From positions 1-45,641 of the forward strand of contig JBGPTG010000002.1 in NCBI GenBank assembly GCA_041490545.1: a stretch of DNA of 45,641 bases. Direction: 5' to 3'. This DNA is from Gammaproteobacteria bacterium. GTDB taxonomy: Bacteria > Pseudomonadota > Gammaproteobacteria > Burkholderiales > SG8-39. Below are positions 1-45,641 of the stretch, piece after piece (the first letter of the stretch is position 1; each line of letters begins with the position of its first letter). Under the pieces are notes generated by a model, which was not told the origin of the DNA, made no database searches, and saw nothing but the letters and a program-made list of their open reading frames with translations. The translations under genes and the position numbers were made by a program.

Positions 1-100
1 ACCCGGCGCTTTCCGCCGGGTTCAAGGCCCAGCCACTGCGAGCGCCAGCTCGCGGGAAGGCGATACGCCCGATCCCACAAGCCCGGAGACCGGCCTCGAT
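1..100 (+). promoter_or_regulatory. Cobalamin (B12) riboswitch, 3-prime half of the aptamer; 5-prime half lies off-window
   Basis: B12 box AAGCCCGGAGACCGGCC at 79-95. GCCACTG at 32-38 and GGGAAGGC at 54-61 occur in the same order as in the E. coli btuB leader. Perfect 8-bp hairpin 1-8/14-21. Lies directly upstream of a TonB-dependent receptor gene. Confidence 0.75.
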
Positions 101-210
101 CGATGGTCGAAAATGCCGCGGGGCGTGGCGTGATGCCGGTTCGCCCTCCTGCATTTTCCGTTTGCAACTCGATTCAGGCCTGCGGGGACGCTGGCCGGGA
201 GGGAAAGTCC

Positions 211-2214
211 ATGAAACGCTCCATTATCGCGGTGCTCGCCGCGGCTGTCGCACCGCTTGTGCTCGCTCAAAGTCCAGAAGAACCTGCCGTCGTTGTGACC
301 GCCACGCGTTTTCCGGAAAACAGGCTCGAGGCGCCGGTGGGCATGACCGTTGTCACCGCGCCGCAAATCGCTGCGAGTGCGGCGACGAGTCTGCCGCAGC
401 TGTTGTCGCAGGAAGCGGGGATCGCGACGCGCGACAATACGGGCGGCCCCGACTCGCAGATCGACATGCGCGGATTCGGCGTGACCGGTGACCAGAACAC
501 GCTCGTGCTGCTCAATGGGCAAAGGCTCAACGAAATCGAGCTTACGACCATAGGTTGGACGGCGATTCCACTGGACAGCATCGAGCGCGTCGAGATACTT
601 CGCGGCTCGGGGTCGGTCCTCTACGGAGGCGGCGCCACCGGCGGCACCATCAACATCATTACAAAGGCCCCGCAGCCGGGACTGAGCAGCGCTAGCCTAG
701 GCGGGTCAGCCGGAACCTATGGTACGCACGAAGCGCGGGCCGGGGCGAGCCTCGCCGGACCAGGCATCGGGGTTACCTTGTTCGCCAACGACTACGCCTC
801 GGACAACTATCGCATGAACAACCGCGTCGAGCAGCAAAATCTCGAAGGGGAGGCGCGCGCGTTCGGCAAGGACGGGAGCCTTGCGCTCAAGTTTGGCGTA
901 GACAACCAGAACCTGCGCCTGCCGGGCGCACGCACTGCAGCGGAGCTCCAGACCGATCCGCGAGGCACGCCAACGCCGGGAGATTTCTCCACGCGGGACG
1001 GCAAGCGCGCAAGCCTCGGCGGCAGCAGCGATCTCGGGTTCGGGGAGTTCGCGGCCGAGCTGGGCTACCGGCAAACAGCTCGGACCTCGCTCCTGAAGGA
1101 CTACTCCGGGTCTTTCACCGATACTTATACCGACACCCACTCCAAGGTTTGGTCGTTCACGCCGCGTTTGAAAGTTCCGTACGAAGCGGCTGGGAGCCGG
1201 CATAACCTCGTCGTCGGTATCGATATCGATGATTGGGACTATCAGTCGCGCCGGGCGAGCAGCTTGGAGACGCTCGACAACCCTGCGGCGAGAATTCTCG
1301 CGACGCAGCGGGACGAGGCGTTCTATGCGCAGCACCAATCGCTGATCGGCGAAGGCACCAAGCTTACGCTGGGCGTGCGCTGGCAGCGCATCACCGTGAC
1401 GGCGCGCGACGCGGTCAATCCCGCCACCTACGCGAGCCAGAGCAAGACAAGTAATCCGAGGGCGTGGGAAGTCGGCTTGCGGCAAGACCTGACCGCCGCC
1501 ACTTCGGTCTACGGGCGTGTAGGTGAGAGCTTTCGCGTCGCCACCATCGACGAGGTGTACAGCCAGTTCGGCGGTCCCGTTTTCGACTCGATCGTGACCC
1601 TGCTCGAGCCGCAGACCTCGCGCGATTACGAGCTGGGGACCGAGTACCGCAGCGGCCAGCTGCGAGTGCGCGCGAGCGCGTTCGCGATGTACCTCGAAAA
1701 CGAGATCTACTTCTTCGCGCCGACGTTCTCGAATATCAATCTGCCGCCCACGCGCCGGCAGGGACTGGAGGTCGATACATCGGTCGCCGTTTCCCCGTCG
1801 ATCTCGCTTTTCGCCAACGCCTCGGTGACCGATGCGCGTTTTCGCGACGGCGTCATCGGCGGCGTGGACGTGAGCGGCAAGACCATACCGCTCGTGCCCC
1901 GCGAAAAGGCGAACGCAGGTGCTTCCTGGCAGTTCGCCCAGAACTCGCGGCTCAACGGCGTTGCACGCTACGTCGGCAAGCAATACTACGACAACGACCA
2001 GACCAACACTTTCCCGAGCCGCATGCCTGCCTACACTGTCGTCGACCTCAAGTTCTCGCAGACTCTGGGCAGGCTGACTCTGGGAGCTTCGGTCAACAAT
2101 CTTCTCAACGAGCACTACTACACTTATGCCATCCGCAACGGCGCGGGAACCTCCTTCAACGCCTATCCGCAGCGCGAGCGCAACTTCCTCCTGACCGTGG
2201 AATACCGGCTGTAG
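211..2214 (+). CDS. btuB: TonB-dependent outer-membrane receptor, BtuB-like (corrinoid uptake inferred from context)
   Basis: ATG 211 is preceded by GGGAGGG (197-203). Signal peptide MKRSIIAVLAAAVAPLVLAQ; TonB-box-like AVVVTATRF; plug motif IERVEILRGSGSVLYGGGATGGTINIITK; barrel C-terminus NFLLTVEYRL. B12 riboswitch upstream and btuF-like gene downstream. The longest ORF starts at 103, but those 36 codons precede the signal peptide. Confidence 0.85.
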   Translation: MKRSIIAVLAAAVAPLVLAQSPEEPAVVVTATRFPENRLEAPVGMTVVTAPQIAASAATSLPQLLSQEAGIATRDNTGGPDSQIDMRGFGVTGDQNTLVLLNGQRLNEIELTTIGWTAIPLDSIERVEILRGSGSVLYGGGATGGTINIITKAPQPGLSSASLGGSAGTYGTHEARAGASLAGPGIGVTLFANDYASDNYRMNNRVEQQNLEGEARAFGKDGSLALKFGVDNQNLRLPGARTAAELQTDPRGTPTPGDFSTRDGKRASLGGSSDLGFGEFAAELGYRQTARTSLLKDYSGSFTDTYTDTHSKVWSFTPRLKVPYEAAGSRHNLVVGIDIDDWDYQSRRASSLETLDNPAARILATQRDEAFYAQHQSLIGEGTKLTLGVRWQRITVTARDAVNPATYASQSKTSNPRAWEVGLRQDLTAATSVYGRVGESFRVATIDEVYSQFGGPVFDSIVTLLEPQTSRDYELGTEYRSGQLRVRASAFAMYLENEIYFFAPTFSNINLPPTRRQGLEVDTSVAVSPSISLFANASVTDARFRDGVIGGVDVSGKTIPLVPREKANAGASWQFAQNSRLNGVARYVGKQYYDNDQTNTFPSRMPAYTVVDLKFSQTLGRLTLGASVNNLLNEHYYTYAIRNGAGTSFNAYPQRERNFLLTVEYRL

Positions 2215-2298
2215 CGTACGCCTTGCGGCCGGGCCGGTGGGCCGTTTCCCTATGGGACTGCGGCCCACAATCGCTAACGCCGTTCCATTTCTGCTATC

Positions 2299-3399
2299 GT
2301 GCACGGCATGCATTACGGCCCCGCCGATGCAGTCGATGTTTCCGGATTGCGGCGCGCGCTGGTGATCCAGCTGCGCCACCACGGAGACGTGCTGCTCTCC
2401 TCCCCGGTGTTCACGGTGCTCAAGCGCGCCAGTCCCGGGATCGAGATCGACGCGCTCGTGTATGCCGAAACCCGCGACATGATCGAGCTGCATCCCGCGC
2501 TGGCGCAGTTGCACTTGGTCGAACGCCGGTGGAAGGATATGCCGGTCTGGAAACGGTTAGCGTCGGAATGGCGTCTGTACCGGACGCTGCGCTCGCGTGG
2601 CTACGACCTGGTCGTACACCTGACCGACCATCCGCGCGGAGCCTGGCTGGCGCGGACCCTCACCCCACGCTACGCGGTGGCCCCCAACGTCGCCCGCAAG
2701 CAGCGGGCATGGAAGCGCAGCTTCACGCATCTGGTTCCGCAGCCGCGTCATGCGGGGCGCCACAGGGTCGAACTGAATCTCGATGCATTGCGCCGGATAG
2801 GAATCCAGCCCGGGGATGCGGAACGCGCACTGGTGATGGTGCCGGGCGAGAGTGCCGAGCGCGTCGTCGACGCCCTGCTTGCCGAACAAGGCCTCGCGGC
2901 AAAGCGATTCGTGCATTTCCATCCGGGTTCGCGCTGGCAGTTCAAGTGCTGGCCGCCTGAGCGGGCGGCAGCGCTCATCGACGCGCTTGAGGGGCGTGGC
3001 GATCGCGTGGTCCTGACCGCCGCGCCGGACCCCAGGGAAATGGCGCTCGTCGAGGCGATTCGTGCGCACACGCACGCGCGATTCACCGATCTTTCCGGCA
3101 GGCTCACGCTCAAGCAACTCGCCGCCCTTGCCGCGCGGGCGCGGATTTTCATCGGTGTCGATTCCGCCCCGATGCACATCGCGGCCGCCATGGGCACTCC
3201 GGTGGTCGCACTTTTCGGGCCGAGCAGCGACATCGAGTGGGGTCCCTGGCAGGTTGCACATCGCGTCGTGGCATCGACCAGCCACGCGTGCCGGCCTTGC
3301 GGCAACGACGGGTGTGGCGGCGGCAAGGTAAGCGAGTGCATTTCGCGGCTCCCGCTCGATTCGGTGTTGCAGGCCGCCGACGCGCTTCTCGCGAAATGA
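2299..3399 (+). CDS. waaQ: GT9 lipopolysaccharide heptosyltransferase III-like (WaaQ/RfaQ-like)
   Basis: LVIQLRHHGDVLLSSPV, WKRSFTHLVP, RWQFKCWP and FIGVDSAPMHIAAAMGTPVVALFG closely parallel E. coli WaaQ motifs. Start is GTG 2299 or ATG 2308. Confidence 0.8.
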   Translation: MHGMHYGPADAVDVSGLRRALVIQLRHHGDVLLSSPVFTVLKRASPGIEIDALVYAETRDMIELHPALAQLHLVERRWKDMPVWKRLASEWRLYRTLRSRGYDLVVHLTDHPRGAWLARTLTPRYAVAPNVARKQRAWKRSFTHLVPQPRHAGRHRVELNLDALRRIGIQPGDAERALVMVPGESAERVVDALLAEQGLAAKRFVHFHPGSRWQFKCWPPERAAALIDALEGRGDRVVLTAAPDPREMALVEAIRAHTHARFTDLSGRLTLKQLAALAARARIFIGVDSAPMHIAAAMGTPVVALFGPSSDIEWGPWQVAHRVVASTSHACRPCGNDGCGGGKVSECISRLPLDSVLQAADALLAK

Positions 3400-4253
3400 A
3401 CCGGGCTTCGGTGCTGATTGTTACCGTCGCGGTCGCGGCGGGCGCAGGCGCCGCGGACCTGCGTGACGACCGCGGCATGGCGCTGTCACTGCAACGACCC
3501 GCGGAGCGCATCGTCACCCTGGCGCCGCACCTTGCCGAGATCGCGTATTTCGCGGGGGCGGGGGCGAAGCTCGTCGGCGCTTCGAGCTACAGCAGGTTTC
3601 CGGCCGAAGCGGAGCGGCTTCCCGTGGTGGCGGACTCCGGGCATGTCGATGTCGAAAGAGTGCTGGCGCTGAAACCGGACCTCGTCCTCGGCTGGCGCAG
3701 CGGAAATTCGGCGCTGCAGATCGCCCGCCTGGAGCGACTGGGCATTCCGGTATTCGTCACCGAAGTGCGATCTCTCGGGGACATCCCGCGCATTTCCCGC
3801 CAGGTTGGCTCGCTGGCCGGAAGCGGGGTTCTGGCGGAGGCGCGCGCCCGGCAGTTCGAGAACGAGGTCGCCGAACTCAGAGAGCGCTTCCAAGGTGCAG
3901 AGCGCGTTGCCGTATTCCTGGAAATCTGGCATCGCCCGCTGCTGACGGTGAGCGGCGAGCACCTCATCAGCGACGCGCTTCGCACCTGCGCGGGCCGCAA
4001 TGTCTTTGCCGGGGCGGACACCATCACGCTGCGGGTCTCGAAAGAGCGGCTTCTGGGCGCGCACCCCGACGCGATCGTGACCAGCGGCTACGGGAGCGAA
4101 GCCCGCGAAGCGTGGCGCGGGCTGGAGGGCGTTCCGGCCGTGCGCAACAACAGGATCTATGCGGTCGACGCGGATCTGCTGCACGCGCAGGGTCCGCGGT
4201 TCCTCGATGGCGTACGCGCGCTGTGCGGGCGGCTGGACCTGGCGCGGAAGTAG
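3396..4253 (+). CDS. btuF: Periplasmic cobalamin-binding protein of ABC importer, BtuF-like
   Basis: RIVTLAPHLAEIAYFAGAGAKLVGASSYSRFP...VERVLALKPDLVLGWRSGNS parallels E. coli BtuF (RVITLSPANTELAFAAG...VGVSSYSDYP...IVALKPDLVIAWRGGNA). N-terminal signal-like MNRASVLIVTVAVAAGAGA. ATG 3396 overlaps the waaQ-like stop as ATGA. Confidence 0.8.
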   Translation: MNRASVLIVTVAVAAGAGAADLRDDRGMALSLQRPAERIVTLAPHLAEIAYFAGAGAKLVGASSYSRFPAEAERLPVVADSGHVDVERVLALKPDLVLGWRSGNSALQIARLERLGIPVFVTEVRSLGDIPRISRQVGSLAGSGVLAEARARQFENEVAELRERFQGAERVAVFLEIWHRPLLTVSGEHLISDALRTCAGRNVFAGADTITLRVSKERLLGAHPDAIVTSGYGSEAREAWRGLEGVPAVRNNRIYAVDADLLHAQGPRFLDGVRALCGRLDLARK

Positions 4254-4259
4254 GCGGAC

Positions 4260-5378
4260 ATGCGGCTTGCTCTGGTGCGTCAGCGCTACAACCCCTTTGG
4301 TGGCGCCGAACGATTCATCGAACGCGCCCTCGCCTCGCTGCGGGACCAGGGCGTTGCCGTCACGGTATTCGCGCGCGAGTGGACGGGCGACCAGGCCGGC
4401 ATCGTGCGTTGCGATCCGTTTCACATCGGTCGCGTGTGGCGCGACTGGAGCTTTGCGCGGGCGGTGCGACGCGAACTGGCGCACCGCTCGTTCGACCTGG
4501 TCCAGTCCCACGAGAGAATCGCCGGCTGCGACATCTACCGCGCCGGTGACGGCGTGCACGCGCAGTGGCTGCAGAACCGGCGCGCGGCGCTGCGCCCCGT
4601 CGCGCGCCTGGGTCTTGCCTTGAATCCCTATCACCGTTACGTCCTCGCTGCCGAGAGGCGTCTTTTCCGGAGCCCCGGGCTGCGCGCGGTCATCTGCAAC
4701 TCGCGCATGGTTCGTGAGGAAATCCGCACCCGCTTCGGCACGCCGGATGCGAAGCTCCATGTCATCTACAACGGCATCGACCTCGCGGTATTCCATCCCG
4801 GCTTGCGCGACGCGCATCGGAGACCCCTGCGCGAGAAACTCGGCATCCCGCAGGATGCCGTAGTGCATCTCTTCGTCGGCGCGGGGTTCGAACGCAAGGG
4901 CGTTTTCCGGCTGATTGAGGCGTTCGCCCGCGGCACCCGCGGCGCGCACCTCATCGTGGTCGGCCGGGACAAGCAGCAGGCGCGCGCCGAGCGGCTCGCG
5001 AGGTCGCTCGGGATCGCATCCGCGGTTCATTTCGTCGGGGGCCAGGATGACGTGCGTCCCTGGTACGGGACAGCCGACAGTTTCGTCCTGCCCACCCTCT
5101 ACGATCCGTTTCCCAACGCGGCGCTCGAGGCGATGGCTTGCGGCTTGCCTGTCACGACGACTTTTCAGTGCGGGACGGCCGAGTTGATTGAACCCGGGGC
5201 GAATGGATTCGTCGTCGACGCCCTCGCGCTCGACGCGCTAGCGGCAGCGCTCGGCCGGCTGGACTCCGCCACGGCGCGCGCGATGGGGCAGAGGGCAAGA
5301 CAGTGCGCGGAAGGCCTGAGCCTCGAGTCGATGACGCAGCGCCTGGTTGCGCTCTATCGCAGCTTGCTGCCCGGTTGA
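4260..5378 (+). CDS. waaG: GT4 LPS core glycosyltransferase, WaaG/RfaG-like
   Basis: N-terminus MRLALVRQRYNPFGGAERFIERA...VTVFAREWTGD matches the WaaG pattern (Y-x-PFGG-x-x-R-x-F ... W-x-GD). C-terminal GT-B EX7E-type region LPTLYDPFPNAALEAMACGLPV. Confidence 0.7.
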   Translation: MRLALVRQRYNPFGGAERFIERALASLRDQGVAVTVFAREWTGDQAGIVRCDPFHIGRVWRDWSFARAVRRELAHRSFDLVQSHERIAGCDIYRAGDGVHAQWLQNRRAALRPVARLGLALNPYHRYVLAAERRLFRSPGLRAVICNSRMVREEIRTRFGTPDAKLHVIYNGIDLAVFHPGLRDAHRRPLREKLGIPQDAVVHLFVGAGFERKGVFRLIEAFARGTRGAHLIVVGRDKQQARAERLARSLGIASAVHFVGGQDDVRPWYGTADSFVLPTLYDPFPNAALEAMACGLPVTTTFQCGTAELIEPGANGFVVDALALDALAAALGRLDSATARAMGQRARQCAEGLSLESMTQRLVALYRSLLPG

Positions 5379-5414
5379 GCAGGCGGCGTTCCGCCTTGCG
5401 CGGGGAACGGGCTG

Positions 5415-5437
5415 TGTGAATGCAGCTATAATTCACA
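5415..5437 (+). promoter_or_regulatory. Candidate msbA promoter: TATAAT (5427-5432) embedded in a 7-bp inverted repeat TGTGAAT-N9-ATTCACA
   Basis: Perfect -10 hexamer 20 nt upstream of ATG 5453. Arms 5415-5421 and 5431-5437 are exact reverse complements. Confidence 0.3.
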
Positions 5438-5452
5438 TTTTCCAGCGCAGCC

Positions 5453-7210
5453 ATGGCATCGTCCGACGCCAACAGCTTGCAGCTTTACCTGCGCCTGCTG
5501 CGCCACGTCAAGCCGTATTGGGTTCCGTTCGGTCTGGCCATGGCGGCACTGGGTGTGACTGCAGCGACCGAGCCGATATTTCCGGCTATCCTCGAACCGC
5601 TGCTCGACGGCAGCTTCGTGCACAAGCAGGGAGGCATGCTCGCGTGGCTCCCGCTCGTCATCGTCGGCTTGTTCCTCGTGCGCGGCACGTCTTCCTACGC
5701 GTCCGACTACCTCATGGGCTGGGTGGCGAACAAGGTGATCCTCGACCTGCGCAACGCCATGTTTGCGAATCTCGTGCGCCTCCCGACGCTCTACTACGAC
5801 AATCACACCAGCGGCAGCGTCATCTCCAAATTCACCTACGACGTGATGCAGCTGGCAGGCGCTGCCACGGGAGCGCTGACCGTCCTGTTCCGGGACTCGC
5901 TGACCATCATTGCCCTGCTCGGCTATCTGTTCTGGGTCAACTGGAAGCTGACCCTGGTTTCGCTGGTGGTTGGGCCGCCGGTGGTGGTGATCACGCGGGC
6001 CTTTTCCAAGCGCCTGCGCAGCATGAGCCGGGCGACGCAGGGCGCGATGGGCGATCTCAACCATGCGCTGGAGGAATCGGTGGGCTGCCATCGCGTGGTA
6101 AAAGTCTTCGAGGGTCAGGCCTACGAGAGGGCGCGTTTCGAGACCGGGTCGAACACGATCCGCCGGTTCAACATGAAGATGACCTCGGCGTCAGCCGCCA
6201 GCGCTTCGCTCGTTCAGTTCGTGGTCGCGCTGGCGCTGGCACTGATCATTTATCTCGCGACGCGCCAGGCCGCCGTGGACGAGACCACCGTGGGTGGGTT
6301 CATGGCGTTTCTCATAGCGATGCTGCTGGTGCTGCCGCCCCTGCGGCGCCTGACCGGTGTGAACCAGACCGTGCAGCGCGGGCTTGCCGCGGCCGAGAGC
6401 GTGTTCCGCGTCATGGACGAACCTCCGGAAGCCGATACCGGGACGCGCGAGATCGGCCGCGCCCGCGGCGACGTCGAATTCCGCGAGGTGACCTTTACCT
6501 ACCCTGGTGGCACAAGACCGGCGCTCGACCGGATTTCGTTCGCGGTTCGCGCAGGTGAGACGGTGGCCCTGGTCGGGCCCTCGGGCGCGGGCAAGTCGAC
6601 TCTGGCCAATCTCCTGCCGCGTTTCTATTCTCCCGACAGCGGCCCGATACTCCTGGACGGGATCGACATCGCTGACCTGAAGCTGGCCGGCCTGCGATCG
6701 AATATCGCGCTGGTGAGCCAGGAGGTGGTGCTCTTCAACGACACCGTGGCCGCGAATATCGCCTATGGTCGCCTGTCCGGAACATGCGATGCCGACGTCG
6801 TCGAAGCGGCCGAAGCCGCGCACGCCATGCAGTTCATCCGGGAAATGCCCCAGGGACTCGCGACCCTGATCGGCGAGAACGGCTTGCGCCTGTCCGGGGG
6901 ACAGCGGCAGCGCCTCGCCATCGCCCGCGCGTTCCTGAAGAACGCCCCTCTCCTCATCCTCGACGAGGCCACCTCGGCGCTCGACAGCGAATCGGAGCGC
7001 CACGTACAGGAGGCGCTGGCGACCCTGATGAGGAATCGCACTACCCTGGTGATCGCGCACCGCCTGTCGACAATAGAGCGGGCCGATCGGATCGTGGTAC
7101 TCGATGCCGGACGCGTCGCGGAAGCCGGCAAGCACGCGGAACTGCTCGCCGCGCGGGGCATCTACGCGAGGCTTCATCGCCTCCAATATTCGCAGGAATC
7201 CCTCGCGTAG
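5453..7210 (+). CDS. msbA: Lipid A export ABC transporter, fused permease/ATPase MsbA
   Basis: 585 aa with six-TM N-terminal half. Walker A GPSGAGKST, ABC signature LSGGQRQRLAIARA, Walker B LLILDEATSALD, H-loop IAHRLST. LPS-core gene neighbourhood. Confidence 0.9.
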   Translation: MASSDANSLQLYLRLLRHVKPYWVPFGLAMAALGVTAATEPIFPAILEPLLDGSFVHKQGGMLAWLPLVIVGLFLVRGTSSYASDYLMGWVANKVILDLRNAMFANLVRLPTLYYDNHTSGSVISKFTYDVMQLAGAATGALTVLFRDSLTIIALLGYLFWVNWKLTLVSLVVGPPVVVITRAFSKRLRSMSRATQGAMGDLNHALEESVGCHRVVKVFEGQAYERARFETGSNTIRRFNMKMTSASAASASLVQFVVALALALIIYLATRQAAVDETTVGGFMAFLIAMLLVLPPLRRLTGVNQTVQRGLAAAESVFRVMDEPPEADTGTREIGRARGDVEFREVTFTYPGGTRPALDRISFAVRAGETVALVGPSGAGKSTLANLLPRFYSPDSGPILLDGIDIADLKLAGLRSNIALVSQEVVLFNDTVAANIAYGRLSGTCDADVVEAAEAAHAMQFIREMPQGLATLIGENGLRLSGGQRQRLAIARAFLKNAPLLILDEATSALDSESERHVQEALATLMRNRTTLVIAHRLSTIERADRIVVLDAGRVAEAGKHAELLAARGIYARLHRLQYSQESLA

Positions 7211-7254
7211 ATGCCGCTCTCCGTTACCGCGGCGTGCCGGCGGCTGGCGGCCCC

Positions 7255-8340
7255 GTGAAAATTCTCCACACCGAATCCTCGTGCGGCTGGGGAGGCCAGG
7301 AAATCCGCATACTCTCCGAGGCGGAAGGCTTGGCCGCGCGCGGCCACCAAGTGTCGCTGGTTACACCGCTTGAAGCGAACATTCATGCGGCGGCGGTGAA
7401 GCGGGGCTTGAACGTCGCGGCGCTGCCGATCGCCCGGAAAGGCCTGCGCGGTGTACTGGCTTTGCGCTCGTGGCTGAGTGAGCATCCACCGGATGTCATC
7501 AACGCGCACAGCTCTACCGACACCTGGCTCGCGGCCCTCGCCTGCGCGAGTTCGTCCAAGCCGCCCCCGATCGTGCGCACCCGGCACATTTCGGCGCCGA
7601 TCCCCAAAGATCCGCTCACGCGCTGGCTCTATCTTCGGGCGACGCAGCACATCGTCACCACCGGCGAGGGCCTGCGGGCACAGCTGGTGCGGGACAACCG
7701 ATATCCCGTCGAGCGCATCACCTCGGTTCCCACCGGGATCGACGCGGGGCGCTTCGTGCCGGGCGACCGGTCCCGGGCGCGCCGCACCACCGGGCTGCCG
7801 CAGGATCGTCCTCTGGTCGGGATCGTCGCCACGCTGCGCAGCTGGAAGGGGCACCGTTACCTGATCGAGGCCTTCGGCCGCCTGCCGGGCGAGGTCGGGC
7901 TGGTGATCGTCGGCGACGGGCCGCAGCGCCGGAATGTGGAAACGCAGATCGACCAGCTGCAACTGCGCGACCGCGTATGGCTCGCGGGGAACCGCGAGGA
8001 CGTGCTGCCGTGGCTGCAATCGCTGGACGTGTTTGCCCTGCCCTCCTACGCCAACGAAGGCGTGCCGCAGGCGCTGGTGCAGGCGATGTTGTGCGGCCTG
8101 CCGTGCGTAACGACCCTGGCGGGAAGCATCGGCGAGGTGGCGCAGGACGGCGTGACCGCGGTCATCGTCGCGCCCGGGGACGCCGCCGACCTGCAGCGCG
8201 GTCTGGGCAGAGTGCTCGGCGACGCGAAGCTGCGCGAAACGCTGGGCGCTGCGGCCCGCCGGCATTGCGCGGAAAATTTCGGGGTGGATACAATGCTCGA
8301 TCGAATGGAACGAGTGTTTCGCGGCGTCGTTGCGGCGTAG
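7255..8340 (+). CDS. GT4 family glycosyltransferase (LPS core/outer core)
   Basis: VKILHTESSCGWGGQEIRILSEAEGLAARGHQV N-terminus; C-terminal ALPSYANEGVPQALVQAMLCGLPCV GT-B motif. The in-frame GTG at 7255 avoids a 426-nt overlap with msbA that the longest ORF (6784) would imply. Confidence 0.75.
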   Translation: MKILHTESSCGWGGQEIRILSEAEGLAARGHQVSLVTPLEANIHAAAVKRGLNVAALPIARKGLRGVLALRSWLSEHPPDVINAHSSTDTWLAALACASSSKPPPIVRTRHISAPIPKDPLTRWLYLRATQHIVTTGEGLRAQLVRDNRYPVERITSVPTGIDAGRFVPGDRSRARRTTGLPQDRPLVGIVATLRSWKGHRYLIEAFGRLPGEVGLVIVGDGPQRRNVETQIDQLQLRDRVWLAGNREDVLPWLQSLDVFALPSYANEGVPQALVQAMLCGLPCVTTLAGSIGEVAQDGVTAVIVAPGDAADLQRGLGRVLGDAKLRETLGAAARRHCAENFGVDTMLDRMERVFRGVVAA

Positions 8341-8412
8341 CTTGAAGCGCGTGTACATAGCGATCCCTTGAACAGCGCGCCGGCCTTGTAAACGAGAGAC
8401 CCGGCAGTTCCC

Positions 8413-9435
8413 ATGTTCTTGAGAGTAGAAAAATCCGCGATACCTTACCCTGCGGAATCCTTCTGGTTGCTTGCTCTGGTATTTTTCCTGCCTCTATTCG
8501 AGACGCCGAAGAATATCTGCTGGGTAGGCTATCTCCTCACCTAGCTTTACACCCGGATTCGCAAGCGTGATTGGGGTGGGCCCTGGGATCGATGGGACAG
8601 CCTGATCGCATTGTGGATCGCTTCTGGTTACGTCGTTGCTGCCTTTGCCGGTATCCGCGACGACGAGTGGGGCGACGCGACCGATCTCCTGCCGCTATGG
8701 CTCGGTACTGTGGCTCGCAAAACGCTCCCGCTATGGTGAGCGCGCCCTGCTGTCGATCCTCGGCACTTTGATCGCCGCCACATTGATAGCGCTTGCGTGG
8801 GGCTACTGGGAGATGTACTGGAGATGTACCGGGGAAAAACCGATGCGACACTGGGCCTCAATTCAGTTGGGCACGTGAATCACAGCGCGATCTATCTGGC
8901 GATCGTATTTGGCGCCTCGCTGAGCTTCGTGATTTCGTACATGGGACGCGTGGGGCACGCCGTCAGTCTCCTATCGGGTCTGGCTACGGGTGTGCTGATC
9001 GTTTCAGTGTTCGTTACGGAAAGTCGCGCGGCAATCGGGGCGGCGGCCGCGTTCGCCGTGGTTTTTGCGGGAGTGCTCGGGGCAAGAAAGCGAACAGGCG
9101 CAGTCAAGGGCACGCTGGTTCCCCTGTTGGGGGTGGCGGTGATACTCGCTGTGAAACCGGGCGTGCTGGACAAGACCCTCGACAAGACCGAACAGGGGCT
9201 CGCCTTGTCTTACCGTAACAAGATCGCGTTGGCAAAGTCCCTGCCGCGAGTACAGGATACGCCGCTGGATTGGACGCTTTTCGGAGCGGCGCTTGCCGGA
9301 TGGCTGGTTACTGCTGCGGTGGGCCTGGTCAACACGACTCTCCATCACGAGCACGGGATTCTCGCCGCCCTGCTACTCGGGTTGTGGCTGAGTCGCCGCA
9401 CGGTGTCGGGTCCAACCGCGCAGGGCGCTCCCTAG
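8413..9435 (+). pseudogene. O-antigen ligase/polymerase (WaaL/Wzy_C-like) family membrane protein gene, disrupted
   Basis: A polytopic membrane protein can be read continuously only by combining frames: ATG 8413 ...WVGYLLT, TAG at 8542-8544, then LYTRIRKRDWGGPWDRWDSLIALWIASG...DATDLL. A shift near 8690-8694 leads into RYGSVLWLAKRSRYGERALLSILGTLIAATLIALAWGYWEMY. After the 11-bp duplication at 8809-8830 it continues RGKTDATLGLNSVGHVNHSAIYLAIVF... to the stop at 9435. The family call rests on topology, the SVGH-x-N-x-x-AIYL-type motif and the position between core GTs and the O-antigen genes. Confidence 0.55.
8809..8830 (+). repeat. 11-bp tandem duplication (GGAGATGTACT / GGAGATGTACC) inside the ligase-like gene
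   Basis: Read directly: the 10-bp string GGAGATGTAC occurs at 8809-8818 and again at 8820-8829 (period 11). Removing one copy restores WGYWEMYRGKTDATLGLNSVGHVNHS in a single frame. Confidence 0.9.
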
Positions 9436-11351
9436 CCTTCAGCTTCTTCTCTGGCCTCGGCCAGGGCACTCCGATCCGGCTGGTACTCGGGCACGCGCTT
9501 CGCGAGCTCGTGTTTTACGTCCGCGTCGCCTGGAGAGCGGACATGCGAAAGCCACGTTTCTATCTCGGCGAGCCATTGCTGGGCGAAAGCCGTGTTGGCT
9601 TTGGCGATGCGTAACTTTGGATGCGGAGTCTGGAGAGTGTGCTCGCGGTCCGAGAGCAATTCCTCATATAGCTTTTCGCCGGGGCGCAAGCCGGTGAACT
9701 CGACCTTGATGTCGTCAACGCCGAACCCGGAAAGGCGGATCATGTCGTGCGCCAAGTCCAGGATTCTGACCGGCTCGCCCATCTCAAGAACGAAAATTTC
9801 CCCGCCTCTGCCCATGAAACCCGCTTGCAGCACGAGCTGCGCAGCCTCGGGAATTGACATGAAGTAGCGTGTGATTTCCGGATGGGTTACCGTCACAGGC
9901 CCGCCGCGGGCGATCTGCTCGCGGAACTTGGGAACGACGCTACCGGTGCTGCCAAGTACATTGCCGAACCTGACCGTGATGAAGCGCGTGCCCGTCGGCG
10001 GCTGTAGTGTCTGGCAAATCTGCTCCGACAGCCGCTTTGTCGCCCCCATCACGTTGGTGGGATTGACCGCCTTGTCTGTCGAGATCAGGACGAATTTTTC
10101 GATGCCGTGCGCGAGGGATGCACGCGCCACGCGAAGTGTGCCGAGTACGTTGTTTTGAACGGCCTCCCAGGCGTTTTCAGCCTCCATCAAAGGAACGTGC
10201 TTGTAGGCCGCAGCATGAAACACGATCGAGGGCTTGAAGCGGGACACGACCGCCTCGACTCGGTCCGCGTTGCGAACGTCACCAATGATGGCTACGATCG
10301 ACGCCCCAGGCCGGTTTTCCCGGAATTCCTGTTCAATAGAGTAAAGCGCGTATTCGCTCAAATCGAACATAATCAGGAGAGCGGGCTCGAACCTTTCGAT
10401 TTGCCGGCACAGCTCGCCTCCGATCGAACCGCCCGCTCCGGTGACCATCACGACCTTCCCGGCCAGCAATTCGTTTAGCCCGGCGTTGTCCAGCACGATC
10501 TGTTCGCGGCCCAGCAGGTCTTCGAGCTCGATGCGGCGGATCTGCGACACTGTGACTTTGCCCGACAGCAAGTCCTCGTAGGAGGGGACGGTCAGTACCG
10601 TGAGTCCCGCTGCGCCCGCGATTTCTGCCGCGCGCCTGCGTACGCCGGCCGAGGAAGCGGGCAGCGAGATGATCGCATGGCGGGAGTCCAACTGCTGCGC
10701 CCAGCGGCCGACCTCGCTGAGTCTCCCAAGGACCTTCACGCCCAGGAGTACCTGCCCATGCCAAGCCGGGTCATCGTCGAGGATGCCCACTGCGCGCCAC
10801 TGGCTTGAGCGTTCCATCTCCCGCAACAGATTGACGGTGATGTCGCTGGCGCCGATCACAAGCACCGGCTCGCCGCTGAGGTGGATGCGTCCGTACAGGA
10901 CGCGTTCCTTCCAGGCACGATAGGCGATCCGGCTGCCCGACATGATTGCCGCAAGCAGTAAAGGCGCGAGGATGAAAGTGGACCGCGGTACGTTGAGATC
11001 GGCGCGAAAGAACGCAAGGAGTGCGGGCACTGCGAGCGCTCCGATCAGGCAAGCGAACGCTATGCGTTTCAGGTCGGGCAGGCTCGCGTAGCGCCAGCTG
11101 CCCTGGTACAGGCCGAGCGACCAGAATATCAGCGCGTGCAGCGGAACGACCGCCGTTACCGCCGCGGCAAGCGCCGGGAGAAACTCCACGGGGATATCCA
11201 GGTTGAAGCGCAGCCAGAACGCGAGCACCCAGCAAACGGCGGATGCGAGGACGTCGTGCGCAAAAGCAAGCGCGGCGCGGTAACTGGGTTTAAGCGGATT
11301 CAATGGATTTGTTTTCGCGGTGCCGCCAGGCGGAATCCACCCACAGCACAA
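9432..11351 (-). CDS. wbpM: Membrane-anchored UDP-GlcNAc 4,6-dehydratase, WbpM/CapD/PglF family
   Basis: N-terminal TM helices, then two Rossmann regions (VLVIGASD..., VMVTGAGGSIGGELCRQI). Also HAAAYKHVPLME, STDKAVNPTNVMGATKRL, VRFGNVLGSTGSVVP and THPEITRYFMSIPEA, all classic CapD/WbpM motifs. Start uncertain: TTG 11351 overlaps wbpL; an alternative is TTG 11303. Confidence 0.85.
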   Translation of the reverse strand: MCCGWIPPGGTAKTNPLNPLKPSYRAALAFAHDVLASAVCWVLAFWLRFNLDIPVEFLPALAAAVTAVVPLHALIFWSLGLYQGSWRYASLPDLKRIAFACLIGALAVPALLAFFRADLNVPRSTFILAPLLLAAIMSGSRIAYRAWKERVLYGRIHLSGEPVLVIGASDITVNLLREMERSSQWRAVGILDDDPAWHGQVLLGVKVLGRLSEVGRWAQQLDSRHAIISLPASSAGVRRRAAEIAGAAGLTVLTVPSYEDLLSGKVTVSQIRRIELEDLLGREQIVLDNAGLNELLAGKVVMVTGAGGSIGGELCRQIERFEPALLIMFDLSEYALYSIEQEFRENRPGASIVAIIGDVRNADRVEAVVSRFKPSIVFHAAAYKHVPLMEAENAWEAVQNNVLGTLRVARASLAHGIEKFVLISTDKAVNPTNVMGATKRLSEQICQTLQPPTGTRFITVRFGNVLGSTGSVVPKFREQIARGGPVTVTHPEITRYFMSIPEAAQLVLQAGFMGRGGEIFVLEMGEPVRILDLAHDMIRLSGFGVDDIKVEFTGLRPGEKLYEELLSDREHTLQTPHPKLRIAKANTAFAQQWLAEIETWLSHVRSPGDADVKHELAKRVPEYQPDRSALAEAREEAEG

Positions 11352-12279
11352 GCGCAGCGTGGAGGGCTACCAGCCCGATGAGGGCGCACAGCTGCAGGTA
11401 AGGCGGTTCGCGCAGCGCCCAAAGCGCGGTCGTCCCGCAGGCGAGCATCAGTGCATATTCGGCGAGTGCTGTCCTGCGGTGGCCCCAACCCATGCGCACG
11501 AGGCGCTGATAGTAGTGCATGTTATGCGCTTCCCAGAAGCGCTCCCCGGCGCCCATGCGCTTTAGCAACGTAAGAGTCGCATCGATGATGAAAGGCGCAA
11601 AGACGGCTGCCGGGAACCAAAACGGCCAGTCGCCATCGCGCCAACCCGAGAGAGAAAAGACTGCCGCAAGGAAACCGACAGGGACGGAACCGGCATCGCC
11701 CATGAACAGCCGGGCAGGAGGAAAATTAAATGGAAGAAAGGCGGCGCCAGCGGCTGCCAAAATGGCGCACTCGATCAGCAAGGCGTCGTCACCGCTCATC
11801 CAGGCGCCGACTCCCAGGAACGCAAAGCCCGTGACCGTCATGCCGCCGGCGAGCCCGTCGGAGCCGTCCATGAAGTTGTAGAGATTTGTCATCCACAGGA
11901 TGCCGAGCACGATCAGGGCGGCCAAGGGGAGCACTACCGCGGGGAGGGCGCCGAAGGCAAACCCTGCGGCGGCTGCACACTGGGCGCCCAAACGGACCGG
12001 GATCGGCAGGCCGCGAACGTCGTCGATATGCGAGAGCGCGACGAGTACGGCAGCGGGAAGCACGATCGCGAGCGGAGTTTGCAGGATCGCGAAGCCGGAA
12101 AAAACCCCGGCCATCATGGCGATGCCGCCCGAGCGCGGCACTGGGCGGACGTGCAGCGAGCGCTGATTGGGGACATCCAGCGGCAATCGGTGCTGCGCCC
12201 TCAGCATCCATGCGATGAGCAGCAGCGTCACGAGCGCCGAAAAGATCGGCGAAACGGGAGCGATTTCCGGGATCGCCAT
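11290..12279 (-). CDS. wbpL: Polyprenyl-phosphate HexNAc-1-phosphate transferase (MraY/WecA family, WbpL-like), initiating enzyme
   Basis: About 10 TM segments; NLYNFMDGSDGLAGG and LFMGDAGSVPVGF motifs of the WecA/MraY family. Immediately upstream of the wbpM-like gene, as in Pseudomonas O-antigen loci. Confidence 0.85.
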   Translation of the reverse strand: MAIPEIAPVSPIFSALVTLLLIAWMLRAQHRLPLDVPNQRSLHVRPVPRSGGIAMMAGVFSGFAILQTPLAIVLPAAVLVALSHIDDVRGLPIPVRLGAQCAAAAGFAFGALPAVVLPLAALIVLGILWMTNLYNFMDGSDGLAGGMTVTGFAFLGVGAWMSGDDALLIECAILAAAGAAFLPFNFPPARLFMGDAGSVPVGFLAAVFSLSGWRDGDWPFWFPAAVFAPFIIDATLTLLKRMGAGERFWEAHNMHYYQRLVRMGWGHRRTALAEYALMLACGTTALWALREPPYLQLCALIGLVALHAALVLWVDSAWRHRENKSIESA

Positions 12280-12371
12280 TCACCTAGTCCGCTCGGGGGA
12301 ACACGGGGCGCATTTTAACGTGTTCGGTGCAGGGCGCGTTACCCAAGTCACCATCCGTTGCCGGTGCATTC

Positions 12372-13178
12372 TTATCCGGGAAAGGGTCCGGTGCGCTCCC
12401 TGCGAGCCCAAATATTTCCCGTGAAAGCACTGTCGGGCCGGAAAAAAGTAATTTCGAAGCCGGCGTTCCGCAAATACGTCTTGAGTTCAGCATCGCGGCC
12501 GGAGTGGTACTCCATGCGAATTTCCCGGACGCGATTGATGTCCGCGGGAGTCGCGCTGAAAAGGATGTCGTATTCTGCGCCCTCGCAGTCAAGCTTCAGC
12601 AGGTCGATGCCTTGTACCGCGTCGCGCGCCAGAATTTCGGCGAGGCTCGTCGTGCGCACAGTCTCGAACTCTCCGCTCTCTTCTTCTGCGGCGATGCGGT
12701 TATATACACTGGGAGCAAGCGGGAACCTCACGTTTTGCCCGGCAACGGCGGAAACTGCGAGCTGCCTTGGTCGTATGGTGGTGGAGAGCCCGTTGACCTC
12801 GACGTTGCGCTGCAAGCATCGGAATGACGCGCCGTTCGGCTCGTAAGCCAACACGGTCGTTGCGCCGCCCCGCGCGGCATGCAAGGCAAACGCGCCGAGG
12901 TTCGCCCCGATATCCACCACTGTGCCGCCGGGCGGAAAGCGCCCGTAGTCCCCCCGGACCAGGATGATGAACAGCGTAATGACATCGTGGGGATGGCCCG
13001 AAAGGTAGATACGCGTGCCGTCGCGCATCTCGACAATGCGATCAGCAGGACTCGTACGCCGCAGGTAGTTCAGCAGGAACCTGAATGGATGCCGGAAAAG
13101 AATTACGGCCTTGGCGAACCAGAAAAAGTAGCGGTACGCATGCGGCAGGTTGCGCAGATAGTCGGACAGCGCGCGCAT
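12372..13178 (-). CDS. FkbM-family SAM-dependent methyltransferase
   Basis: VVDIGANLGAFALHAA...VLAYEPNGASFRCLQRNVEVNGL...LLKLDCEGAEYDIL is the FkbM-family signature. Confidence 0.8.
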   Translation of the reverse strand: MRALSDYLRNLPHAYRYFFWFAKAVILFRHPFRFLLNYLRRTSPADRIVEMRDGTRIYLSGHPHDVITLFIILVRGDYGRFPPGGTVVDIGANLGAFALHAARGGATTVLAYEPNGASFRCLQRNVEVNGLSTTIRPRQLAVSAVAGQNVRFPLAPSVYNRIAAEEESGEFETVRTTSLAEILARDAVQGIDLLKLDCEGAEYDILFSATPADINRVREIRMEYHSGRDAELKTYLRNAGFEITFFRPDSAFTGNIWARRERTGPFPG

Positions 13179-13192
13179 GTTTGCCGCCGCGC

Positions 13193-13315
13193 TCAGACGG
13201 CAATCGAGAACATGATGCGCTCGCCGGCATACCGCGGGCGCTCAGCCTCCAGCTTGGAGCGGCGGCAGAGAGCCGCGCCGATGACTCCAGACTTGCCGGT
13301 AACGAGAATGCGCAT
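13193..13315 (-). pseudogene. Relic 5-prime end of a WbpK/WbpV-type extended-SDR reductase gene (40 codons)
   Basis: The reverse strand reads MRILVTGKSGVIGAALCRRSKLEAERPRYAGERIMFSIAV*. The first 19 residues align with the N-terminus of the intact gene at 40920 (MNILVTGASGFVGVALCRE) at 13/19 positions, including the TGxxGxxG Rossmann motif. Similarity then stops, and a stop codon lies 15 nt before the fkbM ATG. Confidence 0.4.
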
Positions 13316-13382
13316 GACGGAGATCGAAGGATGCGCCACACCGAGATTCTAGCAGGCCCCATTCGGGTTGGCCGGGAGCCCC

Positions 13383-13388
13383 TATAAT
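13383..13388 (+). promoter_or_regulatory. Candidate -10 box (TATAAT) for manC
   Basis: Perfect TATAAT 28 nt upstream of GTG 13417 in the 238-bp divergent intergenic region. No convincing -35. Confidence 0.25.
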
Positions 13389-13416
13389 GTGAACTTCTCC
13401 ATCAACACCCGCACTC

Positions 13417-14841
13417 GTGAGTTCCTCATTTTTCCCAATAGTACTGTCGGGCGGATCGGGCAGCCGCCTGTGGCCCATGTCGCGGCGTCTTCTGCCGAAG
13501 CAATTCCTGCCTCTTGTTTCCGAACGAACCCTGCTTCAGGAAACGGTATTGAGGCTGCAGGGTGTCGACGGCGCCCGTGCGCCGATCGTCGTTTCGAACG
13601 ACGAGCACCGTTTTCTTGTCGCGGAGCAGATGCGCGAAATCGGGGTGAAGCTCGACGTTCAGATCCTGGAACCCGTCGGTCGCAACACGGCGCCGGCGGC
13701 GGCGGTGGCGGCGCTTCACGTGCAGACCCGCTACCCCGATGCCTGTGTTCTGGTGCTGCCCGCGGATCATCTGATCCAGGACGTGCCGGCGTTTCGCTCT
13801 GCGATCGCAACGGCGCTCCCACTCGCAGCGAGCGGTTCATTGGTTACTTTCGGAATCACGCCGCGCGGACCTGTCACCGGATACGGTTATATCGAGCGCG
13901 GCGACCCGGTTCCAGGAAGCGAGCGCAGCTTCCGCGTGAAGCGCTTCGTGGAAAAACCCGACCTGGAGACGGCGCAGTGCTATGTTTCGAGCGACCGGTT
14001 CTTCTGGAACAGCGGCATGTTCGCGTTCCGGCCCACGCGCTTTCTGGAGGAGTTGCAGCACTTTCGCCCCGAGATTCTTGCCGCAGCCAAGGCGGCGTGG
14101 GAGGCAGGCAAGCACGACCTTGATTTCCTGCGGCTGGATTCCGCTGCATTTGCCGCCTGTCCGTCGGACTCCATCGACTACGCGGTGATGGAGCGCACCT
14201 CCGCGAACGTGATGGTCCAGGCCGATATCGGCTGGAGCGATGTTGGCTCGTGGACGGCGCTTTGGGAGGCCGGAGAAAAGGATGCGGGCGGGAACGTCGT
14301 TCGCGGCGACGTGGACGCGCGCGACGCCAACGGTTGCTATATTCGCGCCGAGCACCGCATGGTTGCGGCTCTGGGCGTGCGCGATCTCATGATCGTCGAG
14401 ACCGATGACGCGGTTCTCGTGGCCGACAAGTCGCGTTCGCAGGAGGTGAAGGAAGTGGTCGAGACGCTCGCCCGGAAGGCCCGGACCGAGCACGTTTCAC
14501 ACAGGCGGGTCTATCGGCCCTGGGGCTACTACGAGAGCATCGACGCCGGCGAGCGCTTTCAGGTCAAGCGCATCATGGTCAAGCCGGGCGAAGCGCTCTC
14601 GCTGCAGATGCATCACCATCGGGCGGAGCACTGGGTGGTGGTATCGGGCACCGCGAGGGTGACACGAGGGGATGAGGTAAAGCTTGTGTCGGAAAATGAA
14701 TCCACCTATATCCCGATCGGGACCAAGCATCGACTCGAAAACGTGGGAAAGATGCCGCTTTTCCTCATTGAAGTCCAGTCGGGAAGCTACCTGGGCGAAG
14801 ACGACATCGTGCGTTTCGACGACCGCTACAAGCGCGTCTAG
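13417..14841 (+). CDS. manC: Bifunctional mannose-1-phosphate guanylyltransferase / mannose-6-phosphate isomerase (type II PMI-GMP)
   Basis: PIVLSGGSGSRLWPMSR N-terminus, FVEKPD, GMFAF, and the C-terminal cupin with RPWGYYESID...VKRIMVKPGEALSLQMHHHRAEHWVVVSGTA. Confidence 0.9.
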   Translation: MSSSFFPIVLSGGSGSRLWPMSRRLLPKQFLPLVSERTLLQETVLRLQGVDGARAPIVVSNDEHRFLVAEQMREIGVKLDVQILEPVGRNTAPAAAVAALHVQTRYPDACVLVLPADHLIQDVPAFRSAIATALPLAASGSLVTFGITPRGPVTGYGYIERGDPVPGSERSFRVKRFVEKPDLETAQCYVSSDRFFWNSGMFAFRPTRFLEELQHFRPEILAAAKAAWEAGKHDLDFLRLDSAAFAACPSDSIDYAVMERTSANVMVQADIGWSDVGSWTALWEAGEKDAGGNVVRGDVDARDANGCYIRAEHRMVAALGVRDLMIVETDDAVLVADKSRSQEVKEVVETLARKARTEHVSHRRVYRPWGYYESIDAGERFQVKRIMVKPGEALSLQMHHHRAEHWVVVSGTARVTRGDEVKLVSENESTYIPIGTKHRLENVGKMPLFLIEVQSGSYLGEDDIVRFDDRYKRV

Positions 14842-14878
14842 TCCGCGTCGGCCGCCAAAACGCGCGACCGTCCTGCGG

Positions 14879-16078
14879 TCATGGAGAAGCCGTCGCACGT
14901 GTTTCGTCCGACGTCGCGCCGTCGTAGAACTTCAACAATTCCTCGATGACCCGCTCGCTCCGGAATTCCCGGTGCACGCGGGCATAGGCTGCTTCGCCGA
15001 GCGCACGCCGTAATTCCGGATTCTCGGCGAGCTTTTTCATCTGAGAGGCCAGCTCCCGCGGGTTCGACGCTTCGTGCAGCAAGCCGGTTTCGCCTTCGAT
15101 GACGGCGTCGGTAATGCCATAGATTCTGGATGCAACGGCAGGGATTCTCATCGCCGCGGCTTCGAGGATGACCATTCCGAAGGCCTCCCGGTAACTCGGG
15201 AGGCAGATCACGTCCGCGGCGGCAAGGACTTGTTCGGGCGTGTCGGTGATGCCGCTGAATCGAAGTTTGGCCACGGCGGCGCCCGCGCGTGCGATGACTT
15301 GCTGCTGAATGCCGTCCTCGTCCGGCCCCACTACCAGCAGACGCACGTGCGGGAATTCGGCGGCGACCGACGCAAACGCGGCGGCCAGATCGAGGATTCC
15401 CTTATCCCGCGCGATTCTGCCGAGGAATAGGAACAAGACATCGGTGTCGCCAATGTCGAAATCCCGGCGAATCCTCCTGCGGGCCTCAGGGTCGGCCCGG
15501 AACCGGGCGACGTCTACGCCAGAAATTGATCCGCTTGCCAGAACGCGCGACCGAGCAGGCGCCAAGATGCCCTGCTCGATCAAAAACTCCTGCTCCGATC
15601 TGCTTACCACCAGCAAATGCGTCGCGAGGTGCGCCACAATGCGGTCTGCGATCTTCAGCAACGACCGCATGAAGCCACTGCGAGCGGCCCAGGTTTCACC
15701 CTGGAAGGTGTGTATCCTGGTTGGAACCCGTGCAATCCACGCCGCAATCATGGCGAGCAGGCCCGCCTTCGGCGCGACAGAGTGAACAACGCGGAAATCG
15801 TGGCTCATGAATATCCCGACAAGGCGCGCAAGCGCCGCGAGATCCCGGAACAGCGAGATCTTCCGTTCGATCCGCACCGAGATCACACGGAGGTCGATCC
15901 CCCGAAGGTTCGGCTTGTACGGCTCATCCAGATTGAGAATCAATGTAAGGTCGTAGCGCGATGCGAGCGCAGCGAGATTGCCGCGCAGAAAAAAATTCAC
16001 GATAAGCGGTGTCGTTGTGACGACGCAGATCGCCCTGCGTTTGCCGGCATTGCAGGTTTGCTTATCAGGGAACGCCAC
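14879..16078 (-). CDS. GT4 family glycosyltransferase
   Basis: GT-B fold: N-terminal ICVVTTTPLIVNFFLRGNL; C-terminal LFLGRIARDKG...CLPSYREAFGMVILEAAAMRIPAVAS. Directly downstream of the 2-acetamido-2,6-dideoxy-L-hexose genes. Confidence 0.75.
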   Translation of the reverse strand: MAFPDKQTCNAGKRRAICVVTTTPLIVNFFLRGNLAALASRYDLTLILNLDEPYKPNLRGIDLRVISVRIERKISLFRDLAALARLVGIFMSHDFRVVHSVAPKAGLLAMIAAWIARVPTRIHTFQGETWAARSGFMRSLLKIADRIVAHLATHLLVVSRSEQEFLIEQGILAPARSRVLASGSISGVDVARFRADPEARRRIRRDFDIGDTDVLFLFLGRIARDKGILDLAAAFASVAAEFPHVRLLVVGPDEDGIQQQVIARAGAAVAKLRFSGITDTPEQVLAAADVICLPSYREAFGMVILEAAAMRIPAVASRIYGITDAVIEGETGLLHEASNPRELASQMKKLAENPELRRALGEAAYARVHREFRSERVIEELLKFYDGATSDETRATASP

Positions 16079-16106
16079 TATCGCGACAGAACCTAGCGGA
16101 CCCGGA

Positions 16107-17234
16107 CTATCGGTGCCAGGTGTAACGATTCACGTAGCCGGTGTAGCTCAGAATGATGCGCACGACTTTCTTCGACACGTTGTCCGGTTCATAGTCGGGC
16201 ACCGCTCTGAATGCTCTCGTACCCTCCCGGTGATGTGCCAGCACCACTTCGATCGATTTCAGGACATGCTCCGATCGAAGCCCGGACATGACCAGGGTTC
16301 CCTCGTCCATCCCTTCCGGCCGCTCGTGCGTGTTTCTGATGGTGATGGCGGGGAAGCCGACAATCGAAGATTCCTCCGTGATCGTGCCGCTGTCGGATAC
16401 TACGCAGCGCGCATGCATCTGCAGTTTCACGTAGTCCAGGAAACCGAGAGGCTTCAGGAACCGGACGTAAGGACCTGCGTCGATCTGTCCGAGTTCCCCC
16501 AGGCGCTTCCTTGTTCGGGGATGAGTCGATACGATGACCGGGAGACGGTAAGTCTCCCCGAGCGCCCTGATCGAATCGAGCAGAGCGAGGAGATTTTCCT
16601 GCGTATCAACGTTCTCCTCGCGATGCGCACTGACCAGGAAGTAGCCGTTCGGCGTTACGCCGAGCTCTTTCAGCACTCCGGAGCTCTCGATTTTCGGCAT
16701 ATAGTGCTGCAACACCTCCCTCATCGGCGACCCGGTCTTGATTATCGCGTCGGCTTTCAGCCCTTCGGCCAGAAGATAGCGGCGCGCGTGCTCGCTATAG
16801 GGAAGATTGATGTCGCTCACATGGTCGACGATTTTTCGATTGGTCTCCTCCGGAGTGCGCTCGTCGAAACAGCGATTGCCGGCCTCCATGTGGAAAATGG
16901 GGATCTTGCGCCTTTTCGCGGCGATGGCCGAAAGGCAGCTGTTGGTGTCCCCGAGCAATAGAAGCGCATCGGGGTTCTCTTTTGCGAGGACCTCGTCGGA
17001 CTTGGCGATTATGTTGGCGATCGCCTGAGCCGGCGTTCCCGCGGCGACCTCCAGGAAATGATCCGGCTTGCGGATCTCGAGCTGCTCGAAGAAGATCTTG
17101 TTCAACTCGTAGTCGAAGTTTTGTCCCGTATGCACCAGCACGTGAGGCAGGCGGGCATCGAGCTCGGCGATCACCCGCGACAGCTTGATCAGCTCCGGGC
17201 GCGTGCCGACGATCGTCATCACCTTCAGTGCCAT
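16107..17234 (-). CDS. fnlC: UDP-2-acetamido-2,6-dideoxy-L-hexose 2-epimerase (non-hydrolysing UDP-GlcNAc 2-epimerase family; FnlC/Cap5G/WbjD/WbvD-like)
   Basis: LKVMTIVGTRPELIKLSRVI...HTGQNFDYELNKIFFEQLEIRKPDHFLEVA...LGDTNSCLSAIAAKRRKIPIFHMEAGNRCFD...IVDHVSDINLPYSEHARRYLL is near-colinear with S. aureus Cap5G. Confidence 0.85.
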   Translation of the reverse strand: MALKVMTIVGTRPELIKLSRVIAELDARLPHVLVHTGQNFDYELNKIFFEQLEIRKPDHFLEVAAGTPAQAIANIIAKSDEVLAKENPDALLLLGDTNSCLSAIAAKRRKIPIFHMEAGNRCFDERTPEETNRKIVDHVSDINLPYSEHARRYLLAEGLKADAIIKTGSPMREVLQHYMPKIESSGVLKELGVTPNGYFLVSAHREENVDTQENLLALLDSIRALGETYRLPVIVSTHPRTRKRLGELGQIDAGPYVRFLKPLGFLDYVKLQMHARCVVSDSGTITEESSIVGFPAITIRNTHERPEGMDEGTLVMSGLRSEHVLKSIEVVLAHHREGTRAFRAVPDYEPDNVSKKVVRIILSYTGYVNRYTWHR

Positions 17235-17254
17235 ACAGAATGCCTTCCTCGCTG

Positions 17255-18322
17255 CTAGCGCAGCATTTCCTCGGCGCTCTCGGTGTCTGTCGGCACGTCG
17301 AGCAATCCGTGCCGCTTCAGCAATTCCATCGTACCCCGATTGTCGAGAACGGCATCTGCCGAGCTGTACTCGCCGTTGAGGGCGTTGGGTTCTTTAGGAG
17401 AATCGTCCGCGAGTTCCGGCAGCATCGGGCGGATCGCATAGTACTTGCCTCTCGCCACGCAATGATGGGCCTCTTCTTCCGACACCAGGATCTCGTGCAT
17501 CTTCTCTCCCGGGCGGATTCCCATCACGTCGATTTTGATGGATCTGCCGGCAACGAGAGCCCGGGCGATGTTCATGACCGTAGCGGAGGGGGCGTGCGGA
17601 ATGTAGGTTTCACCCCTCTTCGCATTTTCGATCGCAGCGAACACGGTGTCGACCGCTTCGTCAAGGGTGAGCAGGAACCGGGTCATATCCGGCACGGTTA
17701 CGGTTACAGGCCCGCCATGGCGGATCTGGTCGTGAAACAGCGGTATGACCGATCCGCGTGATGCCAGCACGTTTCCGTATCGGACACAGATAAAACGCGT
17801 GATCGGGTTCAGTATGTTGGCCGCCACGAATATCCGTTCCTGAACCGCCTTGGTCATTCCCATCACGTTCACCGGCTTGCACGCCTTGTCGGTGCTTATT
17901 GCGACCACCGTCTGGACCGGATAGCCGTTTTCCTCGATCGCCCGGACGATGTTGTAAGCGCCGATGCAGTTCGTCATCACCGCCTGCGTCGGAAAATACT
18001 CGCAAACGGGAACTTGCTTGAGCGCTGCCGCATTGACGACGATGTCGGCATCCTTCACCGCCGAGCATACGTCGGAGAAATCTCTAACGTCCCCGATCCT
18101 GAACTCGAGGACGTTCATGAAATTCCGGTAGATAACCTCGTCAGTGGTCGCGTGCTTGTGCAAGTACGACATCCGCATCGAGTGCTGCTTCGCTTCGTCG
18201 CGGGAGAATACGATCACCTTCCTCGGCGTGCCCAGTTCTCCGGACAGAACCCTGTGGACGAAAGTCTTCCCCATGGATCCCGTTCCGCCGGTCACCACGA
18301 TGCGTTTGCCTTCGAAAATCAT
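17255..18322 (-). CDS. fnlA: UDP-GlcNAc 4,6-dehydratase/5(3)-epimerase, FnlA/CapE/WbjB/WbvB family
   Basis: RIVVTGGTGSMGKTF, AAALKQVPVCEYFP, STDKACKPVNVMGMTKA (the CapE-type M-x-x-x-K in place of Y-x-x-x-K), RYGNVLASRGSVIPLF, PDMTRFLLTLDEAV. ATG 18322 overlaps the upstream stop as ATGA; the longest ORF (to 18661) is an extension. Confidence 0.85.
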   Translation of the reverse strand: MIFEGKRIVVTGGTGSMGKTFVHRVLSGELGTPRKVIVFSRDEAKQHSMRMSYLHKHATTDEVIYRNFMNVLEFRIGDVRDFSDVCSAVKDADIVVNAAALKQVPVCEYFPTQAVMTNCIGAYNIVRAIEENGYPVQTVVAISTDKACKPVNVMGMTKAVQERIFVAANILNPITRFICVRYGNVLASRGSVIPLFHDQIRHGGPVTVTVPDMTRFLLTLDEAVDTVFAAIENAKRGETYIPHAPSATVMNIARALVAGRSIKIDVMGIRPGEKMHEILVSEEEAHHCVARGKYYAIRPMLPELADDSPKEPNALNGEYSSADAVLDNRGTMELLKRHGLLDVPTDTESAEEMLR

Positions 18323-19185
18323 CGCCCTGCTCCTCGAATATCCTGCGCAAGCTCTTCGACCATCGCCTTCCATCCGGGCGGTCGGTAAGGCAAGGCCTCG
18401 CGGAATCGGGACGAATCCAGGCTTCTGTCGCATGGGTACTCGCCATACGGCTCGATTTGGGTGGAGAGGCCGAGAGCATCGCGGATCATGGAGAGCAGCT
18501 CGAATTTTGTGATTGGCTCGCTCGAAACATGGTAGACCCCCGAGAGCGGAGTCCGTGCCGAAAGCACCTTGTTGATGATTCGGGCCATCTCCAGCGTCGT
18601 AAATCCAGAAAAAACGGCCTTCGTGTATCCCTTGACCGTGCCACGCTGCGCCAGGAACCATTCGAGCAGCCCGGTCTTGCGCGTCAGCTCGCGACCGATG
18701 ATGGAGGTCCGCAGTGTCAGGCAGTGCTTGCCGCTGGTTTCACCCAGATACTTGGTTCTCCCATAGAGGTCTTCAGCGTCCGAAACGTCCGACTCGCGGT
18801 ATTTGCCGCGCCGTCCGGAAAACACGCAATCGGTGCTGAAGTGCACAAGCCTTGCTCCGGCAGTCTCGCACATCATGGCCAGCCGGTGCGGTAGCAGGGC
18901 ATTGATTTCCAGGTTTTGAATAGCGTCATTCGCCTCGGCGCGCTGCTTGACGACTCCCACCGCGTTGATCACGGTCTCCGGCCGACAGGCCGCTATGATT
19001 TCCTGCAGTCTCTTCGGCGAGGACGCGTCCACCCCGAAGTACGTCCGCTTTCCATCGAACAAGCCGGAGGAACCGTACGAGTCGGGGTCTCGCCTAAGTG
19101 TGACATAAATCTCATGATGGGTCCCCAACTGCCGCAGCAACTGGTGCCCCAGCATCCCGTCTCCGCCGAGAATCAGGATTCTCAT
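18319..19185 (-). CDS. RmlD-like (dTDP-4-dehydrorhamnose reductase fold) NDP-4-keto-6-deoxy-sugar 4-reductase, WbvR-like
   Basis: 288 aa from ATG 19185: MRILILGGDGMLGHQL Rossmann motif, STDCVFSG, and YGRTKYLGE (YxxxK), i.e. the RmlD substrate-binding-domain family. It is not the longer FnlB/Cap5F type. Confidence 0.7.
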   Translation of the reverse strand: MRILILGGDGMLGHQLLRQLGTHHEIYVTLRRDPDSYGSSGLFDGKRTYFGVDASSPKRLQEIIAACRPETVINAVGVVKQRAEANDAIQNLEINALLPHRLAMMCETAGARLVHFSTDCVFSGRRGKYRESDVSDAEDLYGRTKYLGETSGKHCLTLRTSIIGRELTRKTGLLEWFLAQRGTVKGYTKAVFSGFTTLEMARIINKVLSARTPLSGVYHVSSEPITKFELLSMIRDALGLSTQIEPYGEYPCDRSLDSSRFREALPYRPPGWKAMVEELAQDIRGAGR

Positions 19186-19365
19186 CGGAATGCTTCGGAG
19201 CGTACTGCAGCAACGAGTGTTTTTCTTGAAATCAGGCGCATGCTGATTGAAATTCTCCCGTGAGGTCGACCTGACATGCGGCAATTGTAGACTGCCGCCA
19301 TCTTCGTGAGAATCGCTTGTATCTTTTCCGTGGGAGGGCTGGCGGCCGCCCAACGCGCACGCAGT

Positions 19366-20295
19366 TCATCCCCTGGAGAATACCCGCTTGATCTGCCAGA
19401 GAAGCTTGTATGCGATTCTGTTGAGCAGTCCATTTGCAAGCAATTGCCAAGTCCGAACGCGAAGGTAGCGCCATGGATGAAGTGCGAACGCCTGCTTCAT
19501 GTGCTTCAGTGCGGCGAGATAGCGGCTGGAGCGCAGGTGCAGGCGAGCTGCAACAATGTGCGCATTACTCATCGCCTCCGGCTCTGCCCGAGCAACCTCT
19601 GGCGGGATGCGGCCGCCGCGGAAGTGCGCGGAGATGACGTTCACGATCTCTTCCGCCCCGACCGCACTGATCGGGGCGAACGATTGTGACCGGTCATGCA
19701 TCCGGTATGCGGCGAGGGTTTTCGGGATCCTGATGAACGCGCCCTCCAACCCGAGTCGCAGCCAATACTCGTAATCCGGAATCTGTCTCAGAAGTCCGTC
19801 CCAGAATCCAGCACGCTCGAAGGCGTCGCGCCGAAAAAAGACTCCAGGTCCAGGCTGACAGACGATCTCCACGGCAAGATCCCGATAGCTGAACTCGGGG
19901 GTACGAACCTGTCGCAGAACATGCGACTTCGGGTCGACGACATTGAAATCACAGTAAGTCAGGACGATCCCGGGATTCGCGAAGAGTTTTTCGACCGACG
20001 TCCCGACCGCCCCGGGCAGAAGGAAGTCGTCGGCTGCGAGGTACGAAAGAACCTCACCCTTGGACATCGTCCACCCCTTGTTCAAGGTCCTGGCTTGCCC
20101 CATGTTCTCATGGGTCTCGTAGTGGAACCTTCCGGTGTAAGCGGCCAACACTGCCCGCGTGTCGTCGGTCGAACCATCGTCCAAGACGATCAACTCGATG
20201 CGCGAATAGTCCTGCGACAGCACGCTTTCGATGGCCTGCTTCAGATACTCGGCTTGGTTGTAACAGGGTATGACGATAGAAACCAGGGGACTCAC
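19366..20295 (-). CDS. GT2 family glycosyltransferase
   Basis: VSIVIPCYNQAEYLKQAIESVLSQDYSRIELIVLDDGSTDDT (GT-A DxD region). Start set at in-frame GTG 20295, five codons before SIVIP; the longest ORF runs to 20406. Confidence 0.75.
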   Translation of the reverse strand: MSPLVSIVIPCYNQAEYLKQAIESVLSQDYSRIELIVLDDGSTDDTRAVLAAYTGRFHYETHENMGQARTLNKGWTMSKGEVLSYLAADDFLLPGAVGTSVEKLFANPGIVLTYCDFNVVDPKSHVLRQVRTPEFSYRDLAVEIVCQPGPGVFFRRDAFERAGFWDGLLRQIPDYEYWLRLGLEGAFIRIPKTLAAYRMHDRSQSFAPISAVGAEEIVNVISAHFRGGRIPPEVARAEPEAMSNAHIVAARLHLRSSRYLAALKHMKQAFALHPWRYLRVRTWQLLANGLLNRIAYKLLWQIKRVFSRG

Positions 20296-20594
20296 ATTAC
20301 GCACCCGTAAGCCAGCACCAAAAACGGGTACCGGCGACAGCAAAATAATCACGTTACTTGAGGTCGATGAAATGCACAAGGCGGCAAAGCAGGCCCGAAT
20401 CGGCACGATCCAGGCGAACGGGCGGGGCGATACACTTGCAGATTCCTCGAGCCGCTTCTCGCGGCCGACGCCGCAGGACCGTGTTGACCTGTCGGAGCCC
20501 AGCGGTTATCGCGCCGTCGGGCTGAGCCAGTGCTGACTGGCGGCATTCGCGCCACGTCGGCACGCGCAAAGCCGGAGTGAACTCAATGCATAGT

Positions 20595-20603
20595 TGATAT
20601 AAT
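20595..20603 (+). promoter_or_regulatory. Perfect extended -10 promoter element TGaTATAAT, 7 nt upstream of ATG 20611
   Basis: Read directly: TG 20595-20596, A 20597, TATAAT 20598-20603. The spacer TTCGTCC contains no Shine-Dalgarno. Confidence 0.4.
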
Positions 20604-20610
20604 TTCGTCC

Positions 20611-21369
20611 ATGAATTTTGGGATCGAGGACCGCCTCGCTCTGGTCACCGGCGCCAGCCGCGGGATCGGCCGCGCCATCGCGCTGGAGCTTGCCAGGGAA
20701 GGGGCCCGCGTGATCATAGTGGCCCGCTCCGCGGAGCCGCTGAAAGCGGTACAGCGCGAGCTGGGCGGTCCCGCAGGAAGACATCACGCCTTTGCTCTCG
20801 ACCTCATAGCCGAGGGCGGAATCGCCAACCTATCCGCGGAAATCGAAAAGCTGGGTGCACTCGACATCATGGTCCACAACCTAGGCGGCTCGGCGATGGT
20901 CTTCCCGGGCCTGGCGGCGCCTACCGATCACTGGAAGAAAGTCTGGCAGTTCAACGTGGGCGTCGGCCACGAGCTCAATCGAATCTTCGTTCCCAGGATG
21001 GTCGAGAGGAAATGGGGCCGCGTCGTCCATCTTTCGACCCTTTCGACTTATACCTACAACGGTTATGCGGCCTACGTCTCGGCGAAGTGCGCCCTGGACG
21101 GTTACGTGAAGACGGTCAGCCGTGAGGTCTCCAAGGACAATGTAATCGTCTCAGCGGTGGCGCCGGGCGCGATCTACTCCGAGGGCCGTCACTTCGCCAA
21201 ACTGCAGAAGGAGAATCCAGCTCTCCTGGAGAACTATTTCAAGGAGCATTTGCCTATCAAACGTCTCGGCCAGGCCGAGGAGATCGCTCCGGTCGTGGCC
21301 TTCCTCTGTTCGGAGCAGGCTTCCTTTATGGCCGGGTCGATCGTAGGGATAGATGGGGGAGGAATGTGA
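20611..21369 (+). CDS. Classical short-chain dehydrogenase/reductase (FabG-like)
   Basis: LVTGASRGIGRAIALELAREGARVIIVAR; YVSAKCAL (YxxxK); 252 aa. Confidence 0.8.
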   Translation: MNFGIEDRLALVTGASRGIGRAIALELAREGARVIIVARSAEPLKAVQRELGGPAGRHHAFALDLIAEGGIANLSAEIEKLGALDIMVHNLGGSAMVFPGLAAPTDHWKKVWQFNVGVGHELNRIFVPRMVERKWGRVVHLSTLSTYTYNGYAAYVSAKCALDGYVKTVSREVSKDNVIVSAVAPGAIYSEGRHFAKLQKENPALLENYFKEHLPIKRLGQAEEIAPVVAFLCSEQASFMAGSIVGIDGGGM

Positions 21370-22280
21370 TGAACGTCCTGTTGATCGGGCACGAAGGTTA
21401 TCTTGGTCGAGGCCTTTACTCATATTTGTCCCGAAAGCACCACGTCATCGGCTGGGACAAGAAGGAGGATCTCTTCAACCTCGATGCCGGAATACTGGCC
21501 CGCGAGAACGTAGAAATCTTGATCAACCTCTCCGTCACGGCCGACCGCGCGGGCCGCAACTTTCAAACGGACACCCCCTGCGACCACGTCAATGTGGGCG
21601 GCGCGCGACACATCGCCAAGGTGCTCAAAGGCAGTGAAATCTCCTGGATCCAGATGTCCACGCGCGAAGTCCTGGGGCCCGTCTATGGGGCCAGGGACGT
21701 GACCAAGACCAAGGCCGGCCTGCGCCCGAACTGGCTGGTAAACGAAGACCAGCCCTACGCACCTTTGAATTTCTACGGCAAGTCCAAGATCATGTCGGAA
21801 TTCATATCAGAGGCGCACGCTTATAGCGCGGTGATCCGACTGACCACTTGCTACACGGACTATGACCATCCAGCAGGCAACTGGGTCGTCTCGTTGATCA
21901 GGGCCGCAGTGCAAGGAAAACCTGTCAGCCTAACCCGAGGCGGCGAACAGTTCCGCGATCCCCTGCACATCGACGACCTCGGCTGCCTCATGGAACTCAT
22001 TCATGAGAAGAAGGCCTTCGGGGAGAAGTATCACGCCGGCGGCGGCAAGAAGAACTTGATCTCTCTCAAAGAATTTGTGCGCGTCGCCGAGCCCGGGGTG
22101 AAGATAAAGAAAGTGCCGGGTGGCGACTACGGTTTTGCGTTCGACAATCGAAAAGCCGCCAAGCGTATGGGCTGGAAACCTGAGATCCTCATCCGTGAAA
22201 GGATTCCGGTGATCGCTGAGAACATCCGACAGAAAGTCGTGCTGCCACCTGAAATGCGGCCGACCTTCAAAACGGCCTAA
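21369..22280 (+). CDS. NAD-dependent epimerase/dehydratase-family (extended/atypical SDR) protein
   Basis: MNVLLIGHEGYLGRGL (GxxGxxG), YGKSKIMSE (YxxxK). ATG 21369 overlaps the upstream TGA by 1 nt (GTG 21366 is also in frame). Confidence 0.7.
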   Translation: MNVLLIGHEGYLGRGLYSYLSRKHHVIGWDKKEDLFNLDAGILARENVEILINLSVTADRAGRNFQTDTPCDHVNVGGARHIAKVLKGSEISWIQMSTREVLGPVYGARDVTKTKAGLRPNWLVNEDQPYAPLNFYGKSKIMSEFISEAHAYSAVIRLTTCYTDYDHPAGNWVVSLIRAAVQGKPVSLTRGGEQFRDPLHIDDLGCLMELIHEKKAFGEKYHAGGGKKNLISLKEFVRVAEPGVKIKKVPGGDYGFAFDNRKAAKRMGWKPEILIRERIPVIAENIRQKVVLPPEMRPTFKTA

Positions 22281-22360
22281 GAGGTCACAAGCCCTCGTGA
22301 ATTTCGGAATTCCAACGTCCAAAGTGGAAGTGCGCTCGTCTGAAATTCCCGCCGTCAGCT

Positions 22361-23116
22361 TCAACGCGGTCGTTTGCGCTCGTACGAATGTACGATGAAC
22401 TTGTGGCCATCCCAAGAATACCCGCCGAGATCACTCGCGACGATTGAAAAAGCCGAGGTGAGCTCTGCCCATGCCCTGCGCTCCCCGTATGCGGGCGACG
22501 CACGGTTGCAGTTCCAATCGTCAAACAGGATGAGCGCACCTTCGGTGATGTGTCCATTGGCAAGAAGTGGCTCAAGCGCGTCCATAGTCGACTGGTAAAG
22601 GTCACAGTCGACGTGGACCAACCCAAATCGAGCTGAAGGCGGCAACTCGGGGACGGTATCGCGGTACCAGCCATCGTGAACGACCAGACGCTCCATCGGC
22701 AAGTGCAACCGAAGGCGTGCCAGGAGTTCCGCCTTGCTGAGCACCCTGCAGCCTCCGGGCCCCCACACGCCAGATTGGACGTGCTGACTCGTGGCGTCGA
22801 TGTTCGAGGTGATATCGGGCAAACCCCGGAAGCTGTCGAATAGGTGCAGCTTCTTCGGCGTGCGCCCGAGATCGCGACAGAACGCCATTGCCTGCGCCAG
22901 GGCAGCTGAGGTATCACCCGACATGGTACCGAACTCGGCCACGTCGCCCTCGACCTCCCCATAGTAAGCGTATTCGACCCCGAAATAGAGGTGACGTCCT
23001 ACTTCTTCCGAGTAATAGCCCTTCGGCCCTGCCGGGCGCAGCATGTGATAGACGCGTTTGGCGACGCTACCCACCAAAGGGATCGCGCCGATTCTTTGCT
23101 TATACTTCCCGATCAC
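22361..23116 (-). CDS. TylF/MycF (macrocin O-methyltransferase) family sugar O-methyltransferase
   Basis: GDVAEFGTMSGDTS, LHLFDSFRGLP, LVHVDCDLYQSTMDALEPL and GALILFDDW are the TylF-family metal/SAM motifs. Confidence 0.8.
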   Translation of the reverse strand: MIGKYKQRIGAIPLVGSVAKRVYHMLRPAGPKGYYSEEVGRHLYFGVEYAYYGEVEGDVAEFGTMSGDTSAALAQAMAFCRDLGRTPKKLHLFDSFRGLPDITSNIDATSQHVQSGVWGPGGCRVLSKAELLARLRLHLPMERLVVHDGWYRDTVPELPPSARFGLVHVDCDLYQSTMDALEPLLANGHITEGALILFDDWNCNRASPAYGERRAWAELTSAFSIVASDLGGYSWDGHKFIVHSYERKRPR

Positions 23117-23251
23117 GTCGAGCCTTTCTTCGCAAACATTTCTTCCTCATTGGTAGGAAGATCGAAAACCGCCCGGTTCCTCTGCCCCGTGGGAATGGGG
23201 GAACCTATCATTTTGCGCCGGCAAAAATTCCACGTTTTCATCGGCATCATA

Positions 23252-24460
23252 CTAGCGCAGCCACGTAGGCACGTCGCTTCCTGGATTCTCCTCAGGGCCT
23301 GTAGGAGACTGCAAACGCCGGACGTCTAAAGTCGCCCACATCCGCGCGAATTCCTTTATGAGGAGGTCGGTTGTCTCGATTCCGCCTGCGATCCGTTGTG
23401 ATCGACTGGAGAACCAAAAGCGTTGAACATTTTCCTCCTCCTGTTGGATCATTTCCGGATGAGCAAAATACTGGGGACCATAAACAGTGTTAACCATGAG
23501 ATACGGCTTGTCGCCAAACCACGCCATCGATGCTGGTCCGGAACCTGCACCCATGTGAATTGCTGAAGTGTGGATTAGAGCCAAGTCTTGTTCAATGCTG
23601 GTGTGATGGTCCTTGGCTATGATGACATTTGGGCAACGCCGGAGACGGTCGTCAATCTCGGACCAAGCGCAGAGGATAACGAAATTGACCGGGTAGCGAT
23701 CTTCACAATGATGAAAGAACTCCAACCAGGATTCCAGGCGAAGGTTTCTGTGCGTGTGAAAGGCCTTGTTGTTTCGCACGTTCACAGTGACTGGTACTTG
23801 CGGGTTGACATGTTCTCGATAGAAAGCTTGCGCCCAATCCACCAGAAACTGGCGGCAGGTCAAGCGCGGAATTGACCCGTGCTCTTTGTGGTGGTTGTAC
23901 AATAAGTCGTTGAAAACCTCATAGTAGAGATACTCTCGGGAACCAAATTCCCATCCAGACGGCCACACGTGGTAGATGTCCGCGCTGTCGGCAATGAAGC
24001 GTTGCAGGTTCCGATGAGAATTGAAGAGAAAGAGGGAACCCAGATGCTGGTTGACCTGCGCAACCGGCAGAATGGACGCCAAGTGATAGAGGGCATTGGT
24101 TTCTGTGATGCTTGAAAAAGCAGGGTCCGACGCGGCGGGATGTTTGGTGTCGTAGACTATGGCGAAATCCACCATATCGAGACCGTGTTTCTCCCGCAGC
24201 ACAAGCGAGCCTTCCTGCAATATCAAAATGTCGCCTATGTTGAAAGGCTGGCTGGATGTGTCATAAACGAGCAGCAGGCGCCTCTTGTTCGATGGCGCAG
24301 GCAGCAGCAGCTTGCTTAGCGATGGGAATACCCATATGAGAAAACGTGCCGCTCGCCTCACCGGCAGATATAGCGGCCTCAAGATCCGGCTTGCTGCTCC
24401 TCGACTCAGAGACATAAGGTTATTGACGCGAGACTGTTGAACAGAAGGTGGCCTCTTCAT
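23252..24460 (-). CDS. Uncharacterised soluble protein, possible distant GT-B (GT9-like) glycosyltransferase
   Basis: 402-aa ORF in the lowest-GC part of the window; ATG 24460 overlaps the wzx stop as ATGA. The only recognisable motif is the C-terminal IHMGAGSGPASMAWFGDKPYLMVN, which resembles the GT9 IGNDSGPMHLAAALGTP-x-x-LFG nucleotide-sugar loop. No TM segments. Confidence 0.6.
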   Translation of the reverse strand: MKRPPSVQQSRVNNLMSLSRGAASRILRPLYLPVRRAARFLIWVFPSLSKLLLPAPSNKRRLLLVYDTSSQPFNIGDILILQEGSLVLREKHGLDMVDFAIVYDTKHPAASDPAFSSITETNALYHLASILPVAQVNQHLGSLFLFNSHRNLQRFIADSADIYHVWPSGWEFGSREYLYYEVFNDLLYNHHKEHGSIPRLTCRQFLVDWAQAFYREHVNPQVPVTVNVRNNKAFHTHRNLRLESWLEFFHHCEDRYPVNFVILCAWSEIDDRLRRCPNVIIAKDHHTSIEQDLALIHTSAIHMGAGSGPASMAWFGDKPYLMVNTVYGPQYFAHPEMIQQEEENVQRFWFSSRSQRIAGGIETTDLLIKEFARMWATLDVRRLQSPTGPEENPGSDVPTWLR

Positions 24461-25869
24461 TTGTTCGACGCAGATCCGTCATTCTTCTCGGTGCTTGATT
24501 GCGACGGAAAACCACCGGGTGCGTGCCATTCCGCGCGACGCCGGTGCCAGATCAACGCGACAAACGGCGTCACCGTGGCGCTAACGGCCAGATATCCGAC
24601 AGCCACCCCTTCCGCAGAGTAATACTTGCCAAGCACCACGACGGCGACCGCGGTCAGGAAGCCGCTGGTGACCGAAAGCGCGAGAAGCGGCTCTTTCTTG
24701 TGAGCACGGAGGTAGGTTGCCATCGGCAACAACGCAGACACGATGATCGTTGCCAAAAGTAAGTATGCCGTGGGCGCAGGGGGTAGCAGGCGGATCGCGA
24801 AACGGTGATGTAACTGATTTAGCGAGAAAACCACTGCCCAGATCCCGGTCGCACCCATGATGGTCACGCTCAGCACAACCGCAGTCATCCGCCAGAAAAT
24901 CCGATCCAGTTCGGCGTATCTTTGCTGCGCAATGAGTATTCCGAAACGTGGCGCTTTCGGCATGATCCAGCTGGACGCGACCGACATCAATGCACCTACG
25001 AAAACCCAGGTCATGCCCATCTGGCCGGCGATAACCGGTCCGTGATAGTGAAACAGCACAGGAGTAAACAGGGAGAAAGTGAAATATCCGCTGACCCAGC
25101 TGATCGCAATGCGCCACTGCATGGGCAATATGTCCACTCTCCAGTTCAAACGCGGGCCCTTCGGTTGAGCCAGCAGAATGGTCCCGATAAACCCGCTGTA
25201 GCGGCGACCGACTGTGACCATCATCGCAAGCAAGCCAGCCATGCCGCTGATTGAAGCCGCCCACAGTCCTGCACCAAGATAGATGGCCGTCCAAGCCGCA
25301 ACGCCCGTTGCGACGAATTGAACAAACCTGTAGGCATAGACGTTCGAAACCTGGTTACAGCCTTCCAGCAACGCCCATATGGGCGTTGCACATAAGGTGA
25401 GGCCCGTAACTACACACAGTCCGATCCAGGGGGCCTTCCACGAAAAACCTTGATCCCCGCCATCGGCAAAGAAACCGAATCCTGCGACAACCAAAACCAG
25501 AGTCATGGCAGCACCCGTGACTATGTACCACCTTAGCGCGAACCGTCCAAGGCTTGTGAGCCTTGACGATGAATCCGCATCGCCGGTCACGCGACCGTAC
25601 CGATCTAGCGCAAGGTTGGCCCACTCATGGCTGGCGTAGTAAGTGAGAACGGTGCCCAGTCCCAGTTCCGCAAACACCTGAATCGCCAGGACGGAGGTGA
25701 AGGTATAGTAATAACCCTGCATCTCCGGAGAAAAAAAACCGGCGATCAGCAGGGTCGTGATGAGTCCGGCACACGAACTCCATATTTTTCCCGTGATCGC
25801 AAAAAATACTGCGCGATCGATGCCCAATAGCCGGGAGTACTTGAGTCGTAGTGCCTCCAAAGTCAACAC
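24457..25869 (-). CDS. wzx: Wzx-type oligosaccharide flippase (MOP superfamily polysaccharide biosynthesis protein)
   Basis: About 12-14 hydrophobic segments over 471 aa, with an N-terminal LKYSRLLGIDRAVFFAITGKIW...FFSPEMQGYYYTF pattern typical of Wzx. Start set at GTG 25869, 1 nt after the upstream stop; the longest ORF (25986) would overlap by 116 nt. Confidence 0.7.
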   Translation of the reverse strand: MLTLEALRLKYSRLLGIDRAVFFAITGKIWSSCAGLITTLLIAGFFSPEMQGYYYTFTSVLAIQVFAELGLGTVLTYYASHEWANLALDRYGRVTGDADSSSRLTSLGRFALRWYIVTGAAMTLVLVVAGFGFFADGGDQGFSWKAPWIGLCVVTGLTLCATPIWALLEGCNQVSNVYAYRFVQFVATGVAAWTAIYLGAGLWAASISGMAGLLAMMVTVGRRYSGFIGTILLAQPKGPRLNWRVDILPMQWRIAISWVSGYFTFSLFTPVLFHYHGPVIAGQMGMTWVFVGALMSVASSWIMPKAPRFGILIAQQRYAELDRIFWRMTAVVLSVTIMGATGIWAVVFSLNQLHHRFAIRLLPPAPTAYLLLATIIVSALLPMATYLRAHKKEPLLALSVTSGFLTAVAVVVLGKYYSAEGVAVGYLAVSATVTPFVALIWHRRRAEWHAPGGFPSQSSTEKNDGSASNK

Positions 25870-25870
25870 G

Positions 25871-26614
25871 CTAGGCTGAGAGTTTACCCAGATCGGTCGG
25901 GCGATATTGGGTGATCGCCGCGGGATATTCTCTCTGCGCGGCCTCAAGGCTCTCCGCGGTACCAATGTCCCGATGGTAAATCCCATTGTGGAACGTATTG
26001 ATGCGTCCCATGAAATGCGGCAGGACTTCCGTGCTGAAATCGATCGTTTCTTTGCCGAGGCCGGCGAGAAAATCCATGACCGACGGGGACACTACGTATA
26101 CGGCGCCATTGGCCAAGTTCCCGGGTGGGTTCTTCACTTTTTCGTGGAATGCCATCACGACACCGCGTTCGTCGATTTCGACGATCCCGCAGGCTTCCGG
26201 CTCCGAGGTATTGAAAGTCATCATCGTTATTTCGATATCCCTCTCCCGTTGCTTGTGCCGCTGGACGAAGGCTCGTACATCGAAGGCGGATAAATTGTCC
26301 GCATGAACGAGCATCGAAGGTTCGTTCTGGAAGAAATCCCTGTTTCTCAGCAGCGTCCCGCCCGTTCCCAGCAGTCTCTGTTCATACACGGTGGTGACTT
26401 TCACCGGATATCGGCAGCTTTCGATATACGATTTGACCGCGTTCGGCAGGTGGTGAAGGTTGATCAGAATATCGACGATGCCGCCTTCGCTCAGCAGCTC
26501 GATCCAGTAATCCAGAAGCGGCCGACCGTTTATCTCGATAAGACACTTGGGGATCGAATTCGTGATGGGGCGCAGACGGATACCCAGTCCGGCGGCGAGG
26601 AGCAGCGCACGCAA
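25871..26614 (-). CDS. Sugar-phosphate nucleotidyltransferase (NTP_transferase family; HddC / LicC / MurU-like)
   Basis: MRALLLAAGLGIRLRPITNSIPKCLIEINGRPLLDYWIELL is the canonical G-x-G-x-R-L N-terminus; 247 aa. Confidence 0.8.
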   Translation of the reverse strand: MRALLLAAGLGIRLRPITNSIPKCLIEINGRPLLDYWIELLSEGGIVDILINLHHLPNAVKSYIESCRYPVKVTTVYEQRLLGTGGTLLRNRDFFQNEPSMLVHADNLSAFDVRAFVQRHKQRERDIEITMMTFNTSEPEACGIVEIDERGVVMAFHEKVKNPPGNLANGAVYVVSPSVMDFLAGLGKETIDFSTEVLPHFMGRINTFHNGIYHRDIGTAESLEAAQREYPAAITQYRPTDLGKLSA

Positions 26615-26617
26615 CGC

Positions 26618-28132
26618 TCAGCCTTTCACAGTGTTGTCGCTCTTGCTGATCTCGACGAGCAACTCTCCCGCGCTTAAAGGGATATTCCCGATCCGCCCTA
26701 CCTGGCAGGCGGCCGCAAGCGATCCGAGGTAAACACTCTCCCAAACCGGCCTCCCGACCGCCATCGCCATGGCGGCGCAGACCAGGAGGGAGTCGCCCGC
26801 GCCAGCGGTGTCCTTCGGAGCGGTGTTCAGCGCGGCGAGCCGATCCGTGAGCCATTGCCCTTTCTCGGTTACCTTGGCATGTATAAGGACGCCTTCCGTC
26901 CCGAGGGTAATGGCGATGTTTTCTGCATTTGCACGCCGCCTCAGGGTTTCCGCGATCACCACCAGCCCGTCTTCATAGTTTCCCAGCGCGATTCTGGCCT
27001 CACGCTCGGTCGGAGTGAGCAACGCGGCGCCCTTGAAGCGGGAAACGTCTCCGGTCTGGGACGAACTCTGACTGTCGGCGACCATCATGATGCCGCGTTG
27101 ACGGCACTCATTCGTGACCTCGTCCACCAGTTCCTGGGGCAGGGTCCCGTAGTTGAAATCAGAAAAAATCACCAGATCCGTGTCGGCAAGAACCTCTCTC
27201 AGATGCTCAAGAGCTCGCTGCTGTAAAGACCTGTTGATTCTATGCTGCCGCAACTGGCTTACGCGAAGTAAGGTCTTGTTTCCCGCCCGGTAGCGCTGCT
27301 TTAGAGTGGTGGGACGGCTATCATCCTTTATCAGTTGGGCGTTGACCCCATAAGCATCGAGTCTCTCGGCGACATATCGTCCGGCCTCATCATCGCCGGT
27401 CACTGAAAGGAAGTTGACGGACCCGGCACCGAGATGCCGCGCGTGTGCCGCAACGATCGCCGCTCCGCCGATAAACCTTTCTGTCATGATAGGAGTCACC
27501 ACAATCGTCGGGTCCTCCTGCGACATCCCAAGCGGATCGCACTGAATGTAGTCGTCGACGATGGTATCTCCGATTACGCACACCTTGAGCGACCGCATCT
27601 GGTCCAGTACTGACGCCAGGCTTGGAACGTTGAAACCGTGCCGTTTGATGAACTCTCTTGGCCTGATGATCGAAGCGTGATTGATGAGCTCCGATTCCTT
27701 TCGAATAAGCTCCAATGAGGAAAATATCGTGTCCCCGGAGCCGAAAAGCAGTTTCCCTCCGTAAGACTGAACGACGCCAAGTTCCGGATTGATCCCGTTC
27801 TCGTGTTCCTTCCCCTTCACAACGATCGCAGGGCGCAACTCGGCAATGAAGCTTTCCGGAGTGTCGCGCAGCAGGAACGCATGATCGACCCAACTGATCG
27901 CTGCCACGCCCTCCAGGCGCATGTCATGGGTCAGTTGGGCGTTGGCGGCCAACGGGTCGCTCAATACACCGACTACGAGGGAGTCACCGCACTCGGCGGC
28001 GAAGCGCAACAGCCGCAGGTGTCCAGGGTGAACTATGTTGAAAGTCCCTGACACAAAAACGGTGCGCTGTCCGCTCTTCGCACTGGCTCGAATCGTGTCT
28101 ATCACGGACGCTGAATCAGGGTGTAATTTCAT
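26618..28132 (-). CDS. Bifunctional cytidylyltransferase-like (N-terminal) / PfkB sugar kinase (C-terminal) protein: HldE-like domains in reversed order
   Basis: The N-terminus has TVFVSGTFNIVHPGHLRLLRFA (HxGH nucleotidyltransferase motif). Residues ~185-504 have VCVIGDTIVDDY..., the GAAIVA region and the C-terminal DTAGAGDSLL PfkB signature. Confidence 0.8.
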   Translation of the reverse strand: MKLHPDSASVIDTIRASAKSGQRTVFVSGTFNIVHPGHLRLLRFAAECGDSLVVGVLSDPLAANAQLTHDMRLEGVAAISWVDHAFLLRDTPESFIAELRPAIVVKGKEHENGINPELGVVQSYGGKLLFGSGDTIFSSLELIRKESELINHASIIRPREFIKRHGFNVPSLASVLDQMRSLKVCVIGDTIVDDYIQCDPLGMSQEDPTIVVTPIMTERFIGGAAIVAAHARHLGAGSVNFLSVTGDDEAGRYVAERLDAYGVNAQLIKDDSRPTTLKQRYRAGNKTLLRVSQLRQHRINRSLQQRALEHLREVLADTDLVIFSDFNYGTLPQELVDEVTNECRQRGIMMVADSQSSSQTGDVSRFKGAALLTPTEREARIALGNYEDGLVVIAETLRRRANAENIAITLGTEGVLIHAKVTEKGQWLTDRLAALNTAPKDTAGAGDSLLVCAAMAMAVGRPVWESVYLGSLAAACQVGRIGNIPLSAGELLVEISKSDNTVKG

Positions 28133-28165
28133 GGCGCTACAAATATCAATCAGGGTCGCATCATC

Positions 28166-29410
28166 TCAAACAATGCTGAGTTCCGGAAGAGGAATCACGA
28201 ACCTGCCCCCTTCGTCGAGAAAACGCCGGTGGCGCTTGATGATCGGCGATGCAAAATTCCATGCAAGAATGACGACGTAATCGGGTCGCCGCACGTAGAT
28301 CTCGTCCGACGGCAGCACGGGGATATGGCATCCGGGGCTGTACAACCCGTGCTTGAGTGGATTGTCGTCAAGTAGGAATTCCAGCTTTTCATTCAGTTCA
28401 AAATGCCAAATGAGGGTAGTTACCGTAGTCGACGCGCCATAGCCGGCAATTCTCTTGCCTGCGGCCCTTGCGTCGTCGACAACGCGAGCGAGCGCTGCCT
28501 TGCGAGCTTGGATCGTTTCGCCGTACTCACGATAGACCGCCAGTTCGCCAAAGCGGCGCTTGGCCTCGACCTCCAACAACTCGCCGATGATCGGCATTAC
28601 CGAACGCTGACCCTCCGGCCATCGCTGCGCAAACCCGCGGATCGACCCGCCCTTGGAATTTGTTCTCTGCACATCAAAGAGCTGCAAGCCGAGACGCTCG
28701 AAGAAGCGTTTCAGGGGGGCGATCGAATGATAGGAAACATGCTCGTGATATATGGTGTCGAAGAGGAGACGGTCGACGATATCCACGAGGTAGGACACCT
28801 CGAACACGAAAACACCGTCGTCTGCAAGAAGTGTGCGGATGCCGCGAACGATGTCCGCGAGATTGTCGGCATGCGCGAAAACGTTGTTCGCCGCAATGAT
28901 AGTCGCGGGCCCCTGTTGAGCGCGTATTCTCCGCGCCAATCCTTCGGAAAAGAATTCCGGCAGCGTCGGGATGCCTGTTGCGGTCGCTTCCTCGGCGATG
29001 CGGCGCGCCGGATCGATCCCGAGCACCTTGAGTCCCTTGTTCTGGAAGAACCGCAGCAGCGAGCCATCGTTGCTTCCGATCTCGGCGGCCAGCGAGCCGG
29101 GCCTGACAGCGAACCGCGCCGTTACTTCGTCGGCGTAGAGCCGGTAGTGTTCCACCAGTCCCGGGGAGCTTGAAGTGACGTAGATGTAGTCGCGAAACAG
29201 AGCCTCGGGATCGACTACGTCTATGTTCTGTACATGACCGCAGTCAAGACATAGGTAAAGATCCAGCGGGTAGGTATCCTGTTTTGCCCCGAGCTTTTCC
29301 TTCGAGACGTAAGCGTCCGCGATAGGCGAGGCGGTTATCGGGAGAGCTCGCTCGAGGCGTGCGCCGTCGCAGAGACGGCAACGGCGTCGACGGATTACAG
29401 ATGCCACCAC
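28166..29410 (-). CDS. NDP-hexose C-methyltransferase-type protein (Zn-ribbon + class I MT + C-terminal C-methyltransferase domain; TylC3-like)
   Basis: CRLCDG...CLDCGHVQ zinc ribbon; SAM motif I LAAEIGSNDGSLL; VLGIDPA; NNVFAHADNL; EHVSYHS; C-terminal Rossmann-like IAGYGASTTVTTL. Start set at GTG 29410, just after the upstream stop (29424). Confidence 0.8.
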   Translation of the reverse strand: MVASVIRRRRCRLCDGARLERALPITASPIADAYVSKEKLGAKQDTYPLDLYLCLDCGHVQNIDVVDPEALFRDYIYVTSSSPGLVEHYRLYADEVTARFAVRPGSLAAEIGSNDGSLLRFFQNKGLKVLGIDPARRIAEEATATGIPTLPEFFSEGLARRIRAQQGPATIIAANNVFAHADNLADIVRGIRTLLADDGVFVFEVSYLVDIVDRLLFDTIYHEHVSYHSIAPLKRFFERLGLQLFDVQRTNSKGGSIRGFAQRWPEGQRSVMPIIGELLEVEAKRRFGELAVYREYGETIQARKAALARVVDDARAAGKRIAGYGASTTVTTLIWHFELNEKLEFLLDDNPLKHGLYSPGCHIPVLPSDEIYVRRPDYVVILAWNFASPIIKRHRRFLDEGGRFVIPLPELSIV

Positions 29411-29423
29411 GGCGTATGCATGA

Positions 29424-30188
29424 CTAGAGGGATTTGAGCTTTCTCGCGAGTGTTTCCGGCCAGACAAGCGACAGGCCGCCGTCCACGTACAGATTCTGCC
29501 CGTTGATGAAGCTCGCGGCGGGGCTGCACAAGAAGGCGATAGCATTGGCGCTGTCCTCCGCGCGCCCCATTCGTCCCAGTGGAATAATCTCTCGGTAGAG
29601 CGCGTGCAACTGCTCGTTGTTGACGTAGAAATCCCTTGACTCTTCCTTGAGGAACGTAAAAGGGGTCACGGTGTTCACGCGGATACCCTTGCGTCCAAGG
29701 CTGACTGCATAGAACCGCGCCATCTGGTTCATGCCGGCTTTTCCGAGGTGATAGCTGAGCGGCTGGCCTTCACCCACACGGTCGCCGAACACCGAACTCA
29801 CAAGCACGATTCCTCTGTCACCCTCGGTGGCGAACTTCGGGGCAAGAGCCTCGATCAGCTGCTTCGTTGCGGTCAGGCTCACCTGGATTTCGCCCGCCCA
29901 GTCGTCGTCCTTGCCGCGGTAGCGCTGGCAGAATATCAGGTAGTTAAGGGGGCCGCTCCTGCCAACCGCCGATTCGGCCGCACGCAAGGCAGCGTCGCCA
30001 TCCAGCAAATCCGCGATCCAGTGCCTTACGTTCGGGACCTGTTTGTCGGTTTCCGGAGGCTCATGCCGCCCGATGACCGACACGCAAGACTCCCGCGCAG
30101 CGAGAAGGCGCATCACCTCCCGGCCCAGTCCACGCGTGCCGCCAACGATCAGCGCATGCGGCATAGCGCCCGTTCCTTCTTGTGTCAT
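29424..30188 (-). CDS. Classical SDR oxidoreductase
   Basis: ALIVGGTRGLGREV, YHLGKAGMN (YxxxK). ATG 30188 overlaps the wbuC-like stop as ATGA. Confidence 0.8.
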   Translation of the reverse strand: MTQEGTGAMPHALIVGGTRGLGREVMRLLAARESCVSVIGRHEPPETDKQVPNVRHWIADLLDGDAALRAAESAVGRSGPLNYLIFCQRYRGKDDDWAGEIQVSLTATKQLIEALAPKFATEGDRGIVLVSSVFGDRVGEGQPLSYHLGKAGMNQMARFYAVSLGRKGIRVNTVTPFTFLKEESRDFYVNNEQLHALYREIIPLGRMGRAEDSANAIAFLCSPAASFINGQNLYVDGGLSLVWPETLARKLKSL

Positions 30189-30742
30189 TTTCTTGGTTGC
30201 GCGAGGAACATGGCGGCAGTGCGTGCAATGCCGGCGATGTACGCGATTACCTCTTCGCGCCGTCCCTCGGGCGGAGCGAATGGCGCGAGGATGGTCTCCT
30301 CTCTGACAAATGGACCGTTTGTCACTTCGTGAACGACCAGAAAATCGCCGTGAATGAGAAGGGTATGAAACACGCTGTCCGAAAGCCGGTAATAGAAATT
30401 ACGTCCGGTCGAAATGTCGCCGAGCTCGATGACATCGATGACGGATCCTGCATCGTCGAACATTATCACATCCACTGCGCCCTCGACGATGTGAAAAGAC
30501 TCGATTTTGCTGAGGTGCTTGTGGGGGTGAATGTAGCTCTCCGCGGAGATCGCAATCAGCATCTCGTGCAGACTGTCGTGGTTGGACCGGTGCGCACAGA
30601 TTCGCGCGCGGCCGCGCGCGTTCCGGGCCGCTTGTTGCTTGAGGAAAGAGATTTGCCGGGCGCCCATGCGAACGATCTGCGCCTCGGCGACGAACACCTC
30701 GTCGTTGACTTTGCGAAGCTTGATTCCGGCGGCCGCGTCCAT
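30185..30742 (-). CDS. wbuC: WbuC-family cupin-fold protein (function unknown)
   Basis: 186 aa from ATG 30742: ARICAHRSNHDSLHEMLIAISAESYIHPHKHLSKIESFHIVEG...FYYRLSDSVFHTLLI, a cupin His cluster typical of the WbuC family found in 6-deoxy-HexNAc O-antigen loci. Confidence 0.65.
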   Translation of the reverse strand: MDAAAGIKLRKVNDEVFVAEAQIVRMGARQISFLKQQAARNARGRARICAHRSNHDSLHEMLIAISAESYIHPHKHLSKIESFHIVEGAVDVIMFDDAGSVIDVIELGDISTGRNFYYRLSDSVFHTLLIHGDFLVVHEVTNGPFVREETILAPFAPPEGRREEVIAYIAGIARTAAMFLAQPRK

Positions 30743-30744
30743 TG

Positions 30745-31938
30745 TCAGAGCAGGGCAAGCGGGCTGAGGGCGAAGATCGAGCGGAACTCTCCGCCCCTCT
30801 CCCTGTAGGCCTTCTTCGCCGACAACACTTTCTTCTCGCTTTCCGGACTCAAAGAAAGCAGGCAGAGGTCGACCCGTCCTTGCTCGAGCAGCGAGGAACT
30901 GCGAATCGGCAGCCGGGATCCCGGCATGACGAGCGCCTGTTTGTTGGGATTGTCGTCGATGACGCAATCGATGCAGTCGCCCAACCCGAACAGGTTGAGA
31001 AACTTTGCCGCCAGGTGCCCTGCACCGAAGACGACCACTCGTTTGCCGGCGGCGCGGAACCCAGCAAGTCGCGTGCGATGAAGTTCGCGAACCTTCGGGA
31101 ACTGCTTTGCATACCGCCGGCCGCGTGCGAGTTCGGTTGGAAGTCCTTCCAAGACGGGGTGGACGACGGGCTTACCCATTCGTACGATGGCCACCAGCGA
31201 GTCCTCGAGTGCGTAGGGATAGGTCAGAATTTCGAATACCTCACAGCCATTCGCCTCGAGTACTGCTTTCAGCGTCGTGGGCGAAAAATAGGCTATGTGC
31301 TCCTCCCAGACGAAGCTGTAGTCGCACGCGTCCAGGAATTTCCTGCTGTCCGGCACTTCGAAAATCAGATATCCGCCCGGCCCCACCAGCGGCGCGAGGC
31401 CCCGGAGGAACGCCCGCAGATCATGCGCGTGCTCGATCACATGCCGAGCCAGGAAGACGCTGGCCCGCCCTCGGCGGGCAGCGATGTCCCGCGAACGGTG
31501 TTCCCGCACTGCCTCCTGGACGGATTCCAGTCCTGAAGCCGGGTCATCCAAGCCCAAGTCTGCGGAAGGGTCCAATCGAAAATTCCGGGAAAACCCAAGT
31601 CGACCCAGGCGCGCGATGGTCGAGTCATCTTTGTAAGTCAACCCGGCGATCAGGGACTCCGGCCCGAGTCCGGGCAGATGTTTCACGCGGTCTGCGAGGA
31701 CGTCCAGATGCCCTTCCGGTTCGTTGTAGGTCACCCACGAATAGCGCGACCGAACCATACCCGCCGGCATCGGGTCGACCAGTTGCACAAGGCCACAGGT
31801 GGAGCACTGGCCGAGCGCAAGGCGGTGCACGTCGATCTCCTTTTCACCGTCCCTAAGGAAGCGGTTACTGGGTGGCTGCAGACCGAAGTCGATGAGCGTG
31901 TCTACCATCTCGCCGCAGGCTATGCAGAGTTGCATCAC
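30745..31938 (-). CDS. C-methyltransferase-like paralog with degenerate SAM-binding motif I
   Basis: CIACGE...CSTCGLVQ zinc ribbon, ARHVIEHAHDL, EEHIAYFS, and a C-terminal VVVFGAGHLAAKFL domain. These are colinear with the 28166 and 40937 proteins, but motif I reads LIAGLTYKDDS instead of (E/D)IGSNDG. Confidence 0.75.
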   Translation of the reverse strand: MMQLCIACGEMVDTLIDFGLQPPSNRFLRDGEKEIDVHRLALGQCSTCGLVQLVDPMPAGMVRSRYSWVTYNEPEGHLDVLADRVKHLPGLGPESLIAGLTYKDDSTIARLGRLGFSRNFRLDPSADLGLDDPASGLESVQEAVREHRSRDIAARRGRASVFLARHVIEHAHDLRAFLRGLAPLVGPGGYLIFEVPDSRKFLDACDYSFVWEEHIAYFSPTTLKAVLEANGCEVFEILTYPYALEDSLVAIVRMGKPVVHPVLEGLPTELARGRRYAKQFPKVRELHRTRLAGFRAAGKRVVVFGAGHLAAKFLNLFGLGDCIDCVIDDNPNKQALVMPGSRLPIRSSSLLEQGRVDLCLLSLSPESEKKVLSAKKAYRERGGEFRSIFALSPLALL

Positions 31939-31987
31939 GGGGTTCAGGGGGCCGAGAAATTTCGCAAACCAGAGCCTAGCCAGCCGC

Positions 31988-33037
31988 CTAGAAGGCGATC
32001 AGGCAGCGCCCGCTCACATCGCCCCTTCGCATCGCGACAATGGCGTCGTTTATCTGATCAAGCCCGTAGCGGTTGGTGAGTAGGTTGCGCAGCTTGATTC
32101 GTCCCGCCTTGAACAATGCGTGATAGCGGGGAATATCCTGCTCGGGGACGGCTTCGCCACCGTGAGAGCCGGAGAGGATTTTCCCAAAATGCAGCGGTAG
32201 CGAGTAGATGGAAATATCGCTGCCCTTTCTGGGCACGCCCACCAGTATCACGCGCCCCTTCGGGCCGGTGAGCTCGTAGCCCATTCGTATGGCCTCAGGC
32301 AACCCCGTGTTGTCGATAAATGCGTCCACCCCTCCCGGGCCGACGATCTCGCGGATCCGCACCGGCGTGTCCTCTCGCCTGGCGTTCAAGGTATGAGTTG
32401 CCCCCATCTCCCTCGCCAGCTCGAGCCGGTTATCATAGAGATCCACGGCGACTATCGGATACGCGGTGACCAGCGCAGCAGCCTGAACGATGTTGAGCCC
32501 GATCCCGCCAGCGCCGAAAACCACCACCGATTCCCCGACACGAAGCTTGGCGTTGTTCTGGACGACGCCGAATCCGGTTGTTACGGCGCACCCGAACAGC
32601 GCCGCCACCTCCAGGTCACTGTCGCTCGGAATCGACGTAAGACGGTTCTCTGAAACCACCGAATATTCGTTGAACGTGGTGATCCAGCCGGCATTGAGCT
32701 TGCGCTCCTTCCAGGAGTAAACGGGCGTCCGAGACTCGATGCCAAGGCCCTTTCGCCAGTGCAGAACCACCTTGTCTCCGGGCTCGACGTGCCGAACACC
32801 GGGGCCTATCGCCAGGACTGTGCCCGATCCCTCGTGACCTAACAGGTGAGGCAGGAATTTGTCCTCGCCCTTCGCACCGTCGATTTCGCCAAGCTGTGAA
32901 CCGCAGATGCCGCTATAGTGAACTTTCACCAGCACCTGGCCGACATCGAGCACCTCCGGGAGCCCGATCTCGGCGATAACGAGCGGTTTGCGCAGTTCCG
33001 CAAGAATCGCCGCTTTCGTGGAACGCGGTAGGTTCAT
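31988..33037 (-). CDS. Zinc-dependent medium-chain alcohol dehydrogenase family oxidoreductase
   Basis: From ATG 33037: GICGSQL, GHEGSGTV, GDKVV, VVVFGAGGIGLNIV. Confidence 0.8.
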   Translation of the reverse strand: MNLPRSTKAAILAELRKPLVIAEIGLPEVLDVGQVLVKVHYSGICGSQLGEIDGAKGEDKFLPHLLGHEGSGTVLAIGPGVRHVEPGDKVVLHWRKGLGIESRTPVYSWKERKLNAGWITTFNEYSVVSENRLTSIPSDSDLEVAALFGCAVTTGFGVVQNNAKLRVGESVVVFGAGGIGLNIVQAAALVTAYPIVAVDLYDNRLELAREMGATHTLNARREDTPVRIREIVGPGGVDAFIDNTGLPEAIRMGYELTGPKGRVILVGVPRKGSDISIYSLPLHFGKILSGSHGGEAVPEQDIPRYHALFKAGRIKLRNLLTNRYGLDQINDAIVAMRRGDVSGRCLIAF

Positions 33038-33044
33038 TGCGCTC

Positions 33045-33728
33045 TCATTCGAAATAGATGAATGAGTGATCGCCCGCATAGCCTGTTTGCCTGAACCACC
33101 ACTCCCATTCTTCTGGCGTGCAGAACGTTTCACAGGTCACCTGCCAATAGAGCAGGTTGGCTTTTTCCACTTCATTCCGGTAGGACTCCACGCAAATATA
33201 CTTGTGCCTCTTGCCGACGCGCTGTATTTCGCGCAACGCTTTGTCGAGGTCGTAATTGTGCAGGTTGTGAAGGGTATTGAGTGAGTACACGAGCTCAAAA
33301 TGCTTGTCTGGATACGGAAGCGATGTGGCGCTGCCCGTTCGAAGTCGATCCCTAATCTCCTCCTTGGCATTCTCTATGGCGTACTCAGACACGTCAATGC
33401 CATGGATTTCAACGCCTGGAACCACTTTGGTGAAGTCATATAGCAAAAAGCCCTTGCCGCACCCGACATCCAGTATCCTGTCGCCGGCCTTGATACCGTA
33501 GTGATCGACCATCGCCCTGGCTACCTTTTCCCAGCGGCCCTCTATGTACCGATAGCCGCCGTAGTTGATGCGGCGGTCCCCATCCCAGTAGTCGAAACCC
33601 CATTTCTTGGCGAGTTCCGCCGCTCTCGCCTTAGGGAAATCTGTGTCGTTCACCCGCGCGAGATAGTCGCGTTTGGTGCTTTTGTGGACGTGGGACATGA
33701 AATCGATGTATGCCACTCTTCGGCCCAC
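33045..33728 (-). CDS. Class I SAM-dependent methyltransferase
   Basis: RILDVGCGKGFLLYDF (motif I), IHGIDVS, FELVYSLNTLHNL. Confidence 0.8.
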   Translation of the reverse strand: MGRRVAYIDFMSHVHKSTKRDYLARVNDTDFPKARAAELAKKWGFDYWDGDRRINYGGYRYIEGRWEKVARAMVDHYGIKAGDRILDVGCGKGFLLYDFTKVVPGVEIHGIDVSEYAIENAKEEIRDRLRTGSATSLPYPDKHFELVYSLNTLHNLHNYDLDKALREIQRVGKRHKYICVESYRNEVEKANLLYWQVTCETFCTPEEWEWWFRQTGYAGDHSFIYFE

Positions 33729-33731
33729 TTT

Positions 33732-34790
33732 CTAGCTGTTGATATGCTGGAGAAGACATTGCGCCATATCGAGCTGCACGCGCTTGCGGACGTTCTCGTC
33801 GAGCGCCGGGTCCGCAATTTTGCGTCTTTCGATGAAGGCGGGCAAGAAGTCATTCATTACAATGCAGCACCATTTCATCTGAATCACGGGAAGAAGCAGG
33901 CGCGTTCGCTCTGCCAACATGTTCGAATTCGGGGAATAGGTGAGTGCGGAGGCGAGAAAGGTCTCGAAGTGATCAAACGGCAACGGTATTGCCGGCTGGG
34001 AGAAAAAATCGCCTATGGTTTTTGCCGGGTCGTCCCAGCCGGCATATTCGAAATCGATAAATACGACTTTGCCGTTTGGCGAGATGATTGCGTTGTGAAA
34101 TCCGAAGTCGGATGGGGAGACGCATCGATCCTCCTGGGAAAGCACGGAATCCGTCTGGAGATTTCTCCGCTCGAATTCGGCCGACACGCGTTCACGCAAG
34201 GCTGCCCACCGCGCGCGCAAGGTGACAACGAAGGCTACCGCTTGCTTGTCGACCTCCGAAGACGCAGGAACCGTCGAAAGCCTCGCAATGCGTCCCTCCA
34301 CGAGGGACAAATGGTCCACAACACTAAAGCAGGACTCGGAAGCGTTTTTCAAGGATACCGCGAGCGGCCGTTTCTCCAGTCTATTCAGACTGACGAAGAA
34401 TTCCCGCGCCTGCTCGATGTGTCTTGAAGACAGAGCTCCTCGCGTGAGCTTGCTGCCTTCAATAAATTCGTAAATTCCGATCCCGACACTCTCATCCTTG
34501 GCAACCGGCTCCGGAACGCAGTCGATCCCGGCTTTCCGGGCATATTCGAGAAATGAAAACTCCGCGTTCAGCCGGTCGCGGTTATCGGACGGATGTCTGA
34601 AGTAGCATTTTGCGACCAGCGCCCGCCCGCCGGCATCGACTCGAAACACTCGATTGTTGCCCCCCGCCGCATAGGGTTTGACCCGCAAACCCCCCGATGC
34701 AATGCCCGCCGCTGCAAGCAGCGCGGCGAGCTGGGTCGTCAGTCCCGCGTCGTCCATTTGCTCTGGAGATGCTGCTTGATGTGGTTCCAT
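33732..34790 (-). CDS. APH/choline-kinase-fold phosphotransferase (small-molecule or sugar kinase)
   Basis: GGNNRVFRV...LVAKCY (nucleotide-binding Lys), SPSDFGFHNAI (Brenner-type HxDxxxxN variant) and FIDFEYAGWDDP (DFE metal-binding). Start is ATG 34790 or ATG 34757; either overlaps the HAD gene. Confidence 0.75.
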   Translation of the reverse strand: MEPHQAASPEQMDDAGLTTQLAALLAAAGIASGGLRVKPYAAGGNNRVFRVDAGGRALVAKCYFRHPSDNRDRLNAEFSFLEYARKAGIDCVPEPVAKDESVGIGIYEFIEGSKLTRGALSSRHIEQAREFFVSLNRLEKRPLAVSLKNASESCFSVVDHLSLVEGRIARLSTVPASSEVDKQAVAFVVTLRARWAALRERVSAEFERRNLQTDSVLSQEDRCVSPSDFGFHNAIISPNGKVVFIDFEYAGWDDPAKTIGDFFSQPAIPLPFDHFETFLASALTYSPNSNMLAERTRLLLPVIQMKWCCIVMNDFLPAFIERRKIADPALDENVRKRVQLDMAQCLLQHINS

Positions 34791-35428
34791 GACGGGAACG
34801 CAGCCAACCGACTGTCTGTCGGATAGCTGCCGTCCGGGTCGAACAGCATCCGGGCGGTGCGGGGTGGAAACCTCGGGGCGAGCAGGATTTCCGGCAGGTC
34901 GTCGATAAAGAAGTCCAGACCGAGTTCACTGATTCTCGCGAGCTTCTCCTCCTTTGTCACCTCGAAATAAACGTCGACTTCTTTGATCAATGGCTGCGGT
35001 CGGTCGATCAGGAACCGGGTTACCCAGCTGCGCGCGGCTTCATGCAGGTCATAGGGATGGCCAATGAAGGGGTAACGCGTCTTATGGCTCACGATGGCCA
35101 GATCTAGACCCTGGATCCTGGCCCAGGAAAAAAAATCGATCGCTCCGGAGTAAGCGACCGCGTCGTCCATGCGTGCGCCATAGACGTATCCTTGCATTTC
35201 CGTCCAAACATCCTCTTTGCCAGCCTGCCGCAGGTAGTCGCGCACACTCAACTTGGTCGAGGAAAGTCCCGAAGGAATCAGGCTACGCTCTAGGGCCACC
35301 CGATGGAAAAGTGCATCGTAGCTGACGATGGTGTTGTCGAAATCTACGCCGATGCGCACGGTCGGTTCAACCGCGACCCGACTAGGCCGCGCGAAGGTGT
35401 CCGAGTCGCGCCGATACTCTTGCGGCAA
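34739..35428 (-). CDS. HAD-superfamily hydrolase (probable sugar-phosphate phosphatase)
   Basis: IGVDFDNTIV (DxDxT motif I), IVSHKT, FIDDLPE. The start is ambiguous: TTG 35428 overlaps the transketolase gene by 47 nt; GTG 35359 lies 22 nt after its stop. Confidence 0.7.
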   Translation of the reverse strand: MPQEYRRDSDTFARPSRVAVEPTVRIGVDFDNTIVSYDALFHRVALERSLIPSGLSSTKLSVRDYLRQAGKEDVWTEMQGYVYGARMDDAVAYSGAIDFFSWARIQGLDLAIVSHKTRYPFIGHPYDLHEAARSWVTRFLIDRPQPLIKEVDVYFEVTKEEKLARISELGLDFFIDDLPEILLAPRFPPRTARMLFDPDGSYPTDSRLAAFPSWNHIKQHLQSKWTTRD

Positions 35429-36317
35429 TGTTCTCGGCGGTTAGCCCGAATTTACGGCGTGCGTAATCCTGAGACCCAACCTCGTGCATGAAAACATCGT
35501 CCGTGCCGAAACTAAGCAATCGGCCGCGCAGGCCGTCCAGCGAAGCAAGCCATTCCGCTATGCTGCTGCCCAGTCCACCCAAACGACTGTGTTCCTCCAC
35601 CACTGCGACAAGCAGGTAGCGCTCAAATACTTCCTTCAGCCGATCAACGTCCAGCGGCTTGACGGTATGGAAGCTCTCCACCCGCGCTGACACACCTTTC
35701 TTGTCGAGAATCTCGCGTGCGCCTAGTACGACAGGCATTATGTTCCCGGTGCTGATTAGGCAAACGTGATCGCCTTCATGTATCGTGATCGCTTTCCCAA
35801 GGTGGAAGTCTGGCTGTCGACTGTGAATTACGGGTTCCCCTTTTTTTCCGATGCGCATGTAAACCGGGCCGTCCTGGCGAAGGGCCGCGCGCAGCCCTAG
35901 ACGCAATTCAACTTCGTCGCAGGGCGCGAGAACAGTCATCTCGGGAAGCGAGCGCAACAGCGCAAGATCTTCGAGGGAATGGTGGGTGGGGCCGAGTTCG
36001 GCGTAGGAAAGTCCTGCCCCTGTGCCTACGATGACAACAGGCGCGTTGTGATAGCAGACGTCTACGCGAATTTGCTCGAAGCAGCGTGTTGTGGTGAAGG
36101 GCGTAATCGTGTAGATGACCGGGCGGAGCCCTGAAAGCGCCATACCGGCGGCGATGCTCATCATGTTCGCTTCGGCAACACCGCAATTAAAGAATCGGCC
36201 CTCTGCCTGTTGCTTGAATTTGTCAAACAACTTGTTGCCGATGTCCCCTGAGAGCAGGACCACGCGCGAATCTTCGGCGCCGAGCCTGGTAATCTCATCG
36301 GCGAACGCGTTTCTCAT
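35382..36317 (-). CDS. Transketolase, C-terminal subunit (pyrimidine-binding + C-terminal domains)
   Basis: RNAFADEITRLGAEDSRVVLLSGDIG...FFNCGVAEANMMSIAAGMALSG...GPTHHSLEDLALLRSLPEM. Confidence 0.85.
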   Translation of the reverse strand: MRNAFADEITRLGAEDSRVVLLSGDIGNKLFDKFKQQAEGRFFNCGVAEANMMSIAAGMALSGLRPVIYTITPFTTTRCFEQIRVDVCYHNAPVVIVGTGAGLSYAELGPTHHSLEDLALLRSLPEMTVLAPCDEVELRLGLRAALRQDGPVYMRIGKKGEPVIHSRQPDFHLGKAITIHEGDHVCLISTGNIMPVVLGAREILDKKGVSARVESFHTVKPLDVDRLKEVFERYLLVAVVEEHSRLGGLGSSIAEWLASLDGLRGRLLSFGTDDVFMHEVGSQDYARRKFGLTAENIAARVSARLGHLRAA

Positions 36318-37141
36318 GCGGGAATCCCCAGCTCTCGTTTCGCCGCTTTGACGTCTTCTGCGGAGGGGATTCGGTAATGCCAGTTGTTGTCGTCTTCCAT
36401 GAATGACACGCCCTTGCCTTTCACGGTGTTTGCGACGATGGCGACCGGCTTGCCGCTACCGTCGGGGACGTGCCGCAGGTGTCTGACCACTTCGCCCATG
36501 TTGTGGCCGTCAATTTCACAGCCGCTCCAGCCGAACGCCCGCCATTTGTCGACGAGCGGGGCGGGCCCCATGACTTCTGCGCTGCGGCCAGTCGCCTGCC
36601 ATTTGTTGGAATCAATGATGACCGCGAGATTTTCAACCTTCTGGGATGCGGCAAGCATCGCCGCTTCCCAGACCGATCCCTCGTTGCACTCCCCGTCGCT
36701 TACCAGCGCAAGAACTTTGTACTTCTGTTTGCGAATACGTCCCGCAAGGGCCATGCCCAGGCCCATGGGAAAACCGTGTCCGAGCGATCCGGTGGCCGCT
36801 TCGATCCCCGGAAGATGCGACGGCGTCGGCGGATGTTCGGCGAAGACGCTCCCGTCTTGCCCGTAACTATCGAGCATCGACACCGGGTAGTACCCGCGCT
36901 CGGCGAGAACCTGAAACAACGCAGGGGCCGCGTGGCCCTTGCTGAGGATGAACCGATCGCGATTCTCATCGGCCGGGTTGTCCGGATCGATTTGCAGGAC
37001 CGCAAAGTACGCTGCAACGAGGATGTCAACGCAAGACAGGCACGAGCCCAGGTGGGGTGTCTGCGTCTTGTGCGAATTCTCGATGATCCTGGCCCGAATG
37101 CTGCGGGCTATCTGTTCCAAATCACTGACTGGCGGGTTCAT
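36314..37141 (-). CDS. Transketolase, N-terminal subunit (ThDP-binding domain)
   Basis: HLGSCLSCVDILVAAYF...DRFILSKGHAAPALF...GSLGHGFPMGLGMA...LVSDGECNEGSVWEA (GDG-x-x-x-E-G ThDP motif variant). ATGA overlap with the C-terminal subunit at 36314-36317. Confidence 0.85.
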   Translation of the reverse strand: MNPPVSDLEQIARSIRARIIENSHKTQTPHLGSCLSCVDILVAAYFAVLQIDPDNPADENRDRFILSKGHAAPALFQVLAERGYYPVSMLDSYGQDGSVFAEHPPTPSHLPGIEAATGSLGHGFPMGLGMALAGRIRKQKYKVLALVSDGECNEGSVWEAAMLAASQKVENLAVIIDSNKWQATGRSAEVMGPAPLVDKWRAFGWSGCEIDGHNMGEVVRHLRHVPDGSGKPVAIVANTVKGKGVSFMEDDNNWHYRIPSAEDVKAAKRELGIPA

Positions 37142-37168
37142 GGGTAACGGGGGCGTGACGCAGTCCGG

Positions 37169-38167
37169 TCACGGCCTGTGAACGTAGAGGAACTGCTGCT
37201 GCTTCAGGTCGCCAAGCCAGCGTTCGACCCAGGCGATCGTCTCGTCGATACCCTGCTCCAGCGAGATCCGATCCTGCCAGCCGAACTGGGTTCGCACCTT
37301 CTTGCTATCAAGCAGGTACGCGGCGTCCTTGCCGAGCCGCTCGCCCACGACTTCGACACAATCCTGGAATTTCGCCTTTATCCTCTCACATATCATTTGC
37401 ACCAGGTCGCTGACGCTGATGATGCGGCTGGTAGAAATATGGTACGCCTCGCCCGTCGTGCCGTCGCGCATGACGCGCAGGGTGGCGTCCGAAACATCCC
37501 GCATGTGGATGAACGAACGCTGGGCATGTCCGCCGCCGTGAAGCTGAAGCTTGCGCCCGAGCTTGATGAACAGGATCGTTCTCGGAATGATCCGGTAGAG
37601 TTGCTGGCCCGGGCCGAAGACGTTGGCCGATCTCGTGAACACGACCGGAAATCGGTAGGCAGCGAAAAAGGTTTTTAGGCTCATGTCTGCGGCTGCACGC
37701 GACACCGCGTAAGGCGTGCTCGGATTGAAAGGCGCGCTTTCATCGATGAAGCCGCTCGTGCTGCCGTACACCTCGGGAGTGGTGACGTGCACGTATTTCT
37801 TCAGGAAATTGCATTGGCGCAATCTATCGTGGAATCGGACAGTCGACACCACGTTCGTCATGAACCAGTGATCGGGATTCTTCCAGCTCTCGGCCACCAT
37901 GGATTGGGCGGCGAAGTTGACTACAAACGCAGGTTTTTCCTGATTGACGAGATCCATCAGCGCATCGAGATCGTGGTTCAGGTCGTATTGGTAAAAGCGG
38001 AAAGTCCCCGGCCTGGCCGACCACTTGTACGGAAGGAACGCCTCATGGGGTTCCGGCGAGCGGCTGCAGCCAATGACCGGGTACCCTCGCTCGAGGAGGT
38101 AATCGGTGAAGCTCGCGCCGGAAAAGGAGTTGCTACCTAAGACCAAGACGGTCTCCGCCCCTTCCAC
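37169..38167 (-). CDS. Extended-SDR (NAD-dependent epimerase/dehydratase family) protein with non-canonical cofactor and catalytic motifs
   Basis: RmlB-like overall (NFAAQSMVAESW, TNVVSTV, TTPEVYGS). However, the Rossmann motif is GSNSFSG, the dehydratase T-D-E triad reads T-P-E, and the Y-x-x-x-K reads YAVSR (codon CGT checked on the reverse strand at ~37700). Confidence 0.75.
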   Translation of the reverse strand: MEGAETVLVLGSNSFSGASFTDYLLERGYPVIGCSRSPEPHEAFLPYKWSARPGTFRFYQYDLNHDLDALMDLVNQEKPAFVVNFAAQSMVAESWKNPDHWFMTNVVSTVRFHDRLRQCNFLKKYVHVTTPEVYGSTSGFIDESAPFNPSTPYAVSRAAADMSLKTFFAAYRFPVVFTRSANVFGPGQQLYRIIPRTILFIKLGRKLQLHGGGHAQRSFIHMRDVSDATLRVMRDGTTGEAYHISTSRIISVSDLVQMICERIKAKFQDCVEVVGERLGKDAAYLLDSKKVRTQFGWQDRISLEQGIDETIAWVERWLGDLKQQQFLYVHRP

Positions 38168-38171
38168 GGAG

Positions 38172-38762
38172 TCAGTCCTGGTTCGGTTGGTTCTTGTACA
38201 GCCACTGCATGATCATATGACCCACTACGAGTTGCAAATCTTCCGACAGTTGCATGTCGTCCACCGGAAAGTGGATCGGCACGTCGGCCATCGTCTTCGC
38301 CTTGCCCCCGGCGTACCCGAGAATCGCGTACGTCTTCACGCCCATGGATCTGGCCTGCTCGAGCGCCCTGAGGATATTCGGAGAGTTTCCGCTGCCCGAC
38401 AGGGCAATGAGCACGTCCTCGCGCCTCGCCTGCACCGCAAGCTGCGCGGAGAATATGGCATCGTAGCCGACGTCGTTGGCGAGGCAGGTCATGACCGACG
38501 AGTTGGCTGGCAGCGCAGTGACGCGCAATCCGGAGCCATGGATTTTAGAAACGCCGTAGAGGAAATCATTGGCAAGGTGGATGGCATTTGCGGCGCTGCC
38601 GCCGTTCCCGCACAGGAACACTTGCCGCCCCGTGTGCCAGCACTCCCGCAGCTCTTCTGCGAGCCGGGCCGCTTGGGTCCAGTCGGAAGACTGGAGCACG
38701 TCGCGGAGACGGCGCGCGTAATCGACGAACGCGGCTATCGGCCGGGGCGCAGGAGCATTCAT
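38172..38762 (-). CDS. gmhA: D-sedoheptulose-7-phosphate isomerase (SIS domain), GmhA family
   Basis: VFLCGNGGSAANAIHLANDF, LANDVGYDAIFSAQL, VLIALSGSGNSPNILRAL, MQLSEDLQLVVGH. ATG 38762 overlaps the upstream stop as ATGA. Confidence 0.85.
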   Translation of the reverse strand: MNAPAPRPIAAFVDYARRLRDVLQSSDWTQAARLAEELRECWHTGRQVFLCGNGGSAANAIHLANDFLYGVSKIHGSGLRVTALPANSSVMTCLANDVGYDAIFSAQLAVQARREDVLIALSGSGNSPNILRALEQARSMGVKTYAILGYAGGKAKTMADVPIHFPVDDMQLSEDLQLVVGHMIMQWLYKNQPNQD

Positions 38763-39697
38763 TTGAGGACCTCCCGCTGCATCCATTTCAGGTTGTGAAA
38801 GCGATCTTCATCCTTCAGCTGACCGAGGCGGAACTTGTCGACGATTTCGCGAATGGCATCGTCCACGGTTTTCTTGGGCCGAAAGCCGGTTGCCAGGAGC
38901 TTATCGGAGTTGACGCGGTAGGAACGAGGGTCATTCGATTCGGTTACGGTAATTCTTGCCGGCGCATGTTCGGTGACGCGGCGCGCAATGTCCATGATGG
39001 AAATATTCTCGAACCCGGCGTTGTAGATTCCCTGATGCTGCGGATGGTCGAGCATGAACATATACACGTCCGTGATGTCGTCTATATGGATGTTGGGCCG
39101 GATCTGATTGCCTCCAAAGACGGTGATGTGTTCCTTGGTGAGCGCCTGCATCGTCAGCAGGTTTACCGAAACGTCGAGGCGCATTCGGGGCGAATATCCA
39201 CACACCGTGGCCGGGCGGATAATCTGGACCGCCATTTCCTTCGCGTAGCTCAACAACACTCGCTCGGCCACCATCTTCGTCTTGTTGTATTCGGAGATGG
39301 GTTTCAGCTCCAGATCCTCGGTGACCTGAGCTTCCTCCTTGACGCCATAGACACTTCCGGAAGACGCGTAGATGAACCTGCTCACGCTGTGCCGGACGGC
39401 TTTGTCTGCAAGTTGCATCGTGGCGAGCGCGCTCACTTCCCAGGTCAGTTTGGGATCGAGGTCTCCGCACGGATCGTTTGCAATCGAGGAGAGATGAATG
39501 ATTGCGTCGATTCCGTCGAGTCTTATCTTGTCGGAATCCCTTACGTCGATCTGTCCGACAGTCAAATTCTTGTGCGGCTTGAGATAGTTGCCAAACCACA
39601 TTGTGTCGATTGCAGTCACTTCGTGGGCAGCATTCAACAGCTTGGGGACAAGGACTGTTCCTTTGTAGCCACAAGCACCCGTTACAAGAACTCGCAT
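38759..39697 (-). CDS. Extended-SDR NDP-sugar epimerase/reductase
   Basis: MRVLVTGACGYKGTVL, ASSGSVYG, YNKTKMVAE. First gene after the 284-bp gap. Confidence 0.8.
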   Translation of the reverse strand: MRVLVTGACGYKGTVLVPKLLNAAHEVTAIDTMWFGNYLKPHKNLTVGQIDVRDSDKIRLDGIDAIIHLSSIANDPCGDLDPKLTWEVSALATMQLADKAVRHSVSRFIYASSGSVYGVKEEAQVTEDLELKPISEYNKTKMVAERVLLSYAKEMAVQIIRPATVCGYSPRMRLDVSVNLLTMQALTKEHITVFGGNQIRPNIHIDDITDVYMFMLDHPQHQGIYNAGFENISIMDIARRVTEHAPARITVTESNDPRSYRVNSDKLLATGFRPKKTVDDAIREIVDKFRLGQLKDEDRFHNLKWMQREVLK

Positions 39698-39929
39698 CCC
39701 GGTTCTGTTTCTTCGTCGTTATGTACTTGAATTGACAAGCCGCGCGTTTCGTGCGGCGCTAGAGCGTTCTGTCCCGGCAACGGAGTCGCCTTGATCCAGC
39801 AGGCATGGAGTCTCGCCACGCCCTGCGGCGAGGGCAATCGAACTCGATCACAAGGACATTATCTTAATCGAATTTTCGGCATGGAGCGAGCGCGCGCGGT
39901 CCTGCGGTTCGCTCTATGCGCGGCAGAAT

Positions 39930-39948
39930 CCGCGTGGCGATCACGCGG
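39930..39948 (-). terminator. Candidate weak intrinsic terminator/attenuator hairpin
   Basis: On the minus strand, CCGCGTG-atcgc-CACGCGG (perfect 7-bp GC-rich stem) followed by AUUCU, ~35 nt after the stop of the 39982 gene. The U-tract is poor. Confidence 0.25.
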
Positions 39949-39981
39949 GTCCCCGAGCGGCGGCAGGGCCGGGGTGCCGGT

Positions 39982-40920
39982 TCAGCCCGCCACGGTCCGG
40001 AACCACCGCGCTGTCCTGGACAAACCCTCTTCCAGGCTGTGTGGGGGACTCCAGCCGAGCAGCCGGTGCGCACGGGAAGCGTTGACCACCAGGTTTCCGG
40101 TGAGTCGGCGCATTTCATCGCGGCGGCAGGCAAGAGTGCCTGCGGCGAGCAAGACCGCCGCGGGCACCCGGATGAGCTTCGCCGGACGCCCCAGCGCCGA
40201 GGCGATGCCTGAAACCAGCGTCGAGGTCGAGACGGGCTCGGCGTCGCCGACGAGAAACGGGCCGTTAGCGGCAGGGTGCTCCACGCAGCGCGCAATGGCA
40301 TCGGCAAGGTTGTCCACATAGATGAGGCTGCGCCGGTTGTTCAGGCTGCCGAAAGGCAGCGGCCAGCCGGAGTCGACCCAGCGAAGCAGCCGCAGGAAGT
40401 TCGCCTTGACGCGGGGGCCGTATACGAGAGGCGGCCGAATCAGAACGAGTTCCATCCCGCTTCGATCGGCGAGTTCCGTCAATGCCCGCTCCGCAGCGAG
40501 TTTCGAGCGGCCGTACGAATCCTTCGGGAGGAGCGTATCCGATTCGCCGTACGACCCGCTGCCGGAATCTTCTCCGTGTACCTTGACCGAACTCAGGAAA
40601 ACGAAGCGGCGCACGCACCCTGCCGCGGCTTCGGCGAGCCGCTGCGTGGCGTCGACATTGACGCGCCGGATTTCCGCTTCATCGGCGGTGCGATGTGCGA
40701 TTGCGGCGAGGTGCACTACGCACTCGACACCGTCGAGGAGCTCGTGCCGGTCGAATTCTGCGGCAAGGTCGGGAATGTGAATCCGGTGCAGATCGGACCG
40801 TGCCGTGGCTCGCGAGCTTGCATCCCTGACGACCGCACGCACGTCGTGCCCCCGTGCGAGCAGTTCGCGACATAGTGCTACGCCAACGAATCCGGAGGCA
40901 CCGGTGACAAGGATGTTCAT
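39982..40920 (-). CDS. Extended-SDR NDP-4-keto-6-deoxy-sugar reductase/epimerase, WbpK/WbpV-like
   Basis: From ATG 40920: MNILVTGASGFVGVALCRELLARGHDV, SSVKVHG, YGRSKLAAE, SLIYVDNLADAI. Confidence 0.8.
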   Translation of the reverse strand: MNILVTGASGFVGVALCRELLARGHDVRAVVRDASSRATARSDLHRIHIPDLAAEFDRHELLDGVECVVHLAAIAHRTADEAEIRRVNVDATQRLAEAAAGCVRRFVFLSSVKVHGEDSGSGSYGESDTLLPKDSYGRSKLAAERALTELADRSGMELVLIRPPLVYGPRVKANFLRLLRWVDSGWPLPFGSLNNRRSLIYVDNLADAIARCVEHPAANGPFLVGDAEPVSTSTLVSGIASALGRPAKLIRVPAAVLLAAGTLACRRDEMRRLTGNLVVNASRAHRLLGWSPPHSLEEGLSRTARWFRTVAG

Positions 40921-40936
40921 GGGGAGTTTCCGCTCT

Positions 40937-42175
40937 TCAGCCCGGTACCACTTCGAGGGTGGGAAGCGGAAAAACAAACGAGGCTTTCTTCAGCTTGTAT
41001 TTCCGCAAAAAGAACTCGCGGAAATGCCAAGGCAGGACCAGAAGGAAATCAGGCTCATCGGCAAGCAGTTCCCGCTCATGCAGAATCGGAATAAGCGAGC
41101 CGGGCGTGAAGCTGCCGAATTTGTCTTCGTTGACTTCTCCAATGGCATAGAGGTCGCGATTCGACAAGCCGCAATACTGCAGGAGCACGTTTCCCTTGGT
41201 TGATGCTCCGAGGCCGGCGACACGCTGTCCTTGTGCCCGAGCCCGGGCGAGAAATGCCCGCAGATCCTCACGGCTTGCCGCAGCGCGAGCGGCGAACTCG
41301 CGATAGGGATCCAGACTGTCCAGCCGGCTCTCACTCTCCTTCTCCAAGAGCTCGCGCAGCCCTGCGAATTCCTCGTACTTTGAGGAGGCTTTCGCCGCTG
41401 CAACCGAAAAGCTGCCGCCATTTATCTCATTGAATTCGACATCGACAATTCGCAATCCGATCCGATCCGACATCCATTTGAGCTGCGCGAGGGCGTAATA
41501 CTCAAGATGCTCGTGGCAGACCGTATCGTACGAATTCCGCTCCAGCATGAGCGGCATGTAACTCTGTTCGAATACCCACAGCCCGTTATCGTCCAGAATC
41601 TCGGCGACCTCACGCATGAAGGCAAGTGGGTCCTCGAGGTCGTAGAACATCGAAAACGAGGTGACGATTCTGGCCTTGCGCTGCCGGGTCGAATTTAGGA
41701 AACTCTTCGCCGAGAAGAATTCGGGAACAATCGTCACGTTGTCGGGATAATAGCGGCGGAATTTGTCCGCAGTCGGATCGATCCCTACAAGTTGGCAACG
41801 CACGCCGGAATAAGCGCGCAAGCTCGTGCCGTCGTTGCTCCCTATGTCCAGAACGACCGGGTCCCCCGACATATCCGCGAGTCCGAGGATCCTGCGGATT
41901 TTCCCGTGAAGGTGATGAACCATGCTCGGGTTGAGGCCGGAACGATAGCCGTAATCGGCGCCATACATCTCGCCGTGATCGTAGGAGTGCGCGAGCTGGA
42001 GCAGCCCGCAACAGCCCGGCTTACCCGTGCATTTGACGAGCTTGAGCGGTCCAACCGTTATAACCTGCTCGCGGGTCCTTGGAAAAACTCCAGTAAGAGC
42101 CTGAACGCCGAGATCGAGGATCTCCACCAGCTCCTCGTTTCCGCATATCCGGCATCGCTGGACTGCTCTGGGCAT
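40937..42175 (-). CDS. NDP-hexose C-methyltransferase-type protein (Zn-ribbon + class I MT + C-terminal domain)
   Basis: From ATG 42175: CRICGN...CTGKPGCCGLLQL zinc ribbon, VVLDIGSNDGTSL motif I, LVGIDPT, CHEHLEYY, and C-terminal VAGLGASTKGNVLL. Confidence 0.8.
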   Translation of the reverse strand: MPRAVQRCRICGNEELVEILDLGVQALTGVFPRTREQVITVGPLKLVKCTGKPGCCGLLQLAHSYDHGEMYGADYGYRSGLNPSMVHHLHGKIRRILGLADMSGDPVVLDIGSNDGTSLRAYSGVRCQLVGIDPTADKFRRYYPDNVTIVPEFFSAKSFLNSTRQRKARIVTSFSMFYDLEDPLAFMREVAEILDDNGLWVFEQSYMPLMLERNSYDTVCHEHLEYYALAQLKWMSDRIGLRIVDVEFNEINGGSFSVAAAKASSKYEEFAGLRELLEKESESRLDSLDPYREFAARAAASREDLRAFLARARAQGQRVAGLGASTKGNVLLQYCGLSNRDLYAIGEVNEDKFGSFTPGSLIPILHERELLADEPDFLLVLPWHFREFFLRKYKLKKASFVFPLPTLEVVPG

Positions 42176-42194
42176 GGGTTGTCTTTCTTCTAAA

Positions 42195-43172
42195 TTAGTT
42201 TTTTCGCTGCCGTGCGTCCACCGAGAGAGCCTCGCAGTCGGCGTCAACCATCATGTATACCAATTCCTTGAAACCAACGGCGGCTTGCCACCCGAGACGC
42301 GCGCGGGCCTTGCTCGCGTCGCCGCGCAATTCAACGGTTTCCGGCAGGCGCTCCTGCGCGGGATCGGCCACTACGTAATCCCGATAGTCGAGTCCCAGGC
42401 GGCCGAACGCCAGCTCGCACAGATCTCTCACGGAGTGCGTTTCGCCGCTTGCGAGGACGTAATCGCCGGGATCGGGCTGCTCGAGCATGAGCGACATGCC
42501 GCGTGCCAGATCTCCCGCGAAACTCCAGTCTCGCCGTCCTTCCATATTTCCGAGGGGCAGAGAACGATCCAGACCGGCCTTGATTCTCGCGGCGGCCGCA
42601 GTGATCTTTCTGGTGACGTAATTCAAGCCGCGACGCGGGCTCTCGTGGTTGAACAATATCGCGGTGCAGGCAAATATTCCATATCGGTCCCGGTACGCCT
42701 CCACCATGTTCTGGGCAAAGACCTTCGCTGCACCGTATGCGTTACGTGGGCGCAGAGGCGTGAGTTCGTTTTGCGGCGAGACGGACGATTTTGCAAATAC
42801 CTCGCTGCTTGACGCCTGGCAGAAGCGCGTTTCAGCCGATTCCGTCCGAATGGCCTCCAGCATGTGGACGACCGCCAGTCCGTTGATCTCGGCCGTGGCA
42901 ACTACGTCGTCGAAAAGCTGGGCGCTCGAGGCCCGCGCGGCCATATTGTAAATTTGATCCGGCCGGTATTGCCTGATGGCCGCGCGGATCGCCTCGCCGT
43001 CGGCAAGGTCCAGTCCAATGACCTCGATCGAAGTAGAGCCGACCTTCAGGCTGCTTCGGCCCCGGTGGGAGGTGCCCATTACATGGTGGCCCTTTGCCAG
43101 GAGTATTTCTGCAAGATAGGACCCATCTTGCCCAAGGAGTCCCGTAATCAGGACGGTTTCACGTTCATTCAT
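42195..43172 (-). CDS. gmd: GDP-mannose 4,6-dehydratase
   Basis: From ATG 43172: VLITGLLGQDGSYLAEILLAKGH, FCQASSSEVF, YGAAKVFA, AILFNHESPRRG, YVTRKIT, LGNMEGRRDW. Colinear with E. coli Gmd. Confidence 0.85.
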   Translation of the reverse strand: MNERETVLITGLLGQDGSYLAEILLAKGHHVMGTSHRGRSSLKVGSTSIEVIGLDLADGEAIRAAIRQYRPDQIYNMAARASSAQLFDDVVATAEINGLAVVHMLEAIRTESAETRFCQASSSEVFAKSSVSPQNELTPLRPRNAYGAAKVFAQNMVEAYRDRYGIFACTAILFNHESPRRGLNYVTRKITAAAARIKAGLDRSLPLGNMEGRRDWSFAGDLARGMSLMLEQPDPGDYVLASGETHSVRDLCELAFGRLGLDYRDYVVADPAQERLPETVELRGDASKARARLGWQAAVGFKELVYMMVDADCEALSVDARQRKN

Positions 43173-43251
43173 ATTGGCAGCACCTTTGCGTCTGCCGGGC
43201 TTGCGCTCGACGACAAGCACGCCGCGGCGGCGACGTTGAACCTGGCGCGGC

Positions 43252-44133
43252 TCATGTGGTGCGCCCGGGGTTGCGCAGCGTCTCAAGGCATGCCTGGAGG
43301 GATTTTTCCCAGCCGGGCAGGGCGACGCCGAATTGCTCCAGCAGCCTTTTATTCGAAAGACGGGAGTTGGCTGGCCTGAGCGCGGCCGTTGGATACTCGC
43401 TTGAAAGGATCGGCCGGATTCGAGCGGCAGCGTCGAAGCCTTCCAGCCGCGCAATCTCGCTGGCGAACCCGTGCCATGACGTGCTCCCCGACGCGGTAGC
43501 GTGATAGACGCCGCGGGCGTCCCCGAGCGCGTCAGCCCGTCGGTGCAGAACGCGCGCGGTCGCCTCGGCCAGGGCGCTGGCCGAAGTGGGTGCGCCGATC
43601 TGATCGGACACTACGCTCAGTTGCTCCTTTTCCCGCAGCAGGCGCCGTATGGTGAGGAAAAAATTCCTGCCGCGCGCCGCGTATACCCAGCTGGTGCGAA
43701 AGATGAGATAGGGGCAGCCGGCGCTGCGGATGGCATTCTCCCCGGCGAGCTTGCTGCGACCGTAGGTGTTGATGGGGTTGGGCGTGTCCTCCTCGAGGTA
43801 AGGAGCGGTCTTGGTGCCGTCGAATACGTAGTCGGTCGAGTAGTGGACGCAAAGCGCACCGCAGCGCCTTGCCTCCTCGGCAAGAAGGCCAGGAGCGGTG
43901 GCGTTGATCAGGTGAGCGCGGTCGGTCTCGGTCTCCGCGAGATCGACCGAGGTATAGGCCGCGGCATTGACGATGACATCGGGCCGGGCGGACCGCACTG
44001 CTGCGGCAATCTGATCGGGCCGAGCCAGATCGAGCTGTGTCCGGTCAGGTGCAAGAACCTCTCCCAGAGGGGCGAGCATCCTGTTGAGTTCCCACCCGAG
44101 CTGTCCGCTCCTGCCGGTCAGCAAGATCTTCAC
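43252..44133 (-). CDS. rmlD: dTDP-4-dehydrorhamnose reductase
   Basis: From GTG 44133 (GTGA overlap with the rmlC stop): [48 protein letters not shown]. Confidence 0.9.
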   Translation of the reverse strand: MKILLTGRSGQLGWELNRMLAPLGEVLAPDRTQLDLARPDQIAAAVRSARPDVIVNAAAYTSVDLAETETDRAHLINATAPGLLAEEARRCGALCVHYSTDYVFDGTKTAPYLEEDTPNPINTYGRSKLAGENAIRSAGCPYLIFRTSWVYAARGRNFFLTIRRLLREKEQLSVVSDQIGAPTSASALAEATARVLHRRADALGDARGVYHATASGSTSWHGFASEIARLEGFDAAARIRPILSSEYPTAALRPANSRLSNKRLLEQFGVALPGWEKSLQACLETLRNPGRTT

Positions 44134-44672
44134 GGGAAAGTTTCGGCGTCCCGCAGCCTCACACCAGAGGCGTCCTTGGCCGACAGGATGGGCGCGCCGG
44201 GGAGGGGCCATTCGACGCGAAGCTCCGGCTCGTTCCACAGGATACAACGCTCATGCTCTGGCGCGTAGAAGTCCGTCGTTTTGTAGAGCACTTCGGCAAA
44301 GTCGCTGAGAACGCAGAATCCGTGGGCGAAACCGATGGGGACCCACAGCATGTCGTGCGAAGCCGCGCTGAGCCGAATCCCCTCCCAGCGACCGAAGTCG
44401 GGAGAGCTGCGGCGGATGTCGACCGCGACATCGAAGATTTCTCCGGCGACGACGCGGACGAGCTTTCCCTGCGGCTGGCGAATCTGGTAGTGCAGACCGC
44501 GCAGGACGTTGCGTTCCGACCTCGAATGATTGTCCTGCACGAAACGAGCGCGGATACCCGCGGCCTCGAACCCGCGCTCGTTCCAGGTCTCGAGAAAAAA
44601 TCCTCGCGCGTCGCCGAATACCTTCGGTTCGATGAGGAGCACTTCCGGAAGGCGGGTCGGAGAGATCTTCAT
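44130..44672 (-). CDS. rmlC: dTDP-4-dehydrorhamnose 3,5-epimerase
   Basis: From ATG 44672 (ATGA overlap with the rmlA stop): [59 protein letters not shown]. Confidence 0.9.
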
Positions 44673-45556
44673 GTGCCGCGCGGCCCGGCGCCTTCGCGCA
44701 GGAGCGACAGCAGGTAGTCGCCGTAGCCGCTGTTCTTCAGCGGCGCGGCCAAGGCCTTGAGCTGCGCGTCGTCGATCCACTCCCTGTGCCAGGCGATCTC
44801 CTCGGGGCAGCCGATCTTGAGTCCCTGGCGGCGCTCGATGGTCTCGATGAACTGGCTCGCTTCGAGCAGCGACTCGTGCGTGCCGGTGTCGAGCCATGCG
44901 TGCCCGCGCCCCAGCGTCACGACGCGGAGCTTGCCCGCATCGAGGTAACGCCGGTTCAGGTCAGTGATCTCCAGCTCCCCGCGCGCCGAAGGCTTCAGCG
45001 TCTTTGCGATGCGCACGACCTGATCGTCGTAGAAGTAGAGGCCGGTCACCGCGTAGCGCGACCTGGGCTTCGCCGGCTTTTCCTCGATGCTGAGGGCGCG
45101 GCCCTTCGCGTCGAACTCGACCACGCCGTAGCGCTGCGGGTCCTGCACGCGGTAGGCGAACACCGTCGCGCCAGAGGATATTGTTGCCGCCTGACCGAAT
45201 GTGGGCTGAAGGTCGTGACCGTAGAAAATATTGTCACCGAGCACCAGCGCGCAAGGCGCGCCGTCGATGAATTTCTCGCCGATCAGGAACGCTTGCGCGA
45301 TACCCTTGGGCTCAGGCTGAATCGCGTATTCGAACCTCATTCCCCAGCGACTGCCGTCGCCGAGCAGTTGCTCGAAGCGCCGCGTGTCCTCCGGCGTGGA
45401 GATCACGAGAATGTTCTTTATGTCGGCGAGCATCAGCGTGCTCAAGGGGTAGTAGATCATCGGCTTGTCGTAGACCGGCAGCAGCTGCTTCGACACGACC
45501 TGCGTCACCGGGTAAAGCCGGGTACCGCTGCCGCCGGCGAGGATAATGCCCTTCAT
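44669..45556 (-). CDS. rmlA: Glucose-1-phosphate thymidylyltransferase
   Basis: From ATG 45556: [65 protein letters not shown]. Confidence 0.95.
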
Positions 45557-45641
45557 GCGTCGCCCCGCTGAGCGTAGTTTTTCTCGATCCACTGGCGATA
45601 GGCTCCGCTCGTCACCGCTGCGACCCAGTCCGGATTGTCGA
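45553..45641 (-). CDS. rmlB: dTDP-glucose 4,6-dehydratase, C-terminal 28 codons only (gene runs off the right edge)
   Basis: The reverse strand reads ...[28 protein letters not shown]. This resembles RmlB C-termini (W-x-x-x-V-x-SG-x-Y-x-x-WIE-x-NY). Its TGA overlaps the rmlA ATG as ATGA, the classic rmlB-rmlA junction. Confidence 0.7.

Follow-up and report, generated by a model that had tools for sequence, protein, structure and literature searches.

A fifteen-gene nucleotide-sugar module resembling the gdh cluster of photosynthetic Bradyrhizobium

Which sugar is built by a run of genes that combines heptose-type entry enzymes with a split transketolase, and do these genes serve one pathway? 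The question arises from a locus in the window, by which we mean the whole 45,641-nucleotide stretch of gammaproteobacterial DNA that was analyzed. A first-pass annotation had proposed that the locus makes a higher-carbon, C-methylated sugar. We find that the module is most likely an enlarged relative of the Bradyrhizobium gdh operon that builds an activated bradyrhizose-type higher-carbon sugar, a conclusion held with slightly better than even confidence.

Layout and gene content

The module, read on the minus strand from position 39697 down to 25871, is an unbroken run of co-directional open reading frames with junctions of -19 to +49 nt (Table 1). Its coordinates and layout are as first annotated, including ATGA overlaps at 38759-38762, 36314-36317 and 30185-30188 (the last obtained with an alternative start, 30188, of the classical SDR) and the 1-nt gap before a wzx-like gene. 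However, 15 genes are present rather than the 16 originally counted: only 15 are named in the original list, a number that the independent JGI calls for this contig share. The wzx-like gene, which matches NF041503 (WZX_like) at 39.4 bits, well under the cut-off, overlaps the following gene by 4 nt, and a Wzx neighbor of the module recurs in three of the loci compared.

The non-coding gap that precedes the first gene probably marks where the transcription unit begins, and a search of this gap found no consensus promoter. Within the module, neither promoter-like matches (6, versus 7.1 expected from shuffled sequences) nor terminator-like matches (12, versus 16.2) are enriched. The same gene order is found again in unrelated genomes, far beyond what chance would give. 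The module is therefore no random juxtaposition of unrelated units, which had been raised as a possible refutation.

Table 1. Features of the module and its immediate flanks, in order of transcription
Feature	Coordinates	Strand	Length	Match or motif
Non-coding gap	39698..39981	.	284 nt	
Extended SDR (SDR312), core gene 1	38759..39697	-	312 aa	Pfam Epimerase 125.7 bits
GmhA-like SIS isomerase, core gene 2	38172..38762	-	196 aa	SIS_2 86 bits
RmlB-like SDR (SDR332)	37169..38167	-	332 aa	TIGR01181 193.5 bits (cut-off 365)
Transketolase-like N-terminal half	36314..37141	-	275 aa	Transketolase_N 122.8 bits
Transketolase-like C-terminal half	35382..36317	-	311 aa	Transket_pyr, Transketolase_C; 6YAJ 187 bits
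HAD-superfamily phosphatase-like	34739..35359 (ORF may extend to 35428)	-	~206 aa	DFDNT in 77/77 orthologues
APH/choline-kinase-fold small-molecule kinase	33732..34757	-	341 aa	Pfam APH 46.9 bits
Class I SAM methyltransferase	33045..33698	-	217 aa	Methyltransf_31/11/25
Zn-dependent alcohol dehydrogenase, core gene 9	31988..33037	-	349 aa	ADH_N, ADH_zinc_N
TylC3-architecture protein, SAM motif I replaced, add-on	30745..31938	-	397 aa	Methyltransf_13/23/14
WbuC-family cupin (DUF6016), add-on	30185..30742	-	185 aa	TIGR04366 129.2 bits (cut-off 42)
Classical SDR, add-on	29424..30164	-	246 aa	adh_short_C2 112.9 bits
TylC3-type sugar C-methyltransferase, add-on	28166..29410	-	414 aa	Methyltransf_14 155.8 bits, Methyltransf_13 64.6 bits
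Cytidylyltransferase-like domain + PfkB kinase fusion	26618..28132	-	504 aa	PfkB 95.5 bits, CTP_transf_like 47.1 bits
Sugar-1-phosphate nucleotidyltransferase	25871..26614	-	247 aa	NTP_transferase 115.9 bits
Wzx-like flippase (context gene)	24457..25869	-		

The domain assignments were borne out by Pfam and NCBIfam, in the case of the HAD gene through its orthologues (22 of 24 match Pfam HAD; the gene itself has no Pfam match). The nearest solved relative of SDR312 is PDB 6VO6 (129 bits; the next match scores 75 bits), which we take to be the GDP-heptose C4-dehydrogenase Cj1427 of C. jejuni. Orthologue comparison shows the YxxxK and TGxxGxxG motifs of SDR312 to be conserved. The SIS protein keeps the H..ND and Q..GH motifs of 36 orthologues and scores 122.7 bits against TIGR00441 (gmhA), under the cut-off of 209. 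SDR332 matches PDB 6BI4 (156 bits) and has YxxxR/K by orthologue comparison; in 66 of 67 orthologues, [ST][ST]PE replaces the TDE that carries the dehydratase Asp. The dehydration step first suggested for the pathway is therefore doubtful. From their matches to solved structures, the core SDRs are of nucleotide-sugar types.

Among the other genes, the first C-methyltransferase homologue does have a degenerate motif I, and the degenerate form is itself conserved (G[LV][TS]YKDD[ST]T, 20 orthologues); this gene is paired with WbuC, for which the gene calls list PF19480, in 18 of 80 loci. The second homologue has an intact GSNDG within a motif conserved in 25 orthologues ([DE][ILV]GSNDG[ST]L). The fusion protein has its domains in reverse order relative to HldE and scores 191 bits against rfaE_dom_I (cut-off 345) and 64.5 against rfaE_dom_II (cut-off 181.5). 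In every locus having both, the NTP-transferase gene adjoins the fusion gene. With GmhA-like, HldE-like and HddC-like matches, the proposed logic of heptose entry is present.

A conserved core and its transketolase

A search for co-occurring genes in other genomes, as the first-pass annotation had suggested, revealed one conserved nucleotide-sugar module. Nine genes, from the Cj1427-like SDR through the GmhA-like, RmlB-like, split transketolase, HAD, APH-fold kinase and class I methyltransferase genes to the Zn-ADH, are colinear in many phyla, with 63-82% identity across classes, and core genes extend to hundreds of bacterial species and to some archaea. The kinase, which has more than 4700 homologues and a relative in at least 586 species-level genomes, serves as the marker of the cassette; the HAD gene lies directly upstream of it and adjoins it in 75 of 80 loci. 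The most conserved core protein is the class I methyltransferase (73-84% identity across Proteobacteria; 68/80 loci). SDR312 and the Zn-ADH are found at 55 and 57 of the 80 loci, respectively.

By comparison of 69 orthologues, the transketolase is a distinct subfamily with a remodeled acceptor/phosphate pocket, in which the ThDP and donor residues are kept. The N-terminal half (229 bits to the split transketolase 6YAK) retains the donor-site His residues and the WH motif, with GDG changed to SDG. In the C-terminal half (human-TK numbering), His416 is replaced by Gly, Asp424 by Leu or Asn and Arg474 by Lys in all 69, and Ser345 by Lys or Arg in 64; Arg318 and Glu366 are retained, and all 69 have a His equivalent to yeast His481, where human TK has Gln428. 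The replacements thus affect three of the four residues that canonically bind phosphate, as well as the Asp that reads the 2-OH, which is not what would be expected of an enzyme that uses R5P or Xu5P.

Relation to the gdh cluster

The C10 sugar bradyrhizose is bicyclic, and its C1 can be closed by OH-4, OH-5 or OH-9 (PMC9912281), which implies a C4-C9 bond. In photosynthetic Bradyrhizobium ORS285 and ORS278, the gdh cluster has been genetically implicated in its synthesis (PMC4743980, PMC3899966), and the O-antigen is a single sugar without phosphate or alditol substituents. Disruption of gdh abolishes the bradyrhizose O-antigen, although its authors concede that the phenotype may be polar.

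SDR332 is a homologue of gdh (BRAO285v1_100023/BRADO5168). The gdh primers encode DAFLPYKW and DMSLRTYF, with described fragments of 300-400 bp (PMC4743980); the SDR332 counterparts, EAFLPYKW and DMSLKTFF, are 381 bp apart. In six-frame translations of 1.59 Mb of loci, these motifs occur solely in SDR332 orthologues, despite genuine rmlB genes there. According to Table 3 of PMC3899966, BRADO5164 is a kinase/cytidylyltransferase, 5165 a nucleotidyltransferase, 5167 a phosphoheptose isomerase, 5168 a dTDP-glucose dehydratase and 5173 an APH protein; these correspond to our fusion, NTP-transferase, SIS, SDR332 and kinase genes. Their order is that of five loci in our set, and, counted in gene labels, gdh and rfaL lie 32 apart in both strains. 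Overall, 11 of the 15 genes (core, fusion and NTP-transferase) match, by product as well as by order, an 11-gene gdh cluster, for which we infer the content of BRADO5166 and 5169-5172. The photosynthetic strains also have a separate gmhA, BRADO5204.

The view that no characterized pathway uses this combination therefore gives way to a precedent (PMC4743980, PMC3899966). A related locus with a known product exists, but the bradyrhizose pathway has not been worked out, none of its enzymes is characterized, and the window adds four genes to the set presumed for ORS278: two TylC3-type homologues, the cupin and an SDR.

Alternative products and a proposed route

One alternative, which we regard as rather doubtful, is a mosaic of separate pathways with three arms: a heptose or hexose nucleotide arm (SIS, fusion, NTP-transferase, SDRs), a TylC3-type 3-C-methyl deoxysugar arm (two C-methyltransferase homologues, cupin, SDR) and an arm for a small, CDP-activated, phosphorylated or methylated ketol or alditol substituent (transketolase, HAD, kinase, methyltransferase, Zn-ADH). 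Sub-modules do occur apart and in differing orders. Gemmataceae loci have HAD-APH-SDR332-ADH plus the C-methyltransferase set without the transketolase, many loci have no fusion and NTP-transferase genes within 10 kb, and a distant variant on an S. carbinolicus plasmid sets HAD-like, APH, split transketolase and methyltransferase genes amid the pseudaminic-acid genes pseB/pseC/pseF. The module also has two kinases and two nucleotidyltransferase types, and the predicted structure of the APH-fold kinase (pLDDT 90.6) lies nearest to choline/ethanolamine kinases, LicA, APH(9) and MTR kinase (TM ~0.55). Against a mosaic stand the strict colinearity and high identity of the core, its nucleotide-sugar SDRs and the single-sugar O-antigen that accompanies the presumed 11-gene set. 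The claim of a single module thus holds for a conserved, nonrandom unit, and is tempered by sub-modules that are also found apart.

A yersiniose- or pillarose-type sugar, branched at C-4 and without ring closure, is unlikely. The transketolase-like enzyme would act as YerE or AviB1/B2 do, placing a glycoloyl branch on an NDP-4-keto sugar, and reduction, methylation or phosphorylation of this branch would follow. Branching of CDP-4-keto sugars with units of two or more carbons is a known activity of ThDP enzymes (PMC9306805), a homologue of a C4-oxidizing SDR lies upstream of the transketolase, and relatives of the host such as R. palustris CGA009 have C-4-branched O-antigen sugars. However, the enzyme is a transketolase by family, belonging neither to the acetolactate-synthase-like family of YerE nor to the E1 type, and the gdh link indicates a carbocyclic product. 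The cationic pocket (Arg, Lys/Arg, Lys) suits phosphate or diphosphate and therefore does not discriminate here.

We consider it quite improbable that the split transketolase merely raises the supply of sedoheptulose-7-P for an ordinary (6-deoxy)heptose that would be epimerized and would carry C- or O-methyl groups and perhaps a phosphate, like the capsule heptoses of Campylobacter or Burkholderia. The matches to 6YAK/6YAJ, a genuine active split transketolase, the intact donor and ThDP sites, the Cj1427-like SDR and the heptose-entry matches fit this idea. The rebuilt pocket, the absence from SDR332 of the Asp needed for 4,6-dehydration, and a cluster that tracks with bradyrhizose rather than a simple heptose in strains with another gmhA argue otherwise. 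A housekeeping role for the transketolase is very unlikely.

Some findings also point against the bradyrhizose-type reading: all module scores against equivalog HMMs fall under curated cut-offs, one sugar would not need two kinases together with two or three nucleotidyltransferase functions, and the separate sub-modules and the pseudaminic-acid context noted above are awkward for it. Also, O-methylation or a phosphorylated end product, as first envisaged, has no specific support.

A higher-carbon, C-methylated sugar of the bradyrhizose type is still the best reading. In the route we propose, the GmhA-like enzyme would isomerize sedoheptulose-7-P, and the heptose would be handled by the kinase, phosphatase and nucleotidyltransferase functions of the fusion, the NTP-transferase and the HAD-kinase pair. 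The transketolase-like enzyme would move a two-carbon ketol unit onto a noncanonical acceptor, perhaps manno-heptose-7-P, a heptose aldehyde or a 4-keto sugar, and the class I methyltransferase would supply one carbon (7 + 2 + 1 = 10); C10 would be the C-methyl group of bradyrhizose, in a position that we infer. The Cj1427-like SDR would make the C4 ketone, and SDR332 and the Zn-ADH may perform redox and aldol steps closing the C4-C9 carbocycle. Tailoring by the two TylC3-type homologues, cupin and SDR might add C-methylation or epimerization before the adjacent Wzx flips the finished sugar. Heptose, ketol and methyl units would thus yield a C10 carbocycle-fused sugar, further C-methylated in this organism. 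Given the use of Wzx and the clearly heteropolymer polysaccharide of the window, this product may differ from bradyrhizose.

Gene content and surroundings of the module

The first-pass annotation had counted sixteen genes in the module. With gene starts matched to orthologues and to independent JGI gene calls for the same contig, the count is 15. The rest of the described layout was borne out: the minus-strand run of ORFs is unbroken, with junctions of -19 to +49 nucleotides, the three ATGA overlaps named earlier are all present, and the last module gene ends 1 nucleotide before a wzx-like gene, which overlaps its next gene by 4 nucleotides. Profile annotation with Pfam and NCBIfam also confirmed all of the earlier domain calls. 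Sigma-70-like and terminator-like matches within the module show no excess over shuffled sequence. We therefore rejected internal promoters or terminators as a sign of separate units, and the null count says nothing for or against transcription as one unit.

The window is a metagenome contig (JGI 3300053057) that also occurs in a Logan assembly. The module lies within a large polysaccharide locus (see the table). The upstream genes, on the same strand, look like a pathway for a dTDP-6-deoxy-3-C-methyl-hexose, and include a third TylC3-type C-methyltransferase; 3-C-methyl-rhamnose-type sugars are known in related rhizobia. Downstream of wzx, the membrane protein is possibly Wzy, and the FnlA/FnlC-like genes (Polysacc_synt_2, UDP-GlcNAc 2-epimerase) suggest L-FucNAc synthesis. 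Still further downstream are GT1 and manC genes and genes for a WbpL-type initiating transferase and a WbpM-like protein. Over 23-40 kb, which contains the polysaccharide genes, the G+C content is 0.53-0.62. This is a drop from the 0.64-0.69 of the window's left end (1-8000), and is consistent with horizontal acquisition.

Features of the window, and number of the best 80 related loci in which a relative was found (lower bounds)
Feature	Position	Strand	Content	Loci (of 80)
Upstream deoxysugar set	39982-45641	minus	rmlA, rmlC, rmlD-like, SDR (341 aa), C-methyltransferase (412 aa; 40937-42175), SDR (312 aa)	
Non-coding stretch	39698-39981		284 nt, ahead of the first module gene	
Module	25871-39697	minus	gene run from SDR312 to the last gene before wzx	
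SDR312	38759-39697	minus	Cj1427-like SDR	55
SIS		minus	GmhA-like isomerase	34
SDR332	37169-38167	minus	RmlB-like SDR	62
TK-N and TK-C		minus	split transketolase pair	66
HAD-like gene		minus	directly upstream of the kinase	75
Kinase	33732-34757	minus	APH fold	
Class I methyltransferase		minus		68
Zn-ADH		minus		57
Motif-I-variant C-methyltransferase homologue	30745-31938	minus	TylC3-type architecture	
Intact C-methyltransferase	28166-29410	minus	TylC3-type	
Fusion	26618-28132	minus	cytidylyltransferase-PfkB	
Region downstream of wzx	16107-24460		402-aa membrane protein without Pfam hit; TylF-type O-methyltransferase; two plus-strand SDRs; GT2; FnlA/FnlC-like	

The Bradyrhizobium gdh cluster and the distribution of the cassette

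The closest known entity to the module is the gdh cluster of photosynthetic bradyrhizobia. Busset et al. (2016; PMC4743980) studied ORS285 mutants in gdh (BRAO285v1_100023), which is annotated as a dTDP-glucose 4,6-dehydratase gene and is part of an 11-gene cluster syntenic in six photosynthetic strains. The mutants are without O-antigen, a homopolymer of the C10 bicyclic sugar bradyrhizose, and according to these authors the genes for bradyrhizose synthesis were unknown (PMC4743980).

Two lines of evidence connect this cluster to the module. The published gdh primers encode the peptides DAFLPYKW and DMSLRTYF, and the fragment is stated to be 300-400 bp (PMC4743980). SDR332 has EAFLPYKW and DMSLKTFF, 381 bp apart, which fits the primer fragment, and 19 of 23 and 18 of 24 primer bases are identical. 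In 1.59 Mb of related loci read in six frames, both motifs occur only in SDR332 orthologues, though genuine rmlB genes are present. The exact primer sequences are absent from all 94 fetched loci and from the metagenome contigs searched, and no protein named as coming from an ORS strain or BTAi1 was among the matches of the protein searches.

The second line is gene order. Table 3 of Mornico et al. (2011; PMC3899966) gives genes restricted to photosynthetic bradyrhizobia that are Nod-independent, in the ORS278 island BRADO5154-5204, and the counterpart of the module lies within this predicted horizontally acquired island. [quoted passage not shown] These five products fit the order fusion, NTP-transferase, (SDR), SIS, SDR332, (TK-N, TK-C, HAD), kinase that is seen in loci L038, L058, L068, L072 and L080. 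With the methyltransferase and the ADH, this order comes to eleven genes; we infer the ORS278 genes beyond the five published labels from the L058-type order. From gdh to rfaL, the gene labels advance by 32 in ORS285 (100023 to 100055) and likewise in ORS278 (5168 to 5200).

The gdh cluster (in ORS278, BRADO5164 to about 5174) shares with the module an SDR332 with the primer peptides, the order of the five published products, and a location in an LPS island of atypical composition. However, the window adds two TylC3-type homologues, a WbuC cupin and an SDR, its fusion and NTP-transferase genes are at the 3' rather than the 5' end, Wzx comes after its module, and its locus, which includes rml, fnl and manC genes, is that of a heteropolymer. 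Moreover, knowledge of the gdh cluster is only genetic: it comes from synteny and from the phenotype of a single, possibly polar mutant. The earlier statement that no characterised pathway uses this combination of genes therefore needs qualification: the searchable literature yielded neither such a pathway nor later bradyrhizose enzymology, but a related cluster has been genetically implicated in a bradyrhizose O-antigen.

Relatives of the module are common. There are more than 4700 homologues of the kinase, and a pattern scan using one genome per species found a kinase relative in at least 586 species-level genomes. When 16 window proteins were compared with the best 80 loci, the nine core genes, which run from SDR312 to Zn-ADH in the table, were found all together in 29; since many contigs are short, these counts are minimum values. 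Strict colinearity of the nine, with 63-82% identity, is seen in Beta-, Gamma- and Alphaproteobacteria, for example in Herbaspirillum huttiense, H. rhizosphaerae, Polaromonas, Sideroxydans and Coxiellaceae MAGs. Rearranged versions with 40-65% identity occur in Cyanobacteria (Microcoleus), Planctomycetes, Acidobacteria, Verrucomicrobia, Lentisphaerae and Dehalococcoidia, as well as in methanogens (Methanoregula, Methanosarcinales and Methanocalculus).

The six genes beyond the core are facultative. The fusion and NTP-transferase always travel together (14 loci). The motif-I-variant C-methyltransferase homologue is linked to the WbuC cupin in 18 loci, and the intact C-methyltransferase to the short SDR in 14. 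The full 15-gene set was found in a Polaromonas locus (L034), in Bradyrhizobium MAGs and in three metagenome contigs. Bradyrhizobium sp. MAGs also hold the closest named relatives of the window proteins (71-93% amino-acid identity), in the same 15-gene order and with wzx. Gemmataceae loci have HAD-APH-SDR332-ADH and the C-methyltransferase set, with no transketolase nearby.

Co-occurrence across genomes had been proposed as a check on the unity of the module. The outcome is that the core is colinear in many genomes and that sub-modules also occur apart. The gene run could accordingly be a mosaic of separate pathways, a reading favored by this modular distribution, by the surplus of kinases and nucleotidyltransferases, and by a distant variant in a pseudaminic-acid locus on a Solidesulfovibrio plasmid. 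We consider a mosaic unlikely.

That variant (L094) is on Solidesulfovibrio carbinolicus plasmid pDCAR1 (NZ_CP026539.1, 85.6-114.5 kb), with a kinase 36% identical to that of the window. It has a hypothetical HAD-like gene with APH, a complete split-transketolase pair plus an extra C-terminal half, several methyltransferases, radical SAM proteins, a PfkB kinase and pseB/pseC/pseF/neuB-like genes. From this content, part of the cassette may also be used for modification of nonulosonic acids.

Other loci differ in individual genes. Besides the HAD of the cassette, Microcoleus sp. (L017:2834-18622) has a GmhB-type HAD after the same fusion, and no SIS lies within 10 kb; two proteins without Pfam hits (268 and 156 aa) are located between TK-C and HAD, and large TPR-sulfotransferase proteins are downstream. 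One Coxiellaceae MAG has a MIOX-family gene (L058:11699-12703; 231.6 bits) in the usual Zn-ADH slot. It hints that the pathway may include an inositol-like ring; we rejected MIOX as a general pathway member, however, since it is present in this locus only. On a 1.24-Mb contig, a near relative of the window (L093:16548-18605) has a B12-binding radical SAM protein (685 aa), absent from the window, right after the shared downstream SDR genes; this protein may provide a further methylation function. In two core-only loci (L005:12934-18000 and L006:12806-19625), the core is followed by two proteins without Pfam hits and then by Wzm/Wzt with a Wzt C-terminal carbohydrate-binding domain; this is an ABC-transporter O-antigen route, which is to be expected of a homopolymer such as that of bradyrhizose.

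The split transketolase and its partner enzymes

The closest matches to the two transketolase halves, TK-N (6YAK; 229 bits) and TK-C (6YAJ; 187 bits), come from Carboxydothermus hydrogenoformans, whose split transketolase is active. Cofactor and donor residues of canonical transketolase (EC 2.2.1.1) are kept: the ThDP/Mg motif, PHLG, SKGHA, EHP, WH and the donor-site His residues are present, and the cofactor-activating Glu366 is found in 69 of 69 orthologues, with GDG changed to SDG. Most of the residues that bind phosphate or read the 2-hydroxyl are replaced. In human-transketolase numbering, His416 is Gly and Arg474 is Lys in all 69 cassette orthologues, Asp424 is Leu (61) or Asn (8), and Ser345 is Lys or Arg in 64; Arg318 is the only phosphate-binding residue that remains. 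We assume here the residue roles familiar from the transketolase literature, namely phosphate binding by Arg318, Ser345, His416 and Arg474, and reading of the acceptor 2-hydroxyl by Asp424. Judged by these substitutions, the cassette transketolase is a distinct subfamily in which transfer of a ketol unit is probably retained, with an anionic, non-canonical compound as the acceptor.

Because the donor-site His residues are kept, a ketol (glycolaldehyde) donor is predicted, not a 2-oxo acid. Among enzymes that attach branches by using ThDP, YerE and ErwE are acetolactate-synthase-like, and AviB1/B2 and related enzymes are two-component E1-like pairs, whereas the module's enzyme is of the split transketolase family. 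The TPP_enzyme_N/M/C architecture of the YerE type was not found in the module, which has only transketolase-family domains and a marginal TPP_enzyme_C match (19.8 bits). The module resembles these systems in having its ThDP enzyme beside 4-keto-forming SDRs and ketoreductases, and in offering a route to sugars of more than seven carbons. The C-4-branched sugar of R. palustris was rejected as the product, since a YerE-type route from a 2-oxo acid would suit its chemistry better.

The nearest solved relative of SDR312, the first SDR of the module, is PDB 6VO6 (129 bits; next match, 75 bits), which we take to be Cj1427 of C. jejuni. Cj1427 oxidises GDP-D-glycero-D-manno-heptose at C4 (PMC10680097, PMC9978623). 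SDR332 scores 193 bits against TIGR01181 (cut-off 365), has [ST][ST]PE in place of TDE in 66 of 67 orthologues, and carries YxxxR in 37 and YxxxK in 28; without the catalytic Asp-Glu and YxxxK combination of RmlB, it is unlikely, from its sequence, to be a 4,6-dehydratase. SIS scores 122.7 bits against TIGR00441 gmhA (cut-off 209). It retains His, Gln and His and has Asp in place of Glu65, residues whose catalytic and metal-binding roles are presumably those of GmhA. The fusion falls short of HldE in both domain I (191; cut-off 345) and domain II (64.5; cut-off 181.5).

The HAD gene itself has no Pfam hit, and Pfam HAD models are reached by 22 of 24 orthologues. DFDNT is invariant in 77 orthologues, and D6, D8, T10, S91, K139 and D153/D154 are invariant in 24, matching the DxDxT, Ser/Thr, Lys and acidic motifs (I to IV) of HAD-superfamily phosphatases. 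The single-sequence structure model of this protein was unusable (pLDDT 36.6), and neither it nor the kinase has PDB relatives detectable by sequence. For the kinase (model pLDDT 90.6), the nearest folds are generic APH/choline-kinase small-molecule kinases, with TM of about 0.55.

The intact C-methyltransferase has the full architecture of TylC3/NovU-type enzymes (Methyltransf_13, class I methyltransferase and Methyltransf_14), with the Zn-ribbon and the GSNDG motif I. Its homologue has the same architecture with a SAM motif I that is non-canonical, as the first-pass annotation had noticed, but not decayed, as "degenerate" might imply: G[LV][TS]YKDD[ST]T is kept in 20 orthologues from different phyla, and this conservation argues that function is retained but altered. 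The homologue is always paired with the WbuC cupin. WbuC cupins usually accompany fnl genes; that of the window lies inside the module.

Known NDP-heptose pathways use GmhA/HldE/GmhB for ADP-heptose, or GmhA/HddA/GmhB/HddC with Cj1427-type enzymes for the GDP-heptoses of Campylobacter jejuni (PMC10680097). The module likewise has GmhA-like, HldE-like and HddC-like proteins, a HAD phosphatase and a Cj1427-like SDR. However, no equivalog score reaches its cut-off, the fusion has its domains in the reverse order, the phosphatase-like protein is not of the GmhB type, and the RmlB-like SDR is without the dehydratase Asp; also, the APH-fold kinase, dedicated transketolase and methyltransferases are additions.

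The lincosamide octose pathway employs the transaldolase LmbR, the GmhA-like isomerase LmbN, the kinase LmbP, the phosphatase LmbK and the nucleotidyltransferase LmbO. Its logic is that of the module, in that a C-C transferase extends a sugar phosphate, which then enters a heptose-like series of isomerase, kinase, phosphatase and nucleotidyltransferase. By contrast, the transaldolase transfers C3 and the module's transketolase C2, and the lincosamide pathway belongs to actinomycete secondary metabolism and involves no carbocycle and no C-methyltransferases.

Possible routes to a higher-carbon sugar

Bradyrhizose has ten carbons, and ring closure onto C1 is possible from OH-4, OH-5 or OH-9 (PMC9912281). 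These ring closures imply that C9 is bonded to the quaternary C4, giving a carbocycle (C4-C9) and one exocyclic carbon. Seven carbons from a heptose, two from a transketolase ketol and one from a SAM methyl would make ten, and the inferred 11-gene set has a single GmhA-type entry enzyme, a single transketolase and a single methyltransferase. Three orders of assembly can be envisaged. A ketol branch might be added onto a C4 ketone, with an aldol reaction onto a C7 aldehyde as the next step, or the chain might be extended at the C7 aldehyde, so that the new terminal carbon attacks the C4 ketone. Alternatively, manno-heptose-7-P would be extended as a sugar phosphate, and the product would then be dephosphorylated, oxidised, cyclised, phosphorylated at the anomeric position by the APH kinase and activated with a nucleotide. 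In that case the change of Asp to Leu and the shift of the phosphate site would be accounted for by the 2S-hydroxyl of manno-heptose-7-P and by its greater length. Inositol-phosphate synthase and UDP-apiose synthase offer an analogy by which SDR332 is a reasonable candidate for NAD-dependent oxidation and the aldol step. The four extra genes of the window would carry out further tailoring, most simply additional C-methylation and epimerisation.

A branched acyclic sugar is another possible product, if not a probable one. A plain heptose pathway with a helper transketolase is quite improbable in view of the substitutions in the transketolase pocket.

The cassette is spread from Proteobacteria to Planctomycetes, cyanobacteria and methanogens. 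We tentatively suggest, while regarding it as doubtful, that bradyrhizose is one member of a widespread group of C9-C12 carbocycle-fused or chain-extended sugars, made by a hitherto unrecognised transketolase subfamily that adds two carbons to a heptose and by SDR332 as an NAD-dependent aldol cyclase; the product of the window would then be a further C-methylated, chemically undescribed derivative.

For bradyrhizose, this work provides a gene-by-gene parts list and a testable carbon bookkeeping (7 + 2 + 1). The bradyrhizose polymer reportedly elicits no immune response in plants, and chemical synthesis of the sugar takes 26 steps, so an enzymatic route would be of practical value. The transketolase subfamily, with its rebuilt acceptor pocket, would represent a new C-C bond-forming step in nucleotide-sugar or sugar-phosphate biosynthesis. 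The cassette is unexpectedly widespread, being common in environmental bacteria and present in some archaea, and the surface glycans of its carriers probably include higher-carbon sugars that standard composition analyses have overlooked.
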